Assembly: GCA_964641415.1 (NCBI GenBank) | Contig: CAZXMW010000006.1 | Span: forward strand, 2,088 to 66,087 | DNA from: an uncultured Thermoanaerobaculia bacterium | GTDB taxonomy: Bacteria; Acidobacteriota; Thermoanaerobaculia; Thermoanaerobaculales; Sulfomarinibacteraceae | Length of the DNA stretch: 64,000 bases | Direction of reading: 5' to 3' | Part shown: piece by piece, positions 1 through 64,000 of the stretch | How positions within the stretch are numbered: position 1 is the stretch's first letter | How the letters are laid out: the number at the start of each line of letters is the position of its first letter | Notes under the pieces: model-generated | Databases searched by the model: none | Told to the model about the DNA's origin: nothing | What the model saw: only the letters and a program-made list of their open reading frames with translations | Made by a program: the position numbers and the translations under genes

Positions 1-461
1 ACGTCCGAGCTCAGGAAGAACACGGCGTGGAAAAGGGTCGCGGCGACGCCGGTCGCGAGGTACCAGAAGACGAAGACCGCCGGGCCGAGCCGGTGCTCGA
101 CGTTGTCGCCGTAGATCCACAAGAAGAGCATGTTGCCGGCCAGATGCATCAGGCCACCGTGCAGGAAGAGCGAGAACAGCAGGTCGAAGAACGACGGCGC
201 GGCGGGCCGGTAGCCGTGCTCGAAGACGAAGAGGTCGTAGGCCGAGACCTGGCTCGCGGCCTGCCGGAGCTCCTGCCGGCTGCCGACCAGCTGGGTCAGA
301 AACTCCAGGTACTCGGCAAAGGCGGGGTCCGAGGTGTCAGCCGGCTGGGTGCCGAGCGGCAGGCTGACCAGAATGAAGACCGCCACGTTGACGGCGATGA
401 TCGCCCAGGTCGCCCACGGCGTGCCCTTGGGGTTCGGCGCGTCGGAGATCGGCAGGAACAT
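1..461 (-). CDS. rhomboid family intramembrane serine protease, N-terminal part (gene runs off the left window edge)
   Basis: Own minus-strand translation from ATG at 461 (absent from ORF track because there is no in-window stop). It reads MFLPISDAPNPKGTPWATWAIIAVNVAVFILV...FSLFLHGGLMHLAGNMLFLWIYGDNVEHRLGPAVFVFWYLATGV. The block HGGxxHLxxNMxxLxxxGxxxE is a rhomboid core signature. The catalytic GxSG lies outside the window. Confidence 0.7.
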   Translation of the reverse strand, partial: MFLPISDAPNPKGTPWATWAIIAVNVAVFILVSLPLGTQPADTSDPAFAEYLEFLTQLVGSRQELRQAASQVSAYDLFVFEHGYRPAAPSFFDLLFSLFLHGGLMHLAGNMLFLWIYGDNVEHRLGPAVFVFWYLATGVAATLFHAVFFLSSD

Positions 462-483
462 GTCGTGTGCCTCGCGACCCCGG

Positions 484-1326
484 TCAGAGCTCGATCGAAT
501 CGCCGGTGCGAATCGGTCGCAGCCGGTCGCCCATGACGGTCGACAGCGCCTCGAAGCCCTTGCGGCCGGTGCAGTGCCCGGTGAAGATCGGTCCCGAGAC
601 GCGGTCGAGCATGGTGCGCGCGATGGTCTCGACCTCGGACCGACTCGCCGTCATGGTGTGGGGCAGCCCGATGAGGTGGAAGCCGCCGATGACCGCGCTG
701 ATCGGGGTGTTGGGGAACTTCGCGGCGGCGGTCTCGACCATGTTGAGAATCCCGCTGTGCGAGCAGCCGGTGACGACCACCATCCCATCGCCCTCGTGAA
801 CCACCAGAATCAGCTCGTGGTCGAAGGGGTCGGGCTCGAGCCGGCCGTCCGATTCGACGTAGAGCTTCCGGTTGCCCTTGGGTCGGGGGTGGGTCTCGGC
901 GATGTCGGTGAGCAGCCAGACGCCGGGCGCGATCTCGGTGTCCTCGGCGATGAAGCGGAAGCGGTCGCTCGCGGTCTCGACCACTTCGGGATCGAGGCCG
1001 ATCGGCCGCTTGACCACCGCCAACGCCTTGAACCAGCGCGGCGCGAGCGGGGCGTTGCGAAGGAACACCGGCGCGGAGGGGTTGATCTCGAAGAACCGTC
1101 CGAGCCCGCCGCCGTGGTCGAAGTGGTGGTGCGACAGCACCGCGAGATCGACCTCGGTGAGGTCGACCCCGAGCGCCTCGGCGTTGTCGGCGAAGACGCC
1201 GCTGGCCCCGGTGTCGAAGAGGATGGTCGTCGTGCCGGTCCGGATGAGCAGCGACAGCCCGTGCTCGGGCACGAGGTCGTCGCGTCCGTCGAGGGCGTTG
1301 TTTTCGATCAAGGTGGTCACCCGCAT
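484..1326 (-). CDS. MBL-fold metallo-hydrolase
   Basis: ORF 484..1371 carries the HHHFDHGGG metal-binding motif (LSHHHFDHGGGLGRF). I prefer ATG 1326 (MRVTTLIENN) because AAGGAG lies 6-7 nt upstream. Confidence 0.85.
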   Translation of the reverse strand: MRVTTLIENNALDGRDDLVPEHGLSLLIRTGTTTILFDTGASGVFADNAEALGVDLTEVDLAVLSHHHFDHGGGLGRFFEINPSAPVFLRNAPLAPRWFKALAVVKRPIGLDPEVVETASDRFRFIAEDTEIAPGVWLLTDIAETHPRPKGNRKLYVESDGRLEPDPFDHELILVVHEGDGMVVVTGCSHSGILNMVETAAAKFPNTPISAVIGGFHLIGLPHTMTASRSEVETIARTMLDRVSGPIFTGHCTGRKGFEALSTVMGDRLRPIRTGDSIEL

Positions 1327-1531
1327 GACGTTCTCCTTGCCGCCATGGTACTCCTGACGGAAGGTCACCATGGAACCTCACGGGAACGACGTCGCGCCGT
1401 GATGCAGATTCCATCTGATCTCAGTAATGGAATTCCAGGCGGTCGATGCCTCCTGCATCGGCAGTCGGCGCGGTGCACCTGCCATCCGTGTCACGGACTC
1501 GGCCTTGATCCAGATGACGGGGTCGCCCGGG

Positions 1532-1830
1532 TCAAACACGAGGGTGGACATCGAGCGGCCGGTCGACGTGCTCGCCGCGTGCCTGCTCCGGGCTCATGTA
1601 CGCCGCGGTACCGAGCAGCACCCCTTCGATTGTCATCCCCGCGGAGAGGGTGGGCGAGAGCGAGATGCTCGACCCTCCGGAACCGCAAGAATCCGTCGCA
1701 TCGAGAGTGTCTTGGCGAGGCCGAAGTCGAGAATGGTCACATCGCCCGATCTGTCGACGGTGACGTTGGCCGGTTTGAGATCACGGTGGATGATTTCCTT
1801 GTCGTGTCCGGATCGCCGTTTCTTGTCCAT
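1532..1830 (-). pseudogene. Ser/Thr protein kinase remnant (N-lobe missing, frameshifted)
   Basis: ORF 1633..1830 reads [30 protein letters not shown] (catalytic loop and DFG) and then goes out of frame. A +1 shift restores ...GVLLGTAAYMSPEQARGEHVDR (APE segment) before a stop at 1532. No GxGxxG/VAIK region lies upstream, only a low-GC spacer. Confidence 0.75.
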
Positions 1831-1937
1831 GCCGATCGCGATTCAAGGCAACATGAAAGAGATGGAATCTCAATCTTTGCATTGGTTCATGCTAGGTTTG
1901 TGCTTGTGCCGGAGTCGGTGGCCGATGAGGGAGGCCG

Positions 1938-3257
1938 ATGATGCAACGAATCTCCAACATCGTTTTCGGAGTCATCGCGATCATCGCGATCGGGACGGTT
2001 CCTCTCTGTGCCGCAGACCATTTGGAGGTCTCCGAAGACGGACTCCACCGGGCGGCGCCGAGACCCGATGAGGCTCCGTCGGCGTGGCGGCAGGGCGGCG
2101 ACGTGCCCTACCCGCTGGTTGCCGACTGGACGAGCCCGCTGCGGGTTCAGGTCGGCGGACTCGAGGTCGCCGACGTGGACGGCGACGGCGACAACGACCT
2201 TGTGGTCGGCTGCTACAGCTCGAGCTCATTCCCACCCTATGACGACTGGGAGAATCTGATCTACTTCAACACCGGCACCGAGCTTGAAGCGTCCCCGTCG
2301 TGGGTGTCGGCCGACGAGCGCTCGACCGGGGACATCCGGGTCGCGCTGATCAACGACGACCCCTTCCCGGACGTCTTCGCGGCCAACGGCGGCACCGAGA
2401 TGGCGCCGTCGGTGATCTACTTCGGCTCTGCCACCGGTCCGAGCACGACCCCGGGGTGGTTCGCCGCCGATGTCGCGTGGACCAACTTCGCCGCGCCCTT
2501 CGACTTCGATCACGACGGCGACATCGACGTCGCGACGGCGAACCAGGGCAACTCCCAGTACGACCCGTACCGACCGATGGTGCTGTACGTCAATGACGGC
2601 GGGACCCTCGAGACCAGCCCGAGCTGGGTATCGGCCGAGATCTCGATTCAGAACTTCCTGTCGTGGGGCGATCGCGACGGCGACGGTTGGGAGGACCTGG
2701 CGGTGTCCAAGTGGGCGAACTTCGAAAGTGGTGTCTACCGCAACGTGGCGGGCGTCCTCGATATCACGCCGATCTGGACCACGGGCACGACCGACACAGA
2801 CAAGGGTGTCGGCTGGGCCGATGTCGACGGCGATGACGATCCGGATCTCGCCCTCGGTCACGATCCGACCCAGCTCTGGACCAACACCTCAGGCAGCCTG
2901 GCAGTGACCTGGACGTCGGCGGCGCCCTATCACGGGCACTCCGACCTGAGGTGGGAGGACGTCGACCTCGACGGTGATCCTGATCTCGCCGAGGTCCACT
3001 TCTCGGACGGCCGCGCCCATATCTACCTCAACCGCGCCGGCGTGCTCGACAGCGTGCCGAGCTGGACCTTCGACTCGCCCCACGTCGGCACCGCCATCGC
3101 CTTCGGCGACCTCAACGGCGACGATCTCCCCGACTTGGTGGTCGGCAACTCGGGCGACACGTCGTTGTGGGTGTTCTACAACACCCTCGACTCGGCGATC
3201 TTCGCCGACGGCTTCGAGTCCGGCGGGACCGGGGCCTGGAGCGCCATCTCGCCGTAG
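1938..3257 (+). CDS. secreted FG-GAP/VCBS repeat protein with C-terminal FADGFESG..W motif
   Basis: Signal peptide MMQRISNIVFGVIAIIAIGTVPLCAA. Repeated DVDGDGDxDL / DxDGDGxxDL FG-GAP-type calcium-binding loops. Ends ...SAIFADGFESGGTGAWSAISP. Confidence 0.85.
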   Translation: MMQRISNIVFGVIAIIAIGTVPLCAADHLEVSEDGLHRAAPRPDEAPSAWRQGGDVPYPLVADWTSPLRVQVGGLEVADVDGDGDNDLVVGCYSSSSFPPYDDWENLIYFNTGTELEASPSWVSADERSTGDIRVALINDDPFPDVFAANGGTEMAPSVIYFGSATGPSTTPGWFAADVAWTNFAAPFDFDHDGDIDVATANQGNSQYDPYRPMVLYVNDGGTLETSPSWVSAEISIQNFLSWGDRDGDGWEDLAVSKWANFESGVYRNVAGVLDITPIWTTGTTDTDKGVGWADVDGDDDPDLALGHDPTQLWTNTSGSLAVTWTSAAPYHGHSDLRWEDVDLDGDPDLAEVHFSDGRAHIYLNRAGVLDSVPSWTFDSPHVGTAIAFGDLNGDDLPDLVVGNSGDTSLWVFYNTLDSAIFADGFESGGTGAWSAISP

Positions 3258-3589
3258 GGGAGGGGATCAACCGCGAAGAGGCGAAGGGTCTCCCGCGGGT
3301 GCGGGAATCGCTCCGTCTCACGACATTTCATCGGGAGAGGGAGCGGTCTGCCTCCCCTGAGGGGATTCTTCGACTCGCTCGCGGACTCGCTGGCTCAGAA
3401 TGACATGGGGCCGGACGGCGGTCTCATCGGTCTGCAACGCCAGCCTTCGGATGAGACCTCAGCTCGGGTGAGATGCTTCGCGGCATCTTCGCGGGCTTCG
3501 CGTTTTTGCGGTTTCATCGTGCCTCGTCGCCGGTCGGCCCTCGATGGGCCCAACGCCCTCCCGGCCTGCCGACCCGAACGTACGAGCCC

Positions 3590-4456
3590 TCACTCCTTCA
3601 GCGTCTCGTTGAGAAACGCCACGGTCCTCTGCCAGGACAGTTCGGCCGCGGCTGCCTCGTAGTTGCGGCCGGACGGGTTTGCGAAGGCGTGGCCGGCGCC
3701 GTCGTAGACGTGGATGGTGGCGACGGCGCCGACCTCGGCGAGCGCCTGCTCGAAGGCCCGGACCTGGGCGAGGGGAATGCCCTGGTCGGCCTCGCCGAAG
3801 TGGCCGAGGATGGGCATCTCGAGGGTTGCGAGCCGCTCCGAATCGCTGACCATCCGGCCGTAGTACATCACCGTCGCGTCGAGCTCGTCGGGCAGGGCGA
3901 GCGCCGTGTTGAGCGCCCAGCCGCCGCCGAAGCACCAGCCCAGCGCGCCGATCTCGCCTGCCTGCTCGGTCTCGTCGAGAGAGGCGAAGGCCTGCTTCAG
4001 GTTGTCGATCGCGGTGTCCTCGTCGACCGCCTGCATGAGCTCCCGGGCGCGCTCGGGTGTGTCGGCGCCCTCACCGCCGTACAGGTCGACCGCGAGCGAC
4101 AGGAAACCCTCGTCGGCGAGCCGGCGGGTCATGGTCCGAATGTTGTCGTTGAGGCCCCACCACTCGTGAATCACGATGAGAGCGGGCCCGCCCGGGGCCC
4201 AGTCGGCCGGCCGGGCCAGGAAGCCCTCGACGGGACTGCCGTCGACGGTCGCGTACCGGACGGTTTCACCGACCGAGGTCAGGTCACCCTCGGGCGACGA
4301 CATGGGGTTGGCCACCGGGGCGTCGTCGGCGTGCTCGGCCGCCATCCGCTCGGCGTGCTCCTCGGCGGTCATGTCGGGGTTGCCGCCGTTGCCGCAGCCG
4401 ACCAGGGCCAGGGCGACGATGACGGGAAACAGCAGGGTTGATCCAGGCGTTCGCAT
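3590..4456 (-). CDS. dienelactone hydrolase family lipoprotein
   Basis: Lipobox LALVGC. Body matches DLH-family blocks (ALIVIHEWWGLNDNIRTMTRRLADEGF, GALGWCFGGGWAL, DGAGHAFANP). Confidence 0.85.
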   Translation of the reverse strand: MRTPGSTLLFPVIVALALVGCGNGGNPDMTAEEHAERMAAEHADDAPVANPMSSPEGDLTSVGETVRYATVDGSPVEGFLARPADWAPGGPALIVIHEWWGLNDNIRTMTRRLADEGFLSLAVDLYGGEGADTPERARELMQAVDEDTAIDNLKQAFASLDETEQAGEIGALGWCFGGGWALNTALALPDELDATVMYYGRMVSDSERLATLEMPILGHFGEADQGIPLAQVRAFEQALAEVGAVATIHVYDGAGHAFANPSGRNYEAAAAELSWQRTVAFLNETLKE

Positions 4457-4568
4457 GTGTTCCTCCTCGGGTTTGATCCTCAGACGAAACAGATCCGACC
4501 GCCGAGCCCTTCCGTCCGTCGCCTCACTCGTTCAAATTCAAAGATTTCAACGCCGTTGTCTGCATCGA

Positions 4569-5669
4569 TCAGAACCGCCCCTCGAGGCTGCCGGCGTAGC
4601 CGGTGAGCTCGACGTAGCCCTCGCCCCGGGCGCTACCGGTGGCCTCGACCGGCCCCTCCCAGTAGACGACGCCGGTGGTGGCGCTGCCGTCGAGTTCGGA
4701 GGCGGGCAGCAGGCCCTCCACGTCGAGGTCGATGTCGTGCTCCGGCACCCGGAGGCGCCAGCGGACCGGGTAGCGGCCGCCGGTGGCCGGGCTGGTCCAC
4801 CAGTCCAGAGGTTCGATGTCGACGTCGTCGCGGGCGAGCGTCGTGGTGCTGCCGTCGGGCCGGACCACGGTGCCCGAGGAGTAGGGATCGGGCGTGCCGT
4901 CGGCGCGGCGCAGCCGGTAGACCATGAGATCGCGGCCGTCGTCGAGGCGGAGGCTGAACCAGTCCCAACCAGCGACGCCCTCGCCGAGCTGCGAGGTGCC
5001 CCACTCGTGGTCGAACCACGCGGCGCCCTCGACCTCGACGCTTCGGCCGCCGATATCGATGCTGCCTTTGACCGCGAGCCGGGTCCAGCTCAGGTAGGCC
5101 GAGGCGTTGCCCGGGTCGCCGCCCTTCTGCGAGTAGCCGCGGTCGCCCTGGAACACGAAGGGCCGCAGGGGCTCGAGCTCGAGGTCGAGGCCGATGGCGG
5201 CAACCCGATCGCGGGCGTCGATGGCGATGACGCCGTCGTCCGCGCGCCGCATCTCCCAGTCGTCGAGCCAGACCTCGAGGCTCTCGGTGGACCAGCCGGC
5301 GAGGCCGCCGCCCGAGCGCCGCAGCCGCTCGGCATGGTGAAACTCGCCGCTCTCGATGTCGGCGACGGCAAGGTGGGCGGCGGCGATCTGCCGTGCCCGC
5401 AGTCGCGACGCGCCGGCCGGCGGATCGCCGGGCTCGAGGCCCTGTCGGAAGAAGGTGATCTGAAAACCCCAGCGCCGGCCTGTCGTGTCGTTGACCAGGC
5501 CGGTGACGTACCACCACTCGGTGCGGGTGTCTGGGTGGGCGCCGTGGTCGCGCGGGAAGTCGAGCTCGGGGGGCCCGGTGATCTCGCGCCAGCCGTCGTC
5601 GGCCGAGACCGGGTGACCGACCAGGAGCAGGCAGACGACGAGCGGCAGCGTGATGGTGAACAGACGCAT
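4569..5669 (-). CDS. AttH/CrtC-like (hydroxyneurosporene synthase family, lipocalin-like) exported protein
   Basis: This is the last 367 codons of the artefactual 1423-aa ORF. Signal MRLFTITLPLVVCLLLVG, then DFPRDHGAHPDTRTEWWYVTG, AWFDHEWG and VVYWEGP blocks typical of AttH/CrtC. ATGA start/stop overlap with the upstream permease gene. Confidence 0.8.
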   Translation of the reverse strand: MRLFTITLPLVVCLLLVGHPVSADDGWREITGPPELDFPRDHGAHPDTRTEWWYVTGLVNDTTGRRWGFQITFFRQGLEPGDPPAGASRLRARQIAAAHLAVADIESGEFHHAERLRRSGGGLAGWSTESLEVWLDDWEMRRADDGVIAIDARDRVAAIGLDLELEPLRPFVFQGDRGYSQKGGDPGNASAYLSWTRLAVKGSIDIGGRSVEVEGAAWFDHEWGTSQLGEGVAGWDWFSLRLDDGRDLMVYRLRRADGTPDPYSSGTVVRPDGSTTTLARDDVDIEPLDWWTSPATGGRYPVRWRLRVPEHDIDLDVEGLLPASELDGSATTGVVYWEGPVEATGSARGEGYVELTGYAGSLEGRF

Positions 5670-8209
5670 CAGCCCTCCTCGCGCAGCACGGTGGCCGGCT
5701 GGAGCCGGGCGGCGACCAGCGCCGGCGGCAGCCCGGCGAGCAGACAGATGGCGACGATCCAGCTCACCATGGCCGCCAGCGAGCCCCACGGCAGGACGAG
5801 CTCGAGGGACCAGCCGAAAGACTGAAGGTTGACGACCTCGACCAGGATGACGCCGACAACGAGCCCGATGACCGAACCGGCGGCAGCGGCGGCGATCCCG
5901 AGCAGACCGGCCTCGGCGACCACCATGGCAACGAGCTGGCGGCGCGAACCGCCGATCGCGCGCACCGTGGCGAGCTCGCGGCGGCGCTCGCCGACCAGGG
6001 TGAGCAGCACCGTGAGGACCGCCACCACGGCGACCACCGCGGTCACCAGGTACATCGCGGTGGTGATGGCGAAGGTCCGCTCGAAGGCGGCGAGCACCGC
6101 ACCCTTGAGCTCTCGGTTGTCCAGGGCCTCGATCAGGAAGCGGCCGCGCACGGCATCGAACAGCCGCGCTCGCGCCGCCTCGATGTCGGTTCCCGGCGGC
6201 AGGAAGAGGGCCATGTCGTCGGGCCCGGCGTCGGGGAAGAAGCGCAGGAAGTCGGAGCGGTCGACGACCACCAGCCCGTGCGATCGTGAGTAATCGCGGA
6301 ACACGCCCACGATGTGGCGCTCGAGCACCCCGCCCGGCAGCTCGAGGCGGAGGGTGTCGCCTTCGGCGACGCCGAAGCGGTTGGCGAAGGGCTCGTTGAC
6401 CACCGCTGCGCGCTCCCGGTAGGCGATCTCGAAGACCTCGGCCGAGTCCCGGCCCGGGAAGGGCACGCTTCCGTAATGCTGGACGACGTCGAAGGCGGCG
6501 CCGGAGAAGCTCACCGGACGCCCCCGGTGCTCGACGGTCTGCGAATAGAACGGATCGACGGTCTCGGCGCCGAACAGCTCCTCGGCGATGGTGACGATTT
6601 CCGGATCGAGTCGGCCAACCCAGACCCCGGTGTCGGCGGCGAGCGGCCGGACCCATAAGTCGGCGCGCATGCCCGACTCGGTCCAGCTCTCCACCGTGGC
6701 GCGGAACGAGCTCACCATGGTCGCGATGGCGACCGCCAGGGCGACCGCGACCGCCACCGAGCCGGCCGCCCAGGCGGCCCGCTGGCGCCCCGCCGACAGC
6801 GCCGCCGAGGCGAGTTGGAGCGCCGCGGCGCCGAGCCGCGCGAAGGGCAGGTGGCCGAGGCGGGCGAGGGAGTCGAGCAGCACGCCGGCGCCGACCAGCA
6901 GCGACGCCATGGCGATGAGCGCGGCGACGAGGGCGGCGATGGGGAGATCGAGGATGGCGGGCAGGCGGACCAGGATCGCGACCGCCGCGGCCATCAGGAG
7001 CAGCGCGAGGACGACCGCGATCCGCGTTCGCCCGGGCATCCGCCGCGGCGCCTCGGTGCGAAGGCCCTGAAGCGGCGGCACCGAGGCGATTTCCCGGAGC
7101 GGCAGGACGGCCGCGGCAAGGGCGACGACGACCGCGATGCCGAGGCCGAGAGCGGCCAGGACCGGGTCGAAGCGGATGTCCGATGCCGGGATGCCGCGCA
7201 CCACCGACGCCACCGAGAAGCGGACGCTGGCAAGCGCCAGCCGGGCGCCGCCGAAGCCCGCGGCGACACCGAGCGCGCCGCCGACGAGCCCGATGGCGAC
7301 GGCCTCGGCGAGCACCACTGCGGCGATCCGGCGCCGCGAGGCGCCGAGCGAGCGCAGCAGCGACACCACGAAGCGGCGCTGGACCACCGACGTCGCCAGA
7401 GTGGTCGCCACCAGCACCCCGCCGACCAGCAGCGAGATGGTCGACAGCGCCACCAGGTTGAAGCGCAGCGAGGCCAGCATCTGTTCGGCGAAGCGCCGCC
7501 GCTCGCTCGGCTCGCCGACCTCGACGTCGGCGGGTAAAAGCTCGACGGCGCGCCGGCGAAGCTCCGAGAGCTCGCCGTCGCCGCGCGGCACGAGCTCGAT
7601 GCGGTCGAGCCGGCCGACCCGGCCGAGTAGCTCCTGGGCCGCCGCCACGTCGACCAGCACGACGCGCTCCCAGACCGCCGACAGCCCCTCGGCCTCGAAC
7701 AGCGCCGCGACTTCGAGAGTGCGGGCACGGCCGTCGGCCGAGATGGTCAGCTCGTCGCCGGCGGCGGCCCCGAGCTCGGCGGCAAGGGCGTTCGACAGCA
7801 GCGCGCCGAAGCCGAGCAGGGTCGCGTCGAGGTCGGGAAATTCGGCGTCGCCGGCGAGGACCGGCCGAACCTCGGCGTCGAGCAGCAGGTCGACGCCGAG
7901 CAGCCGGACGCCGTCGCCGAGCCCGACGAGCAGCACTGTGTCGTCGACCACGGGCACGATCAGGGCGTCGCCGGACAGAGGACGGAGGTCTGCGAGCAGC
8001 GCCTCGTCCATGCCGCCGGGCCGCGTGACCTCGAGTCGCGCCGAGCCGGCGATCTCGTCGACGCCCTCGGCGAACGACGCCACCGCGGCGCGGCTCGCGG
8101 CCACCGTCGAGACCACCGCCGCGATCCCGGCGGCAACCCCGATCACGGTAATCAGAAAGCGCCACGGGCGACGGGCGAGGGGGCGTAGGAGGAGGGCTCG
8201 AAGGATCAT
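5669..8209 (-). CDS. ABC transporter permease, FtsX/MacB-type (double module)
   Basis: ORF 5669..8260 is a long polytopic protein with two FtsX-like membrane modules. I prefer ATG 8209 (MILRALLLRPLARRPWRF) with GGGAG about 10 nt upstream. The track start 8260 would overlap the ATPase gene by 34 nt. Confidence 0.8.
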   Translation of the reverse strand: MILRALLLRPLARRPWRFLITVIGVAAGIAAVVSTVAASRAAVASFAEGVDEIAGSARLEVTRPGGMDEALLADLRPLSGDALIVPVVDDTVLLVGLGDGVRLLGVDLLLDAEVRPVLAGDAEFPDLDATLLGFGALLSNALAAELGAAAGDELTISADGRARTLEVAALFEAEGLSAVWERVVLVDVAAAQELLGRVGRLDRIELVPRGDGELSELRRRAVELLPADVEVGEPSERRRFAEQMLASLRFNLVALSTISLLVGGVLVATTLATSVVQRRFVVSLLRSLGASRRRIAAVVLAEAVAIGLVGGALGVAAGFGGARLALASVRFSVASVVRGIPASDIRFDPVLAALGLGIAVVVALAAAVLPLREIASVPPLQGLRTEAPRRMPGRTRIAVVLALLLMAAAVAILVRLPAILDLPIAALVAALIAMASLLVGAGVLLDSLARLGHLPFARLGAAALQLASAALSAGRQRAAWAAGSVAVAVALAVAIATMVSSFRATVESWTESGMRADLWVRPLAADTGVWVGRLDPEIVTIAEELFGAETVDPFYSQTVEHRGRPVSFSGAAFDVVQHYGSVPFPGRDSAEVFEIAYRERAAVVNEPFANRFGVAEGDTLRLELPGGVLERHIVGVFRDYSRSHGLVVVDRSDFLRFFPDAGPDDMALFLPPGTDIEAARARLFDAVRGRFLIEALDNRELKGAVLAAFERTFAITTAMYLVTAVVAVVAVLTVLLTLVGERRRELATVRAIGGSRRQLVAMVVAEAGLLGIAAAAAGSVIGLVVGVILVEVVNLQSFGWSLELVLPWGSLAAMVSWIVAICLLAGLPPALVAARLQPATVLREEG

Positions 8210-8226
8210 CGGATCGGCGCTCCCGA

Positions 8227-8943
8227 TCACTCCACCAGGCGGCCGTCGGCGAGCCGGCACACCCGGTCGGCGGCGTCGGCGATGGCGGCGTCGTGGGTGG
8301 CGAGGAGCAGGGCCGCGTTCTCCTCCCGCCGGAGCTCGTCGAGCAGGGCGAGGACCTCAGCGCCGGTGCGGCTGTCCAGGTTTCCGGTGGGCTCGTCGGC
8401 GACCACCACCCGTGGCCGATGAACCAGGGCGCGGGCCACGGCGGTGCGCTGCTGCTCGCCGCCCGACAGCTCGGACGGGTAGTGTCGAGCGCGATGGGAC
8501 AGCCCGACGCGGTCGATGAACTCCCGGATCCGTGCCGGATCCCGGCCGCCGTCGAGGGCCAGGGGTAGGCCGATGTTCTCCTCGACGGTGAGGTGGGGGA
8601 CCAGGTGGAAGGCCTGGAACACCATGCCGATGTGCCGGCGGCGCAGGGTGACGATCTCGTCCTCCGATGCGGTGCCCAGGTCGACGCCGCACACTTCGAC
8701 CGAGCCCCGGTCGGGCCGGTCGACAGCCGCCACCAGGTTGAGGGCGGTCGACTTGCCGCAACCCGAGGAGCCGACCAGGGCGACCAGCTCGCCGGCGTGA
8801 AGCCGGAGGCTGAGGTCGACCAGAGCCTGGACCTGCTCATCGCCGCGGATGTATTCGCGGCCGGCCTTGCTCATGACGACGACGGGTGATGTGGGCGTAT
8901 TCATCGCATCCGGCGAACCGACGGAGGCCTCCGCGTCTTCCAT
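8227..8943 (-). CDS. ABC transporter ATP-binding protein (LolD/MacB-like)
   Basis: Walker A GSSGCGKST, signature LSGGEQQR, Walker B VVVADEPTGNLD. The start may be an internal Met (MNTPTS or MSKAG). Confidence 0.9.
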   Translation of the reverse strand: MEDAEASVGSPDAMNTPTSPVVVMSKAGREYIRGDEQVQALVDLSLRLHAGELVALVGSSGCGKSTALNLVAAVDRPDRGSVEVCGVDLGTASEDEIVTLRRRHIGMVFQAFHLVPHLTVEENIGLPLALDGGRDPARIREFIDRVGLSHRARHYPSELSGGEQQRTAVARALVHRPRVVVADEPTGNLDSRTGAEVLALLDELRREENAALLLATHDAAIADAADRVCRLADGRLVE

Positions 8944-9248
8944 CAGACGTCGCCGAATTCGCCGAGCGGACGGTAGCAGAAGACGTAGGCGCCGTCATCG
9001 ACCACGACCTTGAGCTCGGCGCCGCGGTTGATCGCGTAGTCGATGTAGCCGGGGATGTCGCAGTCGTCGTGGCACTCGCTGGCGTGGGCGGGCGATTCGC
9101 GCTCGGCGCCACGGTCGAACCACGACAGGCAGATCGGCTGATCGAGTCGCGCGTGGGCGGCCTCGTCGGCGAGCCGTTTGGCTTCGGCGAAGGCTACGCC
9201 CTGCCCGGCGGTGTCGATGCTCTCGGTGGTCAGCGGATCATCCGTCAT
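8943..9248 (-). CDS. small conserved-looking Cys/His protein, function unknown
   Basis: 101-aa ORF with non-shadow composition (…ICLSWFDRGAERESPAHASECHDDCDIPGYIDYAINRGAELKVVVDDGAYVFCYRPLG). It overlaps the upstream stop (9238/9248) and the downstream start (ATGA at 8943), so it is likely translationally coupled within the operon. Confidence 0.6.
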   Translation of the reverse strand: MTDDPLTTESIDTAGQGVAFAEAKRLADEAAHARLDQPICLSWFDRGAERESPAHASECHDDCDIPGYIDYAINRGAELKVVVDDGAYVFCYRPLGEFGDV

Positions 9249-10926
9249 GGTCGGCCTCCGGCAGCTCGTCGGGGTGCAGGCGCTCGCCTCGGTCGAGCCG
9301 CGAACACGCCCAATCGAAGATGACCGTGTCGTAACGCTTCAGACTGTCCCGTCTCTTTCCCAGCGAGCTCAGCACGAGCCGCATCCGGTGGTTGTCGGCG
9401 AAGGCGTCGCGGTGGCGGTCGAGAAAGGCCCAGTAGAGGTGAGTGATCGGACAGTCGTTCTTCGGGTCGAAGTCGCAGTCCGGGCAGTAGTCGCTCATGC
9501 GATGGATGTAGGCGGCGCCGGACACGTAGGGCTTGGTTGTCATGAGCGGGCCGACCCCGTAGCTGCCCATGGCGAGCACATTGGGCTCGACCACCCAGTC
9601 GTAGGCGTCACAGTAGGCGATCCAGAACCAGTCGGTGAGTTCTCGGGGCGCGACGTCGAGCAGGGAGGCGAGATTGGCGAGCACCATGAGCCTGCTGATG
9701 TGGTGGCTCCAGGCCTCGGACCAGACGTCGTCGACGACGCGGTCGAGGCAGTCCAAACCTGTCGGGTTGCCGGGCCAGTAGCCCACCGGAAGCGGCCGGT
9801 CGGCGCCGAGCGCGGACGGCGCCGCGCCGCCGTCGGGGGCGCCTTCGGCGGTGTCGTCCGGCCACGACCGGCCGGCCCAGCGTCCCCAAGCGCCGTCGCC
9901 GGGGGTCTCCCGCACGGCGGGCGGCTCGCCGCCGGGCAGCTCGCGGAAGCCGTCCGTCCGCTCGTGCACCCGATACATGAACTCGCGCCAGCCGAGCACC
10001 TGGCGGATGAAGCCCTCCCGGCTGGCGAGGGGCAGGTCCATGGCCGCGGCGTCGGCGACCACCCGCTCGGGCAGCAGGCGGAGGATGTTGAGCAGCGGCG
10101 AGATCCGGGTGTGGAACAAACCGCGGCTGGTCCGCGACAGAGCGTCCTCGTACGGGCCGAAGGTCGGCAGGCACTCGTCCCGGGCCCAACGCCAGAGCCG
10201 CTCGGCGTCGCCGGCGGTGGCGGGCAGCGCCGCGAGGTCGACCTCTCCGGGGTGGTCGCCGAATCGGGTCTCGATGAGCTCGGCGACCTCGAGGCTGATC
10301 TCGTCGGCCTCGAACGACGGCGGTTCGGGCGCCGGCGGTTCGCCCGGCCACGGCTTTCGATTGTCGGCATCGAAGCTGTACTTGCCGCCGACCGGCTTGC
10401 CGTCCTCCATGAGCAGTCCGGTTCGGCGACGCATCTGCCGGTAGAAGGCGTCCATTCGCCACGGCGGGCGTGTCTTCTGGCTCGAGGCGAAGTCGTCTTC
10501 GGTTGACAACCAGCCCTCGTGGGCGGTTTCGAGCAGTCCTCCCGACGCCACCAGAGGCGCGAGATCCGCGCGCAGCTCGCGCTCGGCCGGTCGCATGACC
10601 GTGAGCGGCCCGAGCTCCGAGATCACGGGCTCGAGGGCGCGGTGGTAGGGGCCGTCGGCGACCTCGACCCGGACCGCCACGCCGCGCGCCGCCTGCTCGA
10701 GGGCGAAGTGCCGGCCATTGGCCAGGATCAGCGCGAGCTTCTGGCGGTGGTAAGGTCGACGCGAGGCCTTCCAGGGACTCTCGACCATGACGATCCCGAG
10801 CTCGTCAGGATCGTGCCCGGACAGCGGTCCGATCCGATCGGTGAGCTGGTCGTAGGGTACGTAGATCCATCGCCGTCCCCCGGGGTCGGGCTGGCGGTCG
10901 GAGAGGGCGCGGGCGAAGCGGCTCAC
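9238..10926 (-). CDS. cryptochrome/photolyase-family protein of the Fe-S type (FeS-BCP, PhrB/CryB-like, COG3046-like)
   Basis: C-terminal two thirds of ORF 9238..11295. Blocks WIYVPYDQL, HRQKLALILANGRHFA, GGKYSFDADNRKPW, GFIRQVLGWREFMY. The C-terminal Cys cluster DYCPDCDFDPKNDCP fits the 4Fe-4S ligands of this subfamily. The start is uncertain (GTG 10926 or 10935), and the divergent SDR gene limits it to below 11014. Confidence 0.75.
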   Translation of the reverse strand: MSRFARALSDRQPDPGGRRWIYVPYDQLTDRIGPLSGHDPDELGIVMVESPWKASRRPYHRQKLALILANGRHFALEQAARGVAVRVEVADGPYHRALEPVISELGPLTVMRPAERELRADLAPLVASGGLLETAHEGWLSTEDDFASSQKTRPPWRMDAFYRQMRRRTGLLMEDGKPVGGKYSFDADNRKPWPGEPPAPEPPSFEADEISLEVAELIETRFGDHPGEVDLAALPATAGDAERLWRWARDECLPTFGPYEDALSRTSRGLFHTRISPLLNILRLLPERVVADAAAMDLPLASREGFIRQVLGWREFMYRVHERTDGFRELPGGEPPAVRETPGDGAWGRWAGRSWPDDTAEGAPDGGAAPSALGADRPLPVGYWPGNPTGLDCLDRVVDDVWSEAWSHHISRLMVLANLASLLDVAPRELTDWFWIAYCDAYDWVVEPNVLAMGSYGVGPLMTTKPYVSGAAYIHRMSDYCPDCDFDPKNDCPITHLYWAFLDRHRDAFADNHRMRLVLSSLGKRRDSLKRYDTVIFDWACSRLDRGERLHPDELPEADHDG

Positions 10927-11013
10927 GGCGAGCACTGCCGGTGGATGATGGAATTCGGGCGATGCTCGAACGCATTCGGCGATGGGAAGAACAGCAAGAC
11001 GAAGGAGTCCAGC

Positions 11014-11763
11014 ATGAGTGACGCACCAGTGTACGTGATTCTCGGCGGCTCGGGCGGTATCGGCTCGGCGCTCGCCCGGCAGCTCGACGCCCGCGGCGCG
11101 CGACTCCTGCTCGCGGCCCGCGACCGTGACCGCCTCGAAGGTGTCGCCGCCGGCCTCGGCGCGGCGAAGGTCGCCGAGGTCGAGGGCACCGACCCGTCGT
11201 CGGTGGAGGCGGTGGTCAAGCAGGCCGCCGATGGTTTCGGTCGGGTCGACGGCATCGTCAACTGCGTCGGGTCGATCCTGCTCAAAGCGGCACACCAGAC
11301 CTCGACCGACGAGTGGCGGGCCACCCTCGCGGCGAATCTCGACTCGGCCTTCGCCGCGGTGCGGGCCGGCGCCAAGGTGATGCGCAGGGAGGGCGGCGCC
11401 ATCGTCCTCATGTCTTCAGCGGCGGCGCGGGTCGGGCTGCCGAGCCACGAGGCCATCGCCGCCGCCAAGGCCGGCGTCATCGGGCTCGGGCTGTCGGCGG
11501 CGGCGACCTACGCCGCCAAGAACATCCGGGTCAACGTGGTCGCGCCGGGGCTGGTCGACACCCCCATGGCGGCAGGCATCACCGGCAACGAGCTCATGCT
11601 CAGGGCATCGGCCGCCATGCACCCCCTGGGCCGCATCGGACAACCCGACGAGGTGGCGCGGGCCATTGTCTGGCTGCTGTCGGACGAGGCATCGTGGGTC
11701 ACCGGGCAGGTGATCGGTGTCGACGGCGGGTTGGGGACCCTGCGGGCGAAGGCCTCGGCCTGA
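11014..11763 (+). CDS. SDR family oxidoreductase
   Basis: GAAGGAG at 11001-11007 precedes ATG 11014. Motifs: ILGGSGGIGSALA (TGxxxGxG-type), NCVG, and SSAAARVGLPSHEAIAAAKAG (catalytic YxxxK position is HxxxK here). Confidence 0.85.
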   Translation: MSDAPVYVILGGSGGIGSALARQLDARGARLLLAARDRDRLEGVAAGLGAAKVAEVEGTDPSSVEAVVKQAADGFGRVDGIVNCVGSILLKAAHQTSTDEWRATLAANLDSAFAAVRAGAKVMRREGGAIVLMSSAAARVGLPSHEAIAAAKAGVIGLGLSAAATYAAKNIRVNVVAPGLVDTPMAAGITGNELMLRASAAMHPLGRIGQPDEVARAIVWLLSDEASWVTGQVIGVDGGLGTLRAKASA

Positions 11764-11929
11764 ACCGGAATCTCGCCGCACGGCGGAACCGCGCAGACCC
11801 TTTACACCAGATTCACATCAGGTTCTCCGGTTGATCACCTCGACCTTCCACTGTTGGCCCGGCTCGGCGCGACGCGCTGAAGGTCTGCGGATGCGCGGTG
11901 CGCAGTGTTCATGGAAGAAGGAGGAAATC

Positions 11930-14581
11930 ATGAGAGGACGTGTGATTTCGGTGATCTGCCTCGCGCTGTTCCTGGCACTCGCCAGCGCCGCGCCGGCTCG
12001 GGCCCAGGCCACCGGCACCATCGAGGGCACGGTCGTCGATCCCGAGGGCAACCCGGTTGCCGGTGCTGAGGTGACCGTCGTCGGCAGCCGGGTCGAGACC
12101 GTGACCGACCGATTGGGCGAGTTCCGGCTCGCGCCGGTTCCGACCGGTGAGCAGCAGTTGTCGGTCCGCTATCTGGGCCTGGCCGACCAGACCGTCGGCG
12201 TGGAGGTCGTCGCAGGGGCCACGGCGTCCGCTGACGTCACGATGACGCTCACGGCCTTCACCGGCACGGTGACCGTGGCCGGCGACCCGATCCTCGCCGG
12301 TCAGGCCCAGGCCCTGAGCGAGCAGAAGGTCGCCCCCAACATCGTCAACGTGATCTCATCCGAGCAGATCCAGTTCTTCCCCGACACCAACGCCGCCGAG
12401 GCGACCCAGCGGGTGCCGGGTCTGTTCATCCAGCGCGACCAGGGCGAGGGCCGGTACGTGCTGATTCGCGGCACCGCCGCCGGTCTCAACCGGACCCAGA
12501 TCGACGGTGAGAACATCCCGTCGCCCGAGGGCGACATTCGCCAGGTCGCCCTGGACGTGATCCCATCCGACGTGCTCGAGACCATGCGGGTGTCCAAGGC
12601 GCTCACCGCCGACCAGGACGGCGACGCCATCGGCGGCATCGTCAACCTCGAGTTCAAGGAGGCGCCGGCGCGGCAGTTCCTCAACGCCACCCTGGGCGGG
12701 TACTACGGCGACCTGCGGGACGGCGACGGCGTCCAGGCGGGCTTGAGCTGGGGCAACCGCTTCGCCGACGACGCCCTCGGCGTCGTGCTGTCGGCGTCCT
12801 ACACCGACATCACCCGCAACACCGAGAACTTCGAGGCCGAGGACTACGAGAACGGCGTTCCCGAGGAGTTCCAGACCCGGGACTACAACGTCAACCGCGA
12901 GCGCCTGGGGCTGGTTGCCGCTCTCGACTGGCGGGCTTCGGCATCCAGCGTGGTCCGGATCAAGGGCATCTACAATGAGTTCGCCGACCAGGAGTTCCGG
13001 CGCCGGGTGATCTACAACCTCGCCGACGGCGAGATCGAGCGAGAGCTCAAGGATCGCTTCGAGGAGCAGCAGATCTGGAACGCCTACGTCGACGGCGAGA
13101 ATGTCTTCGACAACGGCGCCATGCTGAGCTATCGGCTGTCGTTCGCCCACGCCGAAGAGGCCGAGCCCAAGAGCAACAACCCGCTGTTCATCCAGGAGGA
13201 TGTCGAGTTCGACCCGTCCTTCGTCGGCGGCTGGTTCCAGCCGAATCCGCTGAACCAGGACGTCAACGAGTTCTTTTTCGACGAGCTCGAGACCAACGAC
13301 AATTTCACGGAAGAGGACAGCTTGATCGCGAGGATCGACTACTCGCAGCCCTTCGCCAACGGCAAGTGGTCGGTCGGCGCCAAGGTCCGCAGCAATGAGA
13401 AGACGAGAGACGACACGGTCTTCGTCTACGAGATCGACGATGATCTCAGGCTCAGCGACTTCACCGATTCCGGCTACTTCGAGGGTCGCATCGTCCAGGA
13501 TCAATACATCTCCGGGCCGGCCGTGGATCCCGCCGCCGTCGGACGGATCCTGTCGCTGCCGGGGATCGAGGGCGAGAAGGACCTCGAGGAGGATCTCGCC
13601 GACTACGACGCCGTCGAGGATGTCTGGGCGGTATACGGCATGACCGAGATCTATCTCTCGGACTCCGTCATGCTCCTGCCCGGCGTCCGCTACGAGTACA
13701 CCGACGGTACCTACGACGCCTTCGAGTTCGACGAGGACGAGGAAACGCTGACGCCGGTCAGCAGCGCCAAGTCCTACGGCGAGCTGCTGCCCAACCTGCA
13801 CCTGCGCTGGGCAATTGACGAGGCGTCCAACCTGCGGGCTGCGGTGACCCGCACTCTGGGCCGGCCGAACTTCGAGGAGGTCGTTCCGTTCAGTCTGCTC
13901 ATCAGCGAGGACCGGGAGATCGAGCGCGGCAACGCCGACCTCGACCCGACCACCTCCTGGAACCTCGATCTCATGTACGAGCGCTACTTCACCACCGTCG
14001 GCATCGTTTCCGCAGGCTTGTTCTACAAGGACCTCCAGGATTACATCTTCCCCTTCACCTTCGACGAGCTCCGCGACGGCGAGGAGTGGCAGGTCTTCCA
14101 ACCGCTCAACGGCGACAACGCCACCCTGTGGGGCATCGAGCTCGCGTACCAAAATCAGTTCCGCCGCCTGCCGGCGCCCTGGGACGGCTTCGGCATCAAT
14201 CTCAACTACACCTGGACCGACTCGGAGGCGACCCTGCCCGAGCGCGACGGAAAGAGCCAACTGCCCGGCCAGGCCGAGAGCGTGGGCAACATCGCGATCT
14301 CGTACGAGAAGGGCTTCTTCTCCGGGATCCTGTCGTACAACGTCCAGGGCGAGTGGCTCGAGTCCGTGGGCGACGACGCGAGCGAGGACGAGTGGGTCGA
14401 CGAGCACACCCAGCTCGATTTCCAGGCCGTGTTCCGGCTCGGTTCGCAGTGGTCGATCTTCGCCCAGGTCTACAATCTGACCGATGAGCCCTATCGGCGG
14501 TACGTCGGCAGCTCCGATCTGCCGCTTCAGGAGGAGTACTACTCCTGGTGGGGGCTGCTCGGCGTCAAGTTCAACCTGTAG
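11930..14581 (+). CDS. TonB-dependent receptor with N-terminal carboxypeptidase-regulatory-like domain
   Basis: AGGAGG lies upstream of ATG 11930. Signal MRGRVISVICLALFLALASAAPARA. GTIEGTVVDPEGNPVAGAEVTV (CarbopepD_reg-like), plug region, long beta-barrel, terminal ...WGLLGVKFNL. Confidence 0.9.
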   Translation: MRGRVISVICLALFLALASAAPARAQATGTIEGTVVDPEGNPVAGAEVTVVGSRVETVTDRLGEFRLAPVPTGEQQLSVRYLGLADQTVGVEVVAGATASADVTMTLTAFTGTVTVAGDPILAGQAQALSEQKVAPNIVNVISSEQIQFFPDTNAAEATQRVPGLFIQRDQGEGRYVLIRGTAAGLNRTQIDGENIPSPEGDIRQVALDVIPSDVLETMRVSKALTADQDGDAIGGIVNLEFKEAPARQFLNATLGGYYGDLRDGDGVQAGLSWGNRFADDALGVVLSASYTDITRNTENFEAEDYENGVPEEFQTRDYNVNRERLGLVAALDWRASASSVVRIKGIYNEFADQEFRRRVIYNLADGEIERELKDRFEEQQIWNAYVDGENVFDNGAMLSYRLSFAHAEEAEPKSNNPLFIQEDVEFDPSFVGGWFQPNPLNQDVNEFFFDELETNDNFTEEDSLIARIDYSQPFANGKWSVGAKVRSNEKTRDDTVFVYEIDDDLRLSDFTDSGYFEGRIVQDQYISGPAVDPAAVGRILSLPGIEGEKDLEEDLADYDAVEDVWAVYGMTEIYLSDSVMLLPGVRYEYTDGTYDAFEFDEDEETLTPVSSAKSYGELLPNLHLRWAIDEASNLRAAVTRTLGRPNFEEVVPFSLLISEDREIERGNADLDPTTSWNLDLMYERYFTTVGIVSAGLFYKDLQDYIFPFTFDELRDGEEWQVFQPLNGDNATLWGIELAYQNQFRRLPAPWDGFGINLNYTWTDSEATLPERDGKSQLPGQAESVGNIAISYEKGFFSGILSYNVQGEWLESVGDDASEDEWVDEHTQLDFQAVFRLGSQWSIFAQVYNLTDEPYRRYVGSSDLPLQEEYYSWWGLLGVKFNL

Positions 14582-14601
14582 CACGAGGTCTGCTATCTTT
14601 T

Positions 14602-14637
14602 ATCGGCGCGGCCCGGTACCGGGTCGCGCCGATTTTT
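14602..14637 (+). terminator. rho-independent terminator-like hairpin between receptor and phytase genes
   Basis: ATCGGCGCGGCCCGGTACCGGGTCGCGCCGAT (9-bp outer plus 5-bp inner stem) followed by TTTTT. Confidence 0.65.
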
Positions 14638-14654
14638 CTCGAAAGGGCACGACG

Positions 14655-15701
14655 ATGACACGATCCAACTCGGTGGCTTTGATTGGCAGCGCGGCAGTGA
14701 TGGTATCGATGGTGCTCGGGTGCGCGACCGGCCCAGGACCCTCGATCGAGACGGTGATGGTCCCGGAAGCGTGGTCCTCGAAACCGGATCGCGCCGACAA
14801 CGTCGACTCGGTCGCGGTGTCGGTGGAGCGCGGCTGGGTCGTCGCGACCACCAAGAGTACCCACCAGCTGCTGGTGATCGATGCTTCCGACGGCTCGATC
14901 ATTCGCCGAGTGGGTTCGGAGGGCCCCGGTCTCGGTGAGTTCCGCCGGCCCAATGGGATCGCGATCATCGACGACCTCGTGCTCGTCGTCGAGCGGGACA
15001 ACCACCGCGTGCAGGTTCTCTCGCTGCCCGGCTTCGAGCCGCTCGGAGCGATCGGTGCCGAGGTGCTCGAGCGGCCGTACGGCATCGCGGTGGCGGCGTC
15101 GCATGTTGCGGTCGATCTGTGGGTGACCGACAACTTCGAGCTGCCGGAGGGCGACCCCACCGGCAACCCCCGGCTCGCCGAACGGGTGCGGCGCTTCCGG
15201 ATGGTTCGGATCGACGATGAAATCTCGAGCGAGTTGATCTCGAGCTTCGGCGAGACCGAGGGCGACGGCGCGCTGTGGAAGGTGGAGACCATCGCCGTCG
15301 ATGCGGCCAACGACGCGCTGCTCGTGGTCGACGAGACCGAGACTCGGATGGGGCTGCGGATCTACACCCTCGACGGCGAGTTCACCGGCGCGGTCGTCGG
15401 ACGCGATGTCTTCGAGGCCGAGCCGGAGGGCATCGGGCTGTGGACCGACGGCGATGACGGATTCTGGGTCGCGACCGACCAGCACTCCCGCCGGACCGTG
15501 TTCCACGTCTTCGATCGGGTGGGCTTCGCCCATCGCGGCGCTGTCGTCGGCGATCTCACGGGAAACACCGACGGGATCACGGTCGTCGACCGAGCGGTCG
15601 AACCGTTCACTGGCGGCGCCCTCTTCGCGGTGCACGACGATCGCGCGGTCACGGCTTTCGACTGGCGAAAAATTTCGTCGTCACTCGGGCTCGGGAACTG
15701 A
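14655..15701 (+). CDS. beta-propeller phytase-like lipoprotein
   Basis: Lipobox MVLGC. The C-terminal part EGIGLWTDGDDGFWVATDQHSRRTVFHVFDR...TDGITVVD...GALFAVHDDRAVTAFDWRKI parallels, from memory, the Bacillus BPP segment EGL.IYY..GKGYL.ASSQGNSSY.IY.R...TDGIDV...G.FVAQDG...NFK.V.WE.I. It lies next to TonB-dependent receptors, as reported for BPP phytases. Confidence 0.65.
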   Translation: MTRSNSVALIGSAAVMVSMVLGCATGPGPSIETVMVPEAWSSKPDRADNVDSVAVSVERGWVVATTKSTHQLLVIDASDGSIIRRVGSEGPGLGEFRRPNGIAIIDDLVLVVERDNHRVQVLSLPGFEPLGAIGAEVLERPYGIAVAASHVAVDLWVTDNFELPEGDPTGNPRLAERVRRFRMVRIDDEISSELISSFGETEGDGALWKVETIAVDAANDALLVVDETETRMGLRIYTLDGEFTGAVVGRDVFEAEPEGIGLWTDGDDGFWVATDQHSRRTVFHVFDRVGFAHRGAVVGDLTGNTDGITVVDRAVEPFTGGALFAVHDDRAVTAFDWRKISSSLGLGN

Positions 15702-15835
15702 AACGAATTCTCTCATTCGCTCATTGAGGCGAGCGTTGATTGGTCTGAGAAAACTTTGATCGGTGCAGGTGCGGGGTCGGAAGGAGTAGGCTGGGCCTCC
15801 AGTCCGCTGAGCGGATCCGAAGGGAGGCGCCGGGG

Positions 15836-17947
15836 TTGCTCTCGATCGATCGGCTGACGGCGATGGTGGCGATGCTGCTCATGGTGCTGCCCGGATCGGT
15901 CGGCACAGCAGACGATGATGATGACCCGAATGGCGCCGCCACGCGACCGGTTGTTCACGGAAGTATCGAGGTGACCGCCGAGGCGATCGAGATTCCGACG
16001 GCGACCATCGTCGGCCGGGAGGCCATCCGTTCGATCACGCCGCTCGGTGACGGTTCGGAGGTTTTGCGGGACGTTTCCGGCGTCGATCTCGGCCGGATGG
16101 GCGGCCACGGTCTCGAGCCATTCGTGCGAGGGTTGAGCCAGGGCGATCTCACGGTTCTGCTCGACGGGGCGAAGGTGCACGGCGGCTGTCCGAACCGGAT
16201 GGACCCGTCGACGTCGTACGCCGTCACCGAGACCACCGACAGCGTTGTGGTGATTCGGGGCGTTCAAACAATGCGATACGGTCCCGGGGCTCCGGGTGGC
16301 ACCGTGATCTATGATCGCGTCGCGCCGATTTTTGACGAGACCACCTGGGACGCCGAGGTGACGACCGGTGGTTCGAGCTGGTCGAACGATCCCGATCTGG
16401 CATTCGACGCCGCGATCGGGTTCGGCGACTGGAGCCTTCGCGCGCTGGGCTCGTCTCGCAACACCGACAATTACGAGGATGGCGACGGAGCCGAGGTTCG
16501 ATCGGGCGCCGAGAGCCGATCCGCCACCCTGATGGGGGGCTGGCGACCCGACGAGTTCACCATGCTCGAGCTCAGCTACGAGCGGTCACAGACCGATGAT
16601 GCACTGTTTGCCGGCGCCGGCATGGACTCACCCGAGACGATCACGGATCTGCTCCGGTTCCAGAGCGAGCGAGAGACCACGGACGGTCGACTGGGATGGC
16701 GGGTCGACGTCTTCGCGAATCAGGTGGACCACCTGATGGACAACTACTCGCTGCGGGAGCTGAGCGCTCCGGTGGCGATGCGGGCTTTGTCCGAGACCTC
16801 GACCCGGGGCCTGCGCGGTCACATCGATCTCGGTCGGCTGGCCCCGCTGATCGCCGGAGTGACGGTCGAGTCTGCCAACGCAGACGCCACGCTCTTCGCC
16901 GGCCCGAACCCGTTGATGATGTCGGTCGTGCAGTCGATCCTGTGGCCGGAGGTCACCAACACGCAGTTCGGAGTGTTCGTCGAGGGATCGACGGCCATCG
17001 GGAGCGCGACACGGCTCGTCTACGGTGCGCGGGTCGACCGCTTCAGCTCCGATGCCGGACGAGCCGACGAGGCGACCGTGGGCGGCAGCGGGCCTACACC
17101 CCGCCAGCTCTGGCGGAGCTACACGGGCAACGACGACGATGAGTGGTCGAGCACCGAGTTCGGCGGTCTCGTCCGCGTGCAGTACACCACGGGTGCGTGG
17201 CAGCTCTACGGCGGGCTGAGCCGGACCGCACGCGTGGCTGACGCCACCGAGCGGTTCCTCGGTGCGAACAGCTCCATGGCGCCCATGCGGTGGATCGGCA
17301 ACCCGGGCCTGGCCCCGGCGATCAGCCACCAGCTCGATCTGGGCGCCGGGTGGAGCACTGGGGACGCCGCGCTCGGTCTTGCCCTCTTCGCCGCGGACGT
17401 CGACGATTCCATCCTGCGGGATCGGGCGCACGGACAGCCGGATATTCTGCAGAACGACAACGCCACCGTCTACCGAAACGTCGATGCCAGGCGTTACGGG
17501 GCTGAGGCCGACATCTCGATCCGGTTCGCGGCCCCGCTCATGCTCAACGGGAGCCTCGCCTGGGTCTGGGCCCAGAACATCACGGATGATCGGCCCGTCG
17601 GCCAGACCCCACCGCTGCACGGCAACCTCGGCGTCGGCTGGAGCCACCGGAGCTGGGCAGGGGGTGGCGTGGTTCGCTTCGCGGCCGAGCAGGACCGGGT
17701 GGACGACGATCGAATGACCGGCAGCGGCCTCGACGCCGGACCGACGCCCGGCTGGGCGGTGCTTGACCTTTACGGCAGCATCGACATTGAATCCGGTTTC
17801 GGGATCCAGGCCGGGATCGCCAATGTCTTCGACGGGACCTACGCTAACCACCTGAATCGGGAGAGCCTGTTCGATCCGGAGCCGGTTCGCGTCAACGAGC
17901 CAGGCCGAACCTACTGGCTGCGGGTCAGGTGGCGCGGCGGGGGGTGA
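15836..17947 (+). CDS. oprC: TonB-dependent copper receptor, OprC/NosA-like
   Basis: Plug and barrel architecture. GAKVHGGCPNRMDPSTSY supplies a CxxxM pair and VDHLMDNY an HxM pair, matching the CxxxM-HxM copper site described for Pseudomonas OprC. The start codon (TTG 15836 or the downstream ATG of MVAMLLMV) is uncertain. Confidence 0.75.
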   Translation: MLSIDRLTAMVAMLLMVLPGSVGTADDDDDPNGAATRPVVHGSIEVTAEAIEIPTATIVGREAIRSITPLGDGSEVLRDVSGVDLGRMGGHGLEPFVRGLSQGDLTVLLDGAKVHGGCPNRMDPSTSYAVTETTDSVVVIRGVQTMRYGPGAPGGTVIYDRVAPIFDETTWDAEVTTGGSSWSNDPDLAFDAAIGFGDWSLRALGSSRNTDNYEDGDGAEVRSGAESRSATLMGGWRPDEFTMLELSYERSQTDDALFAGAGMDSPETITDLLRFQSERETTDGRLGWRVDVFANQVDHLMDNYSLRELSAPVAMRALSETSTRGLRGHIDLGRLAPLIAGVTVESANADATLFAGPNPLMMSVVQSILWPEVTNTQFGVFVEGSTAIGSATRLVYGARVDRFSSDAGRADEATVGGSGPTPRQLWRSYTGNDDDEWSSTEFGGLVRVQYTTGAWQLYGGLSRTARVADATERFLGANSSMAPMRWIGNPGLAPAISHQLDLGAGWSTGDAALGLALFAADVDDSILRDRAHGQPDILQNDNATVYRNVDARRYGAEADISIRFAAPLMLNGSLAWVWAQNITDDRPVGQTPPLHGNLGVGWSHRSWAGGGVVRFAAEQDRVDDDRMTGSGLDAGPTPGWAVLDLYGSIDIESGFGIQAGIANVFDGTYANHLNRESLFDPEPVRVNEPGRTYWLRVRWRGGG

Positions 17948-18021
17948 GGGAAAACGGTTCCTCGGGGGACCATCGCCTGCGGGGATGCTCCGAGGTGCGC
18001 TGACCGATACGAGCGTTGAGA

Positions 18022-18102
18022 CTTGTAGCGCCGATCTCCAGGTCGGCGCCGGCAGACCGGTGAAGTTCGGCCGGACGCCCGGCTGGAGCTGGGCGCTACA
18101 AG
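18022..18102. other. long imperfect hairpin / REP-like palindrome downstream of the receptor gene
   Basis: CTTGTAGCGCC (18022-18032) pairs perfectly with GGCGCTACAAG (18092-18102). The inner CTCCAG/CTGGAG and CCGGC/GCCGG pairs extend the stem. There is no T-run. Confidence 0.45.
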
Positions 18103-18124
18103 GGCCCTGGGAAACCGTTGATTA

Positions 18125-18300
18125 GTTCCCGTCCGGAAACGGCGCTTTTTGGCAATCTCGGCGTCAGATGACGAATTTCCTTGTGCGGCGTACAGAAGTA
18201 CGCCTCCGCGTAAATTCTGATCTTCCTTGACCTTGCACAAAAACCCCTCGTTTCCGAATCGAGAACTGCGCAGTCCCCATCGGGGTTTCCGGATGGAAAC
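18125..18300 (+). mobile_element. MITE-like element family A, copy 1 (176 bp)
   Basis: 16-bp terminal inverted repeats: GTTCCCGTCCGGAAAC ... GTTTCCGGATGGAAAC. Flanked by a perfect 6-bp direct repeat TGATTA (18119-18124 and 18301-18306). Visibly lower GC than its surroundings. Internal hairpins CGTCA-GA-TGACG and GGCGTAC-AGAA-GTACGCC. Differs from copy 3 at 3 positions and from copy 2 at 8. Confidence 0.8.
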
Positions 18301-18303
18301 TGA

Positions 18304-19386
18304 TTATCGGCTGCGGTGCTCGGCGATGAGACGTCGGCAGCGCCAGCCGAGATACCAGACGAAGAACCAGAAGTGTCTGAACGCCGGGTTGCGGGTTTGG
18401 TGGTGGTGGTAGCGGACGTAGATCTGCTGGACGATGACCGCCAGTCGGAACAGACCGTAGACCTCGTAGAAGGACCAGTTGTCCGGCCGCGGTCGTCCGG
18501 ATCGCACGAAGTACGCATCCACGAGCTCGCGTCGTGTCAACATCCCGGGCAGGTGGGTCGGCTGGCGCCGGGTGGCGCGCGCGACCCGGTCGTCGTCGGC
18601 CTCGACCCAGTAGGCGAGGCTTGCGCCGAGGTCCATGAGCGGGTCGCCAATGGTCGCCATCTCCCAGTCGAGAACACCGCGGATGCGGTCGGGCGCCTCG
18701 GGGTCGAGCACCAGATTGTCGATGCGGAAGTCGCCGTGGATGACGCACGAGGCGACGTCTTCGGGGACGTGTTGGTCGAGCCAACAGCGGACGCCGGCGA
18801 GCCGGGGGGCGTTCCAGGTTCGGGCACGGATGTAGCGGTCGCACCAGCCTTCGATCTGGCGGCGGGCATACCCCGGGCCGCGGTTGAAGGCCGCGAGCGC
18901 TGTTCCCGACGGGTCGATGGCGTGGAGCCGGACCAGGGCGTCGGCGGCGTTGGCACAGAGTTTTTGGGCGATTGGAGGGTCCAGCCTGACGCTGTCCGGC
19001 ACCCGCCGTCGAAGGACGACGCCGGGAATCCGCCGCATGACGTAGAACTCGACGCCGAGCACCGCCTGGTCGGAGCAGTGTCCGACCATCTCGGGCACGA
19101 GGGGGTAGACCGGCTGCAGGGCGAGCTGAATGTCGTGCTCGCGTCCCATGTCGTGGGCCGACCTCGCTTTGGTACCCGCGGGTGGTCGGCGCAGCACCAG
19201 ATCGTGGTTCGGGTACCGCAGCCGGTAGGTCCAGTTGGATGCGCCGCCGACGTACTGGGTGACCTCCGGCGTGCGGCGCAGATCGGGGATCTTCTCGGTG
19301 AGCCAGGCGTGAACGGCGGCCACGTCGAGCTTTTCGCCCGGTCGAACCGGGCTCTCGCCGGTCAGCGGGTCCCGCGTCGAGGTCAC
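18304..19386 (-). CDS. phosphotransferase (aminoglycoside/choline kinase-like, APH family)
   Basis: GTG start in a GTGA overlap with the ACAD stop. Motifs VIHGDFRIDNLVL (Brenner HxDxxxxN) and VLDWEMATIGDPLMDL (DxD/E). Confidence 0.85.
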   Translation of the reverse strand: MTSTRDPLTGESPVRPGEKLDVAAVHAWLTEKIPDLRRTPEVTQYVGGASNWTYRLRYPNHDLVLRRPPAGTKARSAHDMGREHDIQLALQPVYPLVPEMVGHCSDQAVLGVEFYVMRRIPGVVLRRRVPDSVRLDPPIAQKLCANAADALVRLHAIDPSGTALAAFNRGPGYARRQIEGWCDRYIRARTWNAPRLAGVRCWLDQHVPEDVASCVIHGDFRIDNLVLDPEAPDRIRGVLDWEMATIGDPLMDLGASLAYWVEADDDRVARATRRQPTHLPGMLTRRELVDAYFVRSGRPRPDNWSFYEVYGLFRLAVIVQQIYVRYHHHQTRNPAFRHFWFFVWYLGWRCRRLIAEHRSR

Positions 19387-20591
19387 GTCCTGCGCTCGAG
19401 GCCGTAACCGCGGAGGATCCGCCGAGCGACGACCTGCTTGTGGACCTCGTCGGCGCCGTCGTAGATCCGGGCGGCGCGCTCGTGCGCCCACCACATGGCG
19501 ATCGGCGTGTCGTCGGTCATCCCGAGCCCGCCCAGAGTCTGGAGCGCGCGGTCGAGCACGCGCTGCAGAGTGCCCGCGACCGAGAATTTGATGAGCGAGA
19601 TGGCGTCGCGGGCGGCGTGCGGTCCCTCGTTCTCGATTCGCCAGGCGGCGTGCAGCACGAGCAGCCGTGCCGAGTCGATCTCGGCCCGGCTCTGGGCCAC
19701 CCACTCCTGGATCGTCTGCCTGGTGCCGAGGGGCCTGCCGGGCGCGAGCTCACGATCGACCGCGTGCCGGCACATGGTGTCGAAGGCCCGCTCCGAGACG
19801 CCGATCCAGCGCATGCAGTGGTGGATGCGACCCGGTCCGAGCCGGCTCTGGGCCAGGGCGAAGCCCATCCCCTCGCCGCCGAGGAGATTTTCGTTGGGGA
19901 CCCGGGCGCCGTGATAGGCGACCTCTCCGTGGCTCGCCCAGTCGCCGCCCCGGTGTCCCATCACCGACAAATTGCCGATGAGCTCGTAGCCCTCGGTGTC
20001 GGTGGGGACGAGGAACATGCTCGCCCGGCGGTATGGGTCGGCGTTGTCGGGGTCGGTGAGCGCCATGCAGACGGCGAAGGCGGCGCCGTCGGCGCCGGTG
20101 GCGAACCACTTGTGGCCGCGGATGACGTAGTCCGAGCCGTCGCGGGTCGCCGTGGTCCCCATCCACACCGGGTTCGAGCCGGCGAACTCGGGCTCGGTCA
20201 TGGTGAAGCAGCTTCGGATCTCACCGCGGACCAGCGGCGCGAGGAAGCGCTCCTTCTGCTCCGGCGTGCCGAACTCCATGAGCAGCTCCATGTTGCCGAC
20301 GTCGGGCGCCTGACAGTTGAAGACGTAGTGGCCGAGCGGGCTGCGCCCGAGCTCCTCGGAGAGGTGGGCGAACTCGGTGAGCGCCAGCCCGCCGCCGCCG
20401 TGCTCCTCTGGCACGTGGGCCGCCCACAGCCCAGTCGAACGGGCGAGCTCGCGGCAGCGGGCGAGTTCCGGCAGCAGCGAGCGAAAGCCCTCGGCGAGGA
20501 AGGCGGGCTCGAGGGGGTGAATCTCGCGGTCGACGAAGGTCCGGGCGTGCTCGACGAGAGCTGCGATCTTCGGTGGAATCGAGAAATCCAT
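19383..20591 (-). CDS. acyl-CoA dehydrogenase family protein
   Basis: MDFSIPPKIAALVEHARTFVDREIHPLE... through ...IYDGADEVHKQVVARRILRGY, typical ACAD N-, middle and C-domains. ATG 20591 was chosen inside ORF 19383..20726. Confidence 0.9.
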   Translation of the reverse strand: MDFSIPPKIAALVEHARTFVDREIHPLEPAFLAEGFRSLLPELARCRELARSTGLWAAHVPEEHGGGGLALTEFAHLSEELGRSPLGHYVFNCQAPDVGNMELLMEFGTPEQKERFLAPLVRGEIRSCFTMTEPEFAGSNPVWMGTTATRDGSDYVIRGHKWFATGADGAAFAVCMALTDPDNADPYRRASMFLVPTDTEGYELIGNLSVMGHRGGDWASHGEVAYHGARVPNENLLGGEGMGFALAQSRLGPGRIHHCMRWIGVSERAFDTMCRHAVDRELAPGRPLGTRQTIQEWVAQSRAEIDSARLLVLHAAWRIENEGPHAARDAISLIKFSVAGTLQRVLDRALQTLGGLGMTDDTPIAMWWAHERAARIYDGADEVHKQVVARRILRGYGLERRT

Positions 20592-20689
20592 GCCGGTGAT
20601 CATACCGGGTGGACAAAGCCATGACTGAATCTCAGTCGCTGTGATACATTGACGGCACATCGAACGAAACTCGACACAAGGGGGAGAAC

Positions 20690-21142
20690 ATGACCGCTGC
20701 GGAAGCCAAAGTCGGCGCGCCGGCACGCACGCCGGTGCATCTGTGGATCGTCGGTGTGCTGTCGCTGCTGTGGAATTTCATGGGGGTCTTCGACTACCTG
20801 GCGACCCAGCTGAAGGCCGAGTTCTATCTCAGTCAGTTCACACCCGAACAGCTCGCTTACTTCCAGAGCTTCCCCGCGTGGATGGTCGCCGGCTGGGCCC
20901 TCGGCGTCTGGGGAGCGTTCGCGGGTTCTATCGGCCTCCTGCTCCGCCAGCGTTGGGCGGTGTGGGCCTTCGCGGTGTCAATCGCCGGAATGGTGGTGAG
21001 TTCGATCTACAGCTTCGGCCTGTCCGACGGGGCCGAGGTGATGGGCAGCGGCGGCGTTGTCTTCACGGTCGTGATCTGGGTCGTCGCGATCCTGCTCCTG
21101 TTCTATGCCCGCACCCAGGCTCGAAACGGTGTGCTTCGTTAG
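20690..21142 (+). CDS. 4-TM membrane protein, unknown function
   Basis: GGGGGAG RBS. Four hydrophobic segments. The stop codon TAG is formed at the junction with MITE-A copy 2. Confidence 0.65.
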   Translation: MTAAEAKVGAPARTPVHLWIVGVLSLLWNFMGVFDYLATQLKAEFYLSQFTPEQLAYFQSFPAWMVAGWALGVWGAFAGSIGLLLRQRWAVWAFAVSIAGMVVSSIYSFGLSDGAEVMGSGGVVFTVVIWVVAILLLFYARTQARNGVLR

Positions 21143-21317
21143 TTCCCGTCCGGAAACGGCGTTTTTTGGCAATCTCAGCGTCAGATGACGAATTTCCTTG
21201 TGCGGCGTACAGAAGTACGCCTCCGCGTACATTCTGATCTTCCTTGACCTTGCACAAGAACCCCTCGTTTCCGAATCGAGAGCTGCGCAGTCCCCATCGG
21301 AATTTCCGGATGGGAAC
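21142..21317 (+). mobile_element. MITE-like element family A, copy 2 (176 bp)
   Basis: Same TIRs and length as copy 1. Flanking hexamers are TCGTTA / TCGTGA (5 of 6 identical). Confidence 0.8.
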
Positions 21318-21503
21318 TCGTGAGCCGTCGGCGGTTCGCGAGACTCGGATGGATCTGCCCGATCCGGGCCGGTGGTTTCGGCTCTCGAAACCGTCACACT
21401 CGACTCAACGAATCTGATCAGGACGGCTGGAATACCTGAGAAGCGGTGTTGGTTGGCGAGGGTGTCCAGGGTATGATAAGCCGACGATGATGGAGCGGGG
21501 GAC

Positions 21504-21875
21504 ATGGCACTGATTGACGTCACCGAAGACAATTTCGACGAGTTCGTTATCGGGGCTGGGATCGTCCTGCTCGACTGCTGGGCGCCGTGGTGCAAAGGGT
21601 GCAAGGACTTCGACCCGGTTTTTGAAGCAGCTGCTGAGCGCCATCCCGATCATACATTCGGTAAATTGAATACCGGCGAGCACAAAGAACTCACCAAACG
21701 CTTGAAGATTCAGCATATCCCGACGCTCATCGTGTTCCGTGACGGCATTCTGCTCATGCGCCAACCCGGCCATGCGCCCGCCGAAGCGCTCGACGAGATC
21801 GTGGAAAAAGCTTTCGAGCTCGACATGGATTACGTGCGGTCCGAGATGGAAAAGGAAGTGGCGGCTCAAGGATAA
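21504..21875 (+). CDS. thioredoxin-family protein with atypical WCKGC active site
   Basis: LLDCWAPWCKGCKDFDPVF and IPTLIVFRDG thioredoxin-fold blocks. Many A/T-ending codons compared with neighbouring genes. Confidence 0.85.
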   Translation: MALIDVTEDNFDEFVIGAGIVLLDCWAPWCKGCKDFDPVFEAAAERHPDHTFGKLNTGEHKELTKRLKIQHIPTLIVFRDGILLMRQPGHAPAEALDEIVEKAFELDMDYVRSEMEKEVAAQG

Positions 21876-21947
21876 GATCACGGGGTCCGCGGTTGCTTCT
21901 GGCGGCCGCATCATGAACAGATGAACAAAAACACGAAGGAGAGCAAC

Positions 21948-22130
21948 ATGGCCGATATCTACGAAGCCAACGTCGAGTTCAAGAAACAGCTGAGCGTCAA
22001 GTGGGTCAAGGGCGAGTCCGGTCGCACCTACCTGTGCCCCGTGGACGCGCTGAGCCGGTTCGACAACCCCACCGAGGATCAGCTCAAGACGATCTGCGTC
22101 GACGAGTCTGAGAATCCTCAGAACGACTGA
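21948..22130 (+). CDS. small two-Cys protein, unknown function
   Basis: AAGGAG lies 6 nt upstream of ATG 21948. Sequence: MADIYEANVEFKKQLSVKWVKGESGRTYLCPVDALSRFDNPTEDQLKTICVDESENPQND. Followed by tandem terminators. Confidence 0.6.
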   Translation: MADIYEANVEFKKQLSVKWVKGESGRTYLCPVDALSRFDNPTEDQLKTICVDESENPQND

Positions 22131-22137
22131 ACGCAAG

Positions 22138-22164
22138 CGGAGAGCACCGCTCTCCGAGCCTTTT
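22138..22164 (+). terminator. terminator-like hairpin 1
   Basis: CGGAGAGC-ACC-GCTCTCCG followed by AGCCTTTT. Confidence 0.55.
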
Positions 22165-22168
22165 CACA

Positions 22169-22200
22169 GCCGCCGGCCGCGCGAAGGCCGGCGGCTTTTT
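22169..22200 (+). terminator. strong rho-independent terminator
   Basis: GCCGCCGGCC-GCGCGAA-GGCCGGCGGC (perfect 10-bp stem) followed by TTTTT. It ends 13 nt before the peroxiredoxin ATG. Confidence 0.8.
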
Positions 22201-22213
22201 CAAAGGAGACGCC

Positions 22214-22807
22214 ATGACCAGTCTGGTCACCCGACCCGCACCCGACTTCACGGCAACGGCCGTGCTCGGTGACGACACCTTCGACGAGTCCTTCACCCTG
22301 TCGGCGTTGCGGGGCAAGTATGTCATCTTGTTCTTCTATCCCCTCGACTTCACCTTCGTGTGTCCGACCGAGATTCTCGCCTTCGACGAGGCGCTGGACG
22401 ACTTCCGCTCGCGTGGCGCCGAGATCGTCGGCGTGTCGGTGGACTCGCACTACAGCCACCTGGCGTGGAAGCACACCGCCGTGGACGACGGCGGAATCGG
22501 TCCGATCCGGTATCCGCTGGTGTCGGATCTGAAGAAGGAGATTTCGCGCAACTACGGCGTGCTTTTCAACGACGAGGTCGCCCTGCGCGGGCTGTTTCTC
22601 ATCGATCGCGAGGGCATTATTCGGCACGCGGTGATCAACGACCTCCCGCTCGGGCGGAACGTGTCCGAGGCCCTGCGGATGGTCGATGCGCTCCGATTCC
22701 ACGAGGAGAAGGGCGAGGTCTGTCCGGCCAATTGGAGCGAGGGCGAAGCGGGCATGGAGGAGAGCCACGACGGCGTCGTCGACTATCTGTCCAAGTTCTC
22801 GAAGTAG
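22214..22807 (+). CDS. typical 2-Cys peroxiredoxin (AhpC/Prx1 subfamily)
   Basis: Peroxidatic DFTFVCPTEI and resolving GEVCPANW motifs. AAGGAG RBS. Confidence 0.95.
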   Translation: MTSLVTRPAPDFTATAVLGDDTFDESFTLSALRGKYVILFFYPLDFTFVCPTEILAFDEALDDFRSRGAEIVGVSVDSHYSHLAWKHTAVDDGGIGPIRYPLVSDLKKEISRNYGVLFNDEVALRGLFLIDREGIIRHAVINDLPLGRNVSEALRMVDALRFHEEKGEVCPANWSEGEAGMEESHDGVVDYLSKFSK

Positions 22808-22816
22808 AGCGTTCCG

Positions 22817-23176
22817 TTACCTCCGCCACTCGACGGCCGGCACCAGCCGGCCGTTGCGCTCTTCGGACCAGACCATGGAGCCCTCGTCCGGAAACTCCAG
22901 GTGGTATTCGGAGTACCGGTCGCCGATCATGACCTCGAGCCGCGAGTTCATCCGAATCTCGTATGAGCCCCATTCGGTGCCGTCCCTGGTGATGATCCGT
23001 TCCTCAAATATGTACGGCTCGAAACCTTTACGGTCCATTTCGAAGAGGTACCACGTACCCTGGATTCGGATGCCGTGGTTGGACAGCGGCGCCAGACGGT
23101 CGCGCTGCTGCCAGAGGACGTAGCCGGCGCCGGCGATCATGCAAAAGATCATCAGTCGTTTGAGCAGTTTCTTCAT
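22817..23176 (-). CDS. membrane-anchored hypothetical protein
   Basis: MKKLLKRLMIFCMIAGAGYVLW signal/anchor, then a non-shadow, lower-GC coding sequence. Confidence 0.6.
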   Translation of the reverse strand: MKKLLKRLMIFCMIAGAGYVLWQQRDRLAPLSNHGIRIQGTWYLFEMDRKGFEPYIFEERIITRDGTEWGSYEIRMNSRLEVMIGDRYSEYHLEFPDEGSMVWSEERNGRLVPAVEWRR

Positions 23177-23192
23177 CTTCGTCGGGTTCAGA

Positions 23193-24068
23193 CTACAGCA
23201 CTCGGCGCTGGGCGAGCTCCTCCGTGGTCGCGTTCTCCACCTTGGCGACGCGGACCTTGAACACGATGTCCCGACCGGCGAGCGGGTGGTTGCCGTCGAG
23301 GCGACCGATGGTGTCGTCGAGGTGGATCACCCTGAGCGGAACCTGATTCCCCTGCTGATCCTGGCCGGCAAGCAGATCGCCGACCTTGGCATCCGGCGGC
23401 AGCTTGTCGCGCGGGTGCTCGAAGACCCGGGCGTCGTCGCGCTCGCCGAAGGCTTCTGCGCAGGCGAGCTCCACTGTGGCGGTGGCGCCCTCCTCGAGAC
23501 CGACAATCGCGGCCTCGAGCCCCGGCAGCAGCTGGCCGGCGCCGTGCAGGTAGTGCATGGGACCGGTTCGATCGGACGAGTCGAGCGCGCTGCCTTCCGC
23601 GTCTTCGAGGTCGTACTCGAGGGTCACGATTCGACCCACGCGGACATCGGCGACGCCCTCGATGGGCTCGCGCTCGGTGTGGTGTTGGCCGCCACAGCCG
23701 CCGCCACCGCCACTGCAGGTCTGGGCCTCGCCGAAGGCCCGGCAGCCGCCGTCGAGGTAGAGGCGGACCGCATCGCCGACCGAGTCCGCCGTCTCCTTGA
23801 AGTACACGTCGATCCCGACCTGCTGGAACCCCATGAGCGGACGCTGGCCCATGCCGCCGGCGACCAGGACCTCGACCCCGTGCTGCTTGAGGAGCTGGAC
23901 CGGCGCCATGCACCCGCCCTCGTCGTGCCCGCCGTTGACGACGATGGACACGTCGCCGATCTCGCCGTCGTCGACGGCGATGATGGTGAATGCACCGCAG
24001 TGACCGAAGTGCTCGGAAATGGCGGCTTCGAGACCGCCTGGATGATCGGATGGAACTGCAATCAGCAT
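23193..24068 (-). CDS. fusion protein: NifX/NifB-type (dinitrogenase FeMo-cofactor-binding-like) domain + SlyD-like FKBP peptidyl-prolyl isomerase
   Basis: N-terminal part MLIAVPSDHPGGLEAAISEHFGHCGAFTIIAVDDGE...VLVAGGMGQRPL is NifX_NifB-like. Linker CSGGGGGCGGQHH. C-terminal part GRIVTLEYDLEDAEGSALDSS...MHYLHGAGQLLPGLEAAIVGLEEG...LDGNHPLAGRDIVFKVRV is the SlyD pattern with an inserted flap domain. Confidence 0.8.
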   Translation of the reverse strand: MLIAVPSDHPGGLEAAISEHFGHCGAFTIIAVDDGEIGDVSIVVNGGHDEGGCMAPVQLLKQHGVEVLVAGGMGQRPLMGFQQVGIDVYFKETADSVGDAVRLYLDGGCRAFGEAQTCSGGGGGCGGQHHTEREPIEGVADVRVGRIVTLEYDLEDAEGSALDSSDRTGPMHYLHGAGQLLPGLEAAIVGLEEGATATVELACAEAFGERDDARVFEHPRDKLPPDAKVGDLLAGQDQQGNQVPLRVIHLDDTIGRLDGNHPLAGRDIVFKVRVAKVENATTEELAQRRVL

Positions 24069-24210
24069 CGAATCTCCCTTCACGACCCGTGATGGTAGCG
24101 CGGCCGTAGGGGAGTGTCGAGCCATGTCGCCCTCCAGCGCCAGGTCAACGATGCGACGACTTCACGACCTCGTGGTTGATCCCTGCGATGGATCTGCGGT
24201 GACCACGGCG

Positions 24211-25626
24211 TCAGTCGAGCCGGAGCACCTGAACGACGTTGGCGGCGTCCGAGAAGCCGAGCGGCAGCCCGGCAACGATCACGACGTGGTCACCCGGTTC
24301 GGCCAGGCGGTGGGTCAGCAGCTCGCGCCGCAGCGTCCGTCGGAGACCGGCAGGGTCGGTGGTGGACTCCACCGCGAAAGGGATCACGCCCCATGACAGG
24401 GTGAGCTGCCGCGCGACCTCCAACGACGTCGTGACGCCGAGCACCGGCATCGACGGGCGGTGGCGGGCGATCATGCGTGCGGTCCCACCCGATGAGGTGG
24501 TGGTGACGATGGCGGCGGCGCCGACCGCGGCGGCGAGGTCGCAGGCTGCCAGGCTCACCGCGTCGGTGACGTCGGGCCGGCCGTCGGCGGTCGCCGTCGC
24601 CAACCGGTCGTGGTCGAGCTCGGGCTCGACCTCCCGGGCGATCCGGTCGAGGATCCGCACCGCGCGGTCGGGAAAGCGGCCGATGGCGGTCTCCTCGGAC
24701 AGCATCAGCCCGTCGGTGCCGTCGAGGACCGCGTTGGCCACGTCCGAGGCTTCGGCGCGCAGGGGTCGTGGGCTGTCGACCATGGATCGCAGCATCTGGG
24801 TCGCAGTGATCACCGGTCTTCCGGCACGGCGCGCTGCGTTGATGATGCGCTTCTGGATCACCGGCACCTTTTCCGGCGGCATCTCGACGCCGAGGTCGCC
24901 GCGGGCCACCATCACCGCATCGACCACGGCGAGGATGGGCTCGATCCGTTCCACCGCCTGGGGCTTCTCGATCTTGGCGGTGACCATGGGAGGCCGTTCG
25001 AGCCCCGAGATCCGATCGGTCACCGGCCGGAGGTCGTCCTCGTGGCGGACGAAGGACAGGGCGACAAAATCGACGCCCTCCTCGAGTCCGACCTCGAGGT
25101 CCGCGAGATCCTTGTCGGTCACCGAGGGCACTCGGAGGCTGGCCTGGGGGAGGTTGACTCCCTTGCGCGAGGTCAGGAGGCCTCCGTTGATGACCCGGCA
25201 GACCAGTCGGTCGCGTCGGACCTCGACCACCTCGAGCTCGACGGCGCCATCGGCGAGCAGAATGGTCTCTCCGGCATCGACGTCATCGAGCAGAAAGCGG
25301 TAGTCGACCGGGAGTACGTCGACCGGGACGTCGCCCTCGGGAGCGAGCCCAACGGTTCCGCCGGTGTCGAGAAGGACCCCGGCTTCGGGCAGAACGCCGA
25401 GCCGGATCTTGGGGCCGCCGAGATCCTGGAGAATGCCGACCTGGCGAGGTGTGCGTTCGGCGACCTGCCGGATCCTCCGGATGGCCGACCGGTGGTCGTC
25501 TCGATCGCCGTGAGAGAAGTTGAGGCGCACGACATCCATGCCCGCGCTGATGAGGGCTTCGACCGCCTCGACCGAGTCGGTGGCCGGGCCGAGGGTGCAG
25601 ACGATTTTGGTTCTGCGGTGGGTCAT
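24211..25626 (-). CDS. pyk: pyruvate kinase
   Basis: MTHRRTKIVCTLGPAT, VVRLNFSHG, MVARGDLGVE and TQMLRSM blocks. Confidence 0.95.
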   Translation of the reverse strand: MTHRRTKIVCTLGPATDSVEAVEALISAGMDVVRLNFSHGDRDDHRSAIRRIRQVAERTPRQVGILQDLGGPKIRLGVLPEAGVLLDTGGTVGLAPEGDVPVDVLPVDYRFLLDDVDAGETILLADGAVELEVVEVRRDRLVCRVINGGLLTSRKGVNLPQASLRVPSVTDKDLADLEVGLEEGVDFVALSFVRHEDDLRPVTDRISGLERPPMVTAKIEKPQAVERIEPILAVVDAVMVARGDLGVEMPPEKVPVIQKRIINAARRAGRPVITATQMLRSMVDSPRPLRAEASDVANAVLDGTDGLMLSEETAIGRFPDRAVRILDRIAREVEPELDHDRLATATADGRPDVTDAVSLAACDLAAAVGAAAIVTTTSSGGTARMIARHRPSMPVLGVTTSLEVARQLTLSWGVIPFAVESTTDPAGLRRTLRRELLTHRLAEPGDHVVIVAGLPLGFSDAANVVQVLRLD

Positions 25627-25706
25627 GGCGGCATGATAGCGCGAGGGGGAGTGACGGCGGTGAACCCGGCTGGATTTCCTGGCGGCGGTTGGGTGTTCGC
25701 CATGAT

Positions 25707-26288
25707 ATGAACACAGCGATCGCGACTTCGGACGTCCTGAACAGAGTGGCCAGTTGGCTCAACCGGGCCCGGCTCAGCGCCGCGCCATGCCCGTGGCTCG
25801 GGGCGATCTCGATCTTCGTCGACGAGCGTTATGAGAACTACGACTACGATCTCATCGGTCCGCGGACCCGTCTCGCCATTGCGCGCGCGCTCGGGCGGCA
25901 CGACTACAGCCAGCGCACCGGCCGCGAGCTTGTCGGGCCCCTGGGGAGAATCGAGTTCCCGCGTCCGAACCGGACCCTGTCGAGCGATCCGGCAGCCGAG
26001 CTCGAGGCGGTGCTCGATCGGCGGAACGCCATCGCGTTCGCGACGCCGACACAGATCCTGCTGGCGACCTGGCGACGCGAGGGTCCGAACCTGTCCGACG
26101 AGCGCCAGGACGACCTCGTCGCGTTGGTTCGGGAGCAGCCGGCCAATCTGGACAAGATCACGGATTGGCTGCGCAGGACCGATCACGCCGACGCCTTCGC
26201 GCGGCTGAAGCCGCGTTTAGCCGAGGTGCAGGAGGAAGGGTTCCAGCTGCGCCGAGCCGGACGCTTCCGGTCGCGGCTGCCGCGCTGA
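25707..26288 (+). CDS. hypothetical protein
   Basis: 193-aa reading frame with ordinary composition. No family recognised by eye. The start (25689 or 25707) is uncertain. Confidence 0.5.
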   Translation: MNTAIATSDVLNRVASWLNRARLSAAPCPWLGAISIFVDERYENYDYDLIGPRTRLAIARALGRHDYSQRTGRELVGPLGRIEFPRPNRTLSSDPAAELEAVLDRRNAIAFATPTQILLATWRREGPNLSDERQDDLVALVREQPANLDKITDWLRRTDHADAFARLKPRLAEVQEEGFQLRRAGRFRSRLPR

Positions 26289-26359
26289 TCCGCCCGCCGT
26301 CCGGCGCGCGGGTCGGAATGTTCGAAGGCCTCGAAACGTCCATCCAGGAGGAGGTTTCA

Positions 26360-27022
26360 ATGGCAACAGTCTGCATCACCGGCGCCAATCGTGGGATCGG
26401 GCTCGAGCTCGCCCGTCAGTACCAGGACCGTGGCGACTCCGTGGTCGCCGCCTGCCGCCGCGCGTCCGACGAGCTCGGTGAGCTCGACGTCGAAATCGTC
26501 GACGGCGTCGACGTCACCGTCGACGTGGCGGTCGGACGGCTGGCCGATGCGCTCGGCGATCGCGGGCTCGACGTGCTCGTCAATAATGCCGGGCTTCTCA
26601 GCGACGAGTCCCTCGACAGCCTCGATTTCGACCGGATCCGAAAGCAGTTCGAGGTCAACAGCACGGGCCCGCTTCGCGTCACGGCAGCCCTGAAGTCGAA
26701 GCTTGGCCGCGGCTCCAAGGTCGCCATCGTGACCAGCCGTATGGGCTCCATCGAGGACAACAGCTCGGGTGGACGCTACGGGTATCGAATGTCCAAGGCC
26801 GCGGTCAACATGGCGGGACGCTCCCTCGCTCACGATCTGAAGCCCGACGGTGTTGCGGTGGCGATTCTACACCCTGGTTTCGTCCGCACCGATATGACGG
26901 GCCACTCCGGGATGATCGACCCACCAGAGTCGGCGGCCGGGCTGATCGCCCGCATCGACGAGCTGGACCTCGAGTCCTCGGGGAATTTCTGGCACGCCAA
27001 CGGCGATCTGCTGCCCTGGTGA
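26360..27022 (+). CDS. SDR family oxidoreductase (C-factor/CsgA-like short form)
   Basis: AGGAGGAGG RBS. Motifs ITGANRGIGLELA, NNAG, YRMSKAAVN (YxxxK). Confidence 0.9.
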   Translation: MATVCITGANRGIGLELARQYQDRGDSVVAACRRASDELGELDVEIVDGVDVTVDVAVGRLADALGDRGLDVLVNNAGLLSDESLDSLDFDRIRKQFEVNSTGPLRVTAALKSKLGRGSKVAIVTSRMGSIEDNSSGGRYGYRMSKAAVNMAGRSLAHDLKPDGVAVAILHPGFVRTDMTGHSGMIDPPESAAGLIARIDELDLESSGNFWHANGDLLPW

Positions 27023-27152
27023 GTCTGCTCATTTGAAAACGGCCTCCTGTCCCGCCCCTGGGGCCGGAAGGTCACGCGGCACAGGGCCGTGCCCGTGTAC
27101 GTTTACCGGAGCCGCGCCCATCAATCATCGGACACGACCGCGGTCGCGATCG

Positions 27153-27527
27153 TCAGGACGCCAGATCCAGGGCGTGGGCCTTCAGAGTCTCCAGCGACAC
27201 GATCTCGAGGGCGCTCTCCTCTGTGGCCGCGAGGACGACCGGGGGCGCGACTCCGGCAGCGGCGGCCTCGCGCCACCGGGCGGCGCAGAGGCACCAGCGG
27301 TCGCCTGGGTTGAGGCCGGGGAAGCCGAATCCGGGGTTGGGCGTCGACAAATCGTTGCCCTGCGCCATCGTGTAGGCGAGGAACTCGGCCGTCATCTCGG
27401 CACACACCACGTGGCGTCCGAAATCCTCGTCGGACGTCCGGCAGCTGCCGTCCCGAAAAAAGCCGGTCATCGGATCGCGGCAGCAGTCTTCGAGCTCGCC
27501 TCCGAGAACGTTACGCGGTTCAGACAT
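27153..27527 (-). CDS. DUF2237-family small Cys-rich protein
   Basis: MSEPRNVLGGELEDCCRDPMTGFFRDGSCRT...RWCLCAARW. GAGGAGGGA RBS. The upstream part of track ORF 27153..27884 reads through a repeat and is not coding. Confidence 0.75.
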   Translation of the reverse strand: MSEPRNVLGGELEDCCRDPMTGFFRDGSCRTSDEDFGRHVVCAEMTAEFLAYTMAQGNDLSTPNPGFGFPGLNPGDRWCLCAARWREAAAAGVAPPVVLAATEESALEIVSLETLKAHALDLAS

Positions 27528-27750
27528 CGATCCCTCCTCTGTTGTTTTCCCTTCGTAAACCGCGCATCGGCCCGGCGGCTTCCCGTCCGCTGACAGGGGC
27601 CATGCGACGTTGGCACACCGTTCTGAACGTCGAGGCGCAATGAAACCGAGAAGATCCTCAGCTGAGGAAGACGCAAAGAACGCGAGGCTGCCGAGCTTGT
27701 CGGGATCGGGATCGGGAGCAACGCCGATGCCCATCCAACATCCAATCTCT

Positions 27751-27914
27751 GACCTAAGGTGAGCGATTCTCACTGGCGATCTGCACCAGGCTCTTGCGCT
27801 CTGGATGGTTGCGAAAATACTCGACATACCAAAGGGTATGCCTCCGTTTTTCGCAACCACCAGCGCATCAAGATCTTGGTACATCTCATCCAGCAGAACC
27901 GCTCACCTTAGGTC
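27751..27914 (+). mobile_element. MITE-like / nested-palindrome element family B, copy 1
   Basis: Terminal arms GACCTAAGGTGAGCG ... CGCTCACCTTAGGTC (perfect 15 bp, extendable to ATCTCTGACC.../...GGTCTGAGAT). Inner arms GGTTGCGAAAA ... TTTTCGCAACC and CATACC-AAAG-GGTATG. Lower GC. Second copy at 37872..38034. Confidence 0.7.
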
Positions 27915-27927
27915 TGAGATCCAGCAT

Positions 27928-28036
27928 CGGACGCGGGCACGGGCACGGACGCGGGCACGGACGCGGGCACGGATACGGGCACGGGCACGGAGACGGAGAC
28001 GGACACGGACACGGACACGGATGCGGGCAGGGACGC
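27928..28036 (+). repeat. imperfect hexanucleotide array (GGN-NNN)n, about 18 units
   Basis: CGGACGCGGGCACGGGCACGGACGCGGGCACGGACGCGGGCACGGATACGGGCACGGGCACGGAGACGGAGACGGACACGGACACGGACACGGATGCGGGCAGGGACGC. The plus strand carries many GGG runs. A GGGATC x3 microrepeat lies at about 27697-27716. Confidence 0.85.
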
Positions 28037-28108
28037 GAGCGCGAAGCCGAGGCCAGGAATGGCCGGAGCATTCGGGCGGTTCTGAGAGGCGTCATCAAGG
28101 AGGAAGCT

Positions 28109-28504
28109 ATGAAGAACACGCCCTGGAACGACATCGGCCTGCTCGTTCTGCGACTCGGTGTCGGCGCGTTTATGCTCGTCGCCCACGGTTGGGGCAAGCT
28201 CGCCGGGTTCGGCGATCTGGCCGGGAGGTTCCCCGATCCCATCGGCCTTGGTTCGACCTTCAGCCTGGCGCTGGCGATTTTTGCCGAGGTGCTGTGCGCG
28301 TTGCTGGTCATTCTCGGCCTGGGCACGCGGTTTGCTGCAGTGCCCCTGCTCGCGACCATGCTGGTGGCGGCGTTCGTCGTCCACGCCGACGATCCGTGGA
28401 GCAAGAAGGAGTTCGCGCTGCTTTACGCGATCCCGTTCCTGACCCTGATCTTCACCGGTGGCGGCAGATTCGCGCTGGACTCGTTGATCCGGTGGAAGAA
28501 GTGA
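28109..28504 (+). CDS. DoxX family membrane protein
   Basis: AAGGAGGA RBS. MKNTPWNDIGLLVLRLGVGAFMLVAHGWGKL... four TM segments, typical DoxX N-terminus. Confidence 0.85.
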   Translation: MKNTPWNDIGLLVLRLGVGAFMLVAHGWGKLAGFGDLAGRFPDPIGLGSTFSLALAIFAEVLCALLVILGLGTRFAAVPLLATMLVAAFVVHADDPWSKKEFALLYAIPFLTLIFTGGGRFALDSLIRWKK

Positions 28505-28511
28505 GTCAACA

Positions 28512-28577
28512 GGTTCATCCCGCCATGAGCGGGATGAACCGGAAACAACGGGGCGGAGGCGCCGGCGCCTCCGCCCC
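28512..28577. terminator. two perfect GC-rich hairpins between convergent genes (bidirectional terminator candidates)
   Basis: GGTTCATCCCGC-CATGA-GCGGGATGAACC (12-bp stem, 28512-28540) and the 28-nt perfect palindrome GGGGCGGAGGCGCCGGCGCCTCCGCCCC (28550-28577). There are no T-runs. Confidence 0.5.
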
Positions 28578-28584
28578 GGTCGAA

Positions 28585-29895
28585 TCAGAATGAGCTGTCG
28601 AAGGACCAGCTCGCCCAGACCATCACCTTGGTGACGTCGGTGAGCCAGGCATCAGCCATGTAGTGAGCGACCTTCAGGTGGAGCGACAGGGCGTCGGCGA
28701 CCGAGAAGCGGGCCTGGCCGTCGATCTCGGTTCCCTGCCGGTCGCCGCCACGCGGCGCTTCGAACACGTGGTAGTCCACGAGCCACGACCAGCGGTCGCG
28801 GTCCATGGCGAGGCGCACGGAGTAGTCGTGGCTGCCGTCGGGCGGGGTGACCACCATACGGTCGGCGAAACCGTTCTTGCCGTGGTTGGTGCCGAGCGGT
28901 GTCTGGATCGCGGCCGTACCGTTGCCGTCCTTCAGCTCCCAGGCCGCCCGAAGCGTCCACGCGCCCCTGCGGGCGCCCAGCCCGACGTGGGCGTAGTCGA
29001 GACTGAAGTCCCGAGGGTTGTCGCCGTTGTCGAGCTGGCGGGCATACTCGGCGAAGTAGAGGAGGTCCGCGGACCCGATCGGGCTGTCGCCGACGTATCG
29101 GGCGCCATAGGTGGCCGACGACAGCGTTGCTCGGTCATCCGAGTCCCAGTCCAGAAGGTAGGCGTAGGCGGAGACCGATCCGGGACCGAGATCGCGGGAG
29201 AGGTTGACGAGGTGTCCATCGAGATCCGGGCTGACGCCCGAGTTGAAGTAGACGCGGTTGACGTAGGCGTAGCGAGCCACCAGAACGTCGGGCGTGCCGA
29301 CTGCGAAGCTCGCGCCTCGGTACGATCGGTAATTCTGCCGCCACGGAGCGATTCCGACGAAACGCTGATTGTCGAGGACGTAGCCGAAGCGCCCGGCCCT
29401 GAGCTCGAGGCCGGCGCGGCCGCGGTAGCCGAGGACAATCTCATCGGCCTCGACGATCGCAGGGTCCGCCACGACCGGCCGGTCGGTCACCTCGTTCCAG
29501 AGATCGCCGCGACCGGCGTTGTTGTACAGCTTGTCATTGCCGATCGGAGTCACGGTCTCGAAGGTGACGCCGGCGAAGAACCCATGCAGTGGAGCGGTCT
29601 CGTAGCTGAGCGCGCCGCGCAGCGTCGAGGCCAGCGCGTCCGTGTCGAAGCTCGCGCTGTCGACGGACTCGAGCCGGTAGCGGAGATCGATGCCGAGCAC
29701 TCCCTGGAGAAGGGCCTGGCGGAGGTTGGAGACCACCGGGTCGGGCGACTCGGCAGGCGTTTTTGTATCGGACGCCGTGGCGGCGCCCGCGACGACGAGC
29801 GCCGCGAGCAGGACCGCCGCGAATCCCGGATTTCGCGTGAGATGCGGACGGTTGTCGATAGGTTCGATGGAGATGCCCCGACCAGGCTTAGTCAT
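28585..29895 (-). CDS. outer-membrane beta-barrel, alginate-export (AlgE-like) family
   Basis: Signal ...AAVLLAALVVAGAATA. Blocks LGIDLRYRLESVD and LRAGRFGYVLDNQRFVGIAPWRQNYRSYRG. Alternating beta-strand pattern with terminal ...WSFDSSF. Confidence 0.7.
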   Translation of the reverse strand: MTKPGRGISIEPIDNRPHLTRNPGFAAVLLAALVVAGAATASDTKTPAESPDPVVSNLRQALLQGVLGIDLRYRLESVDSASFDTDALASTLRGALSYETAPLHGFFAGVTFETVTPIGNDKLYNNAGRGDLWNEVTDRPVVADPAIVEADEIVLGYRGRAGLELRAGRFGYVLDNQRFVGIAPWRQNYRSYRGASFAVGTPDVLVARYAYVNRVYFNSGVSPDLDGHLVNLSRDLGPGSVSAYAYLLDWDSDDRATLSSATYGARYVGDSPIGSADLLYFAEYARQLDNGDNPRDFSLDYAHVGLGARRGAWTLRAAWELKDGNGTAAIQTPLGTNHGKNGFADRMVVTPPDGSHDYSVRLAMDRDRWSWLVDYHVFEAPRGGDRQGTEIDGQARFSVADALSLHLKVAHYMADAWLTDVTKVMVWASWSFDSSF

Positions 29896-30781
29896 GCGAA
29901 ACTTTCACGGTTAAATCCTCCGTGGACGGGCGGTATTCCGGGTCACCGCGCCACGTCCACTCGTGCCACGGCTTGAGACCGAGCAGCGCCTCGCCGCCGA
30001 ACATTCCGGCTTCCATGCCGACCAGCATACCGAACAGCATCCCGAGATGGCCGCCGAGCACCGCCGAGCCGGTCCACTCGGCGAGCACCGGGCCGAGCCA
30101 GTGGCCGAGCAGCACCATGCCGACGATCATCAGGGCGTTGCCGATGAGGTGGGTCGAGATCCACCGACGGATGCTGGTACGGGCCAGCCCGGCACAGCGG
30201 GTGAACGCGAGTCCGGTCGGGATTGCCCCGAGCAGCATGAGGCCGGTCATCCAGGAGAAGACCATGGGCCAGAAGGTGCCGCCTCCCGCATGGCCGCTGT
30301 GACCCGGGCCGCCGGCGGCCGGGGGCGGGTGGTCGCCGGCGGCAGGTGCGGGATGTCCGCCGTCCTCGCCGCAGCAATCGGGCTCGTGCGGAGCCGGGAT
30401 CGGATCTTCGCAGCAGTCGTCCGCCTCTGCGGTGGCGGTCCCGGCAGCCGAGGGCGCCTGGTGGTCGCCGCAGCCGTGGCCCATGGCGACGTGGAAGTCG
30501 GCATTTCGGGGCGGCGCCGCGAAACCGAGATCAACCCACCAGCCGGCGAGCATACCGAGCCCACCGAACGCCCCCATGACCAGAAGCATGTCGATTCGGT
30601 GATTGAGGCGCAGCCGGTGGACCCACGCCTGGTGGACGAGACCGGCGACGGCGGCGGTGACCGCCATGACCTCGAGGCCGAGTCGCCAGTCGAGCCGGCC
30701 GAGCAGAAGCACGGCGACGCCCTGGGCGAGAGTCGCGGCAGACAGCGCGATTGCGAGGACCGATGAACGGGTGAGGGTCAT
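29888..30781 (-). CDS. polytopic membrane protein with Cys/His/Asp-rich loop, unknown family
   Basis: Hydrophobic segments flank the loop HVAMGHGCGDHQAPSAAGTATAEADDCCEDPIPAPHEPDCCGEDGGHPAPAAGDHPPPAAGGPGHSGHAGGG. ATGA overlap with the ATPase gene stop (30778-30781). Confidence 0.65.
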   Translation of the reverse strand: MTLTRSSVLAIALSAATLAQGVAVLLLGRLDWRLGLEVMAVTAAVAGLVHQAWVHRLRLNHRIDMLLVMGAFGGLGMLAGWWVDLGFAAPPRNADFHVAMGHGCGDHQAPSAAGTATAEADDCCEDPIPAPHEPDCCGEDGGHPAPAAGDHPPPAAGGPGHSGHAGGGTFWPMVFSWMTGLMLLGAIPTGLAFTRCAGLARTSIRRWISTHLIGNALMIVGMVLLGHWLGPVLAEWTGSAVLGGHLGMLFGMLVGMEAGMFGGEALLGLKPWHEWTWRGDPEYRPSTEDLTVKVSHD

Positions 30782-32796
30782 GGTGTCTCCCGAACCAGGC
30801 GTCCCGACATCGGAACGGCCGCCTCGGCCACGACCTCGTGTTGGTCGTCGTCGAGGACCCTGATGGCGCGCCAGGTCACCACCAGGCTCGAGCAGGTCAT
30901 GAGCACCGTGGCGGCGACCGGGTGGAGGATGCCTGCCACCGCCAGACTGATGCCGACGGCGTTGTAGGCAAGGGCGATGGCGAGGTTGCTGCGGATCGTG
31001 GCGACCGTCCTGCGGGCGAGGTCGACCGCCCAGGGGATGGCCCTCAGGTCGCCACCGTGCCAGCTCAGGTCGGCGACCTCGAGAGCGAGATCGGCGCCTT
31101 CTGCGACTGCAATGCCGACGTCGGCGGCAGCCATGGCCGCAGCGTCGTTGACGCCGTCGCCGACCAGCAGAACCCGGCGGCCTGCCGAACGGTGGGCGTC
31201 GACCTCGCGGAGCTTGTCGTCGGGGTCGAGATCGGCCAGCACCCGGTCGACGCCGAGGTTACGGGCGCGCTCGGCACGATCGCCGGTCAGCACCTCGGTC
31301 GCCAGGCCGAGCGCGCGAAGATCGGCGAGTGCGTCGCGCCATCCGGTCCGAGGGTGCTCGTCGATGGCCGCCGCCGCCACCGGCCGGCCGCCGCGCAACA
31401 CGGCGAGGCGACGCGCTCCGATCGGTGCGTTGAGCGAGGAGTCCAAAGCGGCCCAGTCCGGATCGTCACCGATCCCGAGCCCGTCGGGGTCGCCGATGGT
31501 CCAGTGCTCCGGCTCGGCCTCGCCGAGCCGAACCCGGCCGGCAAAGCCGACTCCAGGCAGCACGCGGGTGTCGCCGGCGGTTCCGGCGGGGTCGGGGACC
31601 AGATCGCGGAAGGCCGATGCGATGGGGTGGCTGCTGGCATCCTCGAGAATCTGGACCGCGCGCTGGACCTCCCGGCGATCGCCTGCGCCGCCCTCGGCGA
31701 CCAGGTCGAGCAGCGACAGAGTCGACCTGGTCAGCGTGCCGGTCTTGTCGAAGATTGCCAGATCGACGGTCTCGAGCGCTTCGACCACCGCCCCCGAGCG
31801 GGCGATGAGGCCGCGTCCGGCGAGTCGGGCCAGTGCCGCCCATGCTGCCAGCGGCGTCGCCAGGCCGAGGGCGCACGGGCAGGCGACGAGCAGCACCGCC
31901 ATGGCGTTGAACAGACCCACGGTCCAGCCGTCGAGGTGGGTCCAGAGCGCGAAGGTCGAGCCTGCGATGACGAGCACGGTGGGCAGGAAGATCGCGACCA
32001 GACGGTCGGCGCGGTGCTGCCAGGACGTCGGTTGGCGGCGGGCGTGCTCGATGGCGTCGAGGATGCCGTCGATCCGTCGTTCGCCGGCAATCGCCGTCGC
32101 ACGGACGACCAGCCCGGCGTCCAGGCTGTGGGTACCGGCCCACACCCCGTCGCCCGGCCGCCGCACGACGGCGAAGCCCTCGCCGGTCATCTCGGCCTCC
32201 CGAACCCACGCCGTGCCCTCATCGAGGATGCCGTCGACCGGAATCGTCTCGCCCGGATCGATTCGGATCAGGTCGCCGGTCCGGACCTCGTCGAGGGGGA
32301 CGTCGGTGACCGTGCCGTCGTCGCCGAGGCGGCGGCACCTCGTGTTCTCAGGCGCCCATGCCCGGGTCGCCGACAGCGCCCGCTCCTGGGCGCCGGTGGC
32401 GACCTGCTGACCGAAGGCGTAGACCACGAGCAGAATGCTGACGATTTCGAAGTAGACGTCACCGTGGCCGGTCAACGCCGCGACCGCGGACGCGGTGAAA
32501 GCGCCGATGACGCCCGTGATGAACAGCCCCTCCAGAGTGATTCGACGCTCCGTCACCGACCTCCATGCATTGCGCAGCAGCGGCCAGCCGAGCAGCGCCA
32601 GACTGAGCAGCGAGAGCCCGGCGAGCACGGCGTGGACGGCTTCGGTTTCGGCCGGGCTGGTCTCCGACGTGTTGATCGCCAGACTGACCGTCATCGAGTT
32701 GCCGGCGATGAGAATTCCGACGCCGATCCGCCACCATGCGGCCAGGTTGAAGGGCTCGGCCGGCCCGCAGTCGCAGCGGATGGGCTCGACCATCAA
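30778..32796 (-). CDS. ccoI: heavy-metal (Cu) translocating P1B-type ATPase, CcoI/FixI-like
   Basis: Motifs ACPCALGLATP (CPC), FDKTGTLT, GDGVNDAAAM. No N-terminal GMxCxxC domain (only a CDC near the N-terminus). Position immediately downstream of the cco genes. Confidence 0.8.
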   Translation of the reverse strand: MMVEPIRCDCGPAEPFNLAAWWRIGVGILIAGNSMTVSLAINTSETSPAETEAVHAVLAGLSLLSLALLGWPLLRNAWRSVTERRITLEGLFITGVIGAFTASAVAALTGHGDVYFEIVSILLVVYAFGQQVATGAQERALSATRAWAPENTRCRRLGDDGTVTDVPLDEVRTGDLIRIDPGETIPVDGILDEGTAWVREAEMTGEGFAVVRRPGDGVWAGTHSLDAGLVVRATAIAGERRIDGILDAIEHARRQPTSWQHRADRLVAIFLPTVLVIAGSTFALWTHLDGWTVGLFNAMAVLLVACPCALGLATPLAAWAALARLAGRGLIARSGAVVEALETVDLAIFDKTGTLTRSTLSLLDLVAEGGAGDRREVQRAVQILEDASSHPIASAFRDLVPDPAGTAGDTRVLPGVGFAGRVRLGEAEPEHWTIGDPDGLGIGDDPDWAALDSSLNAPIGARRLAVLRGGRPVAAAAIDEHPRTGWRDALADLRALGLATEVLTGDRAERARNLGVDRVLADLDPDDKLREVDAHRSAGRRVLLVGDGVNDAAAMAAADVGIAVAEGADLALEVADLSWHGGDLRAIPWAVDLARRTVATIRSNLAIALAYNAVGISLAVAGILHPVAATVLMTCSSLVVTWRAIRVLDDDQHEVVAEAAVPMSGRLVRETP

Positions 32797-33539
32797 CCCT
32801 CGCTGTCGGACAGAGAGGGCTCGGCCTCGGCCTCGGCGGTGACGTTCTCATCGGGCTCATCAGGCGCTGTGAACTCGGCGGCAAAGGCGTCGAGAGAGGC
32901 GACCTGGAAGGCATCGCGACGACCTTCGGTGTGCGACCGTACCGCGGCCACCAGCTCGGGCGCCACCGCGGGGGCCTGGTTCGACCACGAGTTCCGGATG
33001 TAGGTCATGACCGAGGCGATCTGCTCGTCGCTGAGGTGTGCCCAGCCCGGCATGACGCCGTTGTAGGTTTGACCGAGCACTGTGATCCGGCCCTCCAGCC
33101 CGTGCAGCAGCAGCGCCGCCAGCACGTCGGGACGGCCGGTGACCCAGGATGCACCGTCGAGTGGCGGGTAGTTGCCGGCAACGCCCTGCCCGTCGGCCTG
33201 GTGACAGGCCTGACAGTTGTTGTAGACCCGCCTGCCGAGCACCAGGGGGTCGATCGCCTCGACCGCCTGCTCTTCGGCGGAGGTGAGTCCTCCCTCGAGC
33301 AGGGCGCGCTCGTCGTAAACGTCGGGTCGGAAGCCACCCGAGTACATGCCCAGATACCAGCCCATGACGCCCATCAGTGCCAGGGCCCCGAACATGAGCC
33401 ACATCGGCACCGGCTCGTAGCCGTCCCTGGGTTCGGCCGTCTCGCGGTAGATCGGCTCGTGAATGTCGACGACGGCGCCGGTCTCGTCCTCGTGACGGTC
33501 GAGATTGTCGCGGTCGGTGGTGTCGTCGGCCGGGGTCAT
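32793..33539 (-). CDS. membrane-anchored monoheme c-type cytochrome (CcoP-like position)
   Basis: One TM (WLMFGALALMGVMGWYL), a single CQACH heme motif and an acidic C-terminal tail. Start and stop overlap both neighbours. Confidence 0.75.
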   Translation of the reverse strand: MTPADDTTDRDNLDRHEDETGAVVDIHEPIYRETAEPRDGYEPVPMWLMFGALALMGVMGWYLGMYSGGFRPDVYDERALLEGGLTSAEEQAVEAIDPLVLGRRVYNNCQACHQADGQGVAGNYPPLDGASWVTGRPDVLAALLLHGLEGRITVLGQTYNGVMPGWAHLSDEQIASVMTYIRNSWSNQAPAVAPELVAAVRSHTEGRRDAFQVASLDAFAAEFTAPDEPDENVTAEAEAEPSLSDSEG

Positions 33540-34147
33540 CAGGGCACCTCCGGAACCGGGTGGCTGGCATCCAGGCTCTTGAGATACGCGACCAGGGCCT
33601 TGGCGTCATAGGTCGGAACGACGACCACGTCGTCGCCCGGGTCCCACTCGGGTGGGAAGCTCAACGCGTCGTACGGGCGCTCGATCTCGAGGGTGAACTC
33701 GTCGAAGAGAAAAGAAAACGGCGGCATGATCGAGCCCGGCGACGTGATCTCGGGCTTGTACAGGTGCAGCAGGTGCCAGTCGTCGCTCGGCTGGCGAACC
33801 CCGATATTGGCGAGATCGGGCCCGGTCCGCATGGTGCCGAGCAGCGGTGGCCGGTCGTAGATGTGGTCGCGGGCGACGGTGCGGCGGCTGCCCCAGCCGC
33901 GATCGATATCGGCCCCGAAACCGGGCGGTCGGACCTGCTGGCTGTGGCAGTAGATGCAGCCGAGCGAGATGTAGACCTGCCGGCCGTGGGCGACGAGGCC
34001 GGCTGGCTCGACCGGGTAGGAGGCGCCGTCGTCGTTGACGACGGGCTCGAGACCGCCGAGCTGTCGCTGCGGAATCACAGTCATACCCGTGAACGACACG
34101 AGCACCGTGAACAGGACGCCGACGTAGAGCAGAGTGACCCGGTTCAT
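33539..34147 (-). CDS. ccoO: cbb3-type cytochrome c oxidase subunit II (monoheme)
   Basis: N-terminal anchor, GCIYCHSQQVRP heme site, GPDLANIG...WHLLHLYKPEITSPGSIMP block typical of CcoO. Confidence 0.9.
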   Translation of the reverse strand: MNRVTLLYVGVLFTVLVSFTGMTVIPQRQLGGLEPVVNDDGASYPVEPAGLVAHGRQVYISLGCIYCHSQQVRPPGFGADIDRGWGSRRTVARDHIYDRPPLLGTMRTGPDLANIGVRQPSDDWHLLHLYKPEITSPGSIMPPFSFLFDEFTLEIERPYDALSFPPEWDPGDDVVVVPTYDAKALVAYLKSLDASHPVPEVP

Positions 34148-35607
34148 CCCTCACCTCCCGTCAGCTCCGCCCGTGGGTCGAACACGGTCGGCCCCTGGAT
34201 ATCGCGGGCTGCGGGCCGGAAGACGAGCCACAAAGACACCGCGAAGAAGACGTGCCCGAGGGTCATCAGCACCCCGGCCACGGTGCGCGACCAGAGATAC
34301 GGAATCGTCATCGCCACGATGTCGAGAAACGGGATGTCGGGGTTGTTCATCTGCAGGCCCTGGAGCCAACCGCCCCAAGTCAGACCGCTCCAGTACAGCA
34401 CCATCCCGACCGCGGTCAGCCAGAAGTGGGCCCTGATGAACGACGCCGACGGCCACTCGCGGCCGGTCAGTCGCGGCACGATGTAATAGATCGACCCGAA
34501 CATGACCATCGAGAAGAACGAGTAGACGCCGAGGTGGGCGTGGGCCACGGTGTAGTGGGTGAAGTGGCTGATCTCGTTGACCGTACGCAGGGCCTGAAGC
34601 GAGCCCTGAAAGCTGACCACGGTGTAGCTCATGGCGCCGAACACGATGAAGCGCAGGGTCGGGCTGACCTTGAGCTTGTCGAAGTGCCCCTTGGTGGTCA
34701 TGTGATGGTTGATGGCCACCGTGGTGACGGGAATGAGCATCATCACCGACCCGACCGTACCGACGGTGATCAGCCAGGCCGGGATCGGACCGCCGATCAG
34801 GTGGTGGGTTCCGGCCCAGTTGTAGAACAGCGCCAGGGTCCAAAAGCCGAGGATCGACAGGTAGTAGCTGTGGATGGGTCGGCCCAGGACCTTGGGCAGC
34901 AGGTAGTAGACCGCCGCCAGCCCGATCGGGGTGAACCACAGGCCGAGCACGTTGTGGGCGAACCACCAGTTGGCCGATGCCTGGACCACGCCCGTGGCCA
35001 GATTGCCGTGGATCAGGGCGTTGCCCTGGGCATAGAGGAACGGAAACCACAACACCGAGCCGAACAGGTACCACTGCGAGACGTAGATGTGGCTGACTTT
35101 TCGACGGGTGAACATGGTCAGGGACGAGAACATGAGAATCGCGAACAGGCCGGCGAAGACGAAGGACCAGTGGTAGGGAAACTCGAGCCATTCGACGCTC
35201 GTACCGTGACCGGCGAGGATCGACCATGTGCCGCCGGCGACCGCGATGTTCCACAGCACGCAGGTGACGATCAGCGGCAGCTGCATCGGCAGCGTGACCC
35301 GGCACAAACGTGCGGTCAGCCAGAGCAGCACTCCGATGCCGGCCATGGAGCCCCATCCGTAGATCATCGTGTTGAGGTGGGCCGGACGGACCCGGCCGAA
35401 AGTCAACCAGTCCCAGTCGCCCAGAAATACCGGCGTGTGGAGCTTGATCGAGGCGAGCAGCGCCAGCCCCGACCCGAAGAGCAGCCAGGCCACGGAGCTG
35501 GCGAAGAACAGCATGACGACCAGCGCGGTCGAGCGATCGACGCCTTCCCGCCAGCTGACGGTCGACGGTTCCGGCATGCCGTACGGAGCTTCAAGCTGAT
35601 CGTTCAC
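34144..35607 (-). CDS. ccoN: cbb3-type cytochrome c oxidase subunit I
   Basis: 487 aa, about 12 TM. Blocks RPAHLNTMIYGWGSMAGIG, WWFAHNVLGLWFTP, HHLIGGPIPAW, HFTHYTVAHAHLGVY are CcoN-type. Confidence 0.9.
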   Translation of the reverse strand: MNDQLEAPYGMPEPSTVSWREGVDRSTALVVMLFFASSVAWLLFGSGLALLASIKLHTPVFLGDWDWLTFGRVRPAHLNTMIYGWGSMAGIGVLLWLTARLCRVTLPMQLPLIVTCVLWNIAVAGGTWSILAGHGTSVEWLEFPYHWSFVFAGLFAILMFSSLTMFTRRKVSHIYVSQWYLFGSVLWFPFLYAQGNALIHGNLATGVVQASANWWFAHNVLGLWFTPIGLAAVYYLLPKVLGRPIHSYYLSILGFWTLALFYNWAGTHHLIGGPIPAWLITVGTVGSVMMLIPVTTVAINHHMTTKGHFDKLKVSPTLRFIVFGAMSYTVVSFQGSLQALRTVNEISHFTHYTVAHAHLGVYSFFSMVMFGSIYYIVPRLTGREWPSASFIRAHFWLTAVGMVLYWSGLTWGGWLQGLQMNNPDIPFLDIVAMTIPYLWSRTVAGVLMTLGHVFFAVSLWLVFRPAARDIQGPTVFDPRAELTGGEG

Positions 35608-35824
35608 CGCTGTGTCCTTCCTCGTTGTCTTCGTCGCGCGGGTCGTCGTCGGCAGGGAAGGCGTCGGTCATGACGCCGACCGGCTCGTCGTCGTCGAAGA
35701 TGCTGGTCGCTCCAGCGCCGAAGTTCTGGAGCTGACCGGTGCGCACGGCCCAAACTAGACCGGCGACGGCGGTGAGGCCGAACATGATGACCGAACCGAA
35801 GATGAAGACATAGATGAGGGTCAT
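35591..35824 (-). CDS. ccoS: cbb3 oxidase maturation protein CcoS/FixS-like
   Basis: MTLIYVFIFGSVIMFGLTAVAGLVWAVRTGQLQNFGAGATSIFDDDEP: single TM plus the SGQ(Y/L)..(L/F)..A....(L/F).DD pattern of CcoS. Overlaps the ccoN start. Confidence 0.7.
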   Translation of the reverse strand: MTLIYVFIFGSVIMFGLTAVAGLVWAVRTGQLQNFGAGATSIFDDDEPVGVMTDAFPADDDPRDEDNEEGHSGERSA

Positions 35825-36008
35825 TCTCGGTCGCCTTCGGCACGCAGCTGTGCCGCTCGTGCGCTGCTTGAGAGGATACTCCTCCCAGATATCCGTTGCC
35901 ACCGGCCGAGCTTCCATGTTCTCCCGGGAGCCGCCCGGTCCCGGGCCGATCCGGAATGACCTGCGGTCTGCCGCCGGTTTAGGGAGGGAGCGCGGATCAG
36001 GAGGACTC

Positions 36009-36365
36009 ATGACTGACGCCGGACGATTCGACAGTCTGTTCGCCGCCATCGATTCGGCGGACGTTGACAGATTCATGGCATGGATGACGGACGACTGCAT
36101 CTTCACCTACGGCAGCGGTGATCCGGTGTCCGGTGCGGACGACGTTCGGGCGGCGGTGAGCAGCTTCTTCACGGCCTTCGAAAGCCTCGCCCATCGGGTC
36201 GATGCAACCTGGGAGGTCGATGGTGTCGCCATCACCGAAGGCGTCGTCACGTACACGACCCGCGACGGGCGCTCGGTCACGGTGCCGTTCTGCGACGTGC
36301 TCCGTCTTTCCGGCGACCGGATCCGCGACTACCGGGTCTACATCGACCCGACGCCTCTCGGCTGA
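36009..36365 (+). CDS. SnoaL-like / NTF2-fold protein
   Basis: MTDAGRFDSLFAAIDSADVDRFMAWMTDDCIFTYG... typical SnoaL_2 N-terminus. GGAGG RBS. Confidence 0.75.
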   Translation: MTDAGRFDSLFAAIDSADVDRFMAWMTDDCIFTYGSGDPVSGADDVRAAVSSFFTAFESLAHRVDATWEVDGVAITEGVVTYTTRDGRSVTVPFCDVLRLSGDRIRDYRVYIDPTPLG

Positions 36366-36497
36366 GCTCGCGTCAGCCGGCCGAACCGTCCGGATCAGGG
36401 GAAGCCGGCGGCTGCAGCCGCCGAGGTGACGCACCGCACGTCCGCGATCGTCGTCGGCTGATACGATCGAGACGATCGAAAGGGTGGGGGCGTGGTC

Positions 36498-37688
36498 ATG
36501 ACGCGGTCAAAGGTGTTGCTTCTCGTGCTCGGTGTTGTTCTGTCAATTTCCGGAGATGCCGGTGCGGGAGGGCCCCGCCCGATCGCACATCCCTTCGACG
36601 GCGCCGACACGACCGGCATTCCGTCGTATGCGGTCGAGTGGCCGGTGCAGCGGGTCGCCACCGATCACCTCGTTCTCGGCGCGGACCACATTCTCGACCA
36701 GCAGTGCCACAACGGTGGCTTCGGCTGGCCCCATGACGACTGCTCGGCGACCTTCCACAGCATCACCGGCCCGATTCTGCTCGGCGTGTTGGGTGCGTAC
36801 GCGTTGACCGGAGACGACAGCCTTCTGGTCGGGGCGGTGAACGGGGGCGTGTTCGACCTGACCTATCAATATGACAACGGAGAGGTGCGCTTCGCGACAT
36901 TCACGCCGTTCTTCTTGCTCGAGCTGGCCGCCGCGTCGGGAAACTCGACTTTCTCGAGCTTTGTCGCAACCGAGCTGTTCGACGAGCTCGCCAACGGCAC
37001 GTACGGACCTGACGACCTCGACACGGCGGGTTGGATCGCAGTCATCGAGACCGGCCGGAGCGGTGCGTGGGTCAACCTCCGGCCGTGGGAGTTCCACAAC
37101 CTCGTCGCTTCCGCCCGGGCGCTTGGACACCCCGGTCAAGACGCGCTCTTCGAGCAGGGCGTGCTCGACGGTTTGAACACCCTCGACAACGGAGATCCCA
37201 CAACCGTGTACTCGGACGTCATCGGTCTCGCGGGCGCCGTCCAGGGCCTCGCGTTGGCGCGTCGACTGACCTTCCCCGCGATCGTTGCCCCGCTGCACCC
37301 GGGGGTGCATGCGATCGCCTCCCTGGAGGATCTGGCCGCTTACCTGTCCTCGTTGCAGAACCCTGACGGCTCGTGGAACTGGCACTCGAACGTCGCGGCG
37401 CCGACCATCGAGGACGAGGACGTGCAGACCACGGCCTATGCGCTGCTCGCGCTGCTCGAGGCCGACACCCTGACCGGGATGAGCTATGTCGGCGCGACCG
37501 AGACGGCGCGCGATTGGATCGTGTCGCTCCAGCTGCCCAACGGCGGCTTCCCGCAGTGGCCCGGCGGCGACGAGAACACCGAGGTCGAGGGTGAGGCGCT
37601 GACCGCCGTGGCGGTCTTCGACGCCCGGATCTTCGTCGACGGCTTCGAGTCGGGATCGACGGACCTGTGGTCCGCCCTGTCCCCGTAA
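36498..37688 (+). CDS. secreted prenyltransferase/squalene-oxidase-repeat (alpha/alpha toroid) protein with C-terminal FVDGFESG..W motif
   Basis: Signal MTRSKVLLLVLGVVLSISGDAGA. Repeats QCHNGGFGWP, LQNPDGSWNW, LQLPNGGFPQWPG. Ends ...ARIFVDGFESGSTDLWSALSP. Confidence 0.8.
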   Translation: MTRSKVLLLVLGVVLSISGDAGAGGPRPIAHPFDGADTTGIPSYAVEWPVQRVATDHLVLGADHILDQQCHNGGFGWPHDDCSATFHSITGPILLGVLGAYALTGDDSLLVGAVNGGVFDLTYQYDNGEVRFATFTPFFLLELAAASGNSTFSSFVATELFDELANGTYGPDDLDTAGWIAVIETGRSGAWVNLRPWEFHNLVASARALGHPGQDALFEQGVLDGLNTLDNGDPTTVYSDVIGLAGAVQGLALARRLTFPAIVAPLHPGVHAIASLEDLAAYLSSLQNPDGSWNWHSNVAAPTIEDEDVQTTAYALLALLEADTLTGMSYVGATETARDWIVSLQLPNGGFPQWPGGDENTEVEGEALTAVAVFDARIFVDGFESGSTDLWSALSP

Positions 37689-37871
37689 CCCGGAGCTTCG
37701 GCAGGCCGGGGCCGACGGAGGTCTGATCGACCTGCGTATCTCCAAGGCGGCGGTTCGTCCGAGCCCCGGGCTTGCTTCCATGCGACTGGAGTCGGTGCCG
37801 CGGTCATCCGCGATGATCCGCACAGCGCCCGGTGTCCGGTTCGTTTCGATGGACGTCGCCGATTCGGTTGA

Positions 37872-38034
37872 GACCTAAGCTGAGCGATTCTCACTGGCGA
37901 TCTGCACCAAGCTCCTGGGCCCTGGATAGTTGAGAAAATACTCGACATACCAACGGGTATGCCTCCGTTTTTCGCAACCATCAGCGCATCAGGATCTTGG
38001 CACATCTCATCCAGCAGAATCGCTCAGCTTAGGT
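37872..38034 (+). mobile_element. MITE-like / nested-palindrome element family B, copy 2
   Basis: Arms ACCTAAGCTGAGCGATTCT ... AGAATCGCTCAGCTTAGGT. Relative to copy 1, the G-to-C change in the left arm is matched by a C-to-G change in the right arm. Same orientation as copy 1, with roughly 20 differences. Confidence 0.7.
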
Positions 38035-38352
38035 GAGATTGTCTTTTGAGCCGGCGTGACGACCCTGATATCTTCTCCGGTAGAGATCAGCTTGCGCCGA
38101 ACCCCGGCACCGACCGACATCGCGAGATCCAGGCCGCGTTGCGGACCGGCAAGCCCGATGCCTGGACCATCAACTCCGTGACGCCGACCACCGGGAACGG
38201 TTGCCCGAGCGCGTCGCCGACGACCGGTGGTACTGAGGCCGGCAACCTCGTGTACTGGCAGGGCGCCAACTACGTCGTCGGCGACAGTGGTTCCGTCTCT
38301 CCTGGAGTCTGGCTCCGAGGTTGAGTTACCATGTGATCCGGGTGTGTGCAGC

Positions 38353-39585
38353 ATGACCATGAATGCAAACCGAGACGCCGCTGCTGCCGTGACCGGGAAC
38401 GAGATTCTCCGGATCGTCACTCGGCTCAAGGAGGTCCAAAAGAGGTTTTCCTCCGAGGCCGGAAGCGGTGATCGCTTCGAGCACGCGGCGGAGCGCCTCG
38501 ACGCCATCATCGTCGACCTCGCGCAGCGCGTCGACTCCGCCGGCGATGCCGATGGCCTCGACGACCTGGAGCTCCGTTTGGCCGCGGTCGAAGAGATGAT
38601 CGAGGGCCTGGGTTTCCCAGGCTACGCTCACGTCATCGAAAGCGTTCGCACATCCCTCGGCGGTGCGACTACCGGTGGCGGACCGGACGACGACGACCCG
38701 CCGGTTCCGCGCCGGTTCGAGCCTTCTCCTCGAGCACCGACCGGGCGCCGCTCGGCGCGGACCGCCGCCGCTCAAAGTGACGCGCCGGTGGCATCGAGCG
38801 GTCGACGCCTGTGGGTGTGGCTGGCCGTCGCGATCGTGGTTCTGGTCGGCGGTTTGGCAGCGGCCCTGGCGCTCGGCCTCGTTCCGCTCGACCGGTGGAC
38901 CGAGGCCGAGATCGTCGGCGACGAACTCCCGGTCGGAGATCAACTCGGAGCGCCGATGCCGTGGGGCCGGCCCGAAGCGGGCGCCGACGGAAACCCGGTT
39001 CCGGAAAGCGAGGCATTTCGCGAGACGGCCCGGTTGCTCGGCGAGATCATGGTCGAGATCGACGCTGCCGAAGCCGCGCTCGGCGACGGAGATGTCGACT
39101 CGGCCTTGCGCCATCTGGCGGAGGCCGCCGCCATCGACCGCCACCATCGAGGCGTGGTCGGGGTCGCGGAATCCCTCATTGATGCCCTGCTGGAAGAGGC
39201 CGACGCGGCCTTCGACTCCGCGCAGTGGGAGCTCGCCTCGAAACGTGTCGAGGACGCTCGGCATCTGGCCGACGGGCTGTACCTCGACAGCTCTGCCATC
39301 GAGCACACCGCTCGTCGGCATGCCGCCATGACGAGATTCCGCGACGCCGTCCCGGTCACGGCGGAGGCGGCACGCGCGGCGGTGGGCGGGGCAGTGCGGG
39401 TCACTCTGAGGTCCCGCCACGAGCTGTTCGGGATCCTTCAGGCGATCGATGACGGCCAAATGGTGCTCTCGATCCACTCCGGTGTCCATGGAGGAGGGGT
39501 GGAGTTCGACAAGCGGGTGGCCATGGCCGACGCGGCCGAGCTTCGGGTGTACGAGGCGGACCGGGTCGTCGACGTGATCCGCTAG
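38353..39585 (+). CDS. single-pass membrane protein, unknown function
   Basis: Helical acidic N-terminal region, Pro/Arg linker, TM LWVWLAVAIVVLVGGLAAALALGLV, then a ~220-aa C-terminal domain. No family recognised. Confidence 0.6.
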   Translation: MTMNANRDAAAAVTGNEILRIVTRLKEVQKRFSSEAGSGDRFEHAAERLDAIIVDLAQRVDSAGDADGLDDLELRLAAVEEMIEGLGFPGYAHVIESVRTSLGGATTGGGPDDDDPPVPRRFEPSPRAPTGRRSARTAAAQSDAPVASSGRRLWVWLAVAIVVLVGGLAAALALGLVPLDRWTEAEIVGDELPVGDQLGAPMPWGRPEAGADGNPVPESEAFRETARLLGEIMVEIDAAEAALGDGDVDSALRHLAEAAAIDRHHRGVVGVAESLIDALLEEADAAFDSAQWELASKRVEDARHLADGLYLDSSAIEHTARRHAAMTRFRDAVPVTAEAARAAVGGAVRVTLRSRHELFGILQAIDDGQMVLSIHSGVHGGGVEFDKRVAMADAAELRVYEADRVVDVIR

Positions 39586-39709
39586 GAGCTTGTACCGAGA
39601 TTGGCGATCTCGGCCTGACCGTGCGTGTCGCGAGGGGCGGTGGACGCATCGATGGCCTCACCATCGCAGTACGTCGCATCATCCGAGGACACGGCGCCCG
39701 CATCGGCTG

Positions 39710-40795
39710 TCAGAACTTGAGAGTCATCGCGGTGGCGCCGTACTTCCACGACGTCGGGCCGCCTTGGCTTGGCGGTATCCTGTAGCGGTCCGGGATCGCG
39801 TCCCACCCTTCGTAGATGTTGCCCTTGACGATGATGCGCTGTTTCTCGGGCGGCGTTTCGTCGTCGGGCAGATCGCCGAAGACGTCGTACACCGTGCCGG
39901 GCGGAAACTCCCCGACATAGTCGCCGTACGGCATGAGCTCGTAGAGTCCGTCTCCGTCGACGTCGACCCGGATCCAACCGACCTGGAGAATTTCGACGTA
40001 GGATCCGTCGCCCTGCATGATGCGTATTTCGCTGTTGAAGGCGTCGATGATCCTCTTCGCGTCGGGAAGATCGCGCCGGAGGGCGAAGTAGAGCAGTCGG
40101 CTGGCCATCGGCCGTAGACCGATTTCGAGTTTCGTCTCCACCTCGCGAGGCTGGAACTCGATGAGGTGGCGCGCGACGAGCTCGTCGACAAGCAGGTAGT
40201 CGACTGCGCCGGCGAGCAGCCGGTCGAGGCTGTCCTGGTCGTTGCGCGTGCTGATGAAGAGTACGCCCTTGGCGTTTTCGATCAGCTCGCCGTAGGCGTA
40301 CCGTCCCACCGTGGCGACCCGTTTTCCGGCAAGATCGTCGATCGTGGCCGCGGAAACGTCGCTCCCGGCCCGGCCGATGAGAACCAAACGGTTCTCCAGG
40401 TAGGGTACGGAGAACAGGAGGTCCTCCTCGCGGCGCTCCGAACGCCACATGGCGGCGCTGCCGTCGAAGTCGCCGCGGCGGATTCCTGACTCGACGTCCT
40501 TCCAGCCGATGATGGTGGTGGTCGCCTGGATACCGGCCCGTTCGAGAGCGGTGTGGACCAGCTCGACGGCGGCACGCTCGCTGCCCGGACTGCCGGTGAA
40601 TGGTGGCCACTCGTCGGAAGCCAGCCGGAGCGTTGACGGATCGGCTGCGAACGCGGCCACCGCCGCGCCGGCGAGCCAGGCGGCAGCCGCCAGCCGGAAT
40701 CTGACGATCCGTCGCCCGGTACGGCCCGCCGAACCGACCTCAGCGTGACGAACCGGATTCGAGGCGACATCGCGCGAGGCTGAGGGAGGCAGCAT
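39710..40795 (-). CDS. periplasmic substrate-binding protein (family 3 SBP fold) with extra C-terminal domain
   Basis: Signal region ...FRLAAAAWLAGAAVAAFA. Blocks LRLASDEWPPFTG, DGSAAMWRSERREEDLLFSVPY, VDYLLVDELV. The ~110-aa C-terminal extension contains DVDGDG. ATG 40795 was chosen inside ORF 39710..41254. Confidence 0.7.
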   Translation of the reverse strand: MLPPSASRDVASNPVRHAEVGSAGRTGRRIVRFRLAAAAWLAGAAVAAFAADPSTLRLASDEWPPFTGSPGSERAAVELVHTALERAGIQATTTIIGWKDVESGIRRGDFDGSAAMWRSERREEDLLFSVPYLENRLVLIGRAGSDVSAATIDDLAGKRVATVGRYAYGELIENAKGVLFISTRNDQDSLDRLLAGAVDYLLVDELVARHLIEFQPREVETKLEIGLRPMASRLLYFALRRDLPDAKRIIDAFNSEIRIMQGDGSYVEILQVGWIRVDVDGDGLYELMPYGDYVGEFPPGTVYDVFGDLPDDETPPEKQRIIVKGNIYEGWDAIPDRYRIPPSQGGPTSWKYGATAMTLKF

Positions 40796-41121
40796 GGTGA
40801 AGGTCCTTTCGATTCGCTTTCGACTCGCGCCGGTCGCTCCTGCGGGCGGCGAGGGCCAGGAACCATCGTGCCAGAGATCTCGACCTCCATTATTGCGCGA
40901 TCGGTCGGTGACGGCCAGCCGACAGCGTGATCTTGGGGCGTCCGGACGACACCCCGACTGCGACCCCGGCAGTGTCGTCGCTCGGCGGCGGTCAGGTTTG
41001 GCCCGCGGTTTCGGGACGGCCGGGGTCGGCGTCGGGGACCGTTGACCCGGAATGCGAGTGGAGGCGGTGGCGTCCGCTGCACGTCCGGGCCTTTGCTCGT
41101 GAGTCGGGCGCCTTGCATCGT

Positions 41122-41151
41122 TTGAAGGTTGTGCTAATGTGCACATAGCAT
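41122..41151 (+). promoter_or_regulatory. candidate sigma70-type promoter with overlapping palindrome
   Basis: TTGAAG-N18-TAGCAT in a locally AT-rich patch. The palindrome ATGTGCACAT (41137-41146) overlaps the spacer and -10. Lies 57 nt upstream of the TTG 41208 start. Confidence 0.3.
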
Positions 41152-41207
41152 TTATCGAACGAATTGCGCTCTCCGTTGAACTGAATCCGGAGAGGGAGGA
41201 AATCGGA

Positions 41208-42248
41208 TTGCAGAGCCTCAAGGCGGCACCACGTCGACTGTCATCATCAATCACAGAGACGAAGATTCAGTCGCGTTTTCAACTGAGTCGCGCGGTCGCT
41301 CCGCCTTGGCTCGCGGTGGCGGTGGTGGCGGGATCGTTCGCGTTGATTCCGGCGGCTGCCGGCGCCGGCCAAGCTGAGGGTGCGGGTGCCGACGGGCTCC
41401 GAGTCGTCCTCGACAGAGGTGAGATCGTCATCGCTCTCGACCGGGCCGCGGCGCCGGACTCGGTCCTGGCAATTCTGAAGCTGACGGAGCCCGCCCCCCG
41501 ACCCGACGGCGAGACCGCCGGGTACTATGACGGGCTGACCCTCGACCACACCTGGCCTCACATCGAGCTCGGAACCGGGGTCCGTTCGGACCAACCGGTG
41601 ACGATTCCGCAGGAGATCTCCGCCGAGTCGCTCGGGCTCCACCGCGAGCACATCACTCGAGGCAGTGAGGCAATGAACCTCTGGCAGTTCGAGTTCGCGG
41701 AGGCCAACGAGCGGTGGAAGGCCCGGGGAAACCGCCCGGAGATCTTCGAAACATGGCTCGAGATCTTCGAGCAGACCGGGTCGGTGGACTTTTTGACGGC
41801 GGTATCCAGGAAGGAGATCAACGAGGTCCTCGGCTACCGGTACGTTCGGGGTCGAGAGAGTCTGCGCGCGCGCCGAGGCAGTGTCTATCTCAAGCCCAAA
41901 TCAACCGTGGAAAACAGCCCGGCGCTGCGGATTCTCCTCGCCGATCGGCCGCAGCTCGACGGCCGGGTCACCGTGATCGGTCGCGTCGTCAGCGGCCTCG
42001 AGCTGGCCCACGAGCTCTCACTGTGCGACCTCAAGACGTTCCGCAACCGTCCGGTCTACCAGCCCGTCGACCCGGTGGTGATCCGCCGGTTGGAGGCCGT
42101 CGACCTGGCGGATGCGATTGCGGATGCCGATTCGTCCGGCGACGTCGACCAGCCCGATGGTGGACCGGAGCAGAGTCGGTCCGAGACACGAACCGAAACG
42201 GACAATCAGCCGCACGACGCGGCCGAACCAGAAGGAGGAAGTCCATGA
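41208..42248 (+). CDS. divergent cyclophilin-type peptidyl-prolyl isomerase domain protein (with large insertion), exported
   Basis: GGGAGGA RBS before TTG 41208 (the track start ATG 41139 is also possible). Signal-like WLAVAVVAGSFALIPAAAGA. Blocks GEIVIALDRAAAPDSVLAILKL...YYDGLTLDH and RILLADRPQLDGRVTVIGRVVSGLELAHEL resemble the cyclophilin N- and C-terminal blocks. ATGA overlap with the next gene. Confidence 0.55.
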   Translation: MQSLKAAPRRLSSSITETKIQSRFQLSRAVAPPWLAVAVVAGSFALIPAAAGAGQAEGAGADGLRVVLDRGEIVIALDRAAAPDSVLAILKLTEPAPRPDGETAGYYDGLTLDHTWPHIELGTGVRSDQPVTIPQEISAESLGLHREHITRGSEAMNLWQFEFAEANERWKARGNRPEIFETWLEIFEQTGSVDFLTAVSRKEINEVLGYRYVRGRESLRARRGSVYLKPKSTVENSPALRILLADRPQLDGRVTVIGRVVSGLELAHELSLCDLKTFRNRPVYQPVDPVVIRRLEAVDLADAIADADSSGDVDQPDGGPEQSRSETRTETDNQPHDAAEPEGGSP

Positions 42249-44665
42249 GTCCCTCGATCACCAGAGCGATCATGATCACCCGCATCGATCCCCGGATCAT
42301 CGTTTTCGCGGCAGTCGGCGCGGCGGTGCTCTGGACTCCGCTCGTCGCCGCCCAGAACCCCAACACCTCTCCGGTCCGGGACTTCGCGGCGCCGAGCGCC
42401 CCGTACGAGATGACGGCTGCAGGATCCGTCCCGCGCCACGGGATCGAAGTGCCGCACCTCGAGGGCGGTCCGGTCGCGCCGGTTCCTTCCGAGGTGGTGA
42501 GCATGTCGGAGGTGCTCGAAGCGCCGCCCGAAGAGCTCGTGAACGGTCCCAGGTTCCACATTCAGGGCGATCCGGTCGAGGGCGGGCGGATCAACGGCGG
42601 GACCATCGAAGGCGGCATTCCGCCGGGACCGGAGTCCGAGGTTCCGGCAAGCGACCGCGGCGCGACCTATCTTGACTTCGAGGGCATCGACTCCTCGGGC
42701 TGGATCCCGCCCGATACCGTGGTCGCGGTCGGTCGGTACGACATCGTCGAGGCGACCAACTCCGGCTTCGCCGTCTACTCGAAGACCGGGCGTGAGATTC
42801 AGGGTTACACGACCTTCGCCTCGTTCTTCGGCACCAGCGAAACCCTCTTCGATCCCCGCATCGTCTACAACCCGACGAAGGACAGGTACGTGATTCTGAT
42901 TCTCGAGCGGAACCCGACGACGCAGTCGTCGAGGCTTCGCATCGCGATTTCCCAGCAGGCCTGGGCCGACGGAGACTGGTGGCGGTGGAACTTCAACGTC
43001 GAGCACAGTGACGAACTCGACTGGATGGACTACGCGACGCTCGGCGCGGACGACTACGGAATCTACTTCTGCGGCAACATGTACAACTGGACGGGCGGTT
43101 TCCGGTGGGCCAAGCTGTGGACCTTGTCGCCGGCCATGTGGACCGGTGGCACCGCGGTCGGTTGGCAGTTCTGGGACCTCGAGTTCTCCGGTGGCGACAC
43201 GGCGTTCGGTCTCCAGTTCGCCGACCCCCACTCCATCAACAGCAACGAGGAGTCGTACTTCGTCAACACCTGGTCGGGCTTCGGGTCCGAGGTCGGCCTG
43301 TGGACGGTGACCGGGGACCGGTCCGGCGCTGGGGGCGCACCCGGTCTGTCGGTGACCACGATCAGCGGCCTGCCGTCCTACTACGCTCTCGGGGAGAACG
43401 TCGACCAGCCCGACACCGGCTCTGACATCGACGGGGGCGACAGCCGGGTGATGAACGCCAAGTACGTCAATCGCCGAGTGTTCTTCACCCTGGGCACCGA
43501 TGTCAACAACGACGGGACCGATGGCGGCTGGTACACCGTGAAGCTCGACTCGGATGCCGGAACCCTCGACTGGAGTCACGTTCTCTGGACCAACAACCAG
43601 TACTACACCTATCCCGCGATCACCGTCGCGGGCGGCTCGAACTCGGCCAACATCGGCCTGCTCGGCACCTGGACCAACGGCACCGACCGCTACCCGAGCA
43701 CGATCTACAAGATCTACGACGACCACCCGAACTCGAGCTCGGGCGATTTCCTGCTGTATCAAGGCGGCGTCGCCTCCTATGTTCAGCGCGACTCGAACAG
43801 CCGCAACCGTTGGGGCGACTACAGCGGCGCCGATTACGACTGGGCCTGCGGCCACCTGGTCGGCGCGGCCGAGTTCACGGATGCGCTCAACAGCTGGTCG
43901 ACCCAGATCCTGATGACGACCTTCGACGCCGAGCCCGGCTGCCCGCGGATCGACATCACGAGCCCCGGCCAGGGCGATATGTTCGTCGGCGGAAGAACCC
44001 ATACCATCGACTGGTCGAGGCTCTTCCTTCCAGCGGGCGACGACCTCTTCGTCTTCTACTCCGTCGACAACGGCGCCAGCTGGACGCAGATAGGAGGCGC
44101 TCTCCCGTCGAGCGCGACATCCGTCCAATGGACGACTCCGATCTTCACGTCCACCGGCCAGGGCAAGATCTTCGTCGGTTCCTGGGACGGCAGCGCGTAC
44201 ACCACCACCGACCGCAGCGACTTCAACTTCGACATGGCGGGCTGTGTCGACGATCTCTACGAACCGAACGACGTCTGTTTCGGCGACGAGATTCCGATCG
44301 GAACGTCACAAAACCACGTTGCGTGCGACAACGATTGGATCGCGTTCTACCCGACCGCCGGCGCGACCTACCGCATCGAGACATCGGCACTGCAGGGCGG
44401 CGCCGACACGGTCATGAGCCTCCATGAGGACTGTGGTCCCACAGTGGCCTTCGACGACGACGGCGGCGCCGGTCAGGCATCGCTCATCGACTACACGTCG
44501 ACCACGGGAACCGCCCTCGACGTCGAGGTCACCATGTTCTCCGGCGCCTATGCGGCGGACAAGAGCTACACGATCGCCGTCACCTGCACGACATGCTGCG
44601 ACGGCGCCTGCTTGCTGTTCGCCGACGGCTTCGAGAGCGGTGACACGTCGGCCTGGGGTCCGTAG
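42245..44665 (+). CDS. large secreted beta-propeller-like protein with pre-peptidase C-terminal (PPC) domain and C-terminal FADGFESG..W motif
   Basis: AGGAGGA RBS. Signal ...IIVFAAVGAAVLWTPLVAAQ. RWGDYSGADYD-type propeller block. PPC block DDLYEPNDVCFGDEIPIG...CDNDWIAFYPTAGATYRIET. Ends ...CDGACLLFADGFESGDTSAWGP. Confidence 0.8.
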   Translation: MSPSITRAIMITRIDPRIIVFAAVGAAVLWTPLVAAQNPNTSPVRDFAAPSAPYEMTAAGSVPRHGIEVPHLEGGPVAPVPSEVVSMSEVLEAPPEELVNGPRFHIQGDPVEGGRINGGTIEGGIPPGPESEVPASDRGATYLDFEGIDSSGWIPPDTVVAVGRYDIVEATNSGFAVYSKTGREIQGYTTFASFFGTSETLFDPRIVYNPTKDRYVILILERNPTTQSSRLRIAISQQAWADGDWWRWNFNVEHSDELDWMDYATLGADDYGIYFCGNMYNWTGGFRWAKLWTLSPAMWTGGTAVGWQFWDLEFSGGDTAFGLQFADPHSINSNEESYFVNTWSGFGSEVGLWTVTGDRSGAGGAPGLSVTTISGLPSYYALGENVDQPDTGSDIDGGDSRVMNAKYVNRRVFFTLGTDVNNDGTDGGWYTVKLDSDAGTLDWSHVLWTNNQYYTYPAITVAGGSNSANIGLLGTWTNGTDRYPSTIYKIYDDHPNSSSGDFLLYQGGVASYVQRDSNSRNRWGDYSGADYDWACGHLVGAAEFTDALNSWSTQILMTTFDAEPGCPRIDITSPGQGDMFVGGRTHTIDWSRLFLPAGDDLFVFYSVDNGASWTQIGGALPSSATSVQWTTPIFTSTGQGKIFVGSWDGSAYTTTDRSDFNFDMAGCVDDLYEPNDVCFGDEIPIGTSQNHVACDNDWIAFYPTAGATYRIETSALQGGADTVMSLHEDCGPTVAFDDDGGAGQASLIDYTSTTGTALDVEVTMFSGAYAADKSYTIAVTCTTCCDGACLLFADGFESGDTSAWGP

Positions 44666-45025
44666 ACCGTTCCCGTCAGCTGCCTGCCCCTCGCTGCTTC
44701 TGGTCAGCGTCGGCGTTGTGTCGCTCGTAGCGGTCGGGGTGACCCTGTGGGGGCTCAGGGGAGTCGAGGTCGGGTCGGGCCGAGTCGTTTGCAGGACCCG
44801 TCTCACCTGTGATCCCTCGGGGGTCTGGATTGCGGATCAGATGACACCGAGGATTTCGCTGTGGTACTCCACCAGCGACGGATAGGTCGTCGTCCCGGGC
44901 GATTGAAGGTGCAGGGCGTCGGGTAGCGGAAGGCCCAGGACAGGGCTGCCACGATGCCCGCGACAAGGTCGAACGACAGGAACACCGGCCGTCTCCAACG
45001 CTGCTCGATGTGGGGTCCGGCCCCG

Positions 45026-46510
45026 TCAGTTTTTGCCGGCGGCTCTCTCGGGCGGCGCGTGGCCGGATCCGGCGCCGCCGCCGCTGCCGTTGACAAGGAT
45101 CGACACCGCCACGAACACCACGGCCGACACGCCGATGCCGAAGACGTTGCCGTCCAGACCCAGGGGCAGATCGGCCGTCACGAGCTCGAGGACGACCGTG
45201 GTGGCGCCGCCGAGGACCATGGCCGCCATGGCGCCGGCCGGGCTCGCCCGTTTCCAGAACAGGGCGCCGATGACCGGCACGAGCAGACCCGAGACCATGA
45301 AGGCGTACGAGTAGAGCATCAGATCGAGGACGTTGGTCATGGACGCGGCGAGCAGCAGGGCGAAGATGCCGAGGGCGAGAGTCGCCGCCTGGGACATCCT
45401 CAGGAAAGGCGTGCCTGAAGCCCGGACCTTTCTCAGCCGGCCGACGATGTCGCTCACCACATTGCCCGAGCAGGCCATGAGACAGCTGTCCGCGGTCGAC
45501 AGGATGGCCGAAAAGTAGGCGGACATCATCAGACCCATGAGACCGACCGGAAGCACGGTGCGCAACAGCATCGGCAGACCGGTCTCGGGATCGGTCGCCG
45601 AAATGTCGGCGGGCCCCAGGTAGTCGAACATCCCCTGGTCGGCGGCAACTCGCGCGAGCAGACCGAGGGTGACGCCCATTATGGCCATGACCGGCCACTC
45701 GAGCAGACCCGCCACGAACCAGGCGCGCTTGGCGGTGCGCTCGTCGCGGCAGGCGTAGATTCTCTGGTACAGGGTCATGGCCACGAACCAGATGGGGATG
45801 ATCGTGACCCCCCAATTGACCAGGTTCTGCCAGCTCAGGTTGGTCAGGGTGAGCATTTCCGGGGCGAGCACCGATCGGATCTCGGACCATCCACCGACCG
45901 CGTTGTAGGACACCGGCAGGCCGATGAACACTAAACCGAGGATCAGGATCGCCCACTGGACCGTGTCGGTGTAGATCACCGCCTTGAGCCCGCCCATGAC
46001 CGTGTAGCCGACCGCGATGGCGCCCATGATGATGAGGGCCGTCTTGAGGTCGAGGCCCTGGAAAGAACCGCTGGCCAGCTTGGCGCCGGCCAGGATCTGC
46101 GAGGCGGTGAAGCCGATGTAGCCGATCGCTGAGATGATGCCGGCGACGAGAGCGACGGGTCGCGAGTAGAAGAACTCGAAGATGTCCGGAAAGGTCAGTG
46201 CAGTTTCGAAGGCCGGGTTGCGCTTGACCTTCGGAATCAGCAGGACTGCGCTCAGCCACGCGCCGACGAGTCCGGTGAACAGCATCCAGGAGCCGGACAG
46301 ACCCATGGTGAATCCGAGCCCCCCGAGGCCGATGGAGAACCCGCCTCCGACGTCAGTTGCAACGACCGACATCCCGACGTGCACGCTGCCCATGCCCCGG
46401 CCGCCGACGTAGTAGTCGTCGGCGCCCTTGTTCCGGCGCAGGAAGTAGAATCCGATGCCCAGCATGATGACCATGTAGAGCAGGAAGATCGAGAGATCGA
46501 TCGGGTGCAT
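45026..46510 (-). CDS. sodium:solute symporter family transporter
   Basis: MHPIDLSIFLLYMVIMLGIGFYFLRRNKGADDYYVGGRGMG... is an SSF N-terminal signature, with about 13 TM. ATG 46510 was chosen inside ORF 45026..46582. Confidence 0.9.
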   Translation of the reverse strand: MHPIDLSIFLLYMVIMLGIGFYFLRRNKGADDYYVGGRGMGSVHVGMSVVATDVGGGFSIGLGGLGFTMGLSGSWMLFTGLVGAWLSAVLLIPKVKRNPAFETALTFPDIFEFFYSRPVALVAGIISAIGYIGFTASQILAGAKLASGSFQGLDLKTALIIMGAIAVGYTVMGGLKAVIYTDTVQWAILILGLVFIGLPVSYNAVGGWSEIRSVLAPEMLTLTNLSWQNLVNWGVTIIPIWFVAMTLYQRIYACRDERTAKRAWFVAGLLEWPVMAIMGVTLGLLARVAADQGMFDYLGPADISATDPETGLPMLLRTVLPVGLMGLMMSAYFSAILSTADSCLMACSGNVVSDIVGRLRKVRASGTPFLRMSQAATLALGIFALLLAASMTNVLDLMLYSYAFMVSGLLVPVIGALFWKRASPAGAMAAMVLGGATTVVLELVTADLPLGLDGNVFGIGVSAVVFVAVSILVNGSGGGAGSGHAPPERAAGKN

Positions 46511-46740
46511 TGCGGCTACTCCTCGGGATTCGTTCGCGTGGTGCGATGGCGGCCGGTCGAGCGCGCTCGGCGCGAACCTCAAGGATCGGCGGCGGTCTCC
46601 ATCCAGGGTCGACCGTCTCGTCGTTCGAGTGTCATCCCGCCCATTGTTGCACTGCCCCGGGGATCCTGCACGGGCGAGTCGATGTGCGCTGGTATTTTCT
46701 CGTCGGCATGAGGAGCACGCGATCGCTCGGGGAAAGGGGC

Positions 46741-47177
46741 ATGACCGCAGGATGCAACGATGCTGTCGCGTTCGACAACGAGCGGTATCTCGCGGAGCAG
46801 AGCGAGGCGATTCTCGACAAGATCACCGGTGAGTCCATCAGCACCTGGACCTCATGAGTCCGGCAGTGATCGGATCCATCGGCACCCTGCGCAAAGAGCT
46901 GCTCGGTCAGAAGTCCATCAGCCTGAACCTGGAGGAGACGCTCATCGCGTTGAGCATCAGCTCGACCACCAGCCCGACTGCAGACCAGGCGATGCAGCAG
47001 CCTCCGAAGCTGTCGGGCTGTGAGCCCCACCTCACCCACCTGCCGACGCCCGGCGACGAACGGGGTCTCCGGCGGCTCGGTGTCAACCTGACGTGCGATT
47101 CCCACTTCGCATCCAACAGGCTCTTCGTGTCGGAGCGGACGGGCACCTTCGCCCCCGGGGCCTGTGCCGGTGATTGA
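46741..47177 (+). pseudogene. DUF1846 (UPF0371)-family gene remnant with large internal deletion and frameshift
   Basis: The N-terminal piece MTAGCNDAVAFDNERYLAEQSEAILDKI matches, from memory, the family N-terminus (.GFD.EKYL..QS..ILERI). A second frame gives ISLNLEETLIALSISSTTSPTADQAM...LSGCEPHLTHLPTPGDERGLRRLGVNLTCDSHF, like the family C-terminus. The roughly 350 aa expected between them are absent. Confidence 0.6.
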
Positions 47178-47250
47178 CCGCCGCGAAGCGACGCTTTACG
47201 GTGTCAGGAGCCCGCCGGACGCGACGTCCGGAACGTCGACGGAGGATCCG

Positions 47251-47757
47251 ATGTATTTCCTCGCACCACCGGAGCCGCCATCCGACGATCCCCGGTGGAA
47301 GATGGTGGCAGCGGTCATGCGCCGGCACGGCCATCGCCCGGATGCCGCGATCGAGAGCCTGCACGCGGTGCAGGAGGCGTTCGGCCACCTCGATCCGGAG
47401 GCGCTTCGGTACGTTGCCGTCAGCCTCCGGGTGCCGCTGAGCCGGATGTACGGGCTGGCGACCTTCTACCACTTCTTCTCGCTCGATCCGCCGGGCGATC
47501 ACACCTGCATTCTGTGCACCGGGACGGCGTGCTACATCAAGGGCGTTCCCGGCATCGTCGCCGCCGTGCGGTCGGCCTTCGGGCTCGAGCTCGGCGAGAC
47601 CGCCGCCGACCGGTCGCTGTCGTTCAAGAGCGCCCGCTGCCTCGGCGCCTGCGGCCAGGCGCCGATCGCCGTCATCGACGATGCGATGGTCGGCAGCTTG
47701 ACGCCCGAGTCGGCCGTCGAGGAGCTTCGAAAGGTCATGAGCCATGGCGACGACTGA
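47251..47757 (+). CDS. hoxE: bidirectional hydrogenase diaphorase subunit HoxE (NuoE-like 2Fe-2S)
   Basis: GGAGGA RBS. Blocks [11 protein letters not shown] and [10 protein letters not shown]...[14 protein letters not shown]. Confidence 0.85.
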
Positions 47758-49357
47758 AGACCTCGAGGAGGTCATTGCTGAAGAGCGCGAACGAATGGCG
47801 GCGTTCCGCCACCGTCTGCTCGTGTGCACCGCGTCGGGCTGCCCCAACGGCCGCATCGTTCGCGACGCGCTCGCCGAGGCCGTCGCTGAAGAGGGCCTCG
47901 CAGACGAGATCGACGTGGCCGGCGTCGGCTGCATGGGGCTGTGCGCGAAAGGCACTCTGGTTGCGGTTCTGCCGGCGGAAATCCTGTACGGGCCGGTGAC
48001 GCCGTCAGACGTTCGGGAGGTTGTCTCGTCGCTCGGCGGCGAGCCGGTCCGGCGCCTGGTCGTCGATCTCGAGATGCCGTTCTTCACCCGCCAGCGAAAG
48101 GTCGTGCTCGAGAACTCGGGCCGGGTCGATCCCGACCGGATCGAGAGCGCACTCGATGCCGGCGGCTACGCCTCGCTGGTTCGCGCGCTGACCGAGATGA
48201 CGCCGTTCGCGGTCATCGACGAAGTGACCCGGTCAGGTCTGCGCGGTCGCGGCGGCGGAGGCTACCCGACCGGTCTCAAGTGGTCGACGGTGGCCAAGTC
48301 CGAGGGCGACCAGAAGATCGTCATCTGCAACGCCGACGAGGGCGACCCCGGCGCCTTCATGGACCGCTCGGTGCTCGAGTCGGACCCGCACCGGGTGCTC
48401 GAGGGCATGGCCATCGCCGCCTACGCGGTGGGTGCAAACCAGGGCTACATCTACGTCCGCGCCGAGTACCCCCTCGCCATCGAGCGGCTCCAGACCGCCA
48501 TCAAGCGCGCGCGGCGACTGGGCCTGCTCGGCTCGAGCGTCGTGTCGACCCCGTTCAACTTCAAGGTGGAGGTCCGGCTCGGCGCCGGCGCCTTCGTGTG
48601 CGGCGAGGAGACGGCCCTCATCGCCTCCATCGAGGGCCGGCAGGGCTTCCCGGTCCCGAGACCGCCGTATCCCGCCGAGCGCGGGCTGTGGGATCGCCCG
48701 ACCCTGATCAACAACGTCGAGACCTTCGCCAACGTGCCGTCGATCATCCGCGACGGCGGCGACGCGTTCGCCGCCGTCGGCACCGAGCGATCCAAGGGGA
48801 CCAAGGTGTTCGCTCTCGCCGGCCGGGTCGTCAACACCGGACTCATCGAGGTGCCCATGGGAACAACCCTCGGCGAGATCATCGTTGACATGGGCGGAGG
48901 AGTTTCGGGCGGACTCGCCTGCAAGGCAGTGCAGACCGGGGGACCGTCCGGCGGATGCGTACCGGCCCATCTGTTCGAGACGCCGGTCGACTACGAGAGC
49001 TTGCTCGACCTCGGCTCGATGATGGGGTCCGGCGGGATGATCGTCATGGACGAGTCCTCCGACATGGTCGACGTGGCGAGGTTCTTCATGGAGTTCTGCA
49101 TGACCGAGAGCTGCGGCAAGTGCGTTCCGTGCCGGGTCGGCACCGCCCAGCTGCACGATCTGCTGCGACGGATCACCGACCGGCAGGCGTCGCCCGACGA
49201 GCTCGCGACGCTCGAGGCGCTGTGCGAGATGGTTCGCGACACCTCGCTGTGCGGGCTCGGGCAGTCGGCGCCCAACCCGGTCCTGTCGACGCTCCGCCAT
49301 TTCCGCGATGAGTACGTCGAGCGGCTGTCGGCCCACGCGACGGCCGGGGAGGTGTGA
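47744..49357 (+). CDS. hoxF: bidirectional hydrogenase diaphorase subunit HoxF (NuoF-like, FMN/NAD)
   Basis: Motifs [41 protein letters not shown]. Confidence 0.9.
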
Positions 49358-49358
49358 G

Positions 49359-50072
49359 ATGGCGCCGCGCATCGTCACCCTCAGGATCGACGGCCGCGAC
49401 GTCGGCGCCCGCGATGACGAGACCGTGCTCGAGGTCGCACGCGAGAACGGTATCGACATCCCGACGCTGTGCTTCCTCGAGGGGTTGTCGACGGTCGGAG
49501 CGTGCCGGCTGTGCCTGGTCGAAATCGGCTCGAGCTCGAAGCTGGTGCCCGCCTGTGTGACCCGGGTCGAGGAGGGAATGGAGGTCCGCACCGACACCGA
49601 CCGGCTCCGGCTGTACCGGAGAACGGTGCTCGAACTCATCTTCTCCGAGCGCAATCACGTGTGTGCGGTGTGCGTGTCCAACGGCTTCTGCGAGCTTCAG
49701 AGCCTCGCGGCCCGGCTCGGGATGGACCAGGTCGGGGTCCCGTACCGGTTCCCGAGGTTCGAGGTCGACGCGAGCCACCCGCGCTTCATCAACGACCCGA
49801 ACCGCTGCATCCTGTGCAGCCGCTGCATCCGGGTCTGCGACGAGATCGAGGGGGCCCACACCTGGGACGTCGCCCGGCGCGGCGTCGACGCCCACGTCGT
49901 GGCCGACCTCGGCGGCAGGTGGGGCGACTCCGAGACCTGCACCGGCTGCGGCAAGTGCGTCCAGGTCTGTCCCACGGGGGCGCTCACCGAGAAGGGCCAC
50001 GCGGTCGCCGAGATGCGCAAGCAGAGCAAGTTCCTGCCCTATCTGCGGGCGATGCGGGAGAGCCGCCGATGA
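49359..50072 (+). CDS. hoxU: bidirectional hydrogenase diaphorase subunit HoxU (NuoG N-terminal-like Fe-S)
   Basis: Motifs GACRLCLVEI (2Fe-2S), CILCSRCIRVC, CTGCGKCVQVCPTGAL. Confidence 0.9.
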   Translation: MAPRIVTLRIDGRDVGARDDETVLEVARENGIDIPTLCFLEGLSTVGACRLCLVEIGSSSKLVPACVTRVEEGMEVRTDTDRLRLYRRTVLELIFSERNHVCAVCVSNGFCELQSLAARLGMDQVGVPYRFPRFEVDASHPRFINDPNRCILCSRCIRVCDEIEGAHTWDVARRGVDAHVVADLGGRWGDSETCTGCGKCVQVCPTGALTEKGHAVAEMRKQSKFLPYLRAMRESRR

Positions 50073-50602
50073 CCGCCAAGATCACCATGGCGACGGTCTG
50101 GCTCGACGGTTGCTCGGGCTGTCACATGAGCTTCCTCGATCTCGATGAGCGTCTGCTCTCACTCGCCGAACGGGTGGAGCTGGTGTACAGCCCGCTGGTC
50201 GACGCGAAGGCCTTTCCTGAGCACGTCGACCTGGTGCTGGTCGAGGGTGCCGTTGCGACCGAAGAGGACCTGCAGAAGGTCGAGATGATCCGCGGCCGCG
50301 CCAGGATTCTCGTGTCGCTCGGCGACTGCGCGGTGACCGGCAACGTGGCGGCCCTGCGCAATCCATTCGGCACCGATGCCGTCTTCGAGCGGGCCTACGA
50401 GGAGCACGTCACCGCCGAGCCGCGTCGTCCCGACCGCGAGCTCCCGGTGCTGCTCGAGCGCGCGACGCCGGTGCACGAGAAGGTGACCGTGGATCTCGTG
50501 ATTCCAGGATGTCCGCCCTCGGCTGATCTCATCTGGCACGCTCTCAGCGAGCTCGTCGAGGGTCGGATCCCCGACCTCACCGCCGAGACCCGATTCGGTT
50601 AG
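50069..50602 (+). CDS. hoxY: NiFe hydrogenase small subunit HoxY (group 3d)
   Basis: Motifs [33 protein letters not shown] overlap with hoxU. Confidence 0.9.
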
Positions 50603-50612
50603 GAGCCCGGTC

Positions 50613-52043
50613 ATGACCGAGACTGTCGTCATCAACCCCGTCACCCGTATCGAGGGCCACGGCAAGATCACCATCGAGCTTGACGAGCACGGCTTCGTCG
50701 CCGGCGCGCGGTTCCACGTCACCCAACTGCGCGGTTTCGAGACCTTCTGCCAGGGCCGGCCGTTCGCCGAGATGCCGTCGCTCATGGCCCGGATCTGCGG
50801 CATCTGTCCGGTCAGCCACCTCGTGGCGTCAGCCAAGGCCTGCGACGACGTGATGGCGGTGACGGTCCCTCCCACCGCCGAGAAGCTCCGTCGCGTCATG
50901 AATCTGGCGCAGATCATCCAGAGCCACGCGCTGAGCTTCTTTCATCTGTCGTCGCCGGACCTGCTGCTCGGCATGGACGCCGAGCAGGACCAGCGCAACT
51001 TCCTCGCCCTCGCCGCGCACCACCCGGGAATCGTTCGCGAGGGCATCGAGCTGCGGAAGTTCGGCCAGCAGGTCATCGAGATGCTCGGGGGCCGCCGCAT
51101 CCACCCGGCCTGGATCGTGCCCGGCGGCGTTGCCGCGCCGCTGGAAAGCGACCAGCGGGACGCCATCGCCGAGCGGATCCCGAGCCAGATCCGGGTCGTG
51201 CAGCGCACCCTCGACTGGTTCAAGAGCCTGCTCGAAGGGTTCGCGGAGGAGATCCGGTCGTTCGCCAACTTCCCGTCGGCCTTCATGGCGCTCGTCGACG
51301 ACGACGGCGGGCTCGAGCACTACGACGGCCGGCTCCGGGTCGTCGACGCCGCCGGCGAAACGACGGTCGACGACGTCGACCCGACACGGTACGAGGGGCT
51401 CATCGGCGAGGCCGTCGAACCGTGGACCTACCTCAAGTTCCCCTACCTGCTGTCGAAGGGCTACCCCGACGGCATGTATCGGGTCGGGCCTCTGGCGCGG
51501 CTCAACGTCGTCGACTCCTGCGGGACACCGTGGGCCGATCAGGAGCTCGCCGAGTTTCGCGGGCTCGGTCACGGCGCGGTTCACTCGTCGTTCTACTTCC
51601 ACTACGCGCGACTCATCGAGATTCTCTTCTGCCTCGAGCGGATGCAGCAGATTCTCGCCGACGACGGCGTCCTCGACCCGCGGGTCCGGGCCCACGCCGA
51701 CGCCAACTCGTCCGAGGGAATCGGCGTGGCGGAGGCGCCGCGCGGGCTGCTCATCCACCACTACCGGGTCGATCGCCAGGGGCTGGTCGAGGACGCCAAC
51801 CTCATCATCGCCACCGGACACAACAACCTGGCCATGAACCGCGGGGTCTACCAGGTCGCGAAGCGCTTCATCCGGGATGGACGCCTCGACGACGGTATCC
51901 TCAACCGGGTCGAAGCGGTGATCCGCGCCTTCGACCCCTGCCTGTCGTGCTCGACCCACGCCGTGGGGAAGATGCCGCTTGAGCTCCGGCTCGTCGACGT
52001 GCGCGGCCGAGAACTCGACCGTTTGGTGCGCGACGACAAATAG
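50613..52043 (+). CDS. hoxH: NiFe hydrogenase large subunit HoxH (group 3d)
   Basis: N-terminal [10 protein letters not shown] and C-terminal DPCLSCSTH NiFe-ligand motifs, followed by a cleavable extension [13 protein letters not shown]... Confidence 0.95.
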
Positions 52044-52044
52044 C

Positions 52045-52488
52045 TCAGGCAGTCTCGACGAGCGCGACAACTGCGGCGACGGCCTCGGGGAGGGCCGCCT
52101 CGACCGCAGGTGAGAGCGCTTCACCGAGCTCGAGGTTGCCGGCGCCGACGCTGACGAGCCAGACCTCGGGGCGGCCCTCGAAGAGAGCGTACGCCCCGTT
52201 GACGAGCTCCTGGGGACCGAGCAGGTGCGCGGCGGCAGGCTGCCAGCCGGTGTCGGTCGGTCGGATCGGGGTTCGGCGGATCTCTCCGGGCGCCAGATCG
52301 ACGGCGGCGTCCACGAGCACCACGCGCTGAGCACGGGCGGCCGCCTCGATGTGCTCCGGCAGCAGCTGGTGCACCTCGAGCACCTCGGCCTCGACCATCG
52401 ACGCCACCTCACGGGCAACGGCGGGGCCGACGCCATCGTCGCGCCTGAGCCGGTTGCCGACGCCGACAACGAGAACTCCGGATCGCAT
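52045..52488 (-). CDS. hoxW: hydrogenase maturation endopeptidase (HoxW/HycI family)
   Basis: MRSGVLVVGVGNRLRRDDGVGPAVA... with a later VVLVDA block. Convergent with hoxH, with one nucleotide between the two stop codons. Confidence 0.85.
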   Translation of the reverse strand: MRSGVLVVGVGNRLRRDDGVGPAVAREVASMVEAEVLEVHQLLPEHIEAAARAQRVVLVDAAVDLAPGEIRRTPIRPTDTGWQPAAAHLLGPQELVNGAYALFEGRPEVWLVSVGAGNLELGEALSPAVEAALPEAVAAVVALVETA

Positions 52489-52531
52489 GATTCCTGTGAA
52501 GTGTAACCGGTTGTGGGGGCGGTTGACTCCA

Positions 52532-52729
52532 CTGTGCCCGTCGTGCGCGGCGAAGCGGTCGGCCGCGACGGAGAGAAAAACCGGTTGCGCCCGCGTGGGT
52601 GCCGGGCTCCAACTTTGTACGCCGCGAACAAAGTTGCGTGCCTGGCATCCCCTTCCATCGCGATGCGGAAAACAAGCGCCTAGGGGCGTGGTACCTTCGA
52701 GGCAGGTGAAAGGAAATTCCTATCGGAGC
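52532..52729 (+). repeat. repeat family D, copy 1 (198 bp), 5' part of a long non-coding region
   Basis: Near-identical to 56643..56838 (about 9 differences including a 2-nt indel). Contains hairpin CCGT..CGCGGC-N10-GCCGCG-ACGG, the string TTGCGCCCGCGTGGGTGCCGGG, and a perfect 9-bp hairpin CAACTTTGT-N9-ACAAAGTTG. Confidence 0.85.
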
Positions 52730-53326
52730 GGCCGACAAGGTCGCGAGTCTTGCGGGGTGGAAGTCCCCGCGCCCTCAATTGCCCGGTTCGGAGGGCTAGC
52801 ATATCCGATGCATACACCGGTAACGATGCATGTTCTGCTCGGACGTAAACGCCACGGCCGCCCTGCGGTTGGAATTCGCGGAGGTGGGAGCGACCTGGGT
52901 GGCAGGCAAACTTGGAGGCCCGAACATCATGGAATTGCTGCAGTTGCGAAATTCCCTTCCACTGTGAAGTTGCTGGAGTGGGTATTCGCGGGGGAGCCGA
53001 CCTGTGATAGGACGGGGACGGCCGATGATGCGGGGGAAGAAACGGGCGAGTGCACCCCGCAGACCGCTGCGACGGGGGCCCGAGCATCCAAGGATACAAG
53101 CCAGGGTCAGAACCGGACTCGGAAAATCCGACCGTCCGGGATCGTAGCGGGGCCCATGGAGACGTGGACCATGGTTGGAGCTGCACGGGCACGGACCGCC
53201 GAAAGGCCGACACAGCCAAGCCTTGACCTAACGCCGCGCGCGCCAAGGTTCTATCACGACCGTCGTCCCGAAGCGACACGGGTTTCGGGGTATCGTTCAA
53301 TCGTCAAAAGGCAGTGGAGGCGACAC

Positions 53327-54790
53327 ATGACAGGACGATGGATGGCCGCACTGGCCGTGGTGGCGATGGCGGGAAGCGGCGTCAGCGCCCTCGCCGTCGA
53401 GCCCGAGAACGGAGTCGAGGCCGCAAGGAGGGCAGCCGACGCGTTGTCGATGGCCACGGAACAGACACCGATCACCGGTTCGCTTGACGGCGTCATCATG
53501 GAGGAAGAACCGCCCTCCGCGCCGAACCTCAAATGGCTGCACTCCCAGGCGGTGATATCGGCCCCGACGCTCGAGATGGTCGAGCCGTCGATTGCCACGG
53601 CTCCGGACGGCCGGCTGTTCGCCGCCGTGGATGAGAGAGGGACGGCGGCGATTTACATCTATCATTCGACGGACTACGGCGTGACGTGGTCGCCGCTCGT
53701 AGTGTACGCGCACGGGCCGCTGACCCGGAACCCGGCGCTGGCATATGCCGAGATTTCCGGCCAGAAGTGGCTCGTCTTCGTCTACGAGCTCGTGCTCTCG
53801 GATGCTTCACGATCGTTGTACGCGTTCCGTTTCGATCCGGACGACACCGGGAACTGGATGACCGTCCCCATCGAAATCGACATCTCGTGGCTGAACGCAT
53901 CGACCGAGCTCCACCCGCAGATCACAACGGACTACCTCGATTGGCCCTCGCCTTATTTTTACGTGACCTACGCCACTCCGTCGATCGAACACTATCCGGT
54001 CTTCTTCACCCGGAGCACCGATCAGGGAGCGACCTGGAGCACCCCGGAGGAAGTCAGCGGGGGTTCCGATATCACCGGCTTCGAATCGAAGCCGGAAATC
54101 ACGTACTGCGCATATGACGACGATGTCTACATCGCATTCAACAAACCGGGGTGGACCGGCAGTGCCTGGGAGCAGCAGGTCTGGGTCACGAAGAGTGGAA
54201 ACTGCGGAGCAGCGGGCTCGTGGCAAGCTCCGGTTCAGGTGACGTCGTCGCCCCGTCCCGACCATCATCCCTCGATCGCAGCCGCGTGGGACGCCGCGAC
54301 GATCGTCGTGAGCTTCACGTCTGAGTACAGCGCGAGCGACAACGATGTCGAAAGAACGTTCTCGACCGACGGCGGAGCGACCTGGTCAAGCCCAGTTTCG
54401 ATGCCCGGGTGGACCTACGATCAGGAGGACAACGTCGATCTCGCCGCCAGCCGGTCGGCGGGAGGGCGCTTCCACGCGGCCTACCGCAAGGATGAGCCGA
54501 GTCCGGCTCTTGGCCACATCCACTACAGCTGGGCTCACGTCGCGATGCCGGATATTTGGAGCATGCCGGTGATTGTCGACAACACCGCCAACGTCAGCGG
54601 CGCCGGATTCCACCCGCGCCCTTCGATCGCAGTGCTTCAGTCGGTTCCGCCGAGCGTCGATGCGGTGATGGCGTGGACCGAGATCTCCGCGACCTATCAA
54701 GTCATCTTCGACGGTCCCGGGGCCGGCTTGCTCTTCGCCGACGACTTCGAGTCCGGGGGACTCACCGGGTGGTCGGCGACGGTACATTGA
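53327..54790 (+). CDS. secreted BNR/Asp-box (sialidase-like beta-propeller) protein with C-terminal FADDFESG..W motif
   Basis: GGAGG RBS. Signal MTGRWMAALAVVAMAGSGVSALA. Three Asp-boxes: STDYGVTW, STDQGATW, STDGGATW. Ends ...GLLFADDFESGGLTGWSATVH. The 326 codons upstream in the same open frame lack coding-type codon bias. Confidence 0.85.
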   Translation: MTGRWMAALAVVAMAGSGVSALAVEPENGVEAARRAADALSMATEQTPITGSLDGVIMEEEPPSAPNLKWLHSQAVISAPTLEMVEPSIATAPDGRLFAAVDERGTAAIYIYHSTDYGVTWSPLVVYAHGPLTRNPALAYAEISGQKWLVFVYELVLSDASRSLYAFRFDPDDTGNWMTVPIEIDISWLNASTELHPQITTDYLDWPSPYFYVTYATPSIEHYPVFFTRSTDQGATWSTPEEVSGGSDITGFESKPEITYCAYDDDVYIAFNKPGWTGSAWEQQVWVTKSGNCGAAGSWQAPVQVTSSPRPDHHPSIAAAWDAATIVVSFTSEYSASDNDVERTFSTDGGATWSSPVSMPGWTYDQEDNVDLAASRSAGGRFHAAYRKDEPSPALGHIHYSWAHVAMPDIWSMPVIVDNTANVSGAGFHPRPSIAVLQSVPPSVDAVMAWTEISATYQVIFDGPGAGLLFADDFESGGLTGWSATVH

Positions 54791-54830
54791 CCCCTGCCGC
54801 GAACGTACTGGCGCCCGTATACCCGTAGAT

Positions 54831-54930
54831 TCAGAGTTCGCCGAACTCCTCGACGAGTTGGACGCAAAACTGTCGGAAGCCTGTTATGAATGAACCAAGA
54901 TCGTCTGAATCGTCTGACCCGGCACCCGTA
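54831..54930 (+). repeat. repeat family C, copy 1 (about 100 bp, diverged)
   Basis: CAGAGTTCGCCGAACTCCTCGACGAGTTGGACGC...AGATCGTCTGAATCGTCTGACCCGGCACCCGTA. Contains the palindrome GAGTTCGcCGAACTC and a tandem ATCGTCTGA x2. Confidence 0.8.
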
Positions 54931-55143
54931 TTGAGATCATCAGGATGAGAGCGCAGCGCCTCATTTCGGCCTACAGCTCAGGGTGTGCTTCGTGACCCGG
55001 TGATGATCCCCGGGACCGGCGTCCTATCCAAGGCCGCAACTCGAGGCGCAGCGCCCCTTGTCACCGCTGTTCAAGAACCCTATATTGAGAGTCGATTCAC
55101 AAACGACAGAAACCTGCGAGACACGCCTTCTGAGGGGATCGTC

Positions 55144-55704
55144 ATGACCGGAGCATCGCTGGCCGCGCGGATCATCCTGGTCGCCTTCGTCGCAGCAGCT
55201 CCGCTGATCGCGAGTACGGAGGATCTCGGCTACGAGCTCCGAAACGCGGCCCTCAGGGGCGAAACGAGCACGGTGCTCGAAGTGCTTTCCCGGGGTGCCG
55301 AGGCCGACTCCGAGACACCGGAGGGTGCCACGGCTCTGGCACTGGCGGCACAGGGCGGGTTCACCGACATCGTGCAGGTCCTGCTGGACGAGGGTGCCTC
55401 TGCGAGCCCGAGGATCAAGGCCGGGTGGACAGCGCTGATGCTCGCCGCGCAGAACGGCCATCTCGAGTGTCTCGAGCTGCTGATCGCTCGCGACGCGAAT
55501 GTCGATCTCGCCACGAGCGACGATCGAACAGCCCTAATGGTCGCGGCCCAGGCGGGCCACCTCCCCGTCGTCGAGGTGTTGCTCGCCCACGGGGCGGATG
55601 TCAACGCGCTCACCGAGCAGGGAGCCTCCGCCCTCGCGGTGGCGCAGCAGACCGGTCAACAGGACGTGGTGAAGCTGCTCGAGGGGGCCGGAGCCACGCC
55701 GTGA
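55144..55704 (+). CDS. exported ankyrin-repeat protein
   Basis: Signal MTGASLAARIILVAFVAAAPLIAS. Four or five ankyrin repeats (G.TALMLAAQNGHLECLELLIARDANVD etc.). Confidence 0.9.
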   Translation: MTGASLAARIILVAFVAAAPLIASTEDLGYELRNAALRGETSTVLEVLSRGAEADSETPEGATALALAAQGGFTDIVQVLLDEGASASPRIKAGWTALMLAAQNGHLECLELLIARDANVDLATSDDRTALMVAAQAGHLPVVEVLLAHGADVNALTEQGASALAVAQQTGQQDVVKLLEGAGATP

Positions 55705-55769
55705 CCTTGACAACGGAACCCCACCACCTCAGAACGCAACGGAACGGTGACTGAGCGAAAGGAGACGTC

Positions 55770-56249
55770 ATGAGTGATACGACGGGCTCGGCGTACACGG
55801 ATCCGTCAAGCGTGCAACCCGAGACGAGACGCCCCTGGCTGCGTTGGGTGCTTCTCGGATGCGGAGGTGCAGTCGCCCTGCTGGCGATCCTGGTGGTCGT
55901 GATCCTGTTGTTCGTCAAGCAGGCCACCGCCGCGCCCGAGGAGGTGGTGCAGACCTTCCTCACCGAGGCCGCCGCCGGCAACCTCGAGGCCGCGCACGAC
56001 TGCTTCTCGGCGCCGCTCAAGGAGGTGCAGCCCTACGACCGGTTCGCTGCCGGGGTCAACGCGAACAAGCACCTGTTCGACGTCGCCGACACCTCGTTCA
56101 CCAACCGGTCCGTGGACATGGCCGGAGCCGAGTTCGAGGGGACCGTGACCCTCAGGAGTGGAACGAAGGTTCCCTGCTCCTTCAAGCTGGTGCGTGAGAA
56201 CGAGGACTGGAAGCTGATCGCGTACAACATCGGCAGCGGAGACGATTGA
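55770..56249 (+). CDS. membrane-anchored small protein, NTF2-like/DUF4864-like C-terminal domain
   Basis: TM WLRWVLLGCGGAVALLAILVVVILLF, then VVQTFLTEAAAGNLEAAHDCFSAPLKE...FKLVRENEDWKLIAYNIG. Confidence 0.7.
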   Translation: MSDTTGSAYTDPSSVQPETRRPWLRWVLLGCGGAVALLAILVVVILLFVKQATAAPEEVVQTFLTEAAAGNLEAAHDCFSAPLKEVQPYDRFAAGVNANKHLFDVADTSFTNRSVDMAGAEFEGTVTLRSGTKVPCSFKLVRENEDWKLIAYNIGSGDD

Positions 56250-56642
56250 TCAGGCTCACGTGCGGCGGTTTCACGCCAATCTCGCCGTTCTAGTTCACTC
56301 GTCGACGGGAAAGGTCCATCTCGACTGACTGGAACAGGGTCCCGTCAGGGCAGCCCCACAGCCCGCTGTCCCCGGTCGGTGAGCGGTGGACGACGCCTTT
56401 GAACGTCCCGTGGATCCTCTCCATCCCGTGATCGTCCTTCTCGTAGGTTCCGGCGAACGGAACCTCGCCGAGGAGTACCTGCTCGTTGCTCGCGCGCCCT
56501 GCGCGCGGCGACTCACACGCCGCCAGCGGGTGGCCGTAGGCCGTCCTTCCCCTTCTCCGGTCGGGCTCCGCCCTCCCTGCGACCCCCTCGGCCACGGCCA
56601 CGTGCCGCTGCCGACGGTGAGTGCTCGGGCAAGACCCGGGAG

Positions 56643-56838
56643 CTGTGCCCGTCGTGCGCGGCGAAGCGGTCGGCCGCGACGGAGAGAAAAACCGGTTGCG
56701 CCCGCGTGGGTGCCGGGCTCCAACTTTGTACGCCGCGAACAAAGTTGTGTGCCTGGCATCCCCTTCCATCGCGATGCGAAACAAGCGGCTATGGGCGTGG
56801 TACCTTCGGGCTGGGTGAAAGGAAATTCCTATCGGAGC
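56643..56838 (+). repeat. repeat family D, copy 2 (196 bp)
   Basis: See copy 1. Homology starts at CTGTGCCCGTCGTGCG and ends at ...TTCCTATCGGAGC. The flanks are unrelated. Confidence 0.85.
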
Positions 56839-56851
56839 CTGGGGCGCGGAC

Positions 56852-57013
56852 GTGATCCTGGCGGCTCCCTCGCTGGCAGAGGCGTCGGTGCTGGTGCGCT
56901 ACGTTCTCGGTGCGAGGGCCTCCGGAGAGATTCCCGACGTGAAGGCGCTCGCCGCGGGCGCGGGCCTCACGGGCCCCGAGGAGCCGTGGCAACGTCTCGC
57001 CATCCCCAACTGA
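56852..57013 (+). CDS. possible small ORF (53 aa) upstream of the sulfite-reductase-like gene
   Basis: Below the ORF-track size cutoff. GTG start. Sequence: VILAAPSLAEASVLVRYVLGARASGEIPDVKALAAGAGLTGPEEPWQRLAIPN. Third-codon positions are mostly G/C, as in real genes of this window. No strong RBS and no family recognised. Confidence 0.3.
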   Translation: MILAAPSLAEASVLVRYVLGARASGEIPDVKALAAGAGLTGPEEPWQRLAIPN

Positions 57014-57049
57014 CGAACCCGAGGACGCGAACCGACGGAGGAGACCATC

Positions 57050-57703
57050 ATGGAAGAAAACCTCTACGGCGCCATCCTGCAGCGCGATGAGGCCACCTAC
57101 GCCATCGTCCCCCGCACGCCCGTGGGACTCGTGACGCCGGAGCATCTCGAGAACATCGCGGCCGTCGCGCGCAAGTACCAGGTCCCCGTGATCAAGATCA
57201 CCTCCGGCCAGCGCTTCGCTCTCGTCGGCATCCGCCCCGAGGACCTCGAGCAGGTCTGGAAGGACCTCGGCATGGACATCGGCCGCGCCGTCGAACTGTG
57301 CATGCACTACGTCCAGGCATGTCCCGGCACGACGGTGTGCAAGTACGGCCAACAGGACTCGCTCGGGCTCGGCATGCAGATCGAGGAGTTCTTTCTCGAC
57401 ATGGAGCTGCCCGCCAAGGTGAAGATCGGCGTCTCCGGCTGTCCCCTGTGTTGTGCCGAGAGCTTCGTTCGGGATATCGGTGTCTTCGGCAAGAAGTCCG
57501 GCTGGAGCCTGGTGGTGGGTGGCACCTCCGCCCGGCGGGTCCGCGTCGGCGACCTGATCGGCGAGAAGGTCTCGGAAGCGGACGTCATTCCACTCATCAA
57601 AAAGACACTGGAGTACTACAAGGCCAACGCCAGGCCCGGCGAGCGGATGGCGAGATTCGTCGACCGCATCGGCATCGAGGAGGTCAAGGAGGCCCTCTTT
57701 TGA
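57050..57703 (+). CDS. small nitrite/sulfite reductase-domain protein (4Fe-4S/siroheme-type, low-molecular-weight aSir-like)
   Basis: GGAGGAG RBS. Ferredoxin-like half domain (GLVTPEHLENIAAVARKYQVPVIKITSGQRFALVGI). Cys clusters CPGTTVCKYG and GCPLCCAES. Confidence 0.8.
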   Translation: MEENLYGAILQRDEATYAIVPRTPVGLVTPEHLENIAAVARKYQVPVIKITSGQRFALVGIRPEDLEQVWKDLGMDIGRAVELCMHYVQACPGTTVCKYGQQDSLGLGMQIEEFFLDMELPAKVKIGVSGCPLCCAESFVRDIGVFGKKSGWSLVVGGTSARRVRVGDLIGEKVSEADVIPLIKKTLEYYKANARPGERMARFVDRIGIEEVKEALF

Positions 57704-57706
57704 TTG

Positions 57707-57791
57707 CTCCTCGACGAGTTGAACGCAAAGCCGTCGGAAGCCTGTCGTGAACGAATCAAGATCGTCTGAATCGTCTGACCCGGCACCCGTA
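57707..57791 (+). repeat. repeat family C, copy 2 (85 bp)
   Basis: 100 percent identical over 85 bp to 60043..60127. Begins 4 nt after the stop codon of the reductase-like gene. Confidence 0.9.
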
Positions 57792-58002
57792 TGCAGTACC
57801 GGCCCGCGAGATCCTCGATCCCCGCGAGTTCAATCGCCGCCGGCGGGCGTGCCGGGTACGGCATTGTGCTCGCATCACATCCCGGCCAGGAGCGCCGTCC
57901 GCACAATGCCGATACCGGGCAACCGCCGAGCCCGAGCGCCGATCCCCGTGCACAGATCCCGCCAGCAGGCGAGGGCGGACCAGAAGGCCGGTGGCGTAGA
58001 AC

Positions 58003-58083
58003 CGTTTCCGAATCCGTATCCGTATCCGTATCCGTATCCGTATCCGTTGCCGAAGCCGCATCCGTTTCCGTATCCGGTTCCGC
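58003..58083 (-). repeat. imperfect hexanucleotide array (GGN-NNN)n, about 13 units
   Basis: Plus strand: CCGTTTCCGAATCCGTATCCGTATCCGTATCCGTATCCGTATCCGTTGCCGAAGCCGCATCCGTTTCCGTATCCGGTTCCG. The minus strand reads (GGA-TAC)n-like units, the same unit type as the array at 27928..28036. Confidence 0.85.
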
Positions 58084-58201
58084 CTGCCACGGCGGAGCTG
58101 GAAGCGAAGCCGGGTGGCCGTAGCCGTACCCTCTGTGCCAACGTGGATGAGACACTGACCCCTCGAAGAATTAGTGTAGAGGGTGGAGTCAGAGAGGAAG
58201 C

Positions 58202-58729
58202 ATGATCAAGCAAGTAGGCCCGGCCCCGGATCCTGTCCCCGGAGCGACGGAGGAGGCGGTGATCGAGCGTAGCGAGAGCACCGGCTCCGGAGGAGCGAAG
58301 GGGACAGGATCCGGCGCGCCGCTGGTCCCCCCGGTGGTCGTCGTGGCCGACCCTGAGGTTTCCGAGAAAGCCAGGAGGCGGCAATTCAGCGCCGAGTACA
58401 AGTTGCGCGTTCTTCGAGAAGCGGATGCCTGCTCGGAACCGGGCGAGATCGGTGCTTTGCTCCGTCGGGAAGGTTTGTACTCCTCGCATCTGGGCCTTTG
58501 GCGGCAACAACGGGACGACGGCACCCTCCAAGGTCTGGCGCCACGCAAACGGGGTCGAAGGACCAAAGCAGTGAATCCGCTGTCGAAAAGAGTCGCGGAG
58601 CTCGAGCGGGAGAACGAGCGTCTCAAGCGTCGGCTGAAGCAGGCGGAGACCATCATTGATGTCCAAAAAAAAGTCTCTCAGATCCTGGGGATTCCGCTGA
58701 ACGACGAGCCCGAAAGCGAGAACGAATGA
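58202..58729 (+). CDS. IS3-family transposase OrfA (HTH / leucine-zipper part)
   Basis: RRRQFSAEYKLRVLREADACSEPGEIGALLRREGLYSSHLGLWRQQR and VAELERENERLKRRLKQAE are typical of IS3/IS911-type OrfA. Confidence 0.9.
   Translation: MIKQVGPAPDPVPGATEEAVIERSESTGSGGAKGTGSGAPLVPPVVVVADPEVSEKARRRQFSAEYKLRVLREADACSEPGEIGALLRREGLYSSHLGLWRQQRDDGTLQGLAPRKRGRRTKAVNPLSKRVAELERENERLKRRLKQAETIIDVQKKVSQILGIPLNDEPESENE
58665..58672 (+). promoter_or_regulatory. programmed -1 ribosomal frameshift site (A8 slippery run)
   Basis: The CC-AAAAAAAA-GT run lies in orfA. I checked that the -1 frame is open from here (PKKSLSDPGDSAERRARKRER-MNA...) into orfB. Confidence 0.7.
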
Positions 58730-59730
58730 ACGCCATCTGTGAGGTCGCACCTGAGGTGGGTGTTCGGGCTGCATGCGGAGCCCTCGACGTGCCCCGCTCG
58801 ACCTTCTACCGGGCGCAGCAGCCGCGAGGCTGCCCTGCACCGCGGAAGACGCCGCCACGGGCGCTGAGTCGAGAGGAGCGAACCACGGTCCTTGATGTGC
58901 TGCACAGTGAGCGCTTCGTCGACAGGTCCCCCGCGGAGGCGTGGGCCACGCTGCTTGACGAGGAAACCTACCTCTGCTCGGTGCGGACCATGTATCGAGT
59001 CCTGGAGGCTCATCAGGAAGTCCGGGAACGCAGAAACCAGCTCCGCCATCCGAATTACAAGAAACCGCAGCTGCTCGCGATCGCCCCCAATCAGGTCTGG
59101 TCGTGCGATATCACCAAACTGCTCGGTCCGGCCAGGTGGACCTACTTCTACCTCTACGTGATGATGGACATCTTCAGTCGGTACACGGTCGGTTGGATGG
59201 TCGCCGAACGCGAGAGCGCTGCGCTCGCACAGCGCCTCATCGACGACACCTGCACCAAGGAAGCAATTGAACCCGGTCAGCTGGTAATTCACGCCGACCG
59301 AGGACCATCGATGACCTCAAAAACCGTGGCACATTTGATGGCCGATCTCGGTGTTACGAAAAGCCACAGCCGCCCTTACACCTCCAACGACAACCCGTTC
59401 TCTGAAAGCCAGTTCAGAACCATGAAATATTGCCCCGCGTTCCCAGGCCAGTTCGGCTGTGTTCAGGACGCCCGGGTTTTCGGCCACGATTTCTTCGACT
59501 GGTACAACTTCGAACACCGCCACGGCGGCATCGGCTACCTCACTCCCGCTGCCGTTCATTTCGGCTTGGCCGAGGTCATCACTGCGAGACGAAACCACGC
59601 CCTTCAGCAAGCCTTCTCCGCAAATCCCGAGCGTTTCGTGAAAGGGGCGCCGGCTCCACCTGTTGTCCCTTCAGCTGTCTGGATCAACCCGCCAGAAACC
59701 CACCGCCACACACAGGAGGATCTACAGTAA
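58726..59730 (+). CDS. IS3-family transposase OrfB (DDE/rve integrase core)
   Basis: WSCDITKL (D), VIHADRGPSMTS (D), NDNPFSESQFRTMKYC (E) and YNFEHRHGGIGYLTP blocks. It is in the -1 frame relative to orfA. Confidence 0.95.
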   Translation: MNAICEVAPEVGVRAACGALDVPRSTFYRAQQPRGCPAPRKTPPRALSREERTTVLDVLHSERFVDRSPAEAWATLLDEETYLCSVRTMYRVLEAHQEVRERRNQLRHPNYKKPQLLAIAPNQVWSCDITKLLGPARWTYFYLYVMMDIFSRYTVGWMVAERESAALAQRLIDDTCTKEAIEPGQLVIHADRGPSMTSKTVAHLMADLGVTKSHSRPYTSNDNPFSESQFRTMKYCPAFPGQFGCVQDARVFGHDFFDWYNFEHRHGGIGYLTPAAVHFGLAEVITARRNHALQQAFSANPERFVKGAPAPPVVPSAVWINPPETHRHTQEDLQ

Positions 59731-60028
59731 ATGCAAGCCCGCGGTGTCTCAAAGTCGTTGACACGCCCCGGCGAGGTCCGCAGAACCGCAGTTACGACAA
59801 ACAACTACGGAACTGCGGACCTGGTACCCATACGCCTCGGGATCTCCCCGGACACACTGTCCGGAAACCTCAAGGACCGGAAAACGACGAAGCTGCGTCA
59901 GATGGTGGCTACCTTTGGAATCGAACGGTGGGAGTAGCGATCCGGATTCCTCGGGAAAGCTCTCGGCAAACATCCGGACGTCGTCAGTCGCTGGGCACGA
60001 TCAAACACGGACAGGAGATCGACGAATC

Positions 60029-60127
60029 CAGAGTTTGCCGAACTCCTCGACGAGTTGAACGCAAAGCCGTCGGAAGCCTGTCGTGAACGAATCAAGATCG
60101 TCTGAATCGTCTGACCCGGCACCCGTA
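60029..60127 (+). repeat. repeat family C, copy 3 (about 99 bp)
   Basis: CAGAGTTTGCCGAACTCCTCGACGAG... Its last 85 bp are identical to copy 2. Followed by a GGCACCCGTA tandem. Confidence 0.9.
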
Positions 60128-60222
60128 GGCACCCGTACGCACCTCTTGCCGTCACGCTGGCACGACAGCGTCGGGCTTTGGTTGAACCGCAAAGACGCAA
60201 AGATCGCGACGGACTTCGCCTC

Positions 60223-60263
60223 TTGACAATCTGCGGCTCGTGATTTACTGTATTAGTTCAGTA
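60223..60263 (+). promoter_or_regulatory. candidate sigma70 promoter with overlapping inverted-repeat operator of the GntR-ABC operon
   Basis: TTGACA (60223-60228)-N17-TACTGT (60246-60251) in an AT-rich patch. The inverted repeat TACTG-N8-CAGTA (60246-60263) overlaps the -10. Lies 19 nt upstream of the GntR GTG. Confidence 0.45.
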
Positions 60264-60281
60264 GTACACTTGGAGTCGCCC

Positions 60282-60689
60282 GTGCTCGGACTTCTCGACA
60301 TCGACCCCGCCGCGGCCGCACCGATCTGGCGCCAGATCGAGGAGGGGATGCGGCGGCTGGTCGCCTCCGGCGCCCTGCCGGCCGGCACCGCGGTGCCCTC
60401 CGTGCGCGACCTGGCCCGCGAGCTGCGGGTCAACCCGGCGACGGTGTCGAAGGCCTACCAGTTGCTGGTCGCCGACGGCGCCCTCGAGGTGCGGCGCGGC
60501 GAGGGCACCTTCGTCGCCGAGCGGTCGCCGGCGGCGCTCGAGGTGGAGCGCGAGCGGCTGCTCGAGGAGGCGGCCGGGCGATTCACCGCGGCTGCCCGCG
60601 GCATGGGGGTCACGAGGAGGGACGCGATCGCTGCGATCTCGGCGGCGTGGAGGGGAATCGACGGCGCCGCCGACGGAGGAGATGGATGA
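60282..60689 (+). CDS. GntR-family transcriptional regulator, YtrA-like short subfamily
   Basis: PIWRQIEEGMRRLVASGALPAGTAVPSVRDLARELRVNPATVSKAYQLLVADGALEVRRGEGTFV winged-HTH with a short helical C-terminus. GTG 60282 start after a TGGAG RBS. Confidence 0.85.
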   Translation: MLGLLDIDPAAAAPIWRQIEEGMRRLVASGALPAGTAVPSVRDLARELRVNPATVSKAYQLLVADGALEVRRGEGTFVAERSPAALEVERERLLEEAAGRFTAAARGMGVTRRDAIAAISAAWRGIDGAADGGDG

Positions 60690-61603
60690 CAACCGCCAGC
60701 CAACCCCTGGTCGTCGACGGGCTCACCGTCCGCTACGGCCGCACCGTTGCCGTCGACGGCGTCAGCTTCTCGGTCGGGGAGGGCCAGGTCTACGCCCTGC
60801 TCGGCCGCAACGGCGCCGGCAAGTCCTCGACCATCGCCTGCCTGGCCGGCCAACGCCGGGCCGTTCGCGGCAGCTGCCGACTCCTCGGCCTCGACGCCTG
60901 GCGCCGGCGGCGCCTGGTCATGGAGCGGGTCGGGATCGTCCCCGAGACCCCCGACCTGCCGCCGGGCTCCACCGCCGTCGAGCTCGGCCGCTTCCTCGGC
61001 CGGGTTCGAAGGCGGTGGAACGCCGCCGACTACGCGGCGCGGATCGAGCGGGTGGGCGTGCCGCCGAAGCTGCCGGTGCAGAAGCTGTCCAAGGGCCAGC
61101 GCCGCCAGCTCGCCCTGGCGGCGGTGCTCGCCGCCTCACCCGAGGTGCTGATCCTCGACGACCCGACCCTGGGCCTCGACGCGGTGGTCCGCCGGACGCT
61201 GCTGGCCGAGCTCGTTGGCGAGCTCGCCGACCGCGGCAGCACCGTGCTGGTGACCACCCATGACCTGGCCGGCGTCGAGGGCATCGCCGACCGGGTGGGA
61301 ATCATGACCGGGGGCCGGCTGGTGCTCGACGAGCCCCTCGACGCCGTCAAGGCGCGCTTCCGCCGTCTGCGCTTCGTGCGCCGCCAGGATGCCTGCGACG
61401 GCGCAGTGAGGACGGCCCTCGAGCCGATGGAGCCGGCGGCGCTCCGCCTGGTCGGCCAGCGGGTCGACGCGGTGGTGGGCCGGGCCGGCGGCGCGGCCGT
61501 CGCAGCGGTGCACGAGATCGCGGTGTCCCAGGTCGAGGTCGAGCCCCTGTCCCTCGAGAAAATCTTCGTCGCCCTGTGCGGCGCCGGCGAAGGGGGTGCG
61601 TGA
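60686..61603 (+). CDS. ABC transporter ATP-binding protein
   Basis: Walker A GRNGAGKSS, signature LSKGQRRQLAL, Walker B LILDDPTLGLD. ATGA overlap with the regulator gene. Confidence 0.9.
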   Translation: MTTASQPLVVDGLTVRYGRTVAVDGVSFSVGEGQVYALLGRNGAGKSSTIACLAGQRRAVRGSCRLLGLDAWRRRRLVMERVGIVPETPDLPPGSTAVELGRFLGRVRRRWNAADYAARIERVGVPPKLPVQKLSKGQRRQLALAAVLAASPEVLILDDPTLGLDAVVRRTLLAELVGELADRGSTVLVTTHDLAGVEGIADRVGIMTGGRLVLDEPLDAVKARFRRLRFVRRQDACDGAVRTALEPMEPAALRLVGQRVDAVVGRAGGAAVAAVHEIAVSQVEVEPLSLEKIFVALCGAGEGGA

Positions 61604-63543
61604 TGCGTGCTCTTGCCGCCCTCGTCGTCCACGAGATCAACCAGCGCAAGGCCCTGCTCGCCGCTGCTCTGGTCGCGTCGCTTCTGCCTTTGCTCGCGCC
61701 TCTGCTGCCCGCCACCGGTTCCAATCCCGCCGAGGACATCCGGGAGGCGGTGCTCTGGGTGATGGTCGGCGGCCTGGTGCCGTTGTTTGCGCTCCTGCTC
61801 GGGGTCAGCTTCATCGGCCGCGACCTCGCCGAGGGCCGGCTGGGCTTCTACTACGCCCAGCCCCTGTCCGGGCCGGCGATCTGGTTCGGGAAGCTCGGTG
61901 CCGTCCTGCTCCTCGTCTGGGCCGTCGAGGTGATCATCGTGCTGCCCACGGCATCGTTGGCGTCCGATCCACTTCGGTTCTTGGTGCTTCCGAACGTGTT
62001 CGACTCCGCCGTTCCCAAGTGGTTGGCCCCGGTCCTTTCCTACGTTGCGGCGGCGGCGGTCGTCCTCGTTGCCCACGGCGTCGGCATCATCTGGCGGGCG
62101 CGTTCGGCCTGGCTGATCGTCGATGCCCTCGCGCTCATCGGTGTGACCGGTGTCGGATGGCTGGCAATCTCGCCCTTCCTTCCGCTGGTGGCGCCGACGT
62201 TGATGATCGCCTGCGGGCACTGGCTGTTTGCATGGCTCCTGGTCGCGCTCACGGCGGCGGGCGCGGTCCAGGCGGCGTCGGGTCGGGTCGATCCGGCGCG
62301 GTGCCACCGCGTCTTGTCGGCGACGTTGTGGGGCGTTCTCACCGTCAGCGTGAGCGCTCTCCTCGCGTGGTCCCTTTGGGTCCGCTCGGCGGACATCGAC
62401 GATCTCGACAGGCCCTTCGTGGTGGCGACGGGTTCGGCCGACTGGATTGTCGTGGGTGGGACCTCGTGGGGGCGGCTCGACTACTACCCGAGGTTTCTGG
62501 TCCACGTCGTCGACGGTCGAACGCTTCCGATCGGGCCGAGCTTTAACTGGTCCGGACAGGATGCCAAGCTCGCCGAGGGCGGTTCAGCCGCGCTCTGGCT
62601 CGAGCCGGAGGGGTTCCTGAGCTGGGCCGTCATGACGGCCGATCTGGCCGCAGAGCACCCGGTGGCGCGTCCGACGGGAGTCACGATCGGTGAAGAGTGG
62701 GAAGACGTCGCAATCGCCCCGGACGGCACCCGCTTCGCCGTGCTCGAGGGCAGGACCCTCGCCGTCTACCAGGGGCAGCCTGCCGAGCAACTGACAGCCG
62801 TGCGCATCGAGGAAGAGCTCAACCCGCTCGCGATTCTCTTCGACGATCGAGATCGCGTCAGAGTTCTCGCTTCCAGCCGACAGGAAGGCCCGATCGGCGA
62901 CACGAGGTGGTGGCTGCTGTGGCTCGAGGTGGCGGATCGACGCCTCGGCGATCGGGTCGAGATCGACTTGCCGTGGCGCTGGGGCCGGCGGTCGCGTGAC
63001 GGTCGAGCCGATCATTCGCTGACCCGGGTTCGCCACGGCGACACCACCCACGTCGCTATCCGCGACACAGATTCCGGGGAGCTTCTTCGAGACCTCGAGG
63101 TTCGGAGCGTGTGGAACGTCCGTCCCCTGGAGGATGGTGGCGTCTTTGTCGTCCGGGACCGCGACGAGGACAACCGCGCGGAGCTTTTCAGGGCGACCGG
63201 CGAGCTGGTCTGGACCGCCGACCTCCCCGAGGCCGGGGAGATCTTCGCCGGCCTGATCGGCGCACCGAATCTCATGTTGCTGGGTGTCATCGGTTTCGAG
63301 AGCGATGCCGCGGAGCGGACAGTGAGGTACCGTACTCTCGGGCTCGACCTCGCGACCGGATCCTGGCGTGAGCTGGCCGATGGCATGATTCCGGTCCTCG
63401 GGAGATGGGGTGTCTCGACATCGATGGGCTCATGGGCGGTGGGCTCGACTGCGAGCCGGCTCCTCGTCGACGACGATGGCATCGTTTTCCTGTGGGATCC
63501 CGAAACCGGCGAGATTCGGCAGCTGGTTCCAGTCGTGCCCTGA
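61603..63543 (+). CDS. ABC-2-type-like membrane domain fused to a ~380-aa beta-rich (propeller-like) C-terminal domain
   Basis: About 6 TM segments in the first 260 aa (…FIGRDLAEGRLGFYYAQPLSG…), then a soluble region with repeated hydrophobic-strand / Asp-Gly turns. ATG overlaps the ATPase stop (TGATG). Confidence 0.7.
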   Translation: MRALAALVVHEINQRKALLAAALVASLLPLLAPLLPATGSNPAEDIREAVLWVMVGGLVPLFALLLGVSFIGRDLAEGRLGFYYAQPLSGPAIWFGKLGAVLLLVWAVEVIIVLPTASLASDPLRFLVLPNVFDSAVPKWLAPVLSYVAAAAVVLVAHGVGIIWRARSAWLIVDALALIGVTGVGWLAISPFLPLVAPTLMIACGHWLFAWLLVALTAAGAVQAASGRVDPARCHRVLSATLWGVLTVSVSALLAWSLWVRSADIDDLDRPFVVATGSADWIVVGGTSWGRLDYYPRFLVHVVDGRTLPIGPSFNWSGQDAKLAEGGSAALWLEPEGFLSWAVMTADLAAEHPVARPTGVTIGEEWEDVAIAPDGTRFAVLEGRTLAVYQGQPAEQLTAVRIEEELNPLAILFDDRDRVRVLASSRQEGPIGDTRWWLLWLEVADRRLGDRVEIDLPWRWGRRSRDGRADHSLTRVRHGDTTHVAIRDTDSGELLRDLEVRSVWNVRPLEDGGVFVVRDRDEDNRAELFRATGELVWTADLPEAGEIFAGLIGAPNLMLLGVIGFESDAAERTVRYRTLGLDLATGSWRELADGMIPVLGRWGVSTSMGSWAVGSTASRLLVDDDGIVFLWDPETGEIRQLVPVVP

Positions 63544-63593
63544 GCGAACCGCCTCTTGCGAAGTTACGTACTTCCCAATGGAGGTGAGAGACG

Positions 63594-63800
63594 ATGTGGA
63601 CATTCATCCTGTGGCTGATTCTTCTGGTTGTGAGCTGGCCCCTGGCCCTGCTCGCCCTGGTGCTGTACCCCCTGGTGTGGTTGCTGCTGCTGCCCTTCCG
63701 GCTCCTCGGGATCACCGTCGACGCCGTCTTGAAGCTGCTGCACGCGATCCTGACCATGCCCGCGAGGCTGCTGCGGGGACCGGCGGCGGTCAAAGCGTAG
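63594..63800 (+). CDS. small hydrophobic membrane protein (68 aa)
   Basis: GGAGGTGAG RBS. Sequence: MWTFILWLILLVVSWPLALLALVLYPLVWLLLLPFRLLGITVDAVL... Confidence 0.6.
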   Translation: MWTFILWLILLVVSWPLALLALVLYPLVWLLLLPFRLLGITVDAVLKLLHAILTMPARLLRGPAAVKA

Positions 63801-63803
63801 CTA

Positions 63804-63979
63804 GTTCCCGTCCGGAAACGGCGCTTTTTGGCAATCTCGGCGTCAGATGACGAATTTCCTTGTGCGGCGTACAGAAGTACGCCTCCGCGTAAACTCTGAT
63901 CTTCCTTGACCTTGCACAAAAATCCCTCGTTTCCGAATCGAGAACTGCGCAGTCCCCATCGGGGTTTCCGGATGGGAAC
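63804..63979 (+). mobile_element. MITE-like element family A, copy 3 (176 bp)
   Basis: Same TIRs and length as copies 1 and 2. Differs from copy 1 at 3 positions. Flanking hexamers TAGCTA / GAGCGA (4 of 6). Begins 3 nt after the stop codon of the preceding gene. Confidence 0.8.
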
Positions 63980-64000
63980 GAGCGAGCACCCATGCGGCCG

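Follow-up and report, generated by a model that had tools for sequence, protein, structure and literature searches.

The proteins encoded by four genes in a 64-kb stretch of DNA (the window, analysed here at its full length) end in one and the same short tail, and we believe that this 19-residue tail probably serves as an address label of a new kind. On balance, we favour the view that it is a portable C-terminal sorting/anchoring tag without a transmembrane (TM) segment, carried by Sec-exported proteins of Acidobacteriota of the Thermoanaerobaculia/Holophagae type.

The initial annotation had reported a common tail on four window proteins, and the present data agree with it. In a six-frame regex scan of the window, the pattern [LI]F[AV]D[GD]FESGxxxxW has exactly four matches, all on the + strand (at 3198, 37629, 44615 and 54731), and each of them is the C-terminus of a real gene, 13-19 codons upstream of the stop. 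The back-translated DNA pattern is observed four times vs. 0.00 expected from 100 dinucleotide-preserving shuffles. A profile made from 212 tails (the tail HMM) gives the four tagged ends 28.6-37.2 bits, and the best other ORF of the window receives 10.3 bits. The stop codon follows 2-5 residues past the motif Trp in all four genes; the residues after the Trp (SAISP, SALSP, GP and SATVH) are as they had been written. The frequency, for this one 64-kb stretch, amounts to 4 copies per ~61 genes.

All four genes and their tags lie on the + strand, and the N-termini of 4/4 proteins are signal-peptide-like, as had been proposed. Gene A (1938..3257), an ORF with high GC3, encodes a signal peptide and an FG-GAP repeat protein of 439 aa (Pfam FG-GAP_3, E=9e-23) with the N-terminus MMQRISNIVFGVIAIIAIGTVPLCAAD; an exact look-up of the protein sequence gave no record. 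Its tag, copy 1 (3198..3254), reads IFADGFESGGTGAWSAISP, is followed by the stop codon 3255-3257 and scores 37.2 bits with the tail HMM. Gene D (53327..54790) encodes a signal peptide and a BNR/sialidase-like beta-propeller of 487 aa, identical to P0369 (Pfam BNR_2, E=1e-8), which has an all-beta core in the AF2 model (pLDDT about 90). Tag copy 4 (54728..54787) reads LLFADDFESGGLTGWSATVH before the stop and is matched by the tail HMM; the ends of protein D orthologues read ..WSxxxP. The labels “FG-GAP” and “BNR” given earlier to these two proteins are thus confirmed by Pfam.

Gene B (36498..37688) encodes a signal peptide and an alpha/alpha-toroid (prenyltransferase/squalene-cyclase-like) protein of 396 aa, identical to P0249. 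The basis of the label “prenyltransferase” is limited to weak, sub-threshold Pfam matches (Prenyltrans/SQHop), an AF2 model with an all-helical toroid core (pLDDT >90) and the source names of homologues. Tag copy 2 (37629..37685) reads IFVDGFESGSTDLWSALSP before the stop and is matched by the tail HMM. Gene C (42272..44665) is a gene call with an uncertain start codon (27 nt further upstream, another ATG could serve as well); it encodes a signal peptide and a protein of ~800 aa. The description of this protein as “propeller+PPC” is no more than putative, as it has zero matches in Pfam and NCBIfam. Its tag, copy 3 (44612..44662), is the short variant LLFADGFESGDTSAWGP before the stop, with 30.8 bits by the tail HMM; P0002, a close relative of protein C, has the tail ..FIFADAFESGDTSAWVP.

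The tag is a self-contained 19-residue module with the consensus LFADGFESGDTSAWSATVP-stop; written with alternatives, the pattern is [LI]F[AV]DGFESGDTSAWSxxVP. No variation is seen at F, D, G, F, E, S, G and W, and 82/85 aligned tails have the terminal P. The consensus contains neither Lys nor Arg, and with its D, E and D the tail has a net acidic character; only five residues (SATVP) remain past the Trp, and the tag contains no hydrophobic stretch, which upholds the statement that it has “no TM helix or basic tail”. Purifying selection acts on the tail: in 46 orthologues of protein B, conservation of the motif positions is 97-100%. The same values hold for orthologues down to 41-59% identity, with the in-between positions varying, and across orthologues at 41-77% identity the motif residues are conserved to the same degree as the folded core. 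Family-specific variants of the tag (e.g., ..TDLW.. in family B) are inherited vertically within orthologue families. The AF2 models suggest that the tail is not packed on its cargo: it is predicted at pLDDT 43-47 in protein B and about 30 in protein D, unpacked on two unrelated folds, the alpha-toroid and the beta-propeller.

Outside the window, the tag is abundant. A profile search found 6,762 protein clusters (representatives at 50% identity) at E<=1e-3, the motif is present in hundreds of independent assemblies, and the carriers with names are Acidobacteriota (Thermoanaerobaculia and Holophagae). Several loci hold two tagged genes. In an unbiased scan of metagenome DNA, 83/116 matches (72%) end no more than 8 residues past the conserved Trp, and 56/116 end exactly 5 aa past it, 53 of these 56 in Pro. 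Among full-length ORFs the motif is C-terminal in 45/60, vs. 1.3 expected under uniform placement, so the check for C-terminal anchoring by regex and profile gives a very strong enrichment. It had been stated that an equally frequent N-terminal or internal motif would speak against the tag; this is partly borne out, as about one fifth of the matches belong to jelly-roll domains and further copies are internal. Two side observations concern the sequence sources. Some tags in Thermoanaerobaculia and Holophagae MAGs are broken by 1-nt indels from long-read assembly errors. The matches from “viral” contigs are signal-peptide proteins with no recognisable virion proteins among them, and therefore have no bearing on the function of the tag.

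The cargo is diverse. The four window proteins differ in fold, and overall the tail is carried by dozens of unrelated folds; the tagged families include FG-GAP, BNR, toroid, subtilisin, peptidase C25-like, DUF11, beta-helix and CSLREA proteins, as well as choice-of-anchor Q (36.6 bits, cutoff 25) and choice-of-anchor J-like proteins (27.3 bits, which is under the cutoff of 30). When 75 tagged ORFs are clustered, each cluster spans at most 4 loci. By a crude hydrophobic-window test, a signal peptide is present in 43/48 tagged full-length ORFs vs. 112/350 untagged ORFs; signal peptides are thus present on almost all of the cargo.

Among more distant orthologues, different modules replace the tag in the same slot. 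Protein B orthologues have there either IPTL-CTERM (TIGR04174, 22.8 bits, with 20.5 as the cutoff) or a different TM+Arg tail, and its low-GC orthologues stop at a truncated ..MFSDGFE; distant homologues of protein D have dockerin-like DxNxDG repeats or other tails. This evidence of tail swapping comes from two protein families, B and D. IPTL-CTERM is the signal of exosortase H. The window proteins and their tails have no match to the IPTL-CTERM model even at E<=10, and only the distant B orthologues match it.

We compared the tag with Haft's eight attributes of small C-terminal sorting signals (bioRxiv 10.1101/2023.06.07.544157), which include a strongly hydrophobic segment resembling a TM helix (attribute 4), a terminal basic cluster (5), an N-terminal signal peptide on most members (6), many member pairs without similarity beyond the signal (7) and homologues elsewhere with no signal or a different one (8). 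The tag displays attributes 1, 2, 3, 6, 7 and 8 and lacks attributes 4 and 5; every small sorting signal described so far in this class has a TM helix and a basic cluster, and the tag has neither. With the signals of PEP-CTERM/exosortase, IPTL-CTERM/exosortase H, GlyGly-CTERM/rhombosortase, MYXO-CTERM/myxosortase and LPXTG/sortase it shares the position at the extreme C-terminus, the many copies, the unrelated signal-peptide proteins that carry it, the invariant residues and the replacement in orthologues (here by IPTL-CTERM). In contrast to these tripartite signals, it has no hydrophobic helix or Arg cluster and is net acidic; without a membrane helix, it is therefore neither held in the inner membrane nor cut by an intramembrane enzyme. 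The left edge of the window carries a rhomboid fragment, which we set aside as a possible rhombosortase-like enzyme, because the tag offers an intramembrane protease no membrane helix to cut.

Two systems without membrane segments are also comparable. The C-terminal domain (CTD) of T9SS cargo, which is typical of Bacteroidota, folds into a beta-sandwich of roughly 70-100 residues. The tag resembles it in being C-terminal and free of a membrane segment, on cargo of a diderm that is Sec-exported, presumably folds in the periplasm and comprises many diverse hydrolases and adhesin-like proteins; it differs in having 19 residues, in being predicted unstructured alone and in occurring in Acidobacteriota, and no NCBIfam or Pfam model of the T9SS CTD matches the tagged proteins. 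A dockerin has ~60-70 residues, in which a calcium-binding loop-helix motif occurs in duplicate. Like a dockerin, the tag is C-terminal, modular, acidic and non-membrane, sits on secreted enzymes and is occasionally duplicated in tandem; unlike a dockerin, it is a single 19-residue unit of a different sequence, and we know of no cohesin-like partner for it. No NCBIfam sorting-domain model matches the tag; moreover, the tail is covered by no Pfam or NCBIfam model and has no match in the literature, in line with the earlier remark that it does not look like exosortase, rhombosortase, sortase or T9SS signals.

The same motif is found elsewhere as part of a fold. In ~21% of the pattern matches it is the hairpin with which a ConA-like jelly-roll domain begins, and most top profile matches are starts of such domains; hundreds of them open with the identical motif, often as 2-5 repeats per protein. 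These domains match Pfam Polysacc_lyase, Laminin_G_3 and CBM_4_9, and their last strand (..YFDAFES.., ..FDDV.V) is a matching one; when one of them was used to search PDB sequences, it gave only a weak match to Cip1. The first hairpin of CBM4_9/ConA-like (LamG, polysaccharide-lyase-like) domains has the same sequence as the tag, [LIV]F.D[GD]FE.G....W. However, a complete jelly roll has ~130-200 residues, whereas the window tags and 72% of the metagenome matches end in ..VP-stop; with nothing after the hairpin, no jelly roll can therefore be formed in cis. Downstream of the four window tags, the rest of such a domain is encoded neither in frame nor nearby. Other copies are tandem, internal (before linkers) or, once, placed straight after the signal peptide at the mature N-terminus. 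The motif is thus a portable module that is enriched at C-termini but not confined to them. Such placement would rather be expected of a binding module than of a signal for which a free C-terminus has to be read.

From these observations we infer that the tag serves sorting/anchoring, that a receptor for it exists and in what manner it binds. The cargo would cross the inner membrane via Sec and lose its signal peptide; it would then fold in the periplasm, the acidic, aromatic tail being left exposed and flexible, and an envelope component would bind the tail, so that the cargo would be routed to the cell surface or held there. Considering that the tag has no membrane helix, it would have to be recognised beyond the inner membrane, at the outer membrane or already in the periplasm. 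As to the manner of binding, our most concrete guess is beta-augmentation onto a partner, because the tail copies the first beta-hairpin of CBM4_9/ConA-like jelly rolls. We put forward as a serious, still tentative, proposal that Acidobacteriota of the Thermoanaerobaculia/Holophagae type have a sorting/surface-anchoring pathway in which a 19-residue C-terminal hairpin borrowed from a jelly roll is the label, read at the outer membrane or in the periplasm by a receptor or translocon. The partner was sought in the gene neighbourhoods. All-against-all ORF clustering of 80 tag-bearing loci and the window revealed no recurrent untagged family beside the tagged genes, and the gene context of P0094 and P0003 contains no candidate machinery. 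The initial proposal of an “undescribed C-terminal sorting tag” is partly supported. It has passed all the computational tests that were run; nevertheless, the motif is not exclusive to C-termini, and no neighbour gene is conserved.

The tail may also be a kind of miniature dockerin instead of a secretion signal, which would dock non-covalently as the missing first hairpin of an incomplete ConA-like jelly roll in a surface or scaffold protein, possibly with a bridging Ca2+, and would thereby link enzymes with the cell or with one another. As a specific sub-mechanism, this idea shares ground with the sorting/anchoring explanation, and we consider it rather unlikely in this particular form. It would account for the identity of the tail with the first hairpin of domains of the Polysacc_lyase, Laminin_G_3 and CBM_4_9 type that possess a matching last strand, and for the dockerin-like repeats in the same slot of distant D homologues; tandem, internal and N-terminal copies are sensible for a binding module, and the tail is exposed and flexible in the models. 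However, no “acceptor” jelly roll missing its first hairpin was found in about 1 Mb of sequence, a single 19-residue hairpin makes a small interface, and B orthologues exchange the tail for signals of the covalent type (IPTL-CTERM), not for docking modules alone.

It is improbable, in our opinion, that the tail has no role in localisation and is there to be recognised by a protease or a modifying enzyme of the periplasm or the extracellular space, serving maturation, turnover or covalent modification. Its invariant residues and its exposed, disordered state would suit such a site, and its constant spacing from the free C-terminus is reminiscent of the reading of C-termini by tail-specific proteases and PDZ domains. 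This leaves unexplained, however, why orthologues replace the tail by surface-sorting or docking modules, and no gene of a candidate enzyme is linked to the tag in the 80 loci.

Considering that the motif starts so many jelly-roll domains, it is tempting to see in the tail a structural leftover without any role in sorting, i.e., the first strand that remains of a lectin-like domain after its loss or truncation, or a peptide of the generic kind found at domain boundaries; the truncated ends of the low-GC B orthologues are consistent with this. We think it very improbable. Decay would be expected of a leftover, yet the motif residues are almost invariant; the end point is fixed in the 56 metagenome matches with exactly five residues past the Trp, nearly all of them in Pro; and dozens of folds with no relation to one another carry the tail, its 19 residues being too few for a jelly roll.

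In the four window copies the Ser and Gly codons differ, and the DNA likeness is limited to the coding motif and stops at the stop codon; therefore, the conservation is at the protein level and no DNA repeat is involved. A DNA-level feature (a repeat, the end of a mobile cassette, a recombination site or an assembly artefact) translated by accident, for which nothing speaks but the recurrence itself, is thus refuted by the codon differences, the lack of likeness past the stop and the vertical, family-wise inheritance of variants, in addition to the hundreds of independent assemblies.

Acidobacteriota are among the most abundant bacteria of soil and sediment, and the export and display of their hydrolases and adhesin-like proteins are poorly known. 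If the sorting/anchoring reading is true, a short recognisable tag would at once improve the annotation of their secretome (6,762 clusters) and would be a handle for finding the reading machinery via phylogenetic profiling. It would represent a class of C-terminal signals that works without a membrane helix, unlike every described small sorting signal, and a new route of surface display in diderms, parallel to the exosortase-type and type IX systems, with a large and diverse cargo. Should the tail prove to be a docking peptide that donates a strand, nature would offer in it a protein-tethering system of very small size, with possible use in engineering.

The motif [ILVM]F.D.FE occurs exactly four times in the six reading frames of the window (G+C 66.8%), at 3198, 37629, 44615 and 54731, always on the + strand and with a stop codon 13-19 codons on. 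The copies belong to the 19-residue C-terminal tails (tags) of genes A (1938..3257, +), B (36498..37688, +), C (42272..44665, +) and D (53327..54790, +). The claim that the four protein ends are nearly identical, far above chance, is borne out: the back-translated DNA pattern gives 4 matches against 0.00 expected from 100 dinucleotide-preserving shuffles of the window, and under a profile built from 212 tails the four ORF ends score 28.6-37.2 bits, the next window ORF scoring 10.3 bits. When the copies are aligned as DNA, the similarity covers only the motif and ends at the stop codon, and Ser and Gly codons differ; therefore selection acts on the peptide, not on a DNA element, and a DNA-level artefact is excluded as the source of the tag.

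Genes A-D are well supported as coding by codon-position G+C, and all four N-termini are signal-peptide-like, as the initial annotation held. Pfam agrees with it on A (an FG-GAP protein) and D (a BNR propeller). The prenyltransferase-repeat identity of B stands as far as an all-helical toroid is concerned, but the prenyltransferase and squalene-cyclase matches are only sub-threshold; the propeller and PPC identity of C was not confirmed, as C has no family match. The mechanical ORFs of D and C (813 aa and 983 aa) are overstated, the proteins being of 487 aa and ~800 aa; both ORFs are stop-free for hundreds of codons 5' of their likely starts (52349-53326 and 41714-42271, +), which is a high-GC artefact.

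The motif is real, widespread and far beyond chance. A search with a profile made from the four protein ends returned 387 proteins; among the best 120 of these, F.[DN].FE.G....W is present in all and ~100 end exactly five residues past the Trp. The consensus of 85 tails ending there is LFADGFESGDTSAWSATVP, in which F, D, G, F, E, S, G and W do not vary; the last residue is Pro in 82. HMMER, run exhaustively over 1.84 billion cluster representatives, yielded 6,762 proteins at E<=1e-3. Since fragments can bias protein searches, metagenome contigs were also scanned with a degenerate DNA pattern that assumes nothing about position in the protein. It gave 116 matches whose locus includes a downstream stop codon: 83 end <=8 residues past the Trp and 56 exactly 5 residues past it, 53 of the latter finishing in Pro. 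The motif is C-terminal in 45 of 60 full-length ORFs, against 1.3 expected under random placement, which confirms the anchoring at C-termini. All carriers with a named source are Acidobacteriota (Thermoanaerobaculia, Thermoanaerobaculales, Holophagae, or "Acidobacteriota bacterium").

Single-base indels break the tag in the long-read MAGs of loci L003, L010, L012, L013 and L016 (GTDB; Thermoanaerobaculia, Holophagae), where the +1 frame brings back ..W..VP and then a stop; gene prediction on such MAGs will overlook or shorten tagged proteins. On the IMG/VR contigs L155-L170, which are labelled viral, 13 of 18 pattern matches are C-terminal tags on signal-peptide proteins, with more variable ends past the Trp (GGAS, GAP, TARKGE); these ORFs probably belong to hosts, on contigs that flank prophages or were misclassified. 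Directly 3' of an amidohydrolase gene (L151 8671-10165; L152 554-2048), a 54-aa ORF in the +1 frame ends in the tag. This layout is common to a long-read ENA contig and a short-read Logan contig (1488/1495 nt identical), and the ORF could be what is left of a decayed tagged gene, or the product of a real frameshift.

Clustering of the ORFs from 80 tag-bearing loci and the window distributed 75 tagged ORFs over many small families, each in <=4 loci, including subtilisins, a peptidase C25/PorU-like family, DUF11 repeat proteins and beta-helix proteins. A tagged CSLREA protein scores 36.6 bits for a choice-of-anchor Q domain (cutoff 25). For a choice-of-anchor J-like domain on a tagged protein the score, 27.3 bits, is slightly under the cutoff of 30. 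The most recurrent tagged family is a ~1050-aa protein (L103 3125-6394; also L077, L041, L042) with a peptidase C25/PorU-like region (weak matches to NCBIfam T9SS sortase PorU) and a choice-of-anchor J-like domain. By a crude test, 43/48 tagged full-length ORFs are signal-peptide-positive, against 112/350 untagged ones, in agreement with a tie to signal-peptide proteins.

The tag is kept by ~70 close homologues of B (59-77% identity). Distant B orthologues (46-58%) have the same core end, ..ENTEVEGEAL.A.., and then another tail in the tag slot: ..IPTVSEWGL with a hydrophobic helix and Arg/Lys, ..PIPALGxxG with a helix and LRRR, a short ..PVPVELMSFSIE, ..DRIYxSGLECYxN, or a shortened ..MFSDGFE. 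The IPTVSEWGL tails correspond to NCBIfam TIGR04174 (IPTL-CTERM; protein P0332 22.8 bits, cutoff 20.5; two others slightly under). Homologues of D keep the tag down to 41% identity; at 37-39% they have dockerin-like DxNxDG repeats, a ..LPFLPLLLLD tail or an extra domain instead. Tail swapping of this kind ("choice of anchor") is number 8 among the attributes that Haft gives for small C-terminal sorting signals (bioRxiv 10.1101/2023.06.07.544157).

The short tails in the tag slot of B and D homologues that have neither a TM helix nor a basic cluster, namely ..PVPVELMSFSIE, ..DRIYxSGLECYxN and ..SGSLPFLPLLLLD (P0349-P0351, P0356; P0355, P0358, P0364, P0365, P0367; P0392-P0394), may be further undescribed tags. 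The low-GC B orthologues P0360, P0363 and P0366 end in ..[MV]FSD[GS]FE(N) and a stop, a hint that another lineage makes do with the FxDGFE core at C-termini.

The tag shares six of Haft's eight attributes (1, 2, 3, 6, 7, 8): C-terminal location, multiple occurrence per genome, invariant signature residues, signal peptides, unrelated cargo and alternative signals in homologues. It differs in having no transmembrane helix (4) and no basic cluster (5), whereas the sorting signals described in Haft's survey are tripartite only, with a helix and an Arg cluster (bioRxiv 10.1101/2023.06.07.544157). The tails, also scanned alone, match nothing in Pfam-A or NCBIfam (release 20, June 2026) even at E<=10, and the literature searched for the tail motif gave no relevant occurrence; the distinction from known C-terminal signals drawn initially is thus upheld.

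We presume, with somewhat more confidence than doubt, that the unit acts as a portable C-terminal tag for sorting or anchoring and has no transmembrane segment; the cargo would be Sec-exported and the tag read outside the inner membrane. The proposal of a C-terminal sorting tag passes every computational test run, but the motif serves as a jelly-roll hairpin too, and the function is putative. In 24 of the 116 metagenome matches (21%) the motif is followed by 119-245 or more residues, and most top-scoring representatives have 2-5 internal copies 190-290 residues apart. In these proteins it makes up the first hairpin in ConA-like jelly-roll domains, which match Pfam Polysacc_lyase (32.3 bits, cutoff 29.9) as well as Polysacc_lyase_14, Laminin_G_3 and the N-terminal part of CBM_4_9, and are closed by a matching last strand (..YFDAFES.. 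or ..FDDV.V). The objection foreseen in the initial annotation, an internal motif or jelly-roll first strand without C-terminal enrichment, applies to the internal copies, but the enrichment is strong (45/60). The complete 19-residue unit, including ..VP, also forms short tandem pairs or triplets at C-termini, stands internally ahead of low-complexity linkers and, in one protein (P0234), directly follows the signal peptide; therefore the fixed five-residue spacing is the length of a self-contained, usually protein-ending module and need not imply that a free carboxyl end is read.

A narrower version of the sorting or anchoring reading is that a jelly-roll partner would lack the first hairpin and the tail would dock by supplying it. 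The homology of the tail to jelly-roll hairpins, the dockerin-like alternatives in the tag slot and the tandem and internal copies lend such docking some appeal, but we regard it as rather unlikely; no jelly roll without a first hairpin was found in the ~1 Mb of sequence searched. In the 80 loci and the window, tagged genes have no recurrent untagged family as neighbour. The window genes weighed as tag machinery (a rhomboid fragment, MacB-type ABC transporter genes, TonB-dependent receptors and a secreted cyclophilin) include no compelling candidate. Neither the rhomboid-family protease fragment (1-461, -), at the left window edge ~1.5 kb upstream of A on the opposite strand, nor the secreted cyclophilin-type prolyl isomerase (41316-42248, +), directly upstream of C, could be tied to the tag. 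The window also contains a Hox-type NAD-linked bidirectional [NiFe] hydrogenase gene set (47251-52043, +; 2Fe-2S thioredoxin-like protein, Nuo51-like protein, Fe-S subunit, small subunit, NiFe large subunit), cbb3-type cytochrome oxidase genes (COX1, FixO, cytochrome CBB3) with a P-type ATPase slightly upstream of B (30778-35824, -), and an insertion-sequence-like pair of a small helix-rich ORF and an rve-family integrase (58571-59730, +).

Among orthologues of one family the motif positions reach 97-100% conservation and those in between 34-60%; the tail is overall conserved as well as the folded core (0.74 vs 0.79 in family B, 0.75 vs 0.71 in family D). Family-specific variants, e.g., ..TDLW.. 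in family B, show that a tail is passed on together with its gene. AlphaFold2 models of B and D, built with orthologue alignments, have confident cores (mean pLDDT 88.5 and 79.6), and in both the tail has a pLDDT of 30-47 and does not pack on the core. A vestigial domain stump is very unlikely because the tail is under strong purifying selection and has a fixed end point. That the tail serves a protease or a modifying enzyme and plays no part in localisation is improbable in our opinion, and leaves the tail swaps unexplained.

We believe that the tag is a candidate for inclusion among the C-terminal sorting or anchoring signals; if its machinery is distinct, it could be categorically new.

Follow-up and report, generated by a model that had tools for sequence, protein, structure and literature searches.

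An IS91-family remnant, a REP-like palindrome and a truncated ORF-less group II intron very probably fill the hoxW-BNR gap of a Thermoanaerobaculia genome

In a 64-kb stretch of DNA from an uncultured Thermoanaerobaculia bacterium (the window), about 840 bp (52489-53326) separate a minus-strand hoxW gene, whose start codon lies at 52488 and whose product carries the maturation-protease signature VLVVGVGNRLRRDDGVG with a weak HycI match, from a plus-strand BNR gene with its ATG at 53327. The earlier note had described this gap as non-coding, hairpin-rich and partly duplicated, and had offered a group II intron, another large structured RNA or a mobile promoter cassette to account for it. We asked what the region is made of. 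The homologies, the covarying structure, the EBS/IBS complementarity and the deletions reported below lead us to conclude that the gap is very probably a stack of three dead mobile elements: an IS91-family remnant, a REP-like palindrome within it and an ORF-less group II intron. An enigmatic structured stretch of 840 bp becomes annotated debris. The copy in the window is ordinary debris; the intron family around it is unusual.

Codon periodicity was absent across 52550-53300, in agreement with the proposal that the region is non-coding. A pseudogene at 52730-53326 was rejected: there was no frame periodicity, the long ORFs of either strand had no Pfam match, and substitutions relative to the related copy L082 fell 17/9/10 by codon position, with no concentration at the third. 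A 45-aa ORF at 52830-52967 was likewise discarded as a gene (4 non-synonymous versus 2 synonymous changes in our own reading of the alignment). The insertion is foreign to the BNR locus, because a 90%-identical BNR orthologue (L072) matches it only from 53264. We therefore assign 53261-53326 to native BNR upstream DNA, which is conserved with the orthologous locus (L072/L073) at 90% nucleotide identity from 53264 on. At the other side, 43 nt of unique sequence (52489-52531) lie between the hoxW start codon and the first foreign element. The impression of a hairpin-rich region was not upheld by folding: 52730-53326 folded no better than shuffled sequence (z +0.79 and +0.97 on the two strands), the 198-nt repeat at its left gave z of -1.2 and -0.4 on the two strands, and the lone hairpin above chance was the palindromic core described below.

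The left part of the region, 52532-52724, is the remnant of an IS91-family element and not a working member. It begins with a plus-strand fragment of a transposase gene (52532-52571) that codes LCPSCAAKRSAAT, a piece of the N-terminal zinc-binding domain identical at 13/13 residues to the transposases of L012/L013 by tblastn. The hairpin that had been taken for a terminator is a relic of this coding sequence; it gave z -0.73 against shuffles and has no U-run on either strand. Terminator-like sites numbered three, all on the minus strand, against 0.8 expected, and none lay at 52537-52572. A query assembled by hand from the frameshifted transposase frames of L012 and L020 matched the Pfam families Y2_Tnp (1.5e-24) and Zn_Tnp_IS91 (8.9e-14). 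In L110 the gene is intact, coding for 416 aa with both Pfam domains, and the right end is collinear with it. Complete domains are thus present in relatives, and the transposase trace in the window amounts to these 13 aa and to 17 aa in a second copy. Three pieces of the remnant are collinear with the full-length IS of L012/L020/L013, keeping its order and orientation. An A-rich linker with a deletion junction (52572-52595), which includes the left flank of the palindrome, has no counterpart in those full-length copies.

The right end of the IS occupies 52684-52724 on the plus strand and terminates in ...GGAAATTCCTATC; its general form is ...GTGGTACCTTCGAGG(C/T)(A/G)GGTGAAAGGAAATTCCTATC. Our genome and metagenome DNA scans were queried with this end and with the palindrome. 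An exact 20-mer of the IS end was present in 30 metagenome contigs, about 28 of which also share upstream IS sequence, and their flanks diverge directly after CTATC. In L020 this end lies ~200 nt 3' of the transposase stop codon. This conserved right end includes the palindrome AGGAAATTCCT. By analogy with the published layout of IS91 (PMC13181058), the right end probably corresponds to oriIS. The bases after CTATC in the metagenomic copies were CGT, CC or GG, neither GTTC nor CTTG, and terIS was not found in the window remnant. The remnant measures ~190 bp with the palindrome, and only about 80 nt of it come from the IS.

This palindrome (52596-52670, plus strand) is imperfect and REP-like, of the form GGGTGCC(T/G)GGCTCCAACTTTGT-N9-ACAAAGTTGCGTGCCTGGCATCCCCTYCCATCGCG. 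The string TTGCGCCCGCGTGGGTGCCGGG, previously read as the 5' start of a group II intron, is its left flank. Folded as DNA, the core at 52585-52675 gave z -4.4, and the same element gave -6.2 and -7.8 in relatives. A second copy lies at 56705-56787, and nhmmer found exactly two copies in the window. In the wider scan, 45 sites exceeded the identity cut-off; seven Acidobacteriota/Thermoanaerobaculales MAGs account for nearly all of them, and the few others come from MAGs with other labels. Most sites are intergenic, and all orientations relative to the neighbouring genes occur. In L012/L020/L013 the IS91 transposase gene likewise contains the palindrome, which is missing from the 30 metagenomic copies of the IS end. 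Contig L001 terminates inside or beside repeats. No Rfam family matched the palindrome. Two weak tests for a cognate RAYT were negative: tblastn of the 8-kb loci around the 45 copies returned no Y1-transposase-like ORF, and no recurrent protein family was found beside the REP-like sites. A sigma-54 promoter was rejected by eye, as GG-N10-GC is absent from both arms, and so was a LexA or other operator, as ~66 nt are near-invariant at unrelated loci.

The recurrence of the first 198 bp was confirmed: 52532-52729 repeats at 56643-56838 with 95.5% identity over 198 nt (E 6e-86), and a self-comparison confined to the 64-kb window found 52730-53326 to be single-copy and no other part of the region repeated. 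The second copy (copy B, 56621-56838, plus strand) has the identical design of a deleted IS91 remnant with a palindrome, with 22 nt of extra transposase sequence at its left; its transposase fragment, KTRELCPSCAAKRSAAT (56631-56681), is identical to the L012/L013 transposases at 17/17 residues by tblastn. The right boundary of the repeat reaches 5 nt into the intron, so that copy B ends with GGAGC only, the first intron bases. No intron remnant follows copy B (the alignment scored 20, the mean of the shuffles). The repeat carries the first 4-5 intron bases and was therefore copied as DNA, through segmental duplication or through recombination rather than transposition or retrohoming. A MITE was rejected on an alignment read by eye, with neither inverted termini nor a target-site duplication. 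The duplicated segment is an internally deleted IS91-family element, with a REP-like element inside, and not the intron for which it had been taken.

The remainder, 52725/6-53260 on the plus strand, is a degenerate, ORF-less group II intron. It starts immediately after the IS end, with the boundary uncertain by 1 nt, and not at ~52585 as first supposed. Most of domain I is retained at 52725-53094, beginning G|GAGCGGCCGACAAGG; its helices covary, and homologous segments in other copies match the Rfam model group-II-D1D4-4 (RF02003). EBS1 (GATAGG) lies at 53006-53011, and its transcript pairs with CCUAUC of the transposon end in 6/6 Watson-Crick pairs. EBS2 (AATTCCC, 52950-52956) is mutated and pairs with IBS2 over 4 nt only. 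The last 13 nt of the IS end (52712-52724) make up the IBS2 plus IBS1 target. At 53094/53095, a junction with AGGA(A/T)A microhomology marks a deletion of 365 nt that took D2, D3, most of D4 and the 3' strand that closes D1, and L082, L105 and L106 each have 365 nt more at this point than the window. Beyond the junction lie a D5-like 34-nt hairpin (53110-53143, GAACCGGACUCGGAAAAUCCGACCGUCCGGGAUC), with a 2-nt bulge, AAC at the position of the AGC triad and a 5-nt loop, and a long D6-like 3' domain (53144-53260) that ends in ...GCGCGCCAAGGTTCTATCACGAC and has a damaged basal helix. Apart from the 365-nt gap, the window intron aligns to L082 and L105 free of indels, at 91-94% identity overall and 92-94% in the 5' part, where it is ~72% identical to L106. 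A TnpB/omega-RNA or an IStron, suggested by an IS200 tnpA adjoining the L082 block, was rejected in the absence of any TnpB-like translation or Rfam match; the IS200 element is a plain insertion into that intron copy.

Rfam had no match at the gathering score across the whole window, and at E<=10 three sub-ranges, including 52400-53400 and 52715-53265 (551 nt), returned noise only (snoRNA and miRNA models); L082 also gave nothing. The membership of the window copy in the group II family rests on its homology to copies elsewhere that do match the Rfam model. The cmscan check proposed in the earlier note is misleading on the window alone, because only homologous copies reach Rfam group II scores; its negative result would have wrongly discarded the intron idea, which was rescued by the homologues. 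Several of the original observations gain a place in this way. The quoted strings GGGGTGGAAGTCCCC and GGAGGGCTAGCATATCC are present and, likened in the note to domain-I strings of small bacterial introns, do fall within the segment that matches RF02003 in the homologous copies. The hairpin at 53113-53139 is present as well and sits inside the invariant 34-nt D5-like domain of the family. The suggestion of a degenerate, ORF-less or fragmentary group II intron holds for 52725/6-53260, and fails for the proposed start and as an explanation of the duplication. Insertion after a terminator hairpin gives way to EBS/IBS pairing at a transposon right end, and another kind of large structured RNA is not needed.

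Homologous copies were reached through a spurious minus-strand ORF with 20 homologous 'proteins', six of whose contigs were used (L105-L110); the metagenome scan supplied L082. The number of copies that reach ~850-900 nt is five, and the full-length relatives (~870-900 nt) contain no ORF. L108 scored 53.5 bits (E 6.6e-10) with RF02003, above the gathering score of 49, and L109 (40.7 bits), L110 (33.1) and L106 (33.0) scored below it; the matching segment of L110 is ~90% identical to that of the window in a by-eye comparison. The RNAalifold consensus comprised D1, D2, D3, D4 and a 34-nt D5, with 225 pairs in all. Along the alignment columns of the full-length copies, D1 spans 11-401 (~390 nt), D2 402-500, D3 503-600, D4 603-774 (~170 nt, without an ORF) and D5 776-809, followed by a long 3' hairpin. 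At these pairs 93.4% of cells were paired, compared to 35-47% when the partners were slid, and 80 pairs were altered on both sides in a compensatory manner, compared to 11-22 when slid; the observed values were reached in 0/500 shuffles. The full-length relatives have a six-domain fold around a central wheel, with strong covariation.

Target recognition in these copies follows their own loops. Cognate EBS1/IBS1 pairing was 6/6 in the window, L082, L110, L106 and L108, and 6 including one G-U in L109, whereas non-cognate combinations among the four target types gave 3-5 pairs, each type fitting its own intron. Cognate EBS2/IBS2 stretches were 9 nt in L082, 7 in L106, 7 in L109 and 5 in L108. 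The intron is IIA/IIB-like, because EBS1 and EBS2 are both present. The 5' end is GAGCG in the window, L082 and L110, GAGCA in L106 and L109, CAGCG in L105 and L107, and AUGCG in L108, and the canonical GUGYG was absent from all copies compared. The D5-like hairpin (helix 40) is invariant in six copies that are otherwise ~70% identical. AAC occupies its triad position and faces an asymmetric loop; its terminal loop is GAAAU or AAAAU. The absence of a canonical domain V, already remarked on, was borne out: searches with Rfam Intron_gpII (RF00029), limited to 221-551 nt, gave no D5 match at E<=10. The same is true of the missing RT ORF, as none of the copies had a reverse transcriptase inside it or nearby, and no RT domain was present among the called genes of L105-L110. 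At the 3' end, L110 and L106 share the motif TTCTATC(C/A)CGAC, with slight variants in L108 (CCAC) and L109 (CCGGC), and end in ...UUCUAUCCCGAC, of which L108, L109 and the window carry variants. An unpaired A lies ~8 nt from the 3' end in single-sequence folds of these few sequences. Nine of the ten closest copies adjoin an IS91 end, as judged from a DRNFLS-type motif in the spurious ORFs and from the junctions.

From these observations we infer the following history. An IS91-family rolling-circle element would have arrived first, with its right (oriIS-type) end facing the BNR gene, and a REP-like palindrome would have inserted in its transposase gene. An ORF-less group II intron may then have reverse-spliced into the sense strand exactly at the IS end, guided by pairing of EBS1 (GAUAGG) and EBS2 (AAUUUCC) with the 13 terminal nt of the IS (GGAAAUU-CCUAUC). 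Later internal deletions would have shrunk the IS to ~190 bp, leaving the right end, the palindrome and a piece of the zinc finger, and the 365-nt microhomology deletion would have stripped the intron of D2-D4 and the D1 closing strand. The remnant, together with the first 4-5 intron bases, would also have been copied as DNA, as it occurs a second time at 56643-56838. The window copy is presumably inactive.

Three other readings of the same debris were weighed. We think it improbable that the 198-bp repeat is a portable promoter/leader cassette, selected for driving the minus-strand genes at its left (hoxW, which starts at 52488, and an ORF whose end is at 56290). A minus-strand reading frame does begin 42-44 nt to the left of both repeat copies, and hoxW has no other upstream DNA to hold a promoter, so its promoter must be located in imported DNA. 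However, the equal spacing is partly accidental, as the IS sequence of copy B reaches 22 nt further left, and the ORF near copy B has no homologue and an uncertain start. No sigma-70-like site was found in 52300-53500, and the sigma-54-like strings, checked by eye, are wrongly spaced or have an incorrect -12 dinucleotide. IS debris and a REP-like element account for the whole content of the repeat, and the latter has no fixed orientation to neighbouring genes. The mobile promoter cassette offered earlier is left with no direct support. It also seems highly improbable that the intron-like RNA is a cargo or accessory module of an IS91 subfamily, moved as DNA by the IS91 transposase with its 3' ...TTCTATC acting as a surrogate oriIS. 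This would fit the position of nine of the ten closest copies directly 3' of an IS91 right end, the intact, adjacent transposase gene of L110, and the resemblance of the intron 3' terminus TTCTATC to the IS end TTCCTATC in 5/5 copies that retain a 3' end. Yet the RNA is absent from 29/30 metagenomic IS ends; the copies in L105, L106, L108 and L109 occupy unrelated sites with no IS91 nearby; the flanks of L106, L108 and L109 fit their own EBS1/EBS2, a signature of RNA-guided insertion; and TTCTATC is conserved also in copies that do not target TTCTATC.

The least probable of the readings, in our judgement, is that the remnant (D1, D5-like hairpin and D6-like tail) is still a working RNA, either a HYER-kind minimal trans-acting ribozyme or an RNA that serves the BNR gene as a structured 5' leader or as a regulator. 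Catalysis by group II introns requires, at a minimum, D1 and D5. Both survive here, with the D5 of the window one loop base off the consensus; the remnant lies on the same strand as the BNR gene, 66 nt upstream of it; and copies in two other samples have kept 91-94% identity, with no indels besides the 365-nt gap. On the other hand, D1 is unable to close, the 3' strands of its basal helices having been deleted, and EBS2 and the base of D6 carry disruptive changes. Moreover, shuffled sequence folds as well as the region does, the substitutions relative to L082 lack a clear constraint pattern, and the whole element is missing at the BNR orthologue.

The full-length relatives are a separate matter. 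A tentative proposal, which we regard as rather unlikely, is that they represent a lineage of group II-like ribozymes that lack a protein and have not been described before. It would be marked by a strictly conserved but non-canonical D5 (AAC for AGC/CGC, with a pentaloop), a GAGCG start and one additional covarying helix that joins the 5' end to the D5/D6 junction. On this reading, the invariance of D5 among copies of ~70% identity would mean that the RNA is under selection for some activity, with one sub-lineage specialised on the oriIS terminus of IS91-type transposons. Such a sub-lineage may exploit the single-stranded intermediate of the transposon as its target, or may block or ride the transposon. 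ORF-less group II-type RNAs of ~900 nt appear to aim at the very end of IS91-family transposons, and standard screens overlook the family, which has no RT gene, no Rfam D5 match and a D1 score that is often below threshold. ORF-less group II ribozymes are currently attractive as protein-free DNA-targeting tools, and recognition of a 13-nt target through EBS1 and EBS2, together with an unusual conserved putative catalytic hairpin, makes the lineage of interest in this regard.

Each layer resembles a known system and departs from it. Judged from its relatives, the IS remnant resembles the IS91 family (IS91, IS801, IS1294, ISCR; PMC13181058) in an HUH Y2 transposase whose N-terminus forms a zinc-binding domain, in the absence of inverted repeats, and in a conserved right end of its own that lies downstream of tnpA and includes a subterminal palindrome; it differs in having no terIS and no evident GTTC/CTTG-type flanking tetranucleotide, and in the foreign palindromic element within its former transposase gene. 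Like REP/BIME/REPIN repeats, that element is a short imperfect palindrome with dozens of near-identical intergenic copies per lineage, in any orientation and at times joined with other small modules, whereas its conserved unit is longer (~66-95 nt) and no RAYT-type transposase was found adjoining any copy. It was observed here in Acidobacteriota/Thermoanaerobaculales MAGs, and can serve as a useful marker of Thermoanaerobaculales-type genomes and be a cause of assembly breaks.

The intron family shares with ORF-less group II introns and HYERs a multi-domain ribozyme architecture, a short D4 with no reading frame, multiple copies in multiple genomes, and a site set by pairing to its own loops. 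ORF-less copies are reported to have proliferated in Thermosynechococcus (PMC2882425), and HYERs are class IIC introns that lack an ORF (Liu et al., Science 2024, summarised in PMC11754743). Unlike class IIC, the present family has an EBS2 pairing of 5-9 nt and does not use terminator hairpins. It also differs in its 5' GAGCG in place of GUGYG, in a D5 with AAC in place of AGC/CGC and a 5-nt loop that RF00029 does not see, in a D6-like domain of ~115 nt, and in a full length of ~870-900 nt compared to the 0.4-0.6 kb given for ORF-less introns in PMC11754743; the window copy differs further as an internally deleted fragment. Introns such as RmInt1, which homes into ISRm2011-2, offer a parallel in lifestyle, with a target within another mobile element, a sense orientation and a low cost to the host. 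Homing of group II introns into insertion sequences and other mobile DNA is described in PMC4181065. The present intron differs in having no intron-encoded protein, and in a target made up of the 13 nt at the very end of an IS91-family element, so that it sits exactly at the IS boundary, at the expected nick of the transposase.

The gap between hoxW (minus strand, start at 52488) and the BNR gene (start at 53327) spans 838 bp, which an earlier note had described as non-coding, partly duplicated and hairpin-rich. No reading frame in the gap has the third-position G+C excess that is strong in the neighbouring genes, which bears out the non-coding claim. The duplication was also real: 52532–52729 (copy A) recurs at 56643–56838 (copy B) over 198 nt with 95.5% identity, the remainder of the gap being single copy within the window. 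The richness in hairpins did not hold up, as 52730–53326 folded no better than shuffled sequence (z = +0.79 and +0.97 for the two strands). The supposed terminator-like hairpin was unremarkable (z = –0.73), with A residues after it on one strand and T residues before it on the other. Within the window Rfam matched nothing at its curated thresholds, and relaxing the limit to E ≤ 10 added only noise. The gene hoxW (52045–52488, minus strand), for a hydrogenase maturation protease, is convergent with the NiFe large-subunit gene (50613–52043, plus strand), their stop codons nearly adjacent, and does not lie downstream of it on the same strand; the mobile-element stack in the gap is therefore the only DNA upstream of hoxW.

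Scanning genome collections with the perfect 9+9 stem from the middle of the 198-bp repeat yielded ~45 related sites, of which all but a few lie in seven Acidobacteriota/Thermoanaerobaculales MAGs, together with unrelated chance matches in roughly the expected number. The only part of the window common to these sites is 52596–52670, an imperfect palindrome (GGGTGCCTGGCTCCAACTTTGTTCGCCGCGAACAAAGTTGCGTGCCTGGCATCCCCTCCCATCGCG) that hardly varies; conservation continues, more weakly, for ~25 nt on either side. The palindrome folds far more stably than shuffled sequence, with z = –4.4 for the window copy and –6.2 and –7.8 for relatives. Its sites are mostly intergenic and show every one of the four possible orientations to the adjacent genes, with no protein gene recurrently associated with them. 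It behaves like a REP/BIME-type repeat, and the string TTGCGCCCGCGTGGGTGCCGGG, which had been likened to the GUGYG start of a group II intron, is its left flank. At ~10 of the 45 sites (L005, L009, L027, L029, L043, L044, L045, L059 and others), a second conserved module, ...CCGAACAATGA..GGACGGCACGTCCGTTCGAGGC, lies ~90 nt upstream of the core, indicating that the repeats form BIME-like mosaics.

Outside the palindrome, the 198 bp derive from an insertion sequence of the IS91 family, as shown by three loci with the full-length element (L012, L020 and L013). Positions 52532–52571 encode LCPSCAAKRSAAT, identical to the zinc-finger segment of the transposases at these loci; copy B retains KTRELCPSCAAKRSAAT of the IS91 transposase; and 52684–52724 corresponds to sequence ~200 nt beyond the stop codon of the transposase gene. 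The three IS pieces in the window keep the order and orientation of the full-length element. A transposase sequence assembled by hand from L012 and L020, whose reading frames are frameshifted, matched Pfam Y2_Tnp (1.5e-24) and Zn_Tnp_IS91 (8.9e-14). A metagenome scan for the IS end with GGTGAAAGGAAATTCCTATC returned 30 contigs, ~28 of them with common upstream IS sequence; the point at which their flanks diverge, directly after CTATC, marks the right end of the IS. In published IS91-family layouts oriIS, with its subterminal palindromes, is the end lying downstream of tnpA (PMC13181058). Since the palindromic core is absent from all 30 contigs, we regard it as a secondary insertion into one IS lineage. 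The 198 bp is what internal deletion has left of an IS91 element, with a REP-like element inside it, and we reject its reading as an intron or terminator. To the left of copy B, a minus-strand ORF (56290–56601) has genuine third-position G+C bias and no Pfam match; it overlaps 56466–56485, where 20 nt match the IS91 transposase exactly (AEEYLL) at a displacement of 135 nt from the KTRELCPSC fragment.

The metagenome contig L082 runs past the IS end and matches the window at 94% identity over 52725–53094 and 91% over 53091–53227, with 365 extra bases between the two blocks. Gene callers often annotate structured RNA as protein-coding; for this reason, a 206-codon minus-strand open frame over this region was used as bait for homologues. 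It retrieved 20 "proteins" of P/R/S/L-rich composition; contigs were fetched for six (L105–L110), making seven homologous copies with L082. Those in L106, L108, L109 and L110 are complete at both ends (~870–900 nt), the L105 copy is short at its 3' end and the L107 copy is a 160-nt stub. The 3' part of the L082 copy is interrupted by an IS200-type element (L082 947–1530; tnpA 1025–1456, Y1_Tnp 8.7e-44) whose end bears two small hairpins.

Judged by its sequence, the element after the IS end is a group II intron RNA. The Rfam model group-II-D1D4-4 matched L108 at 53.5 bits (gathering score 49; E 6.6e-10) and scored 40.7, 33.1 and 33.0 bits in L109, L110 and L106. The matching segment is homologous to window ~52750–52930 and contains the two strings that the earlier note had likened to domain I. 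On six copies RNAalifold gave a consensus of 225 pairs in which a large D1 is followed by D2 and D3, by a D4 of ~170 nt that has no ORF, and by a D5-like hairpin of 34 nt. On this structure 93.4% of cells were paired, compared to 35–47% with partners slid, and 80 pairs had changed on both sides, compared to 11–22; none of 500 shuffles attained the observed values. The 3' 115 nt of the intron form a long hairpin ending ...UUCUAUCCCGAC. A four-pair helix (columns 7–10 with 817–820 of the intron alignment) covaries (AU/GC/GU) and joins intron nt ~7–10, at the 5' end, to GGCU after D5, at the D5/D6 junction; such a helix is not known from canonical group II structures.

The most telling evidence for a group II intron is complementarity to the target. 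The loop in the place of EBS1 is GAUAGG in three copies (window, L082 and L110), each with a 5' flank ending in CCUAUC; the corresponding loop and flank are CAGGAG and CUCCUG in L106, AACCGU and ACGGUU in L108, and AAAGCU and AGUUUU in L109. Cognate EBS1/IBS1 combinations pair at six of six positions, compared to 3–5 across target types. A second loop pairs with the bases directly upstream (EBS2/IBS2) over 9 nt in L082, 7 in L106 and L109, and 5 in L108. Such a match would be the signature of insertion by reverse splicing, and by its EBS2 the element falls among introns of IIA/IIB type and not IIC. The window's sub-lineage has the 13-nt target GGAAAUU-CCUAUC, with which the IS91-family element ends. 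This terminus is the exact site of nine of the ten closest copies, and in L110 an intact transposase gene (416 aa) lies directly upstream.

The window copy, from 52725/6 to ~53260, is a remnant. It has lost 365 nt at 53094/5, where AGGA(A/T)A microhomologies bound the deletion; missing are D2, D3, most of D4 and the 3' strands of the basal D1 helices. A T-to-C change in EBS2 cut perfect pairing to 4 nt, and the base of the D6-like hairpin is disrupted. The BNR orthologue of the nearest available relative is 90% identical in nucleotides within the gene, with shared sequence beginning only at 53264, which indicates that the whole stack is an insertion in the window's lineage and that the native BNR upstream region is only ~65 nt. 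Copy B ends CTATC-GGAGC, the latter being the first intron bases, followed by unrelated sequence; as the 198-bp unit spans the IS/intron junction, it was duplicated, or the intron deleted, at the DNA level. The earlier note's option of a degenerate, ORF-less or fragmentary group II intron stands in substance for 52725–53260; its intron start was misplaced and it left the duplication unexplained. We file the feature as a decayed member of a group II-type intron family with new variant features. Within domain I, a 45-codon plus-strand ORF (52830–52967), which gene calling on the Logan assembly accepted and whose start and stop are kept in L082 (four non-synonymous and two synonymous changes), is probably spurious.

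Other repeats occur in the window. One of ~180 nt (18122–18301, 21139–21318 and 63802–63979; 93–98% identical) has terminal inverted repeats GTTCCCRTCCGGAAAC and looks like a MITE. An intergenic repeat of ~90–100 nt lies at 54829–54930, 57690–57795 and 60026–60131, the latter two copies flanking a 152-aa ORF and an IS3-family transposase pair (58202–58729 and 58726–59730; HTH_Tnp_1, rve). A partly palindromic repeat of ~165 nt (27751–27920 and 37872–38039) recurs at 86–88% identity in two Acidobacteriota MAGs (L029 705–870, L059 4373–4538), and 27916–28053 is a tandem array of CGGRCR hexamer-like units at 12- and 18-nt spacing. The only other assembly of the exact locus (L001, Logan SRR7048221; window 52779–54861) ends ~50 nt right of the 198-bp repeat and inside the 54829–54930 repeat, suggesting that repeats limit short-read assembly.

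The window copy itself is debris of modest interest; the intron family it revealed deserves attention. Intron 5' ends read GAGCG, GAGCA, CAGCG or AUGCG, not GUGYG. Six copies that are otherwise only ~70% identical share an identical 34-nt D5-like hairpin, a pattern that speaks for selection; the hairpin has the 2-nt bulge, AAC at the position of the AGC/CGC triad and a five-base loop, and the Rfam D5-D6 model did not detect it even when searches were restricted to 221–551 nt. No reverse transcriptase is encoded within or beside any copy on the L105–L110 contigs. Multiplication of ORF-less group II introns within bacterial genomes has precedents, in Thermosynechococcus (PMC2882425) and in the HYERs, which are IIC introns lacking an ORF (Liu et al. 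2024, summarised in PMC11754743). Homing into other mobile elements is common among bacterial group II introns (PMC4181065). The present family stands apart in four ways: it does not belong to IIC, it is longer, it has a non-canonical 5' end and D5, and its target is the very terminus of IS91-type elements.
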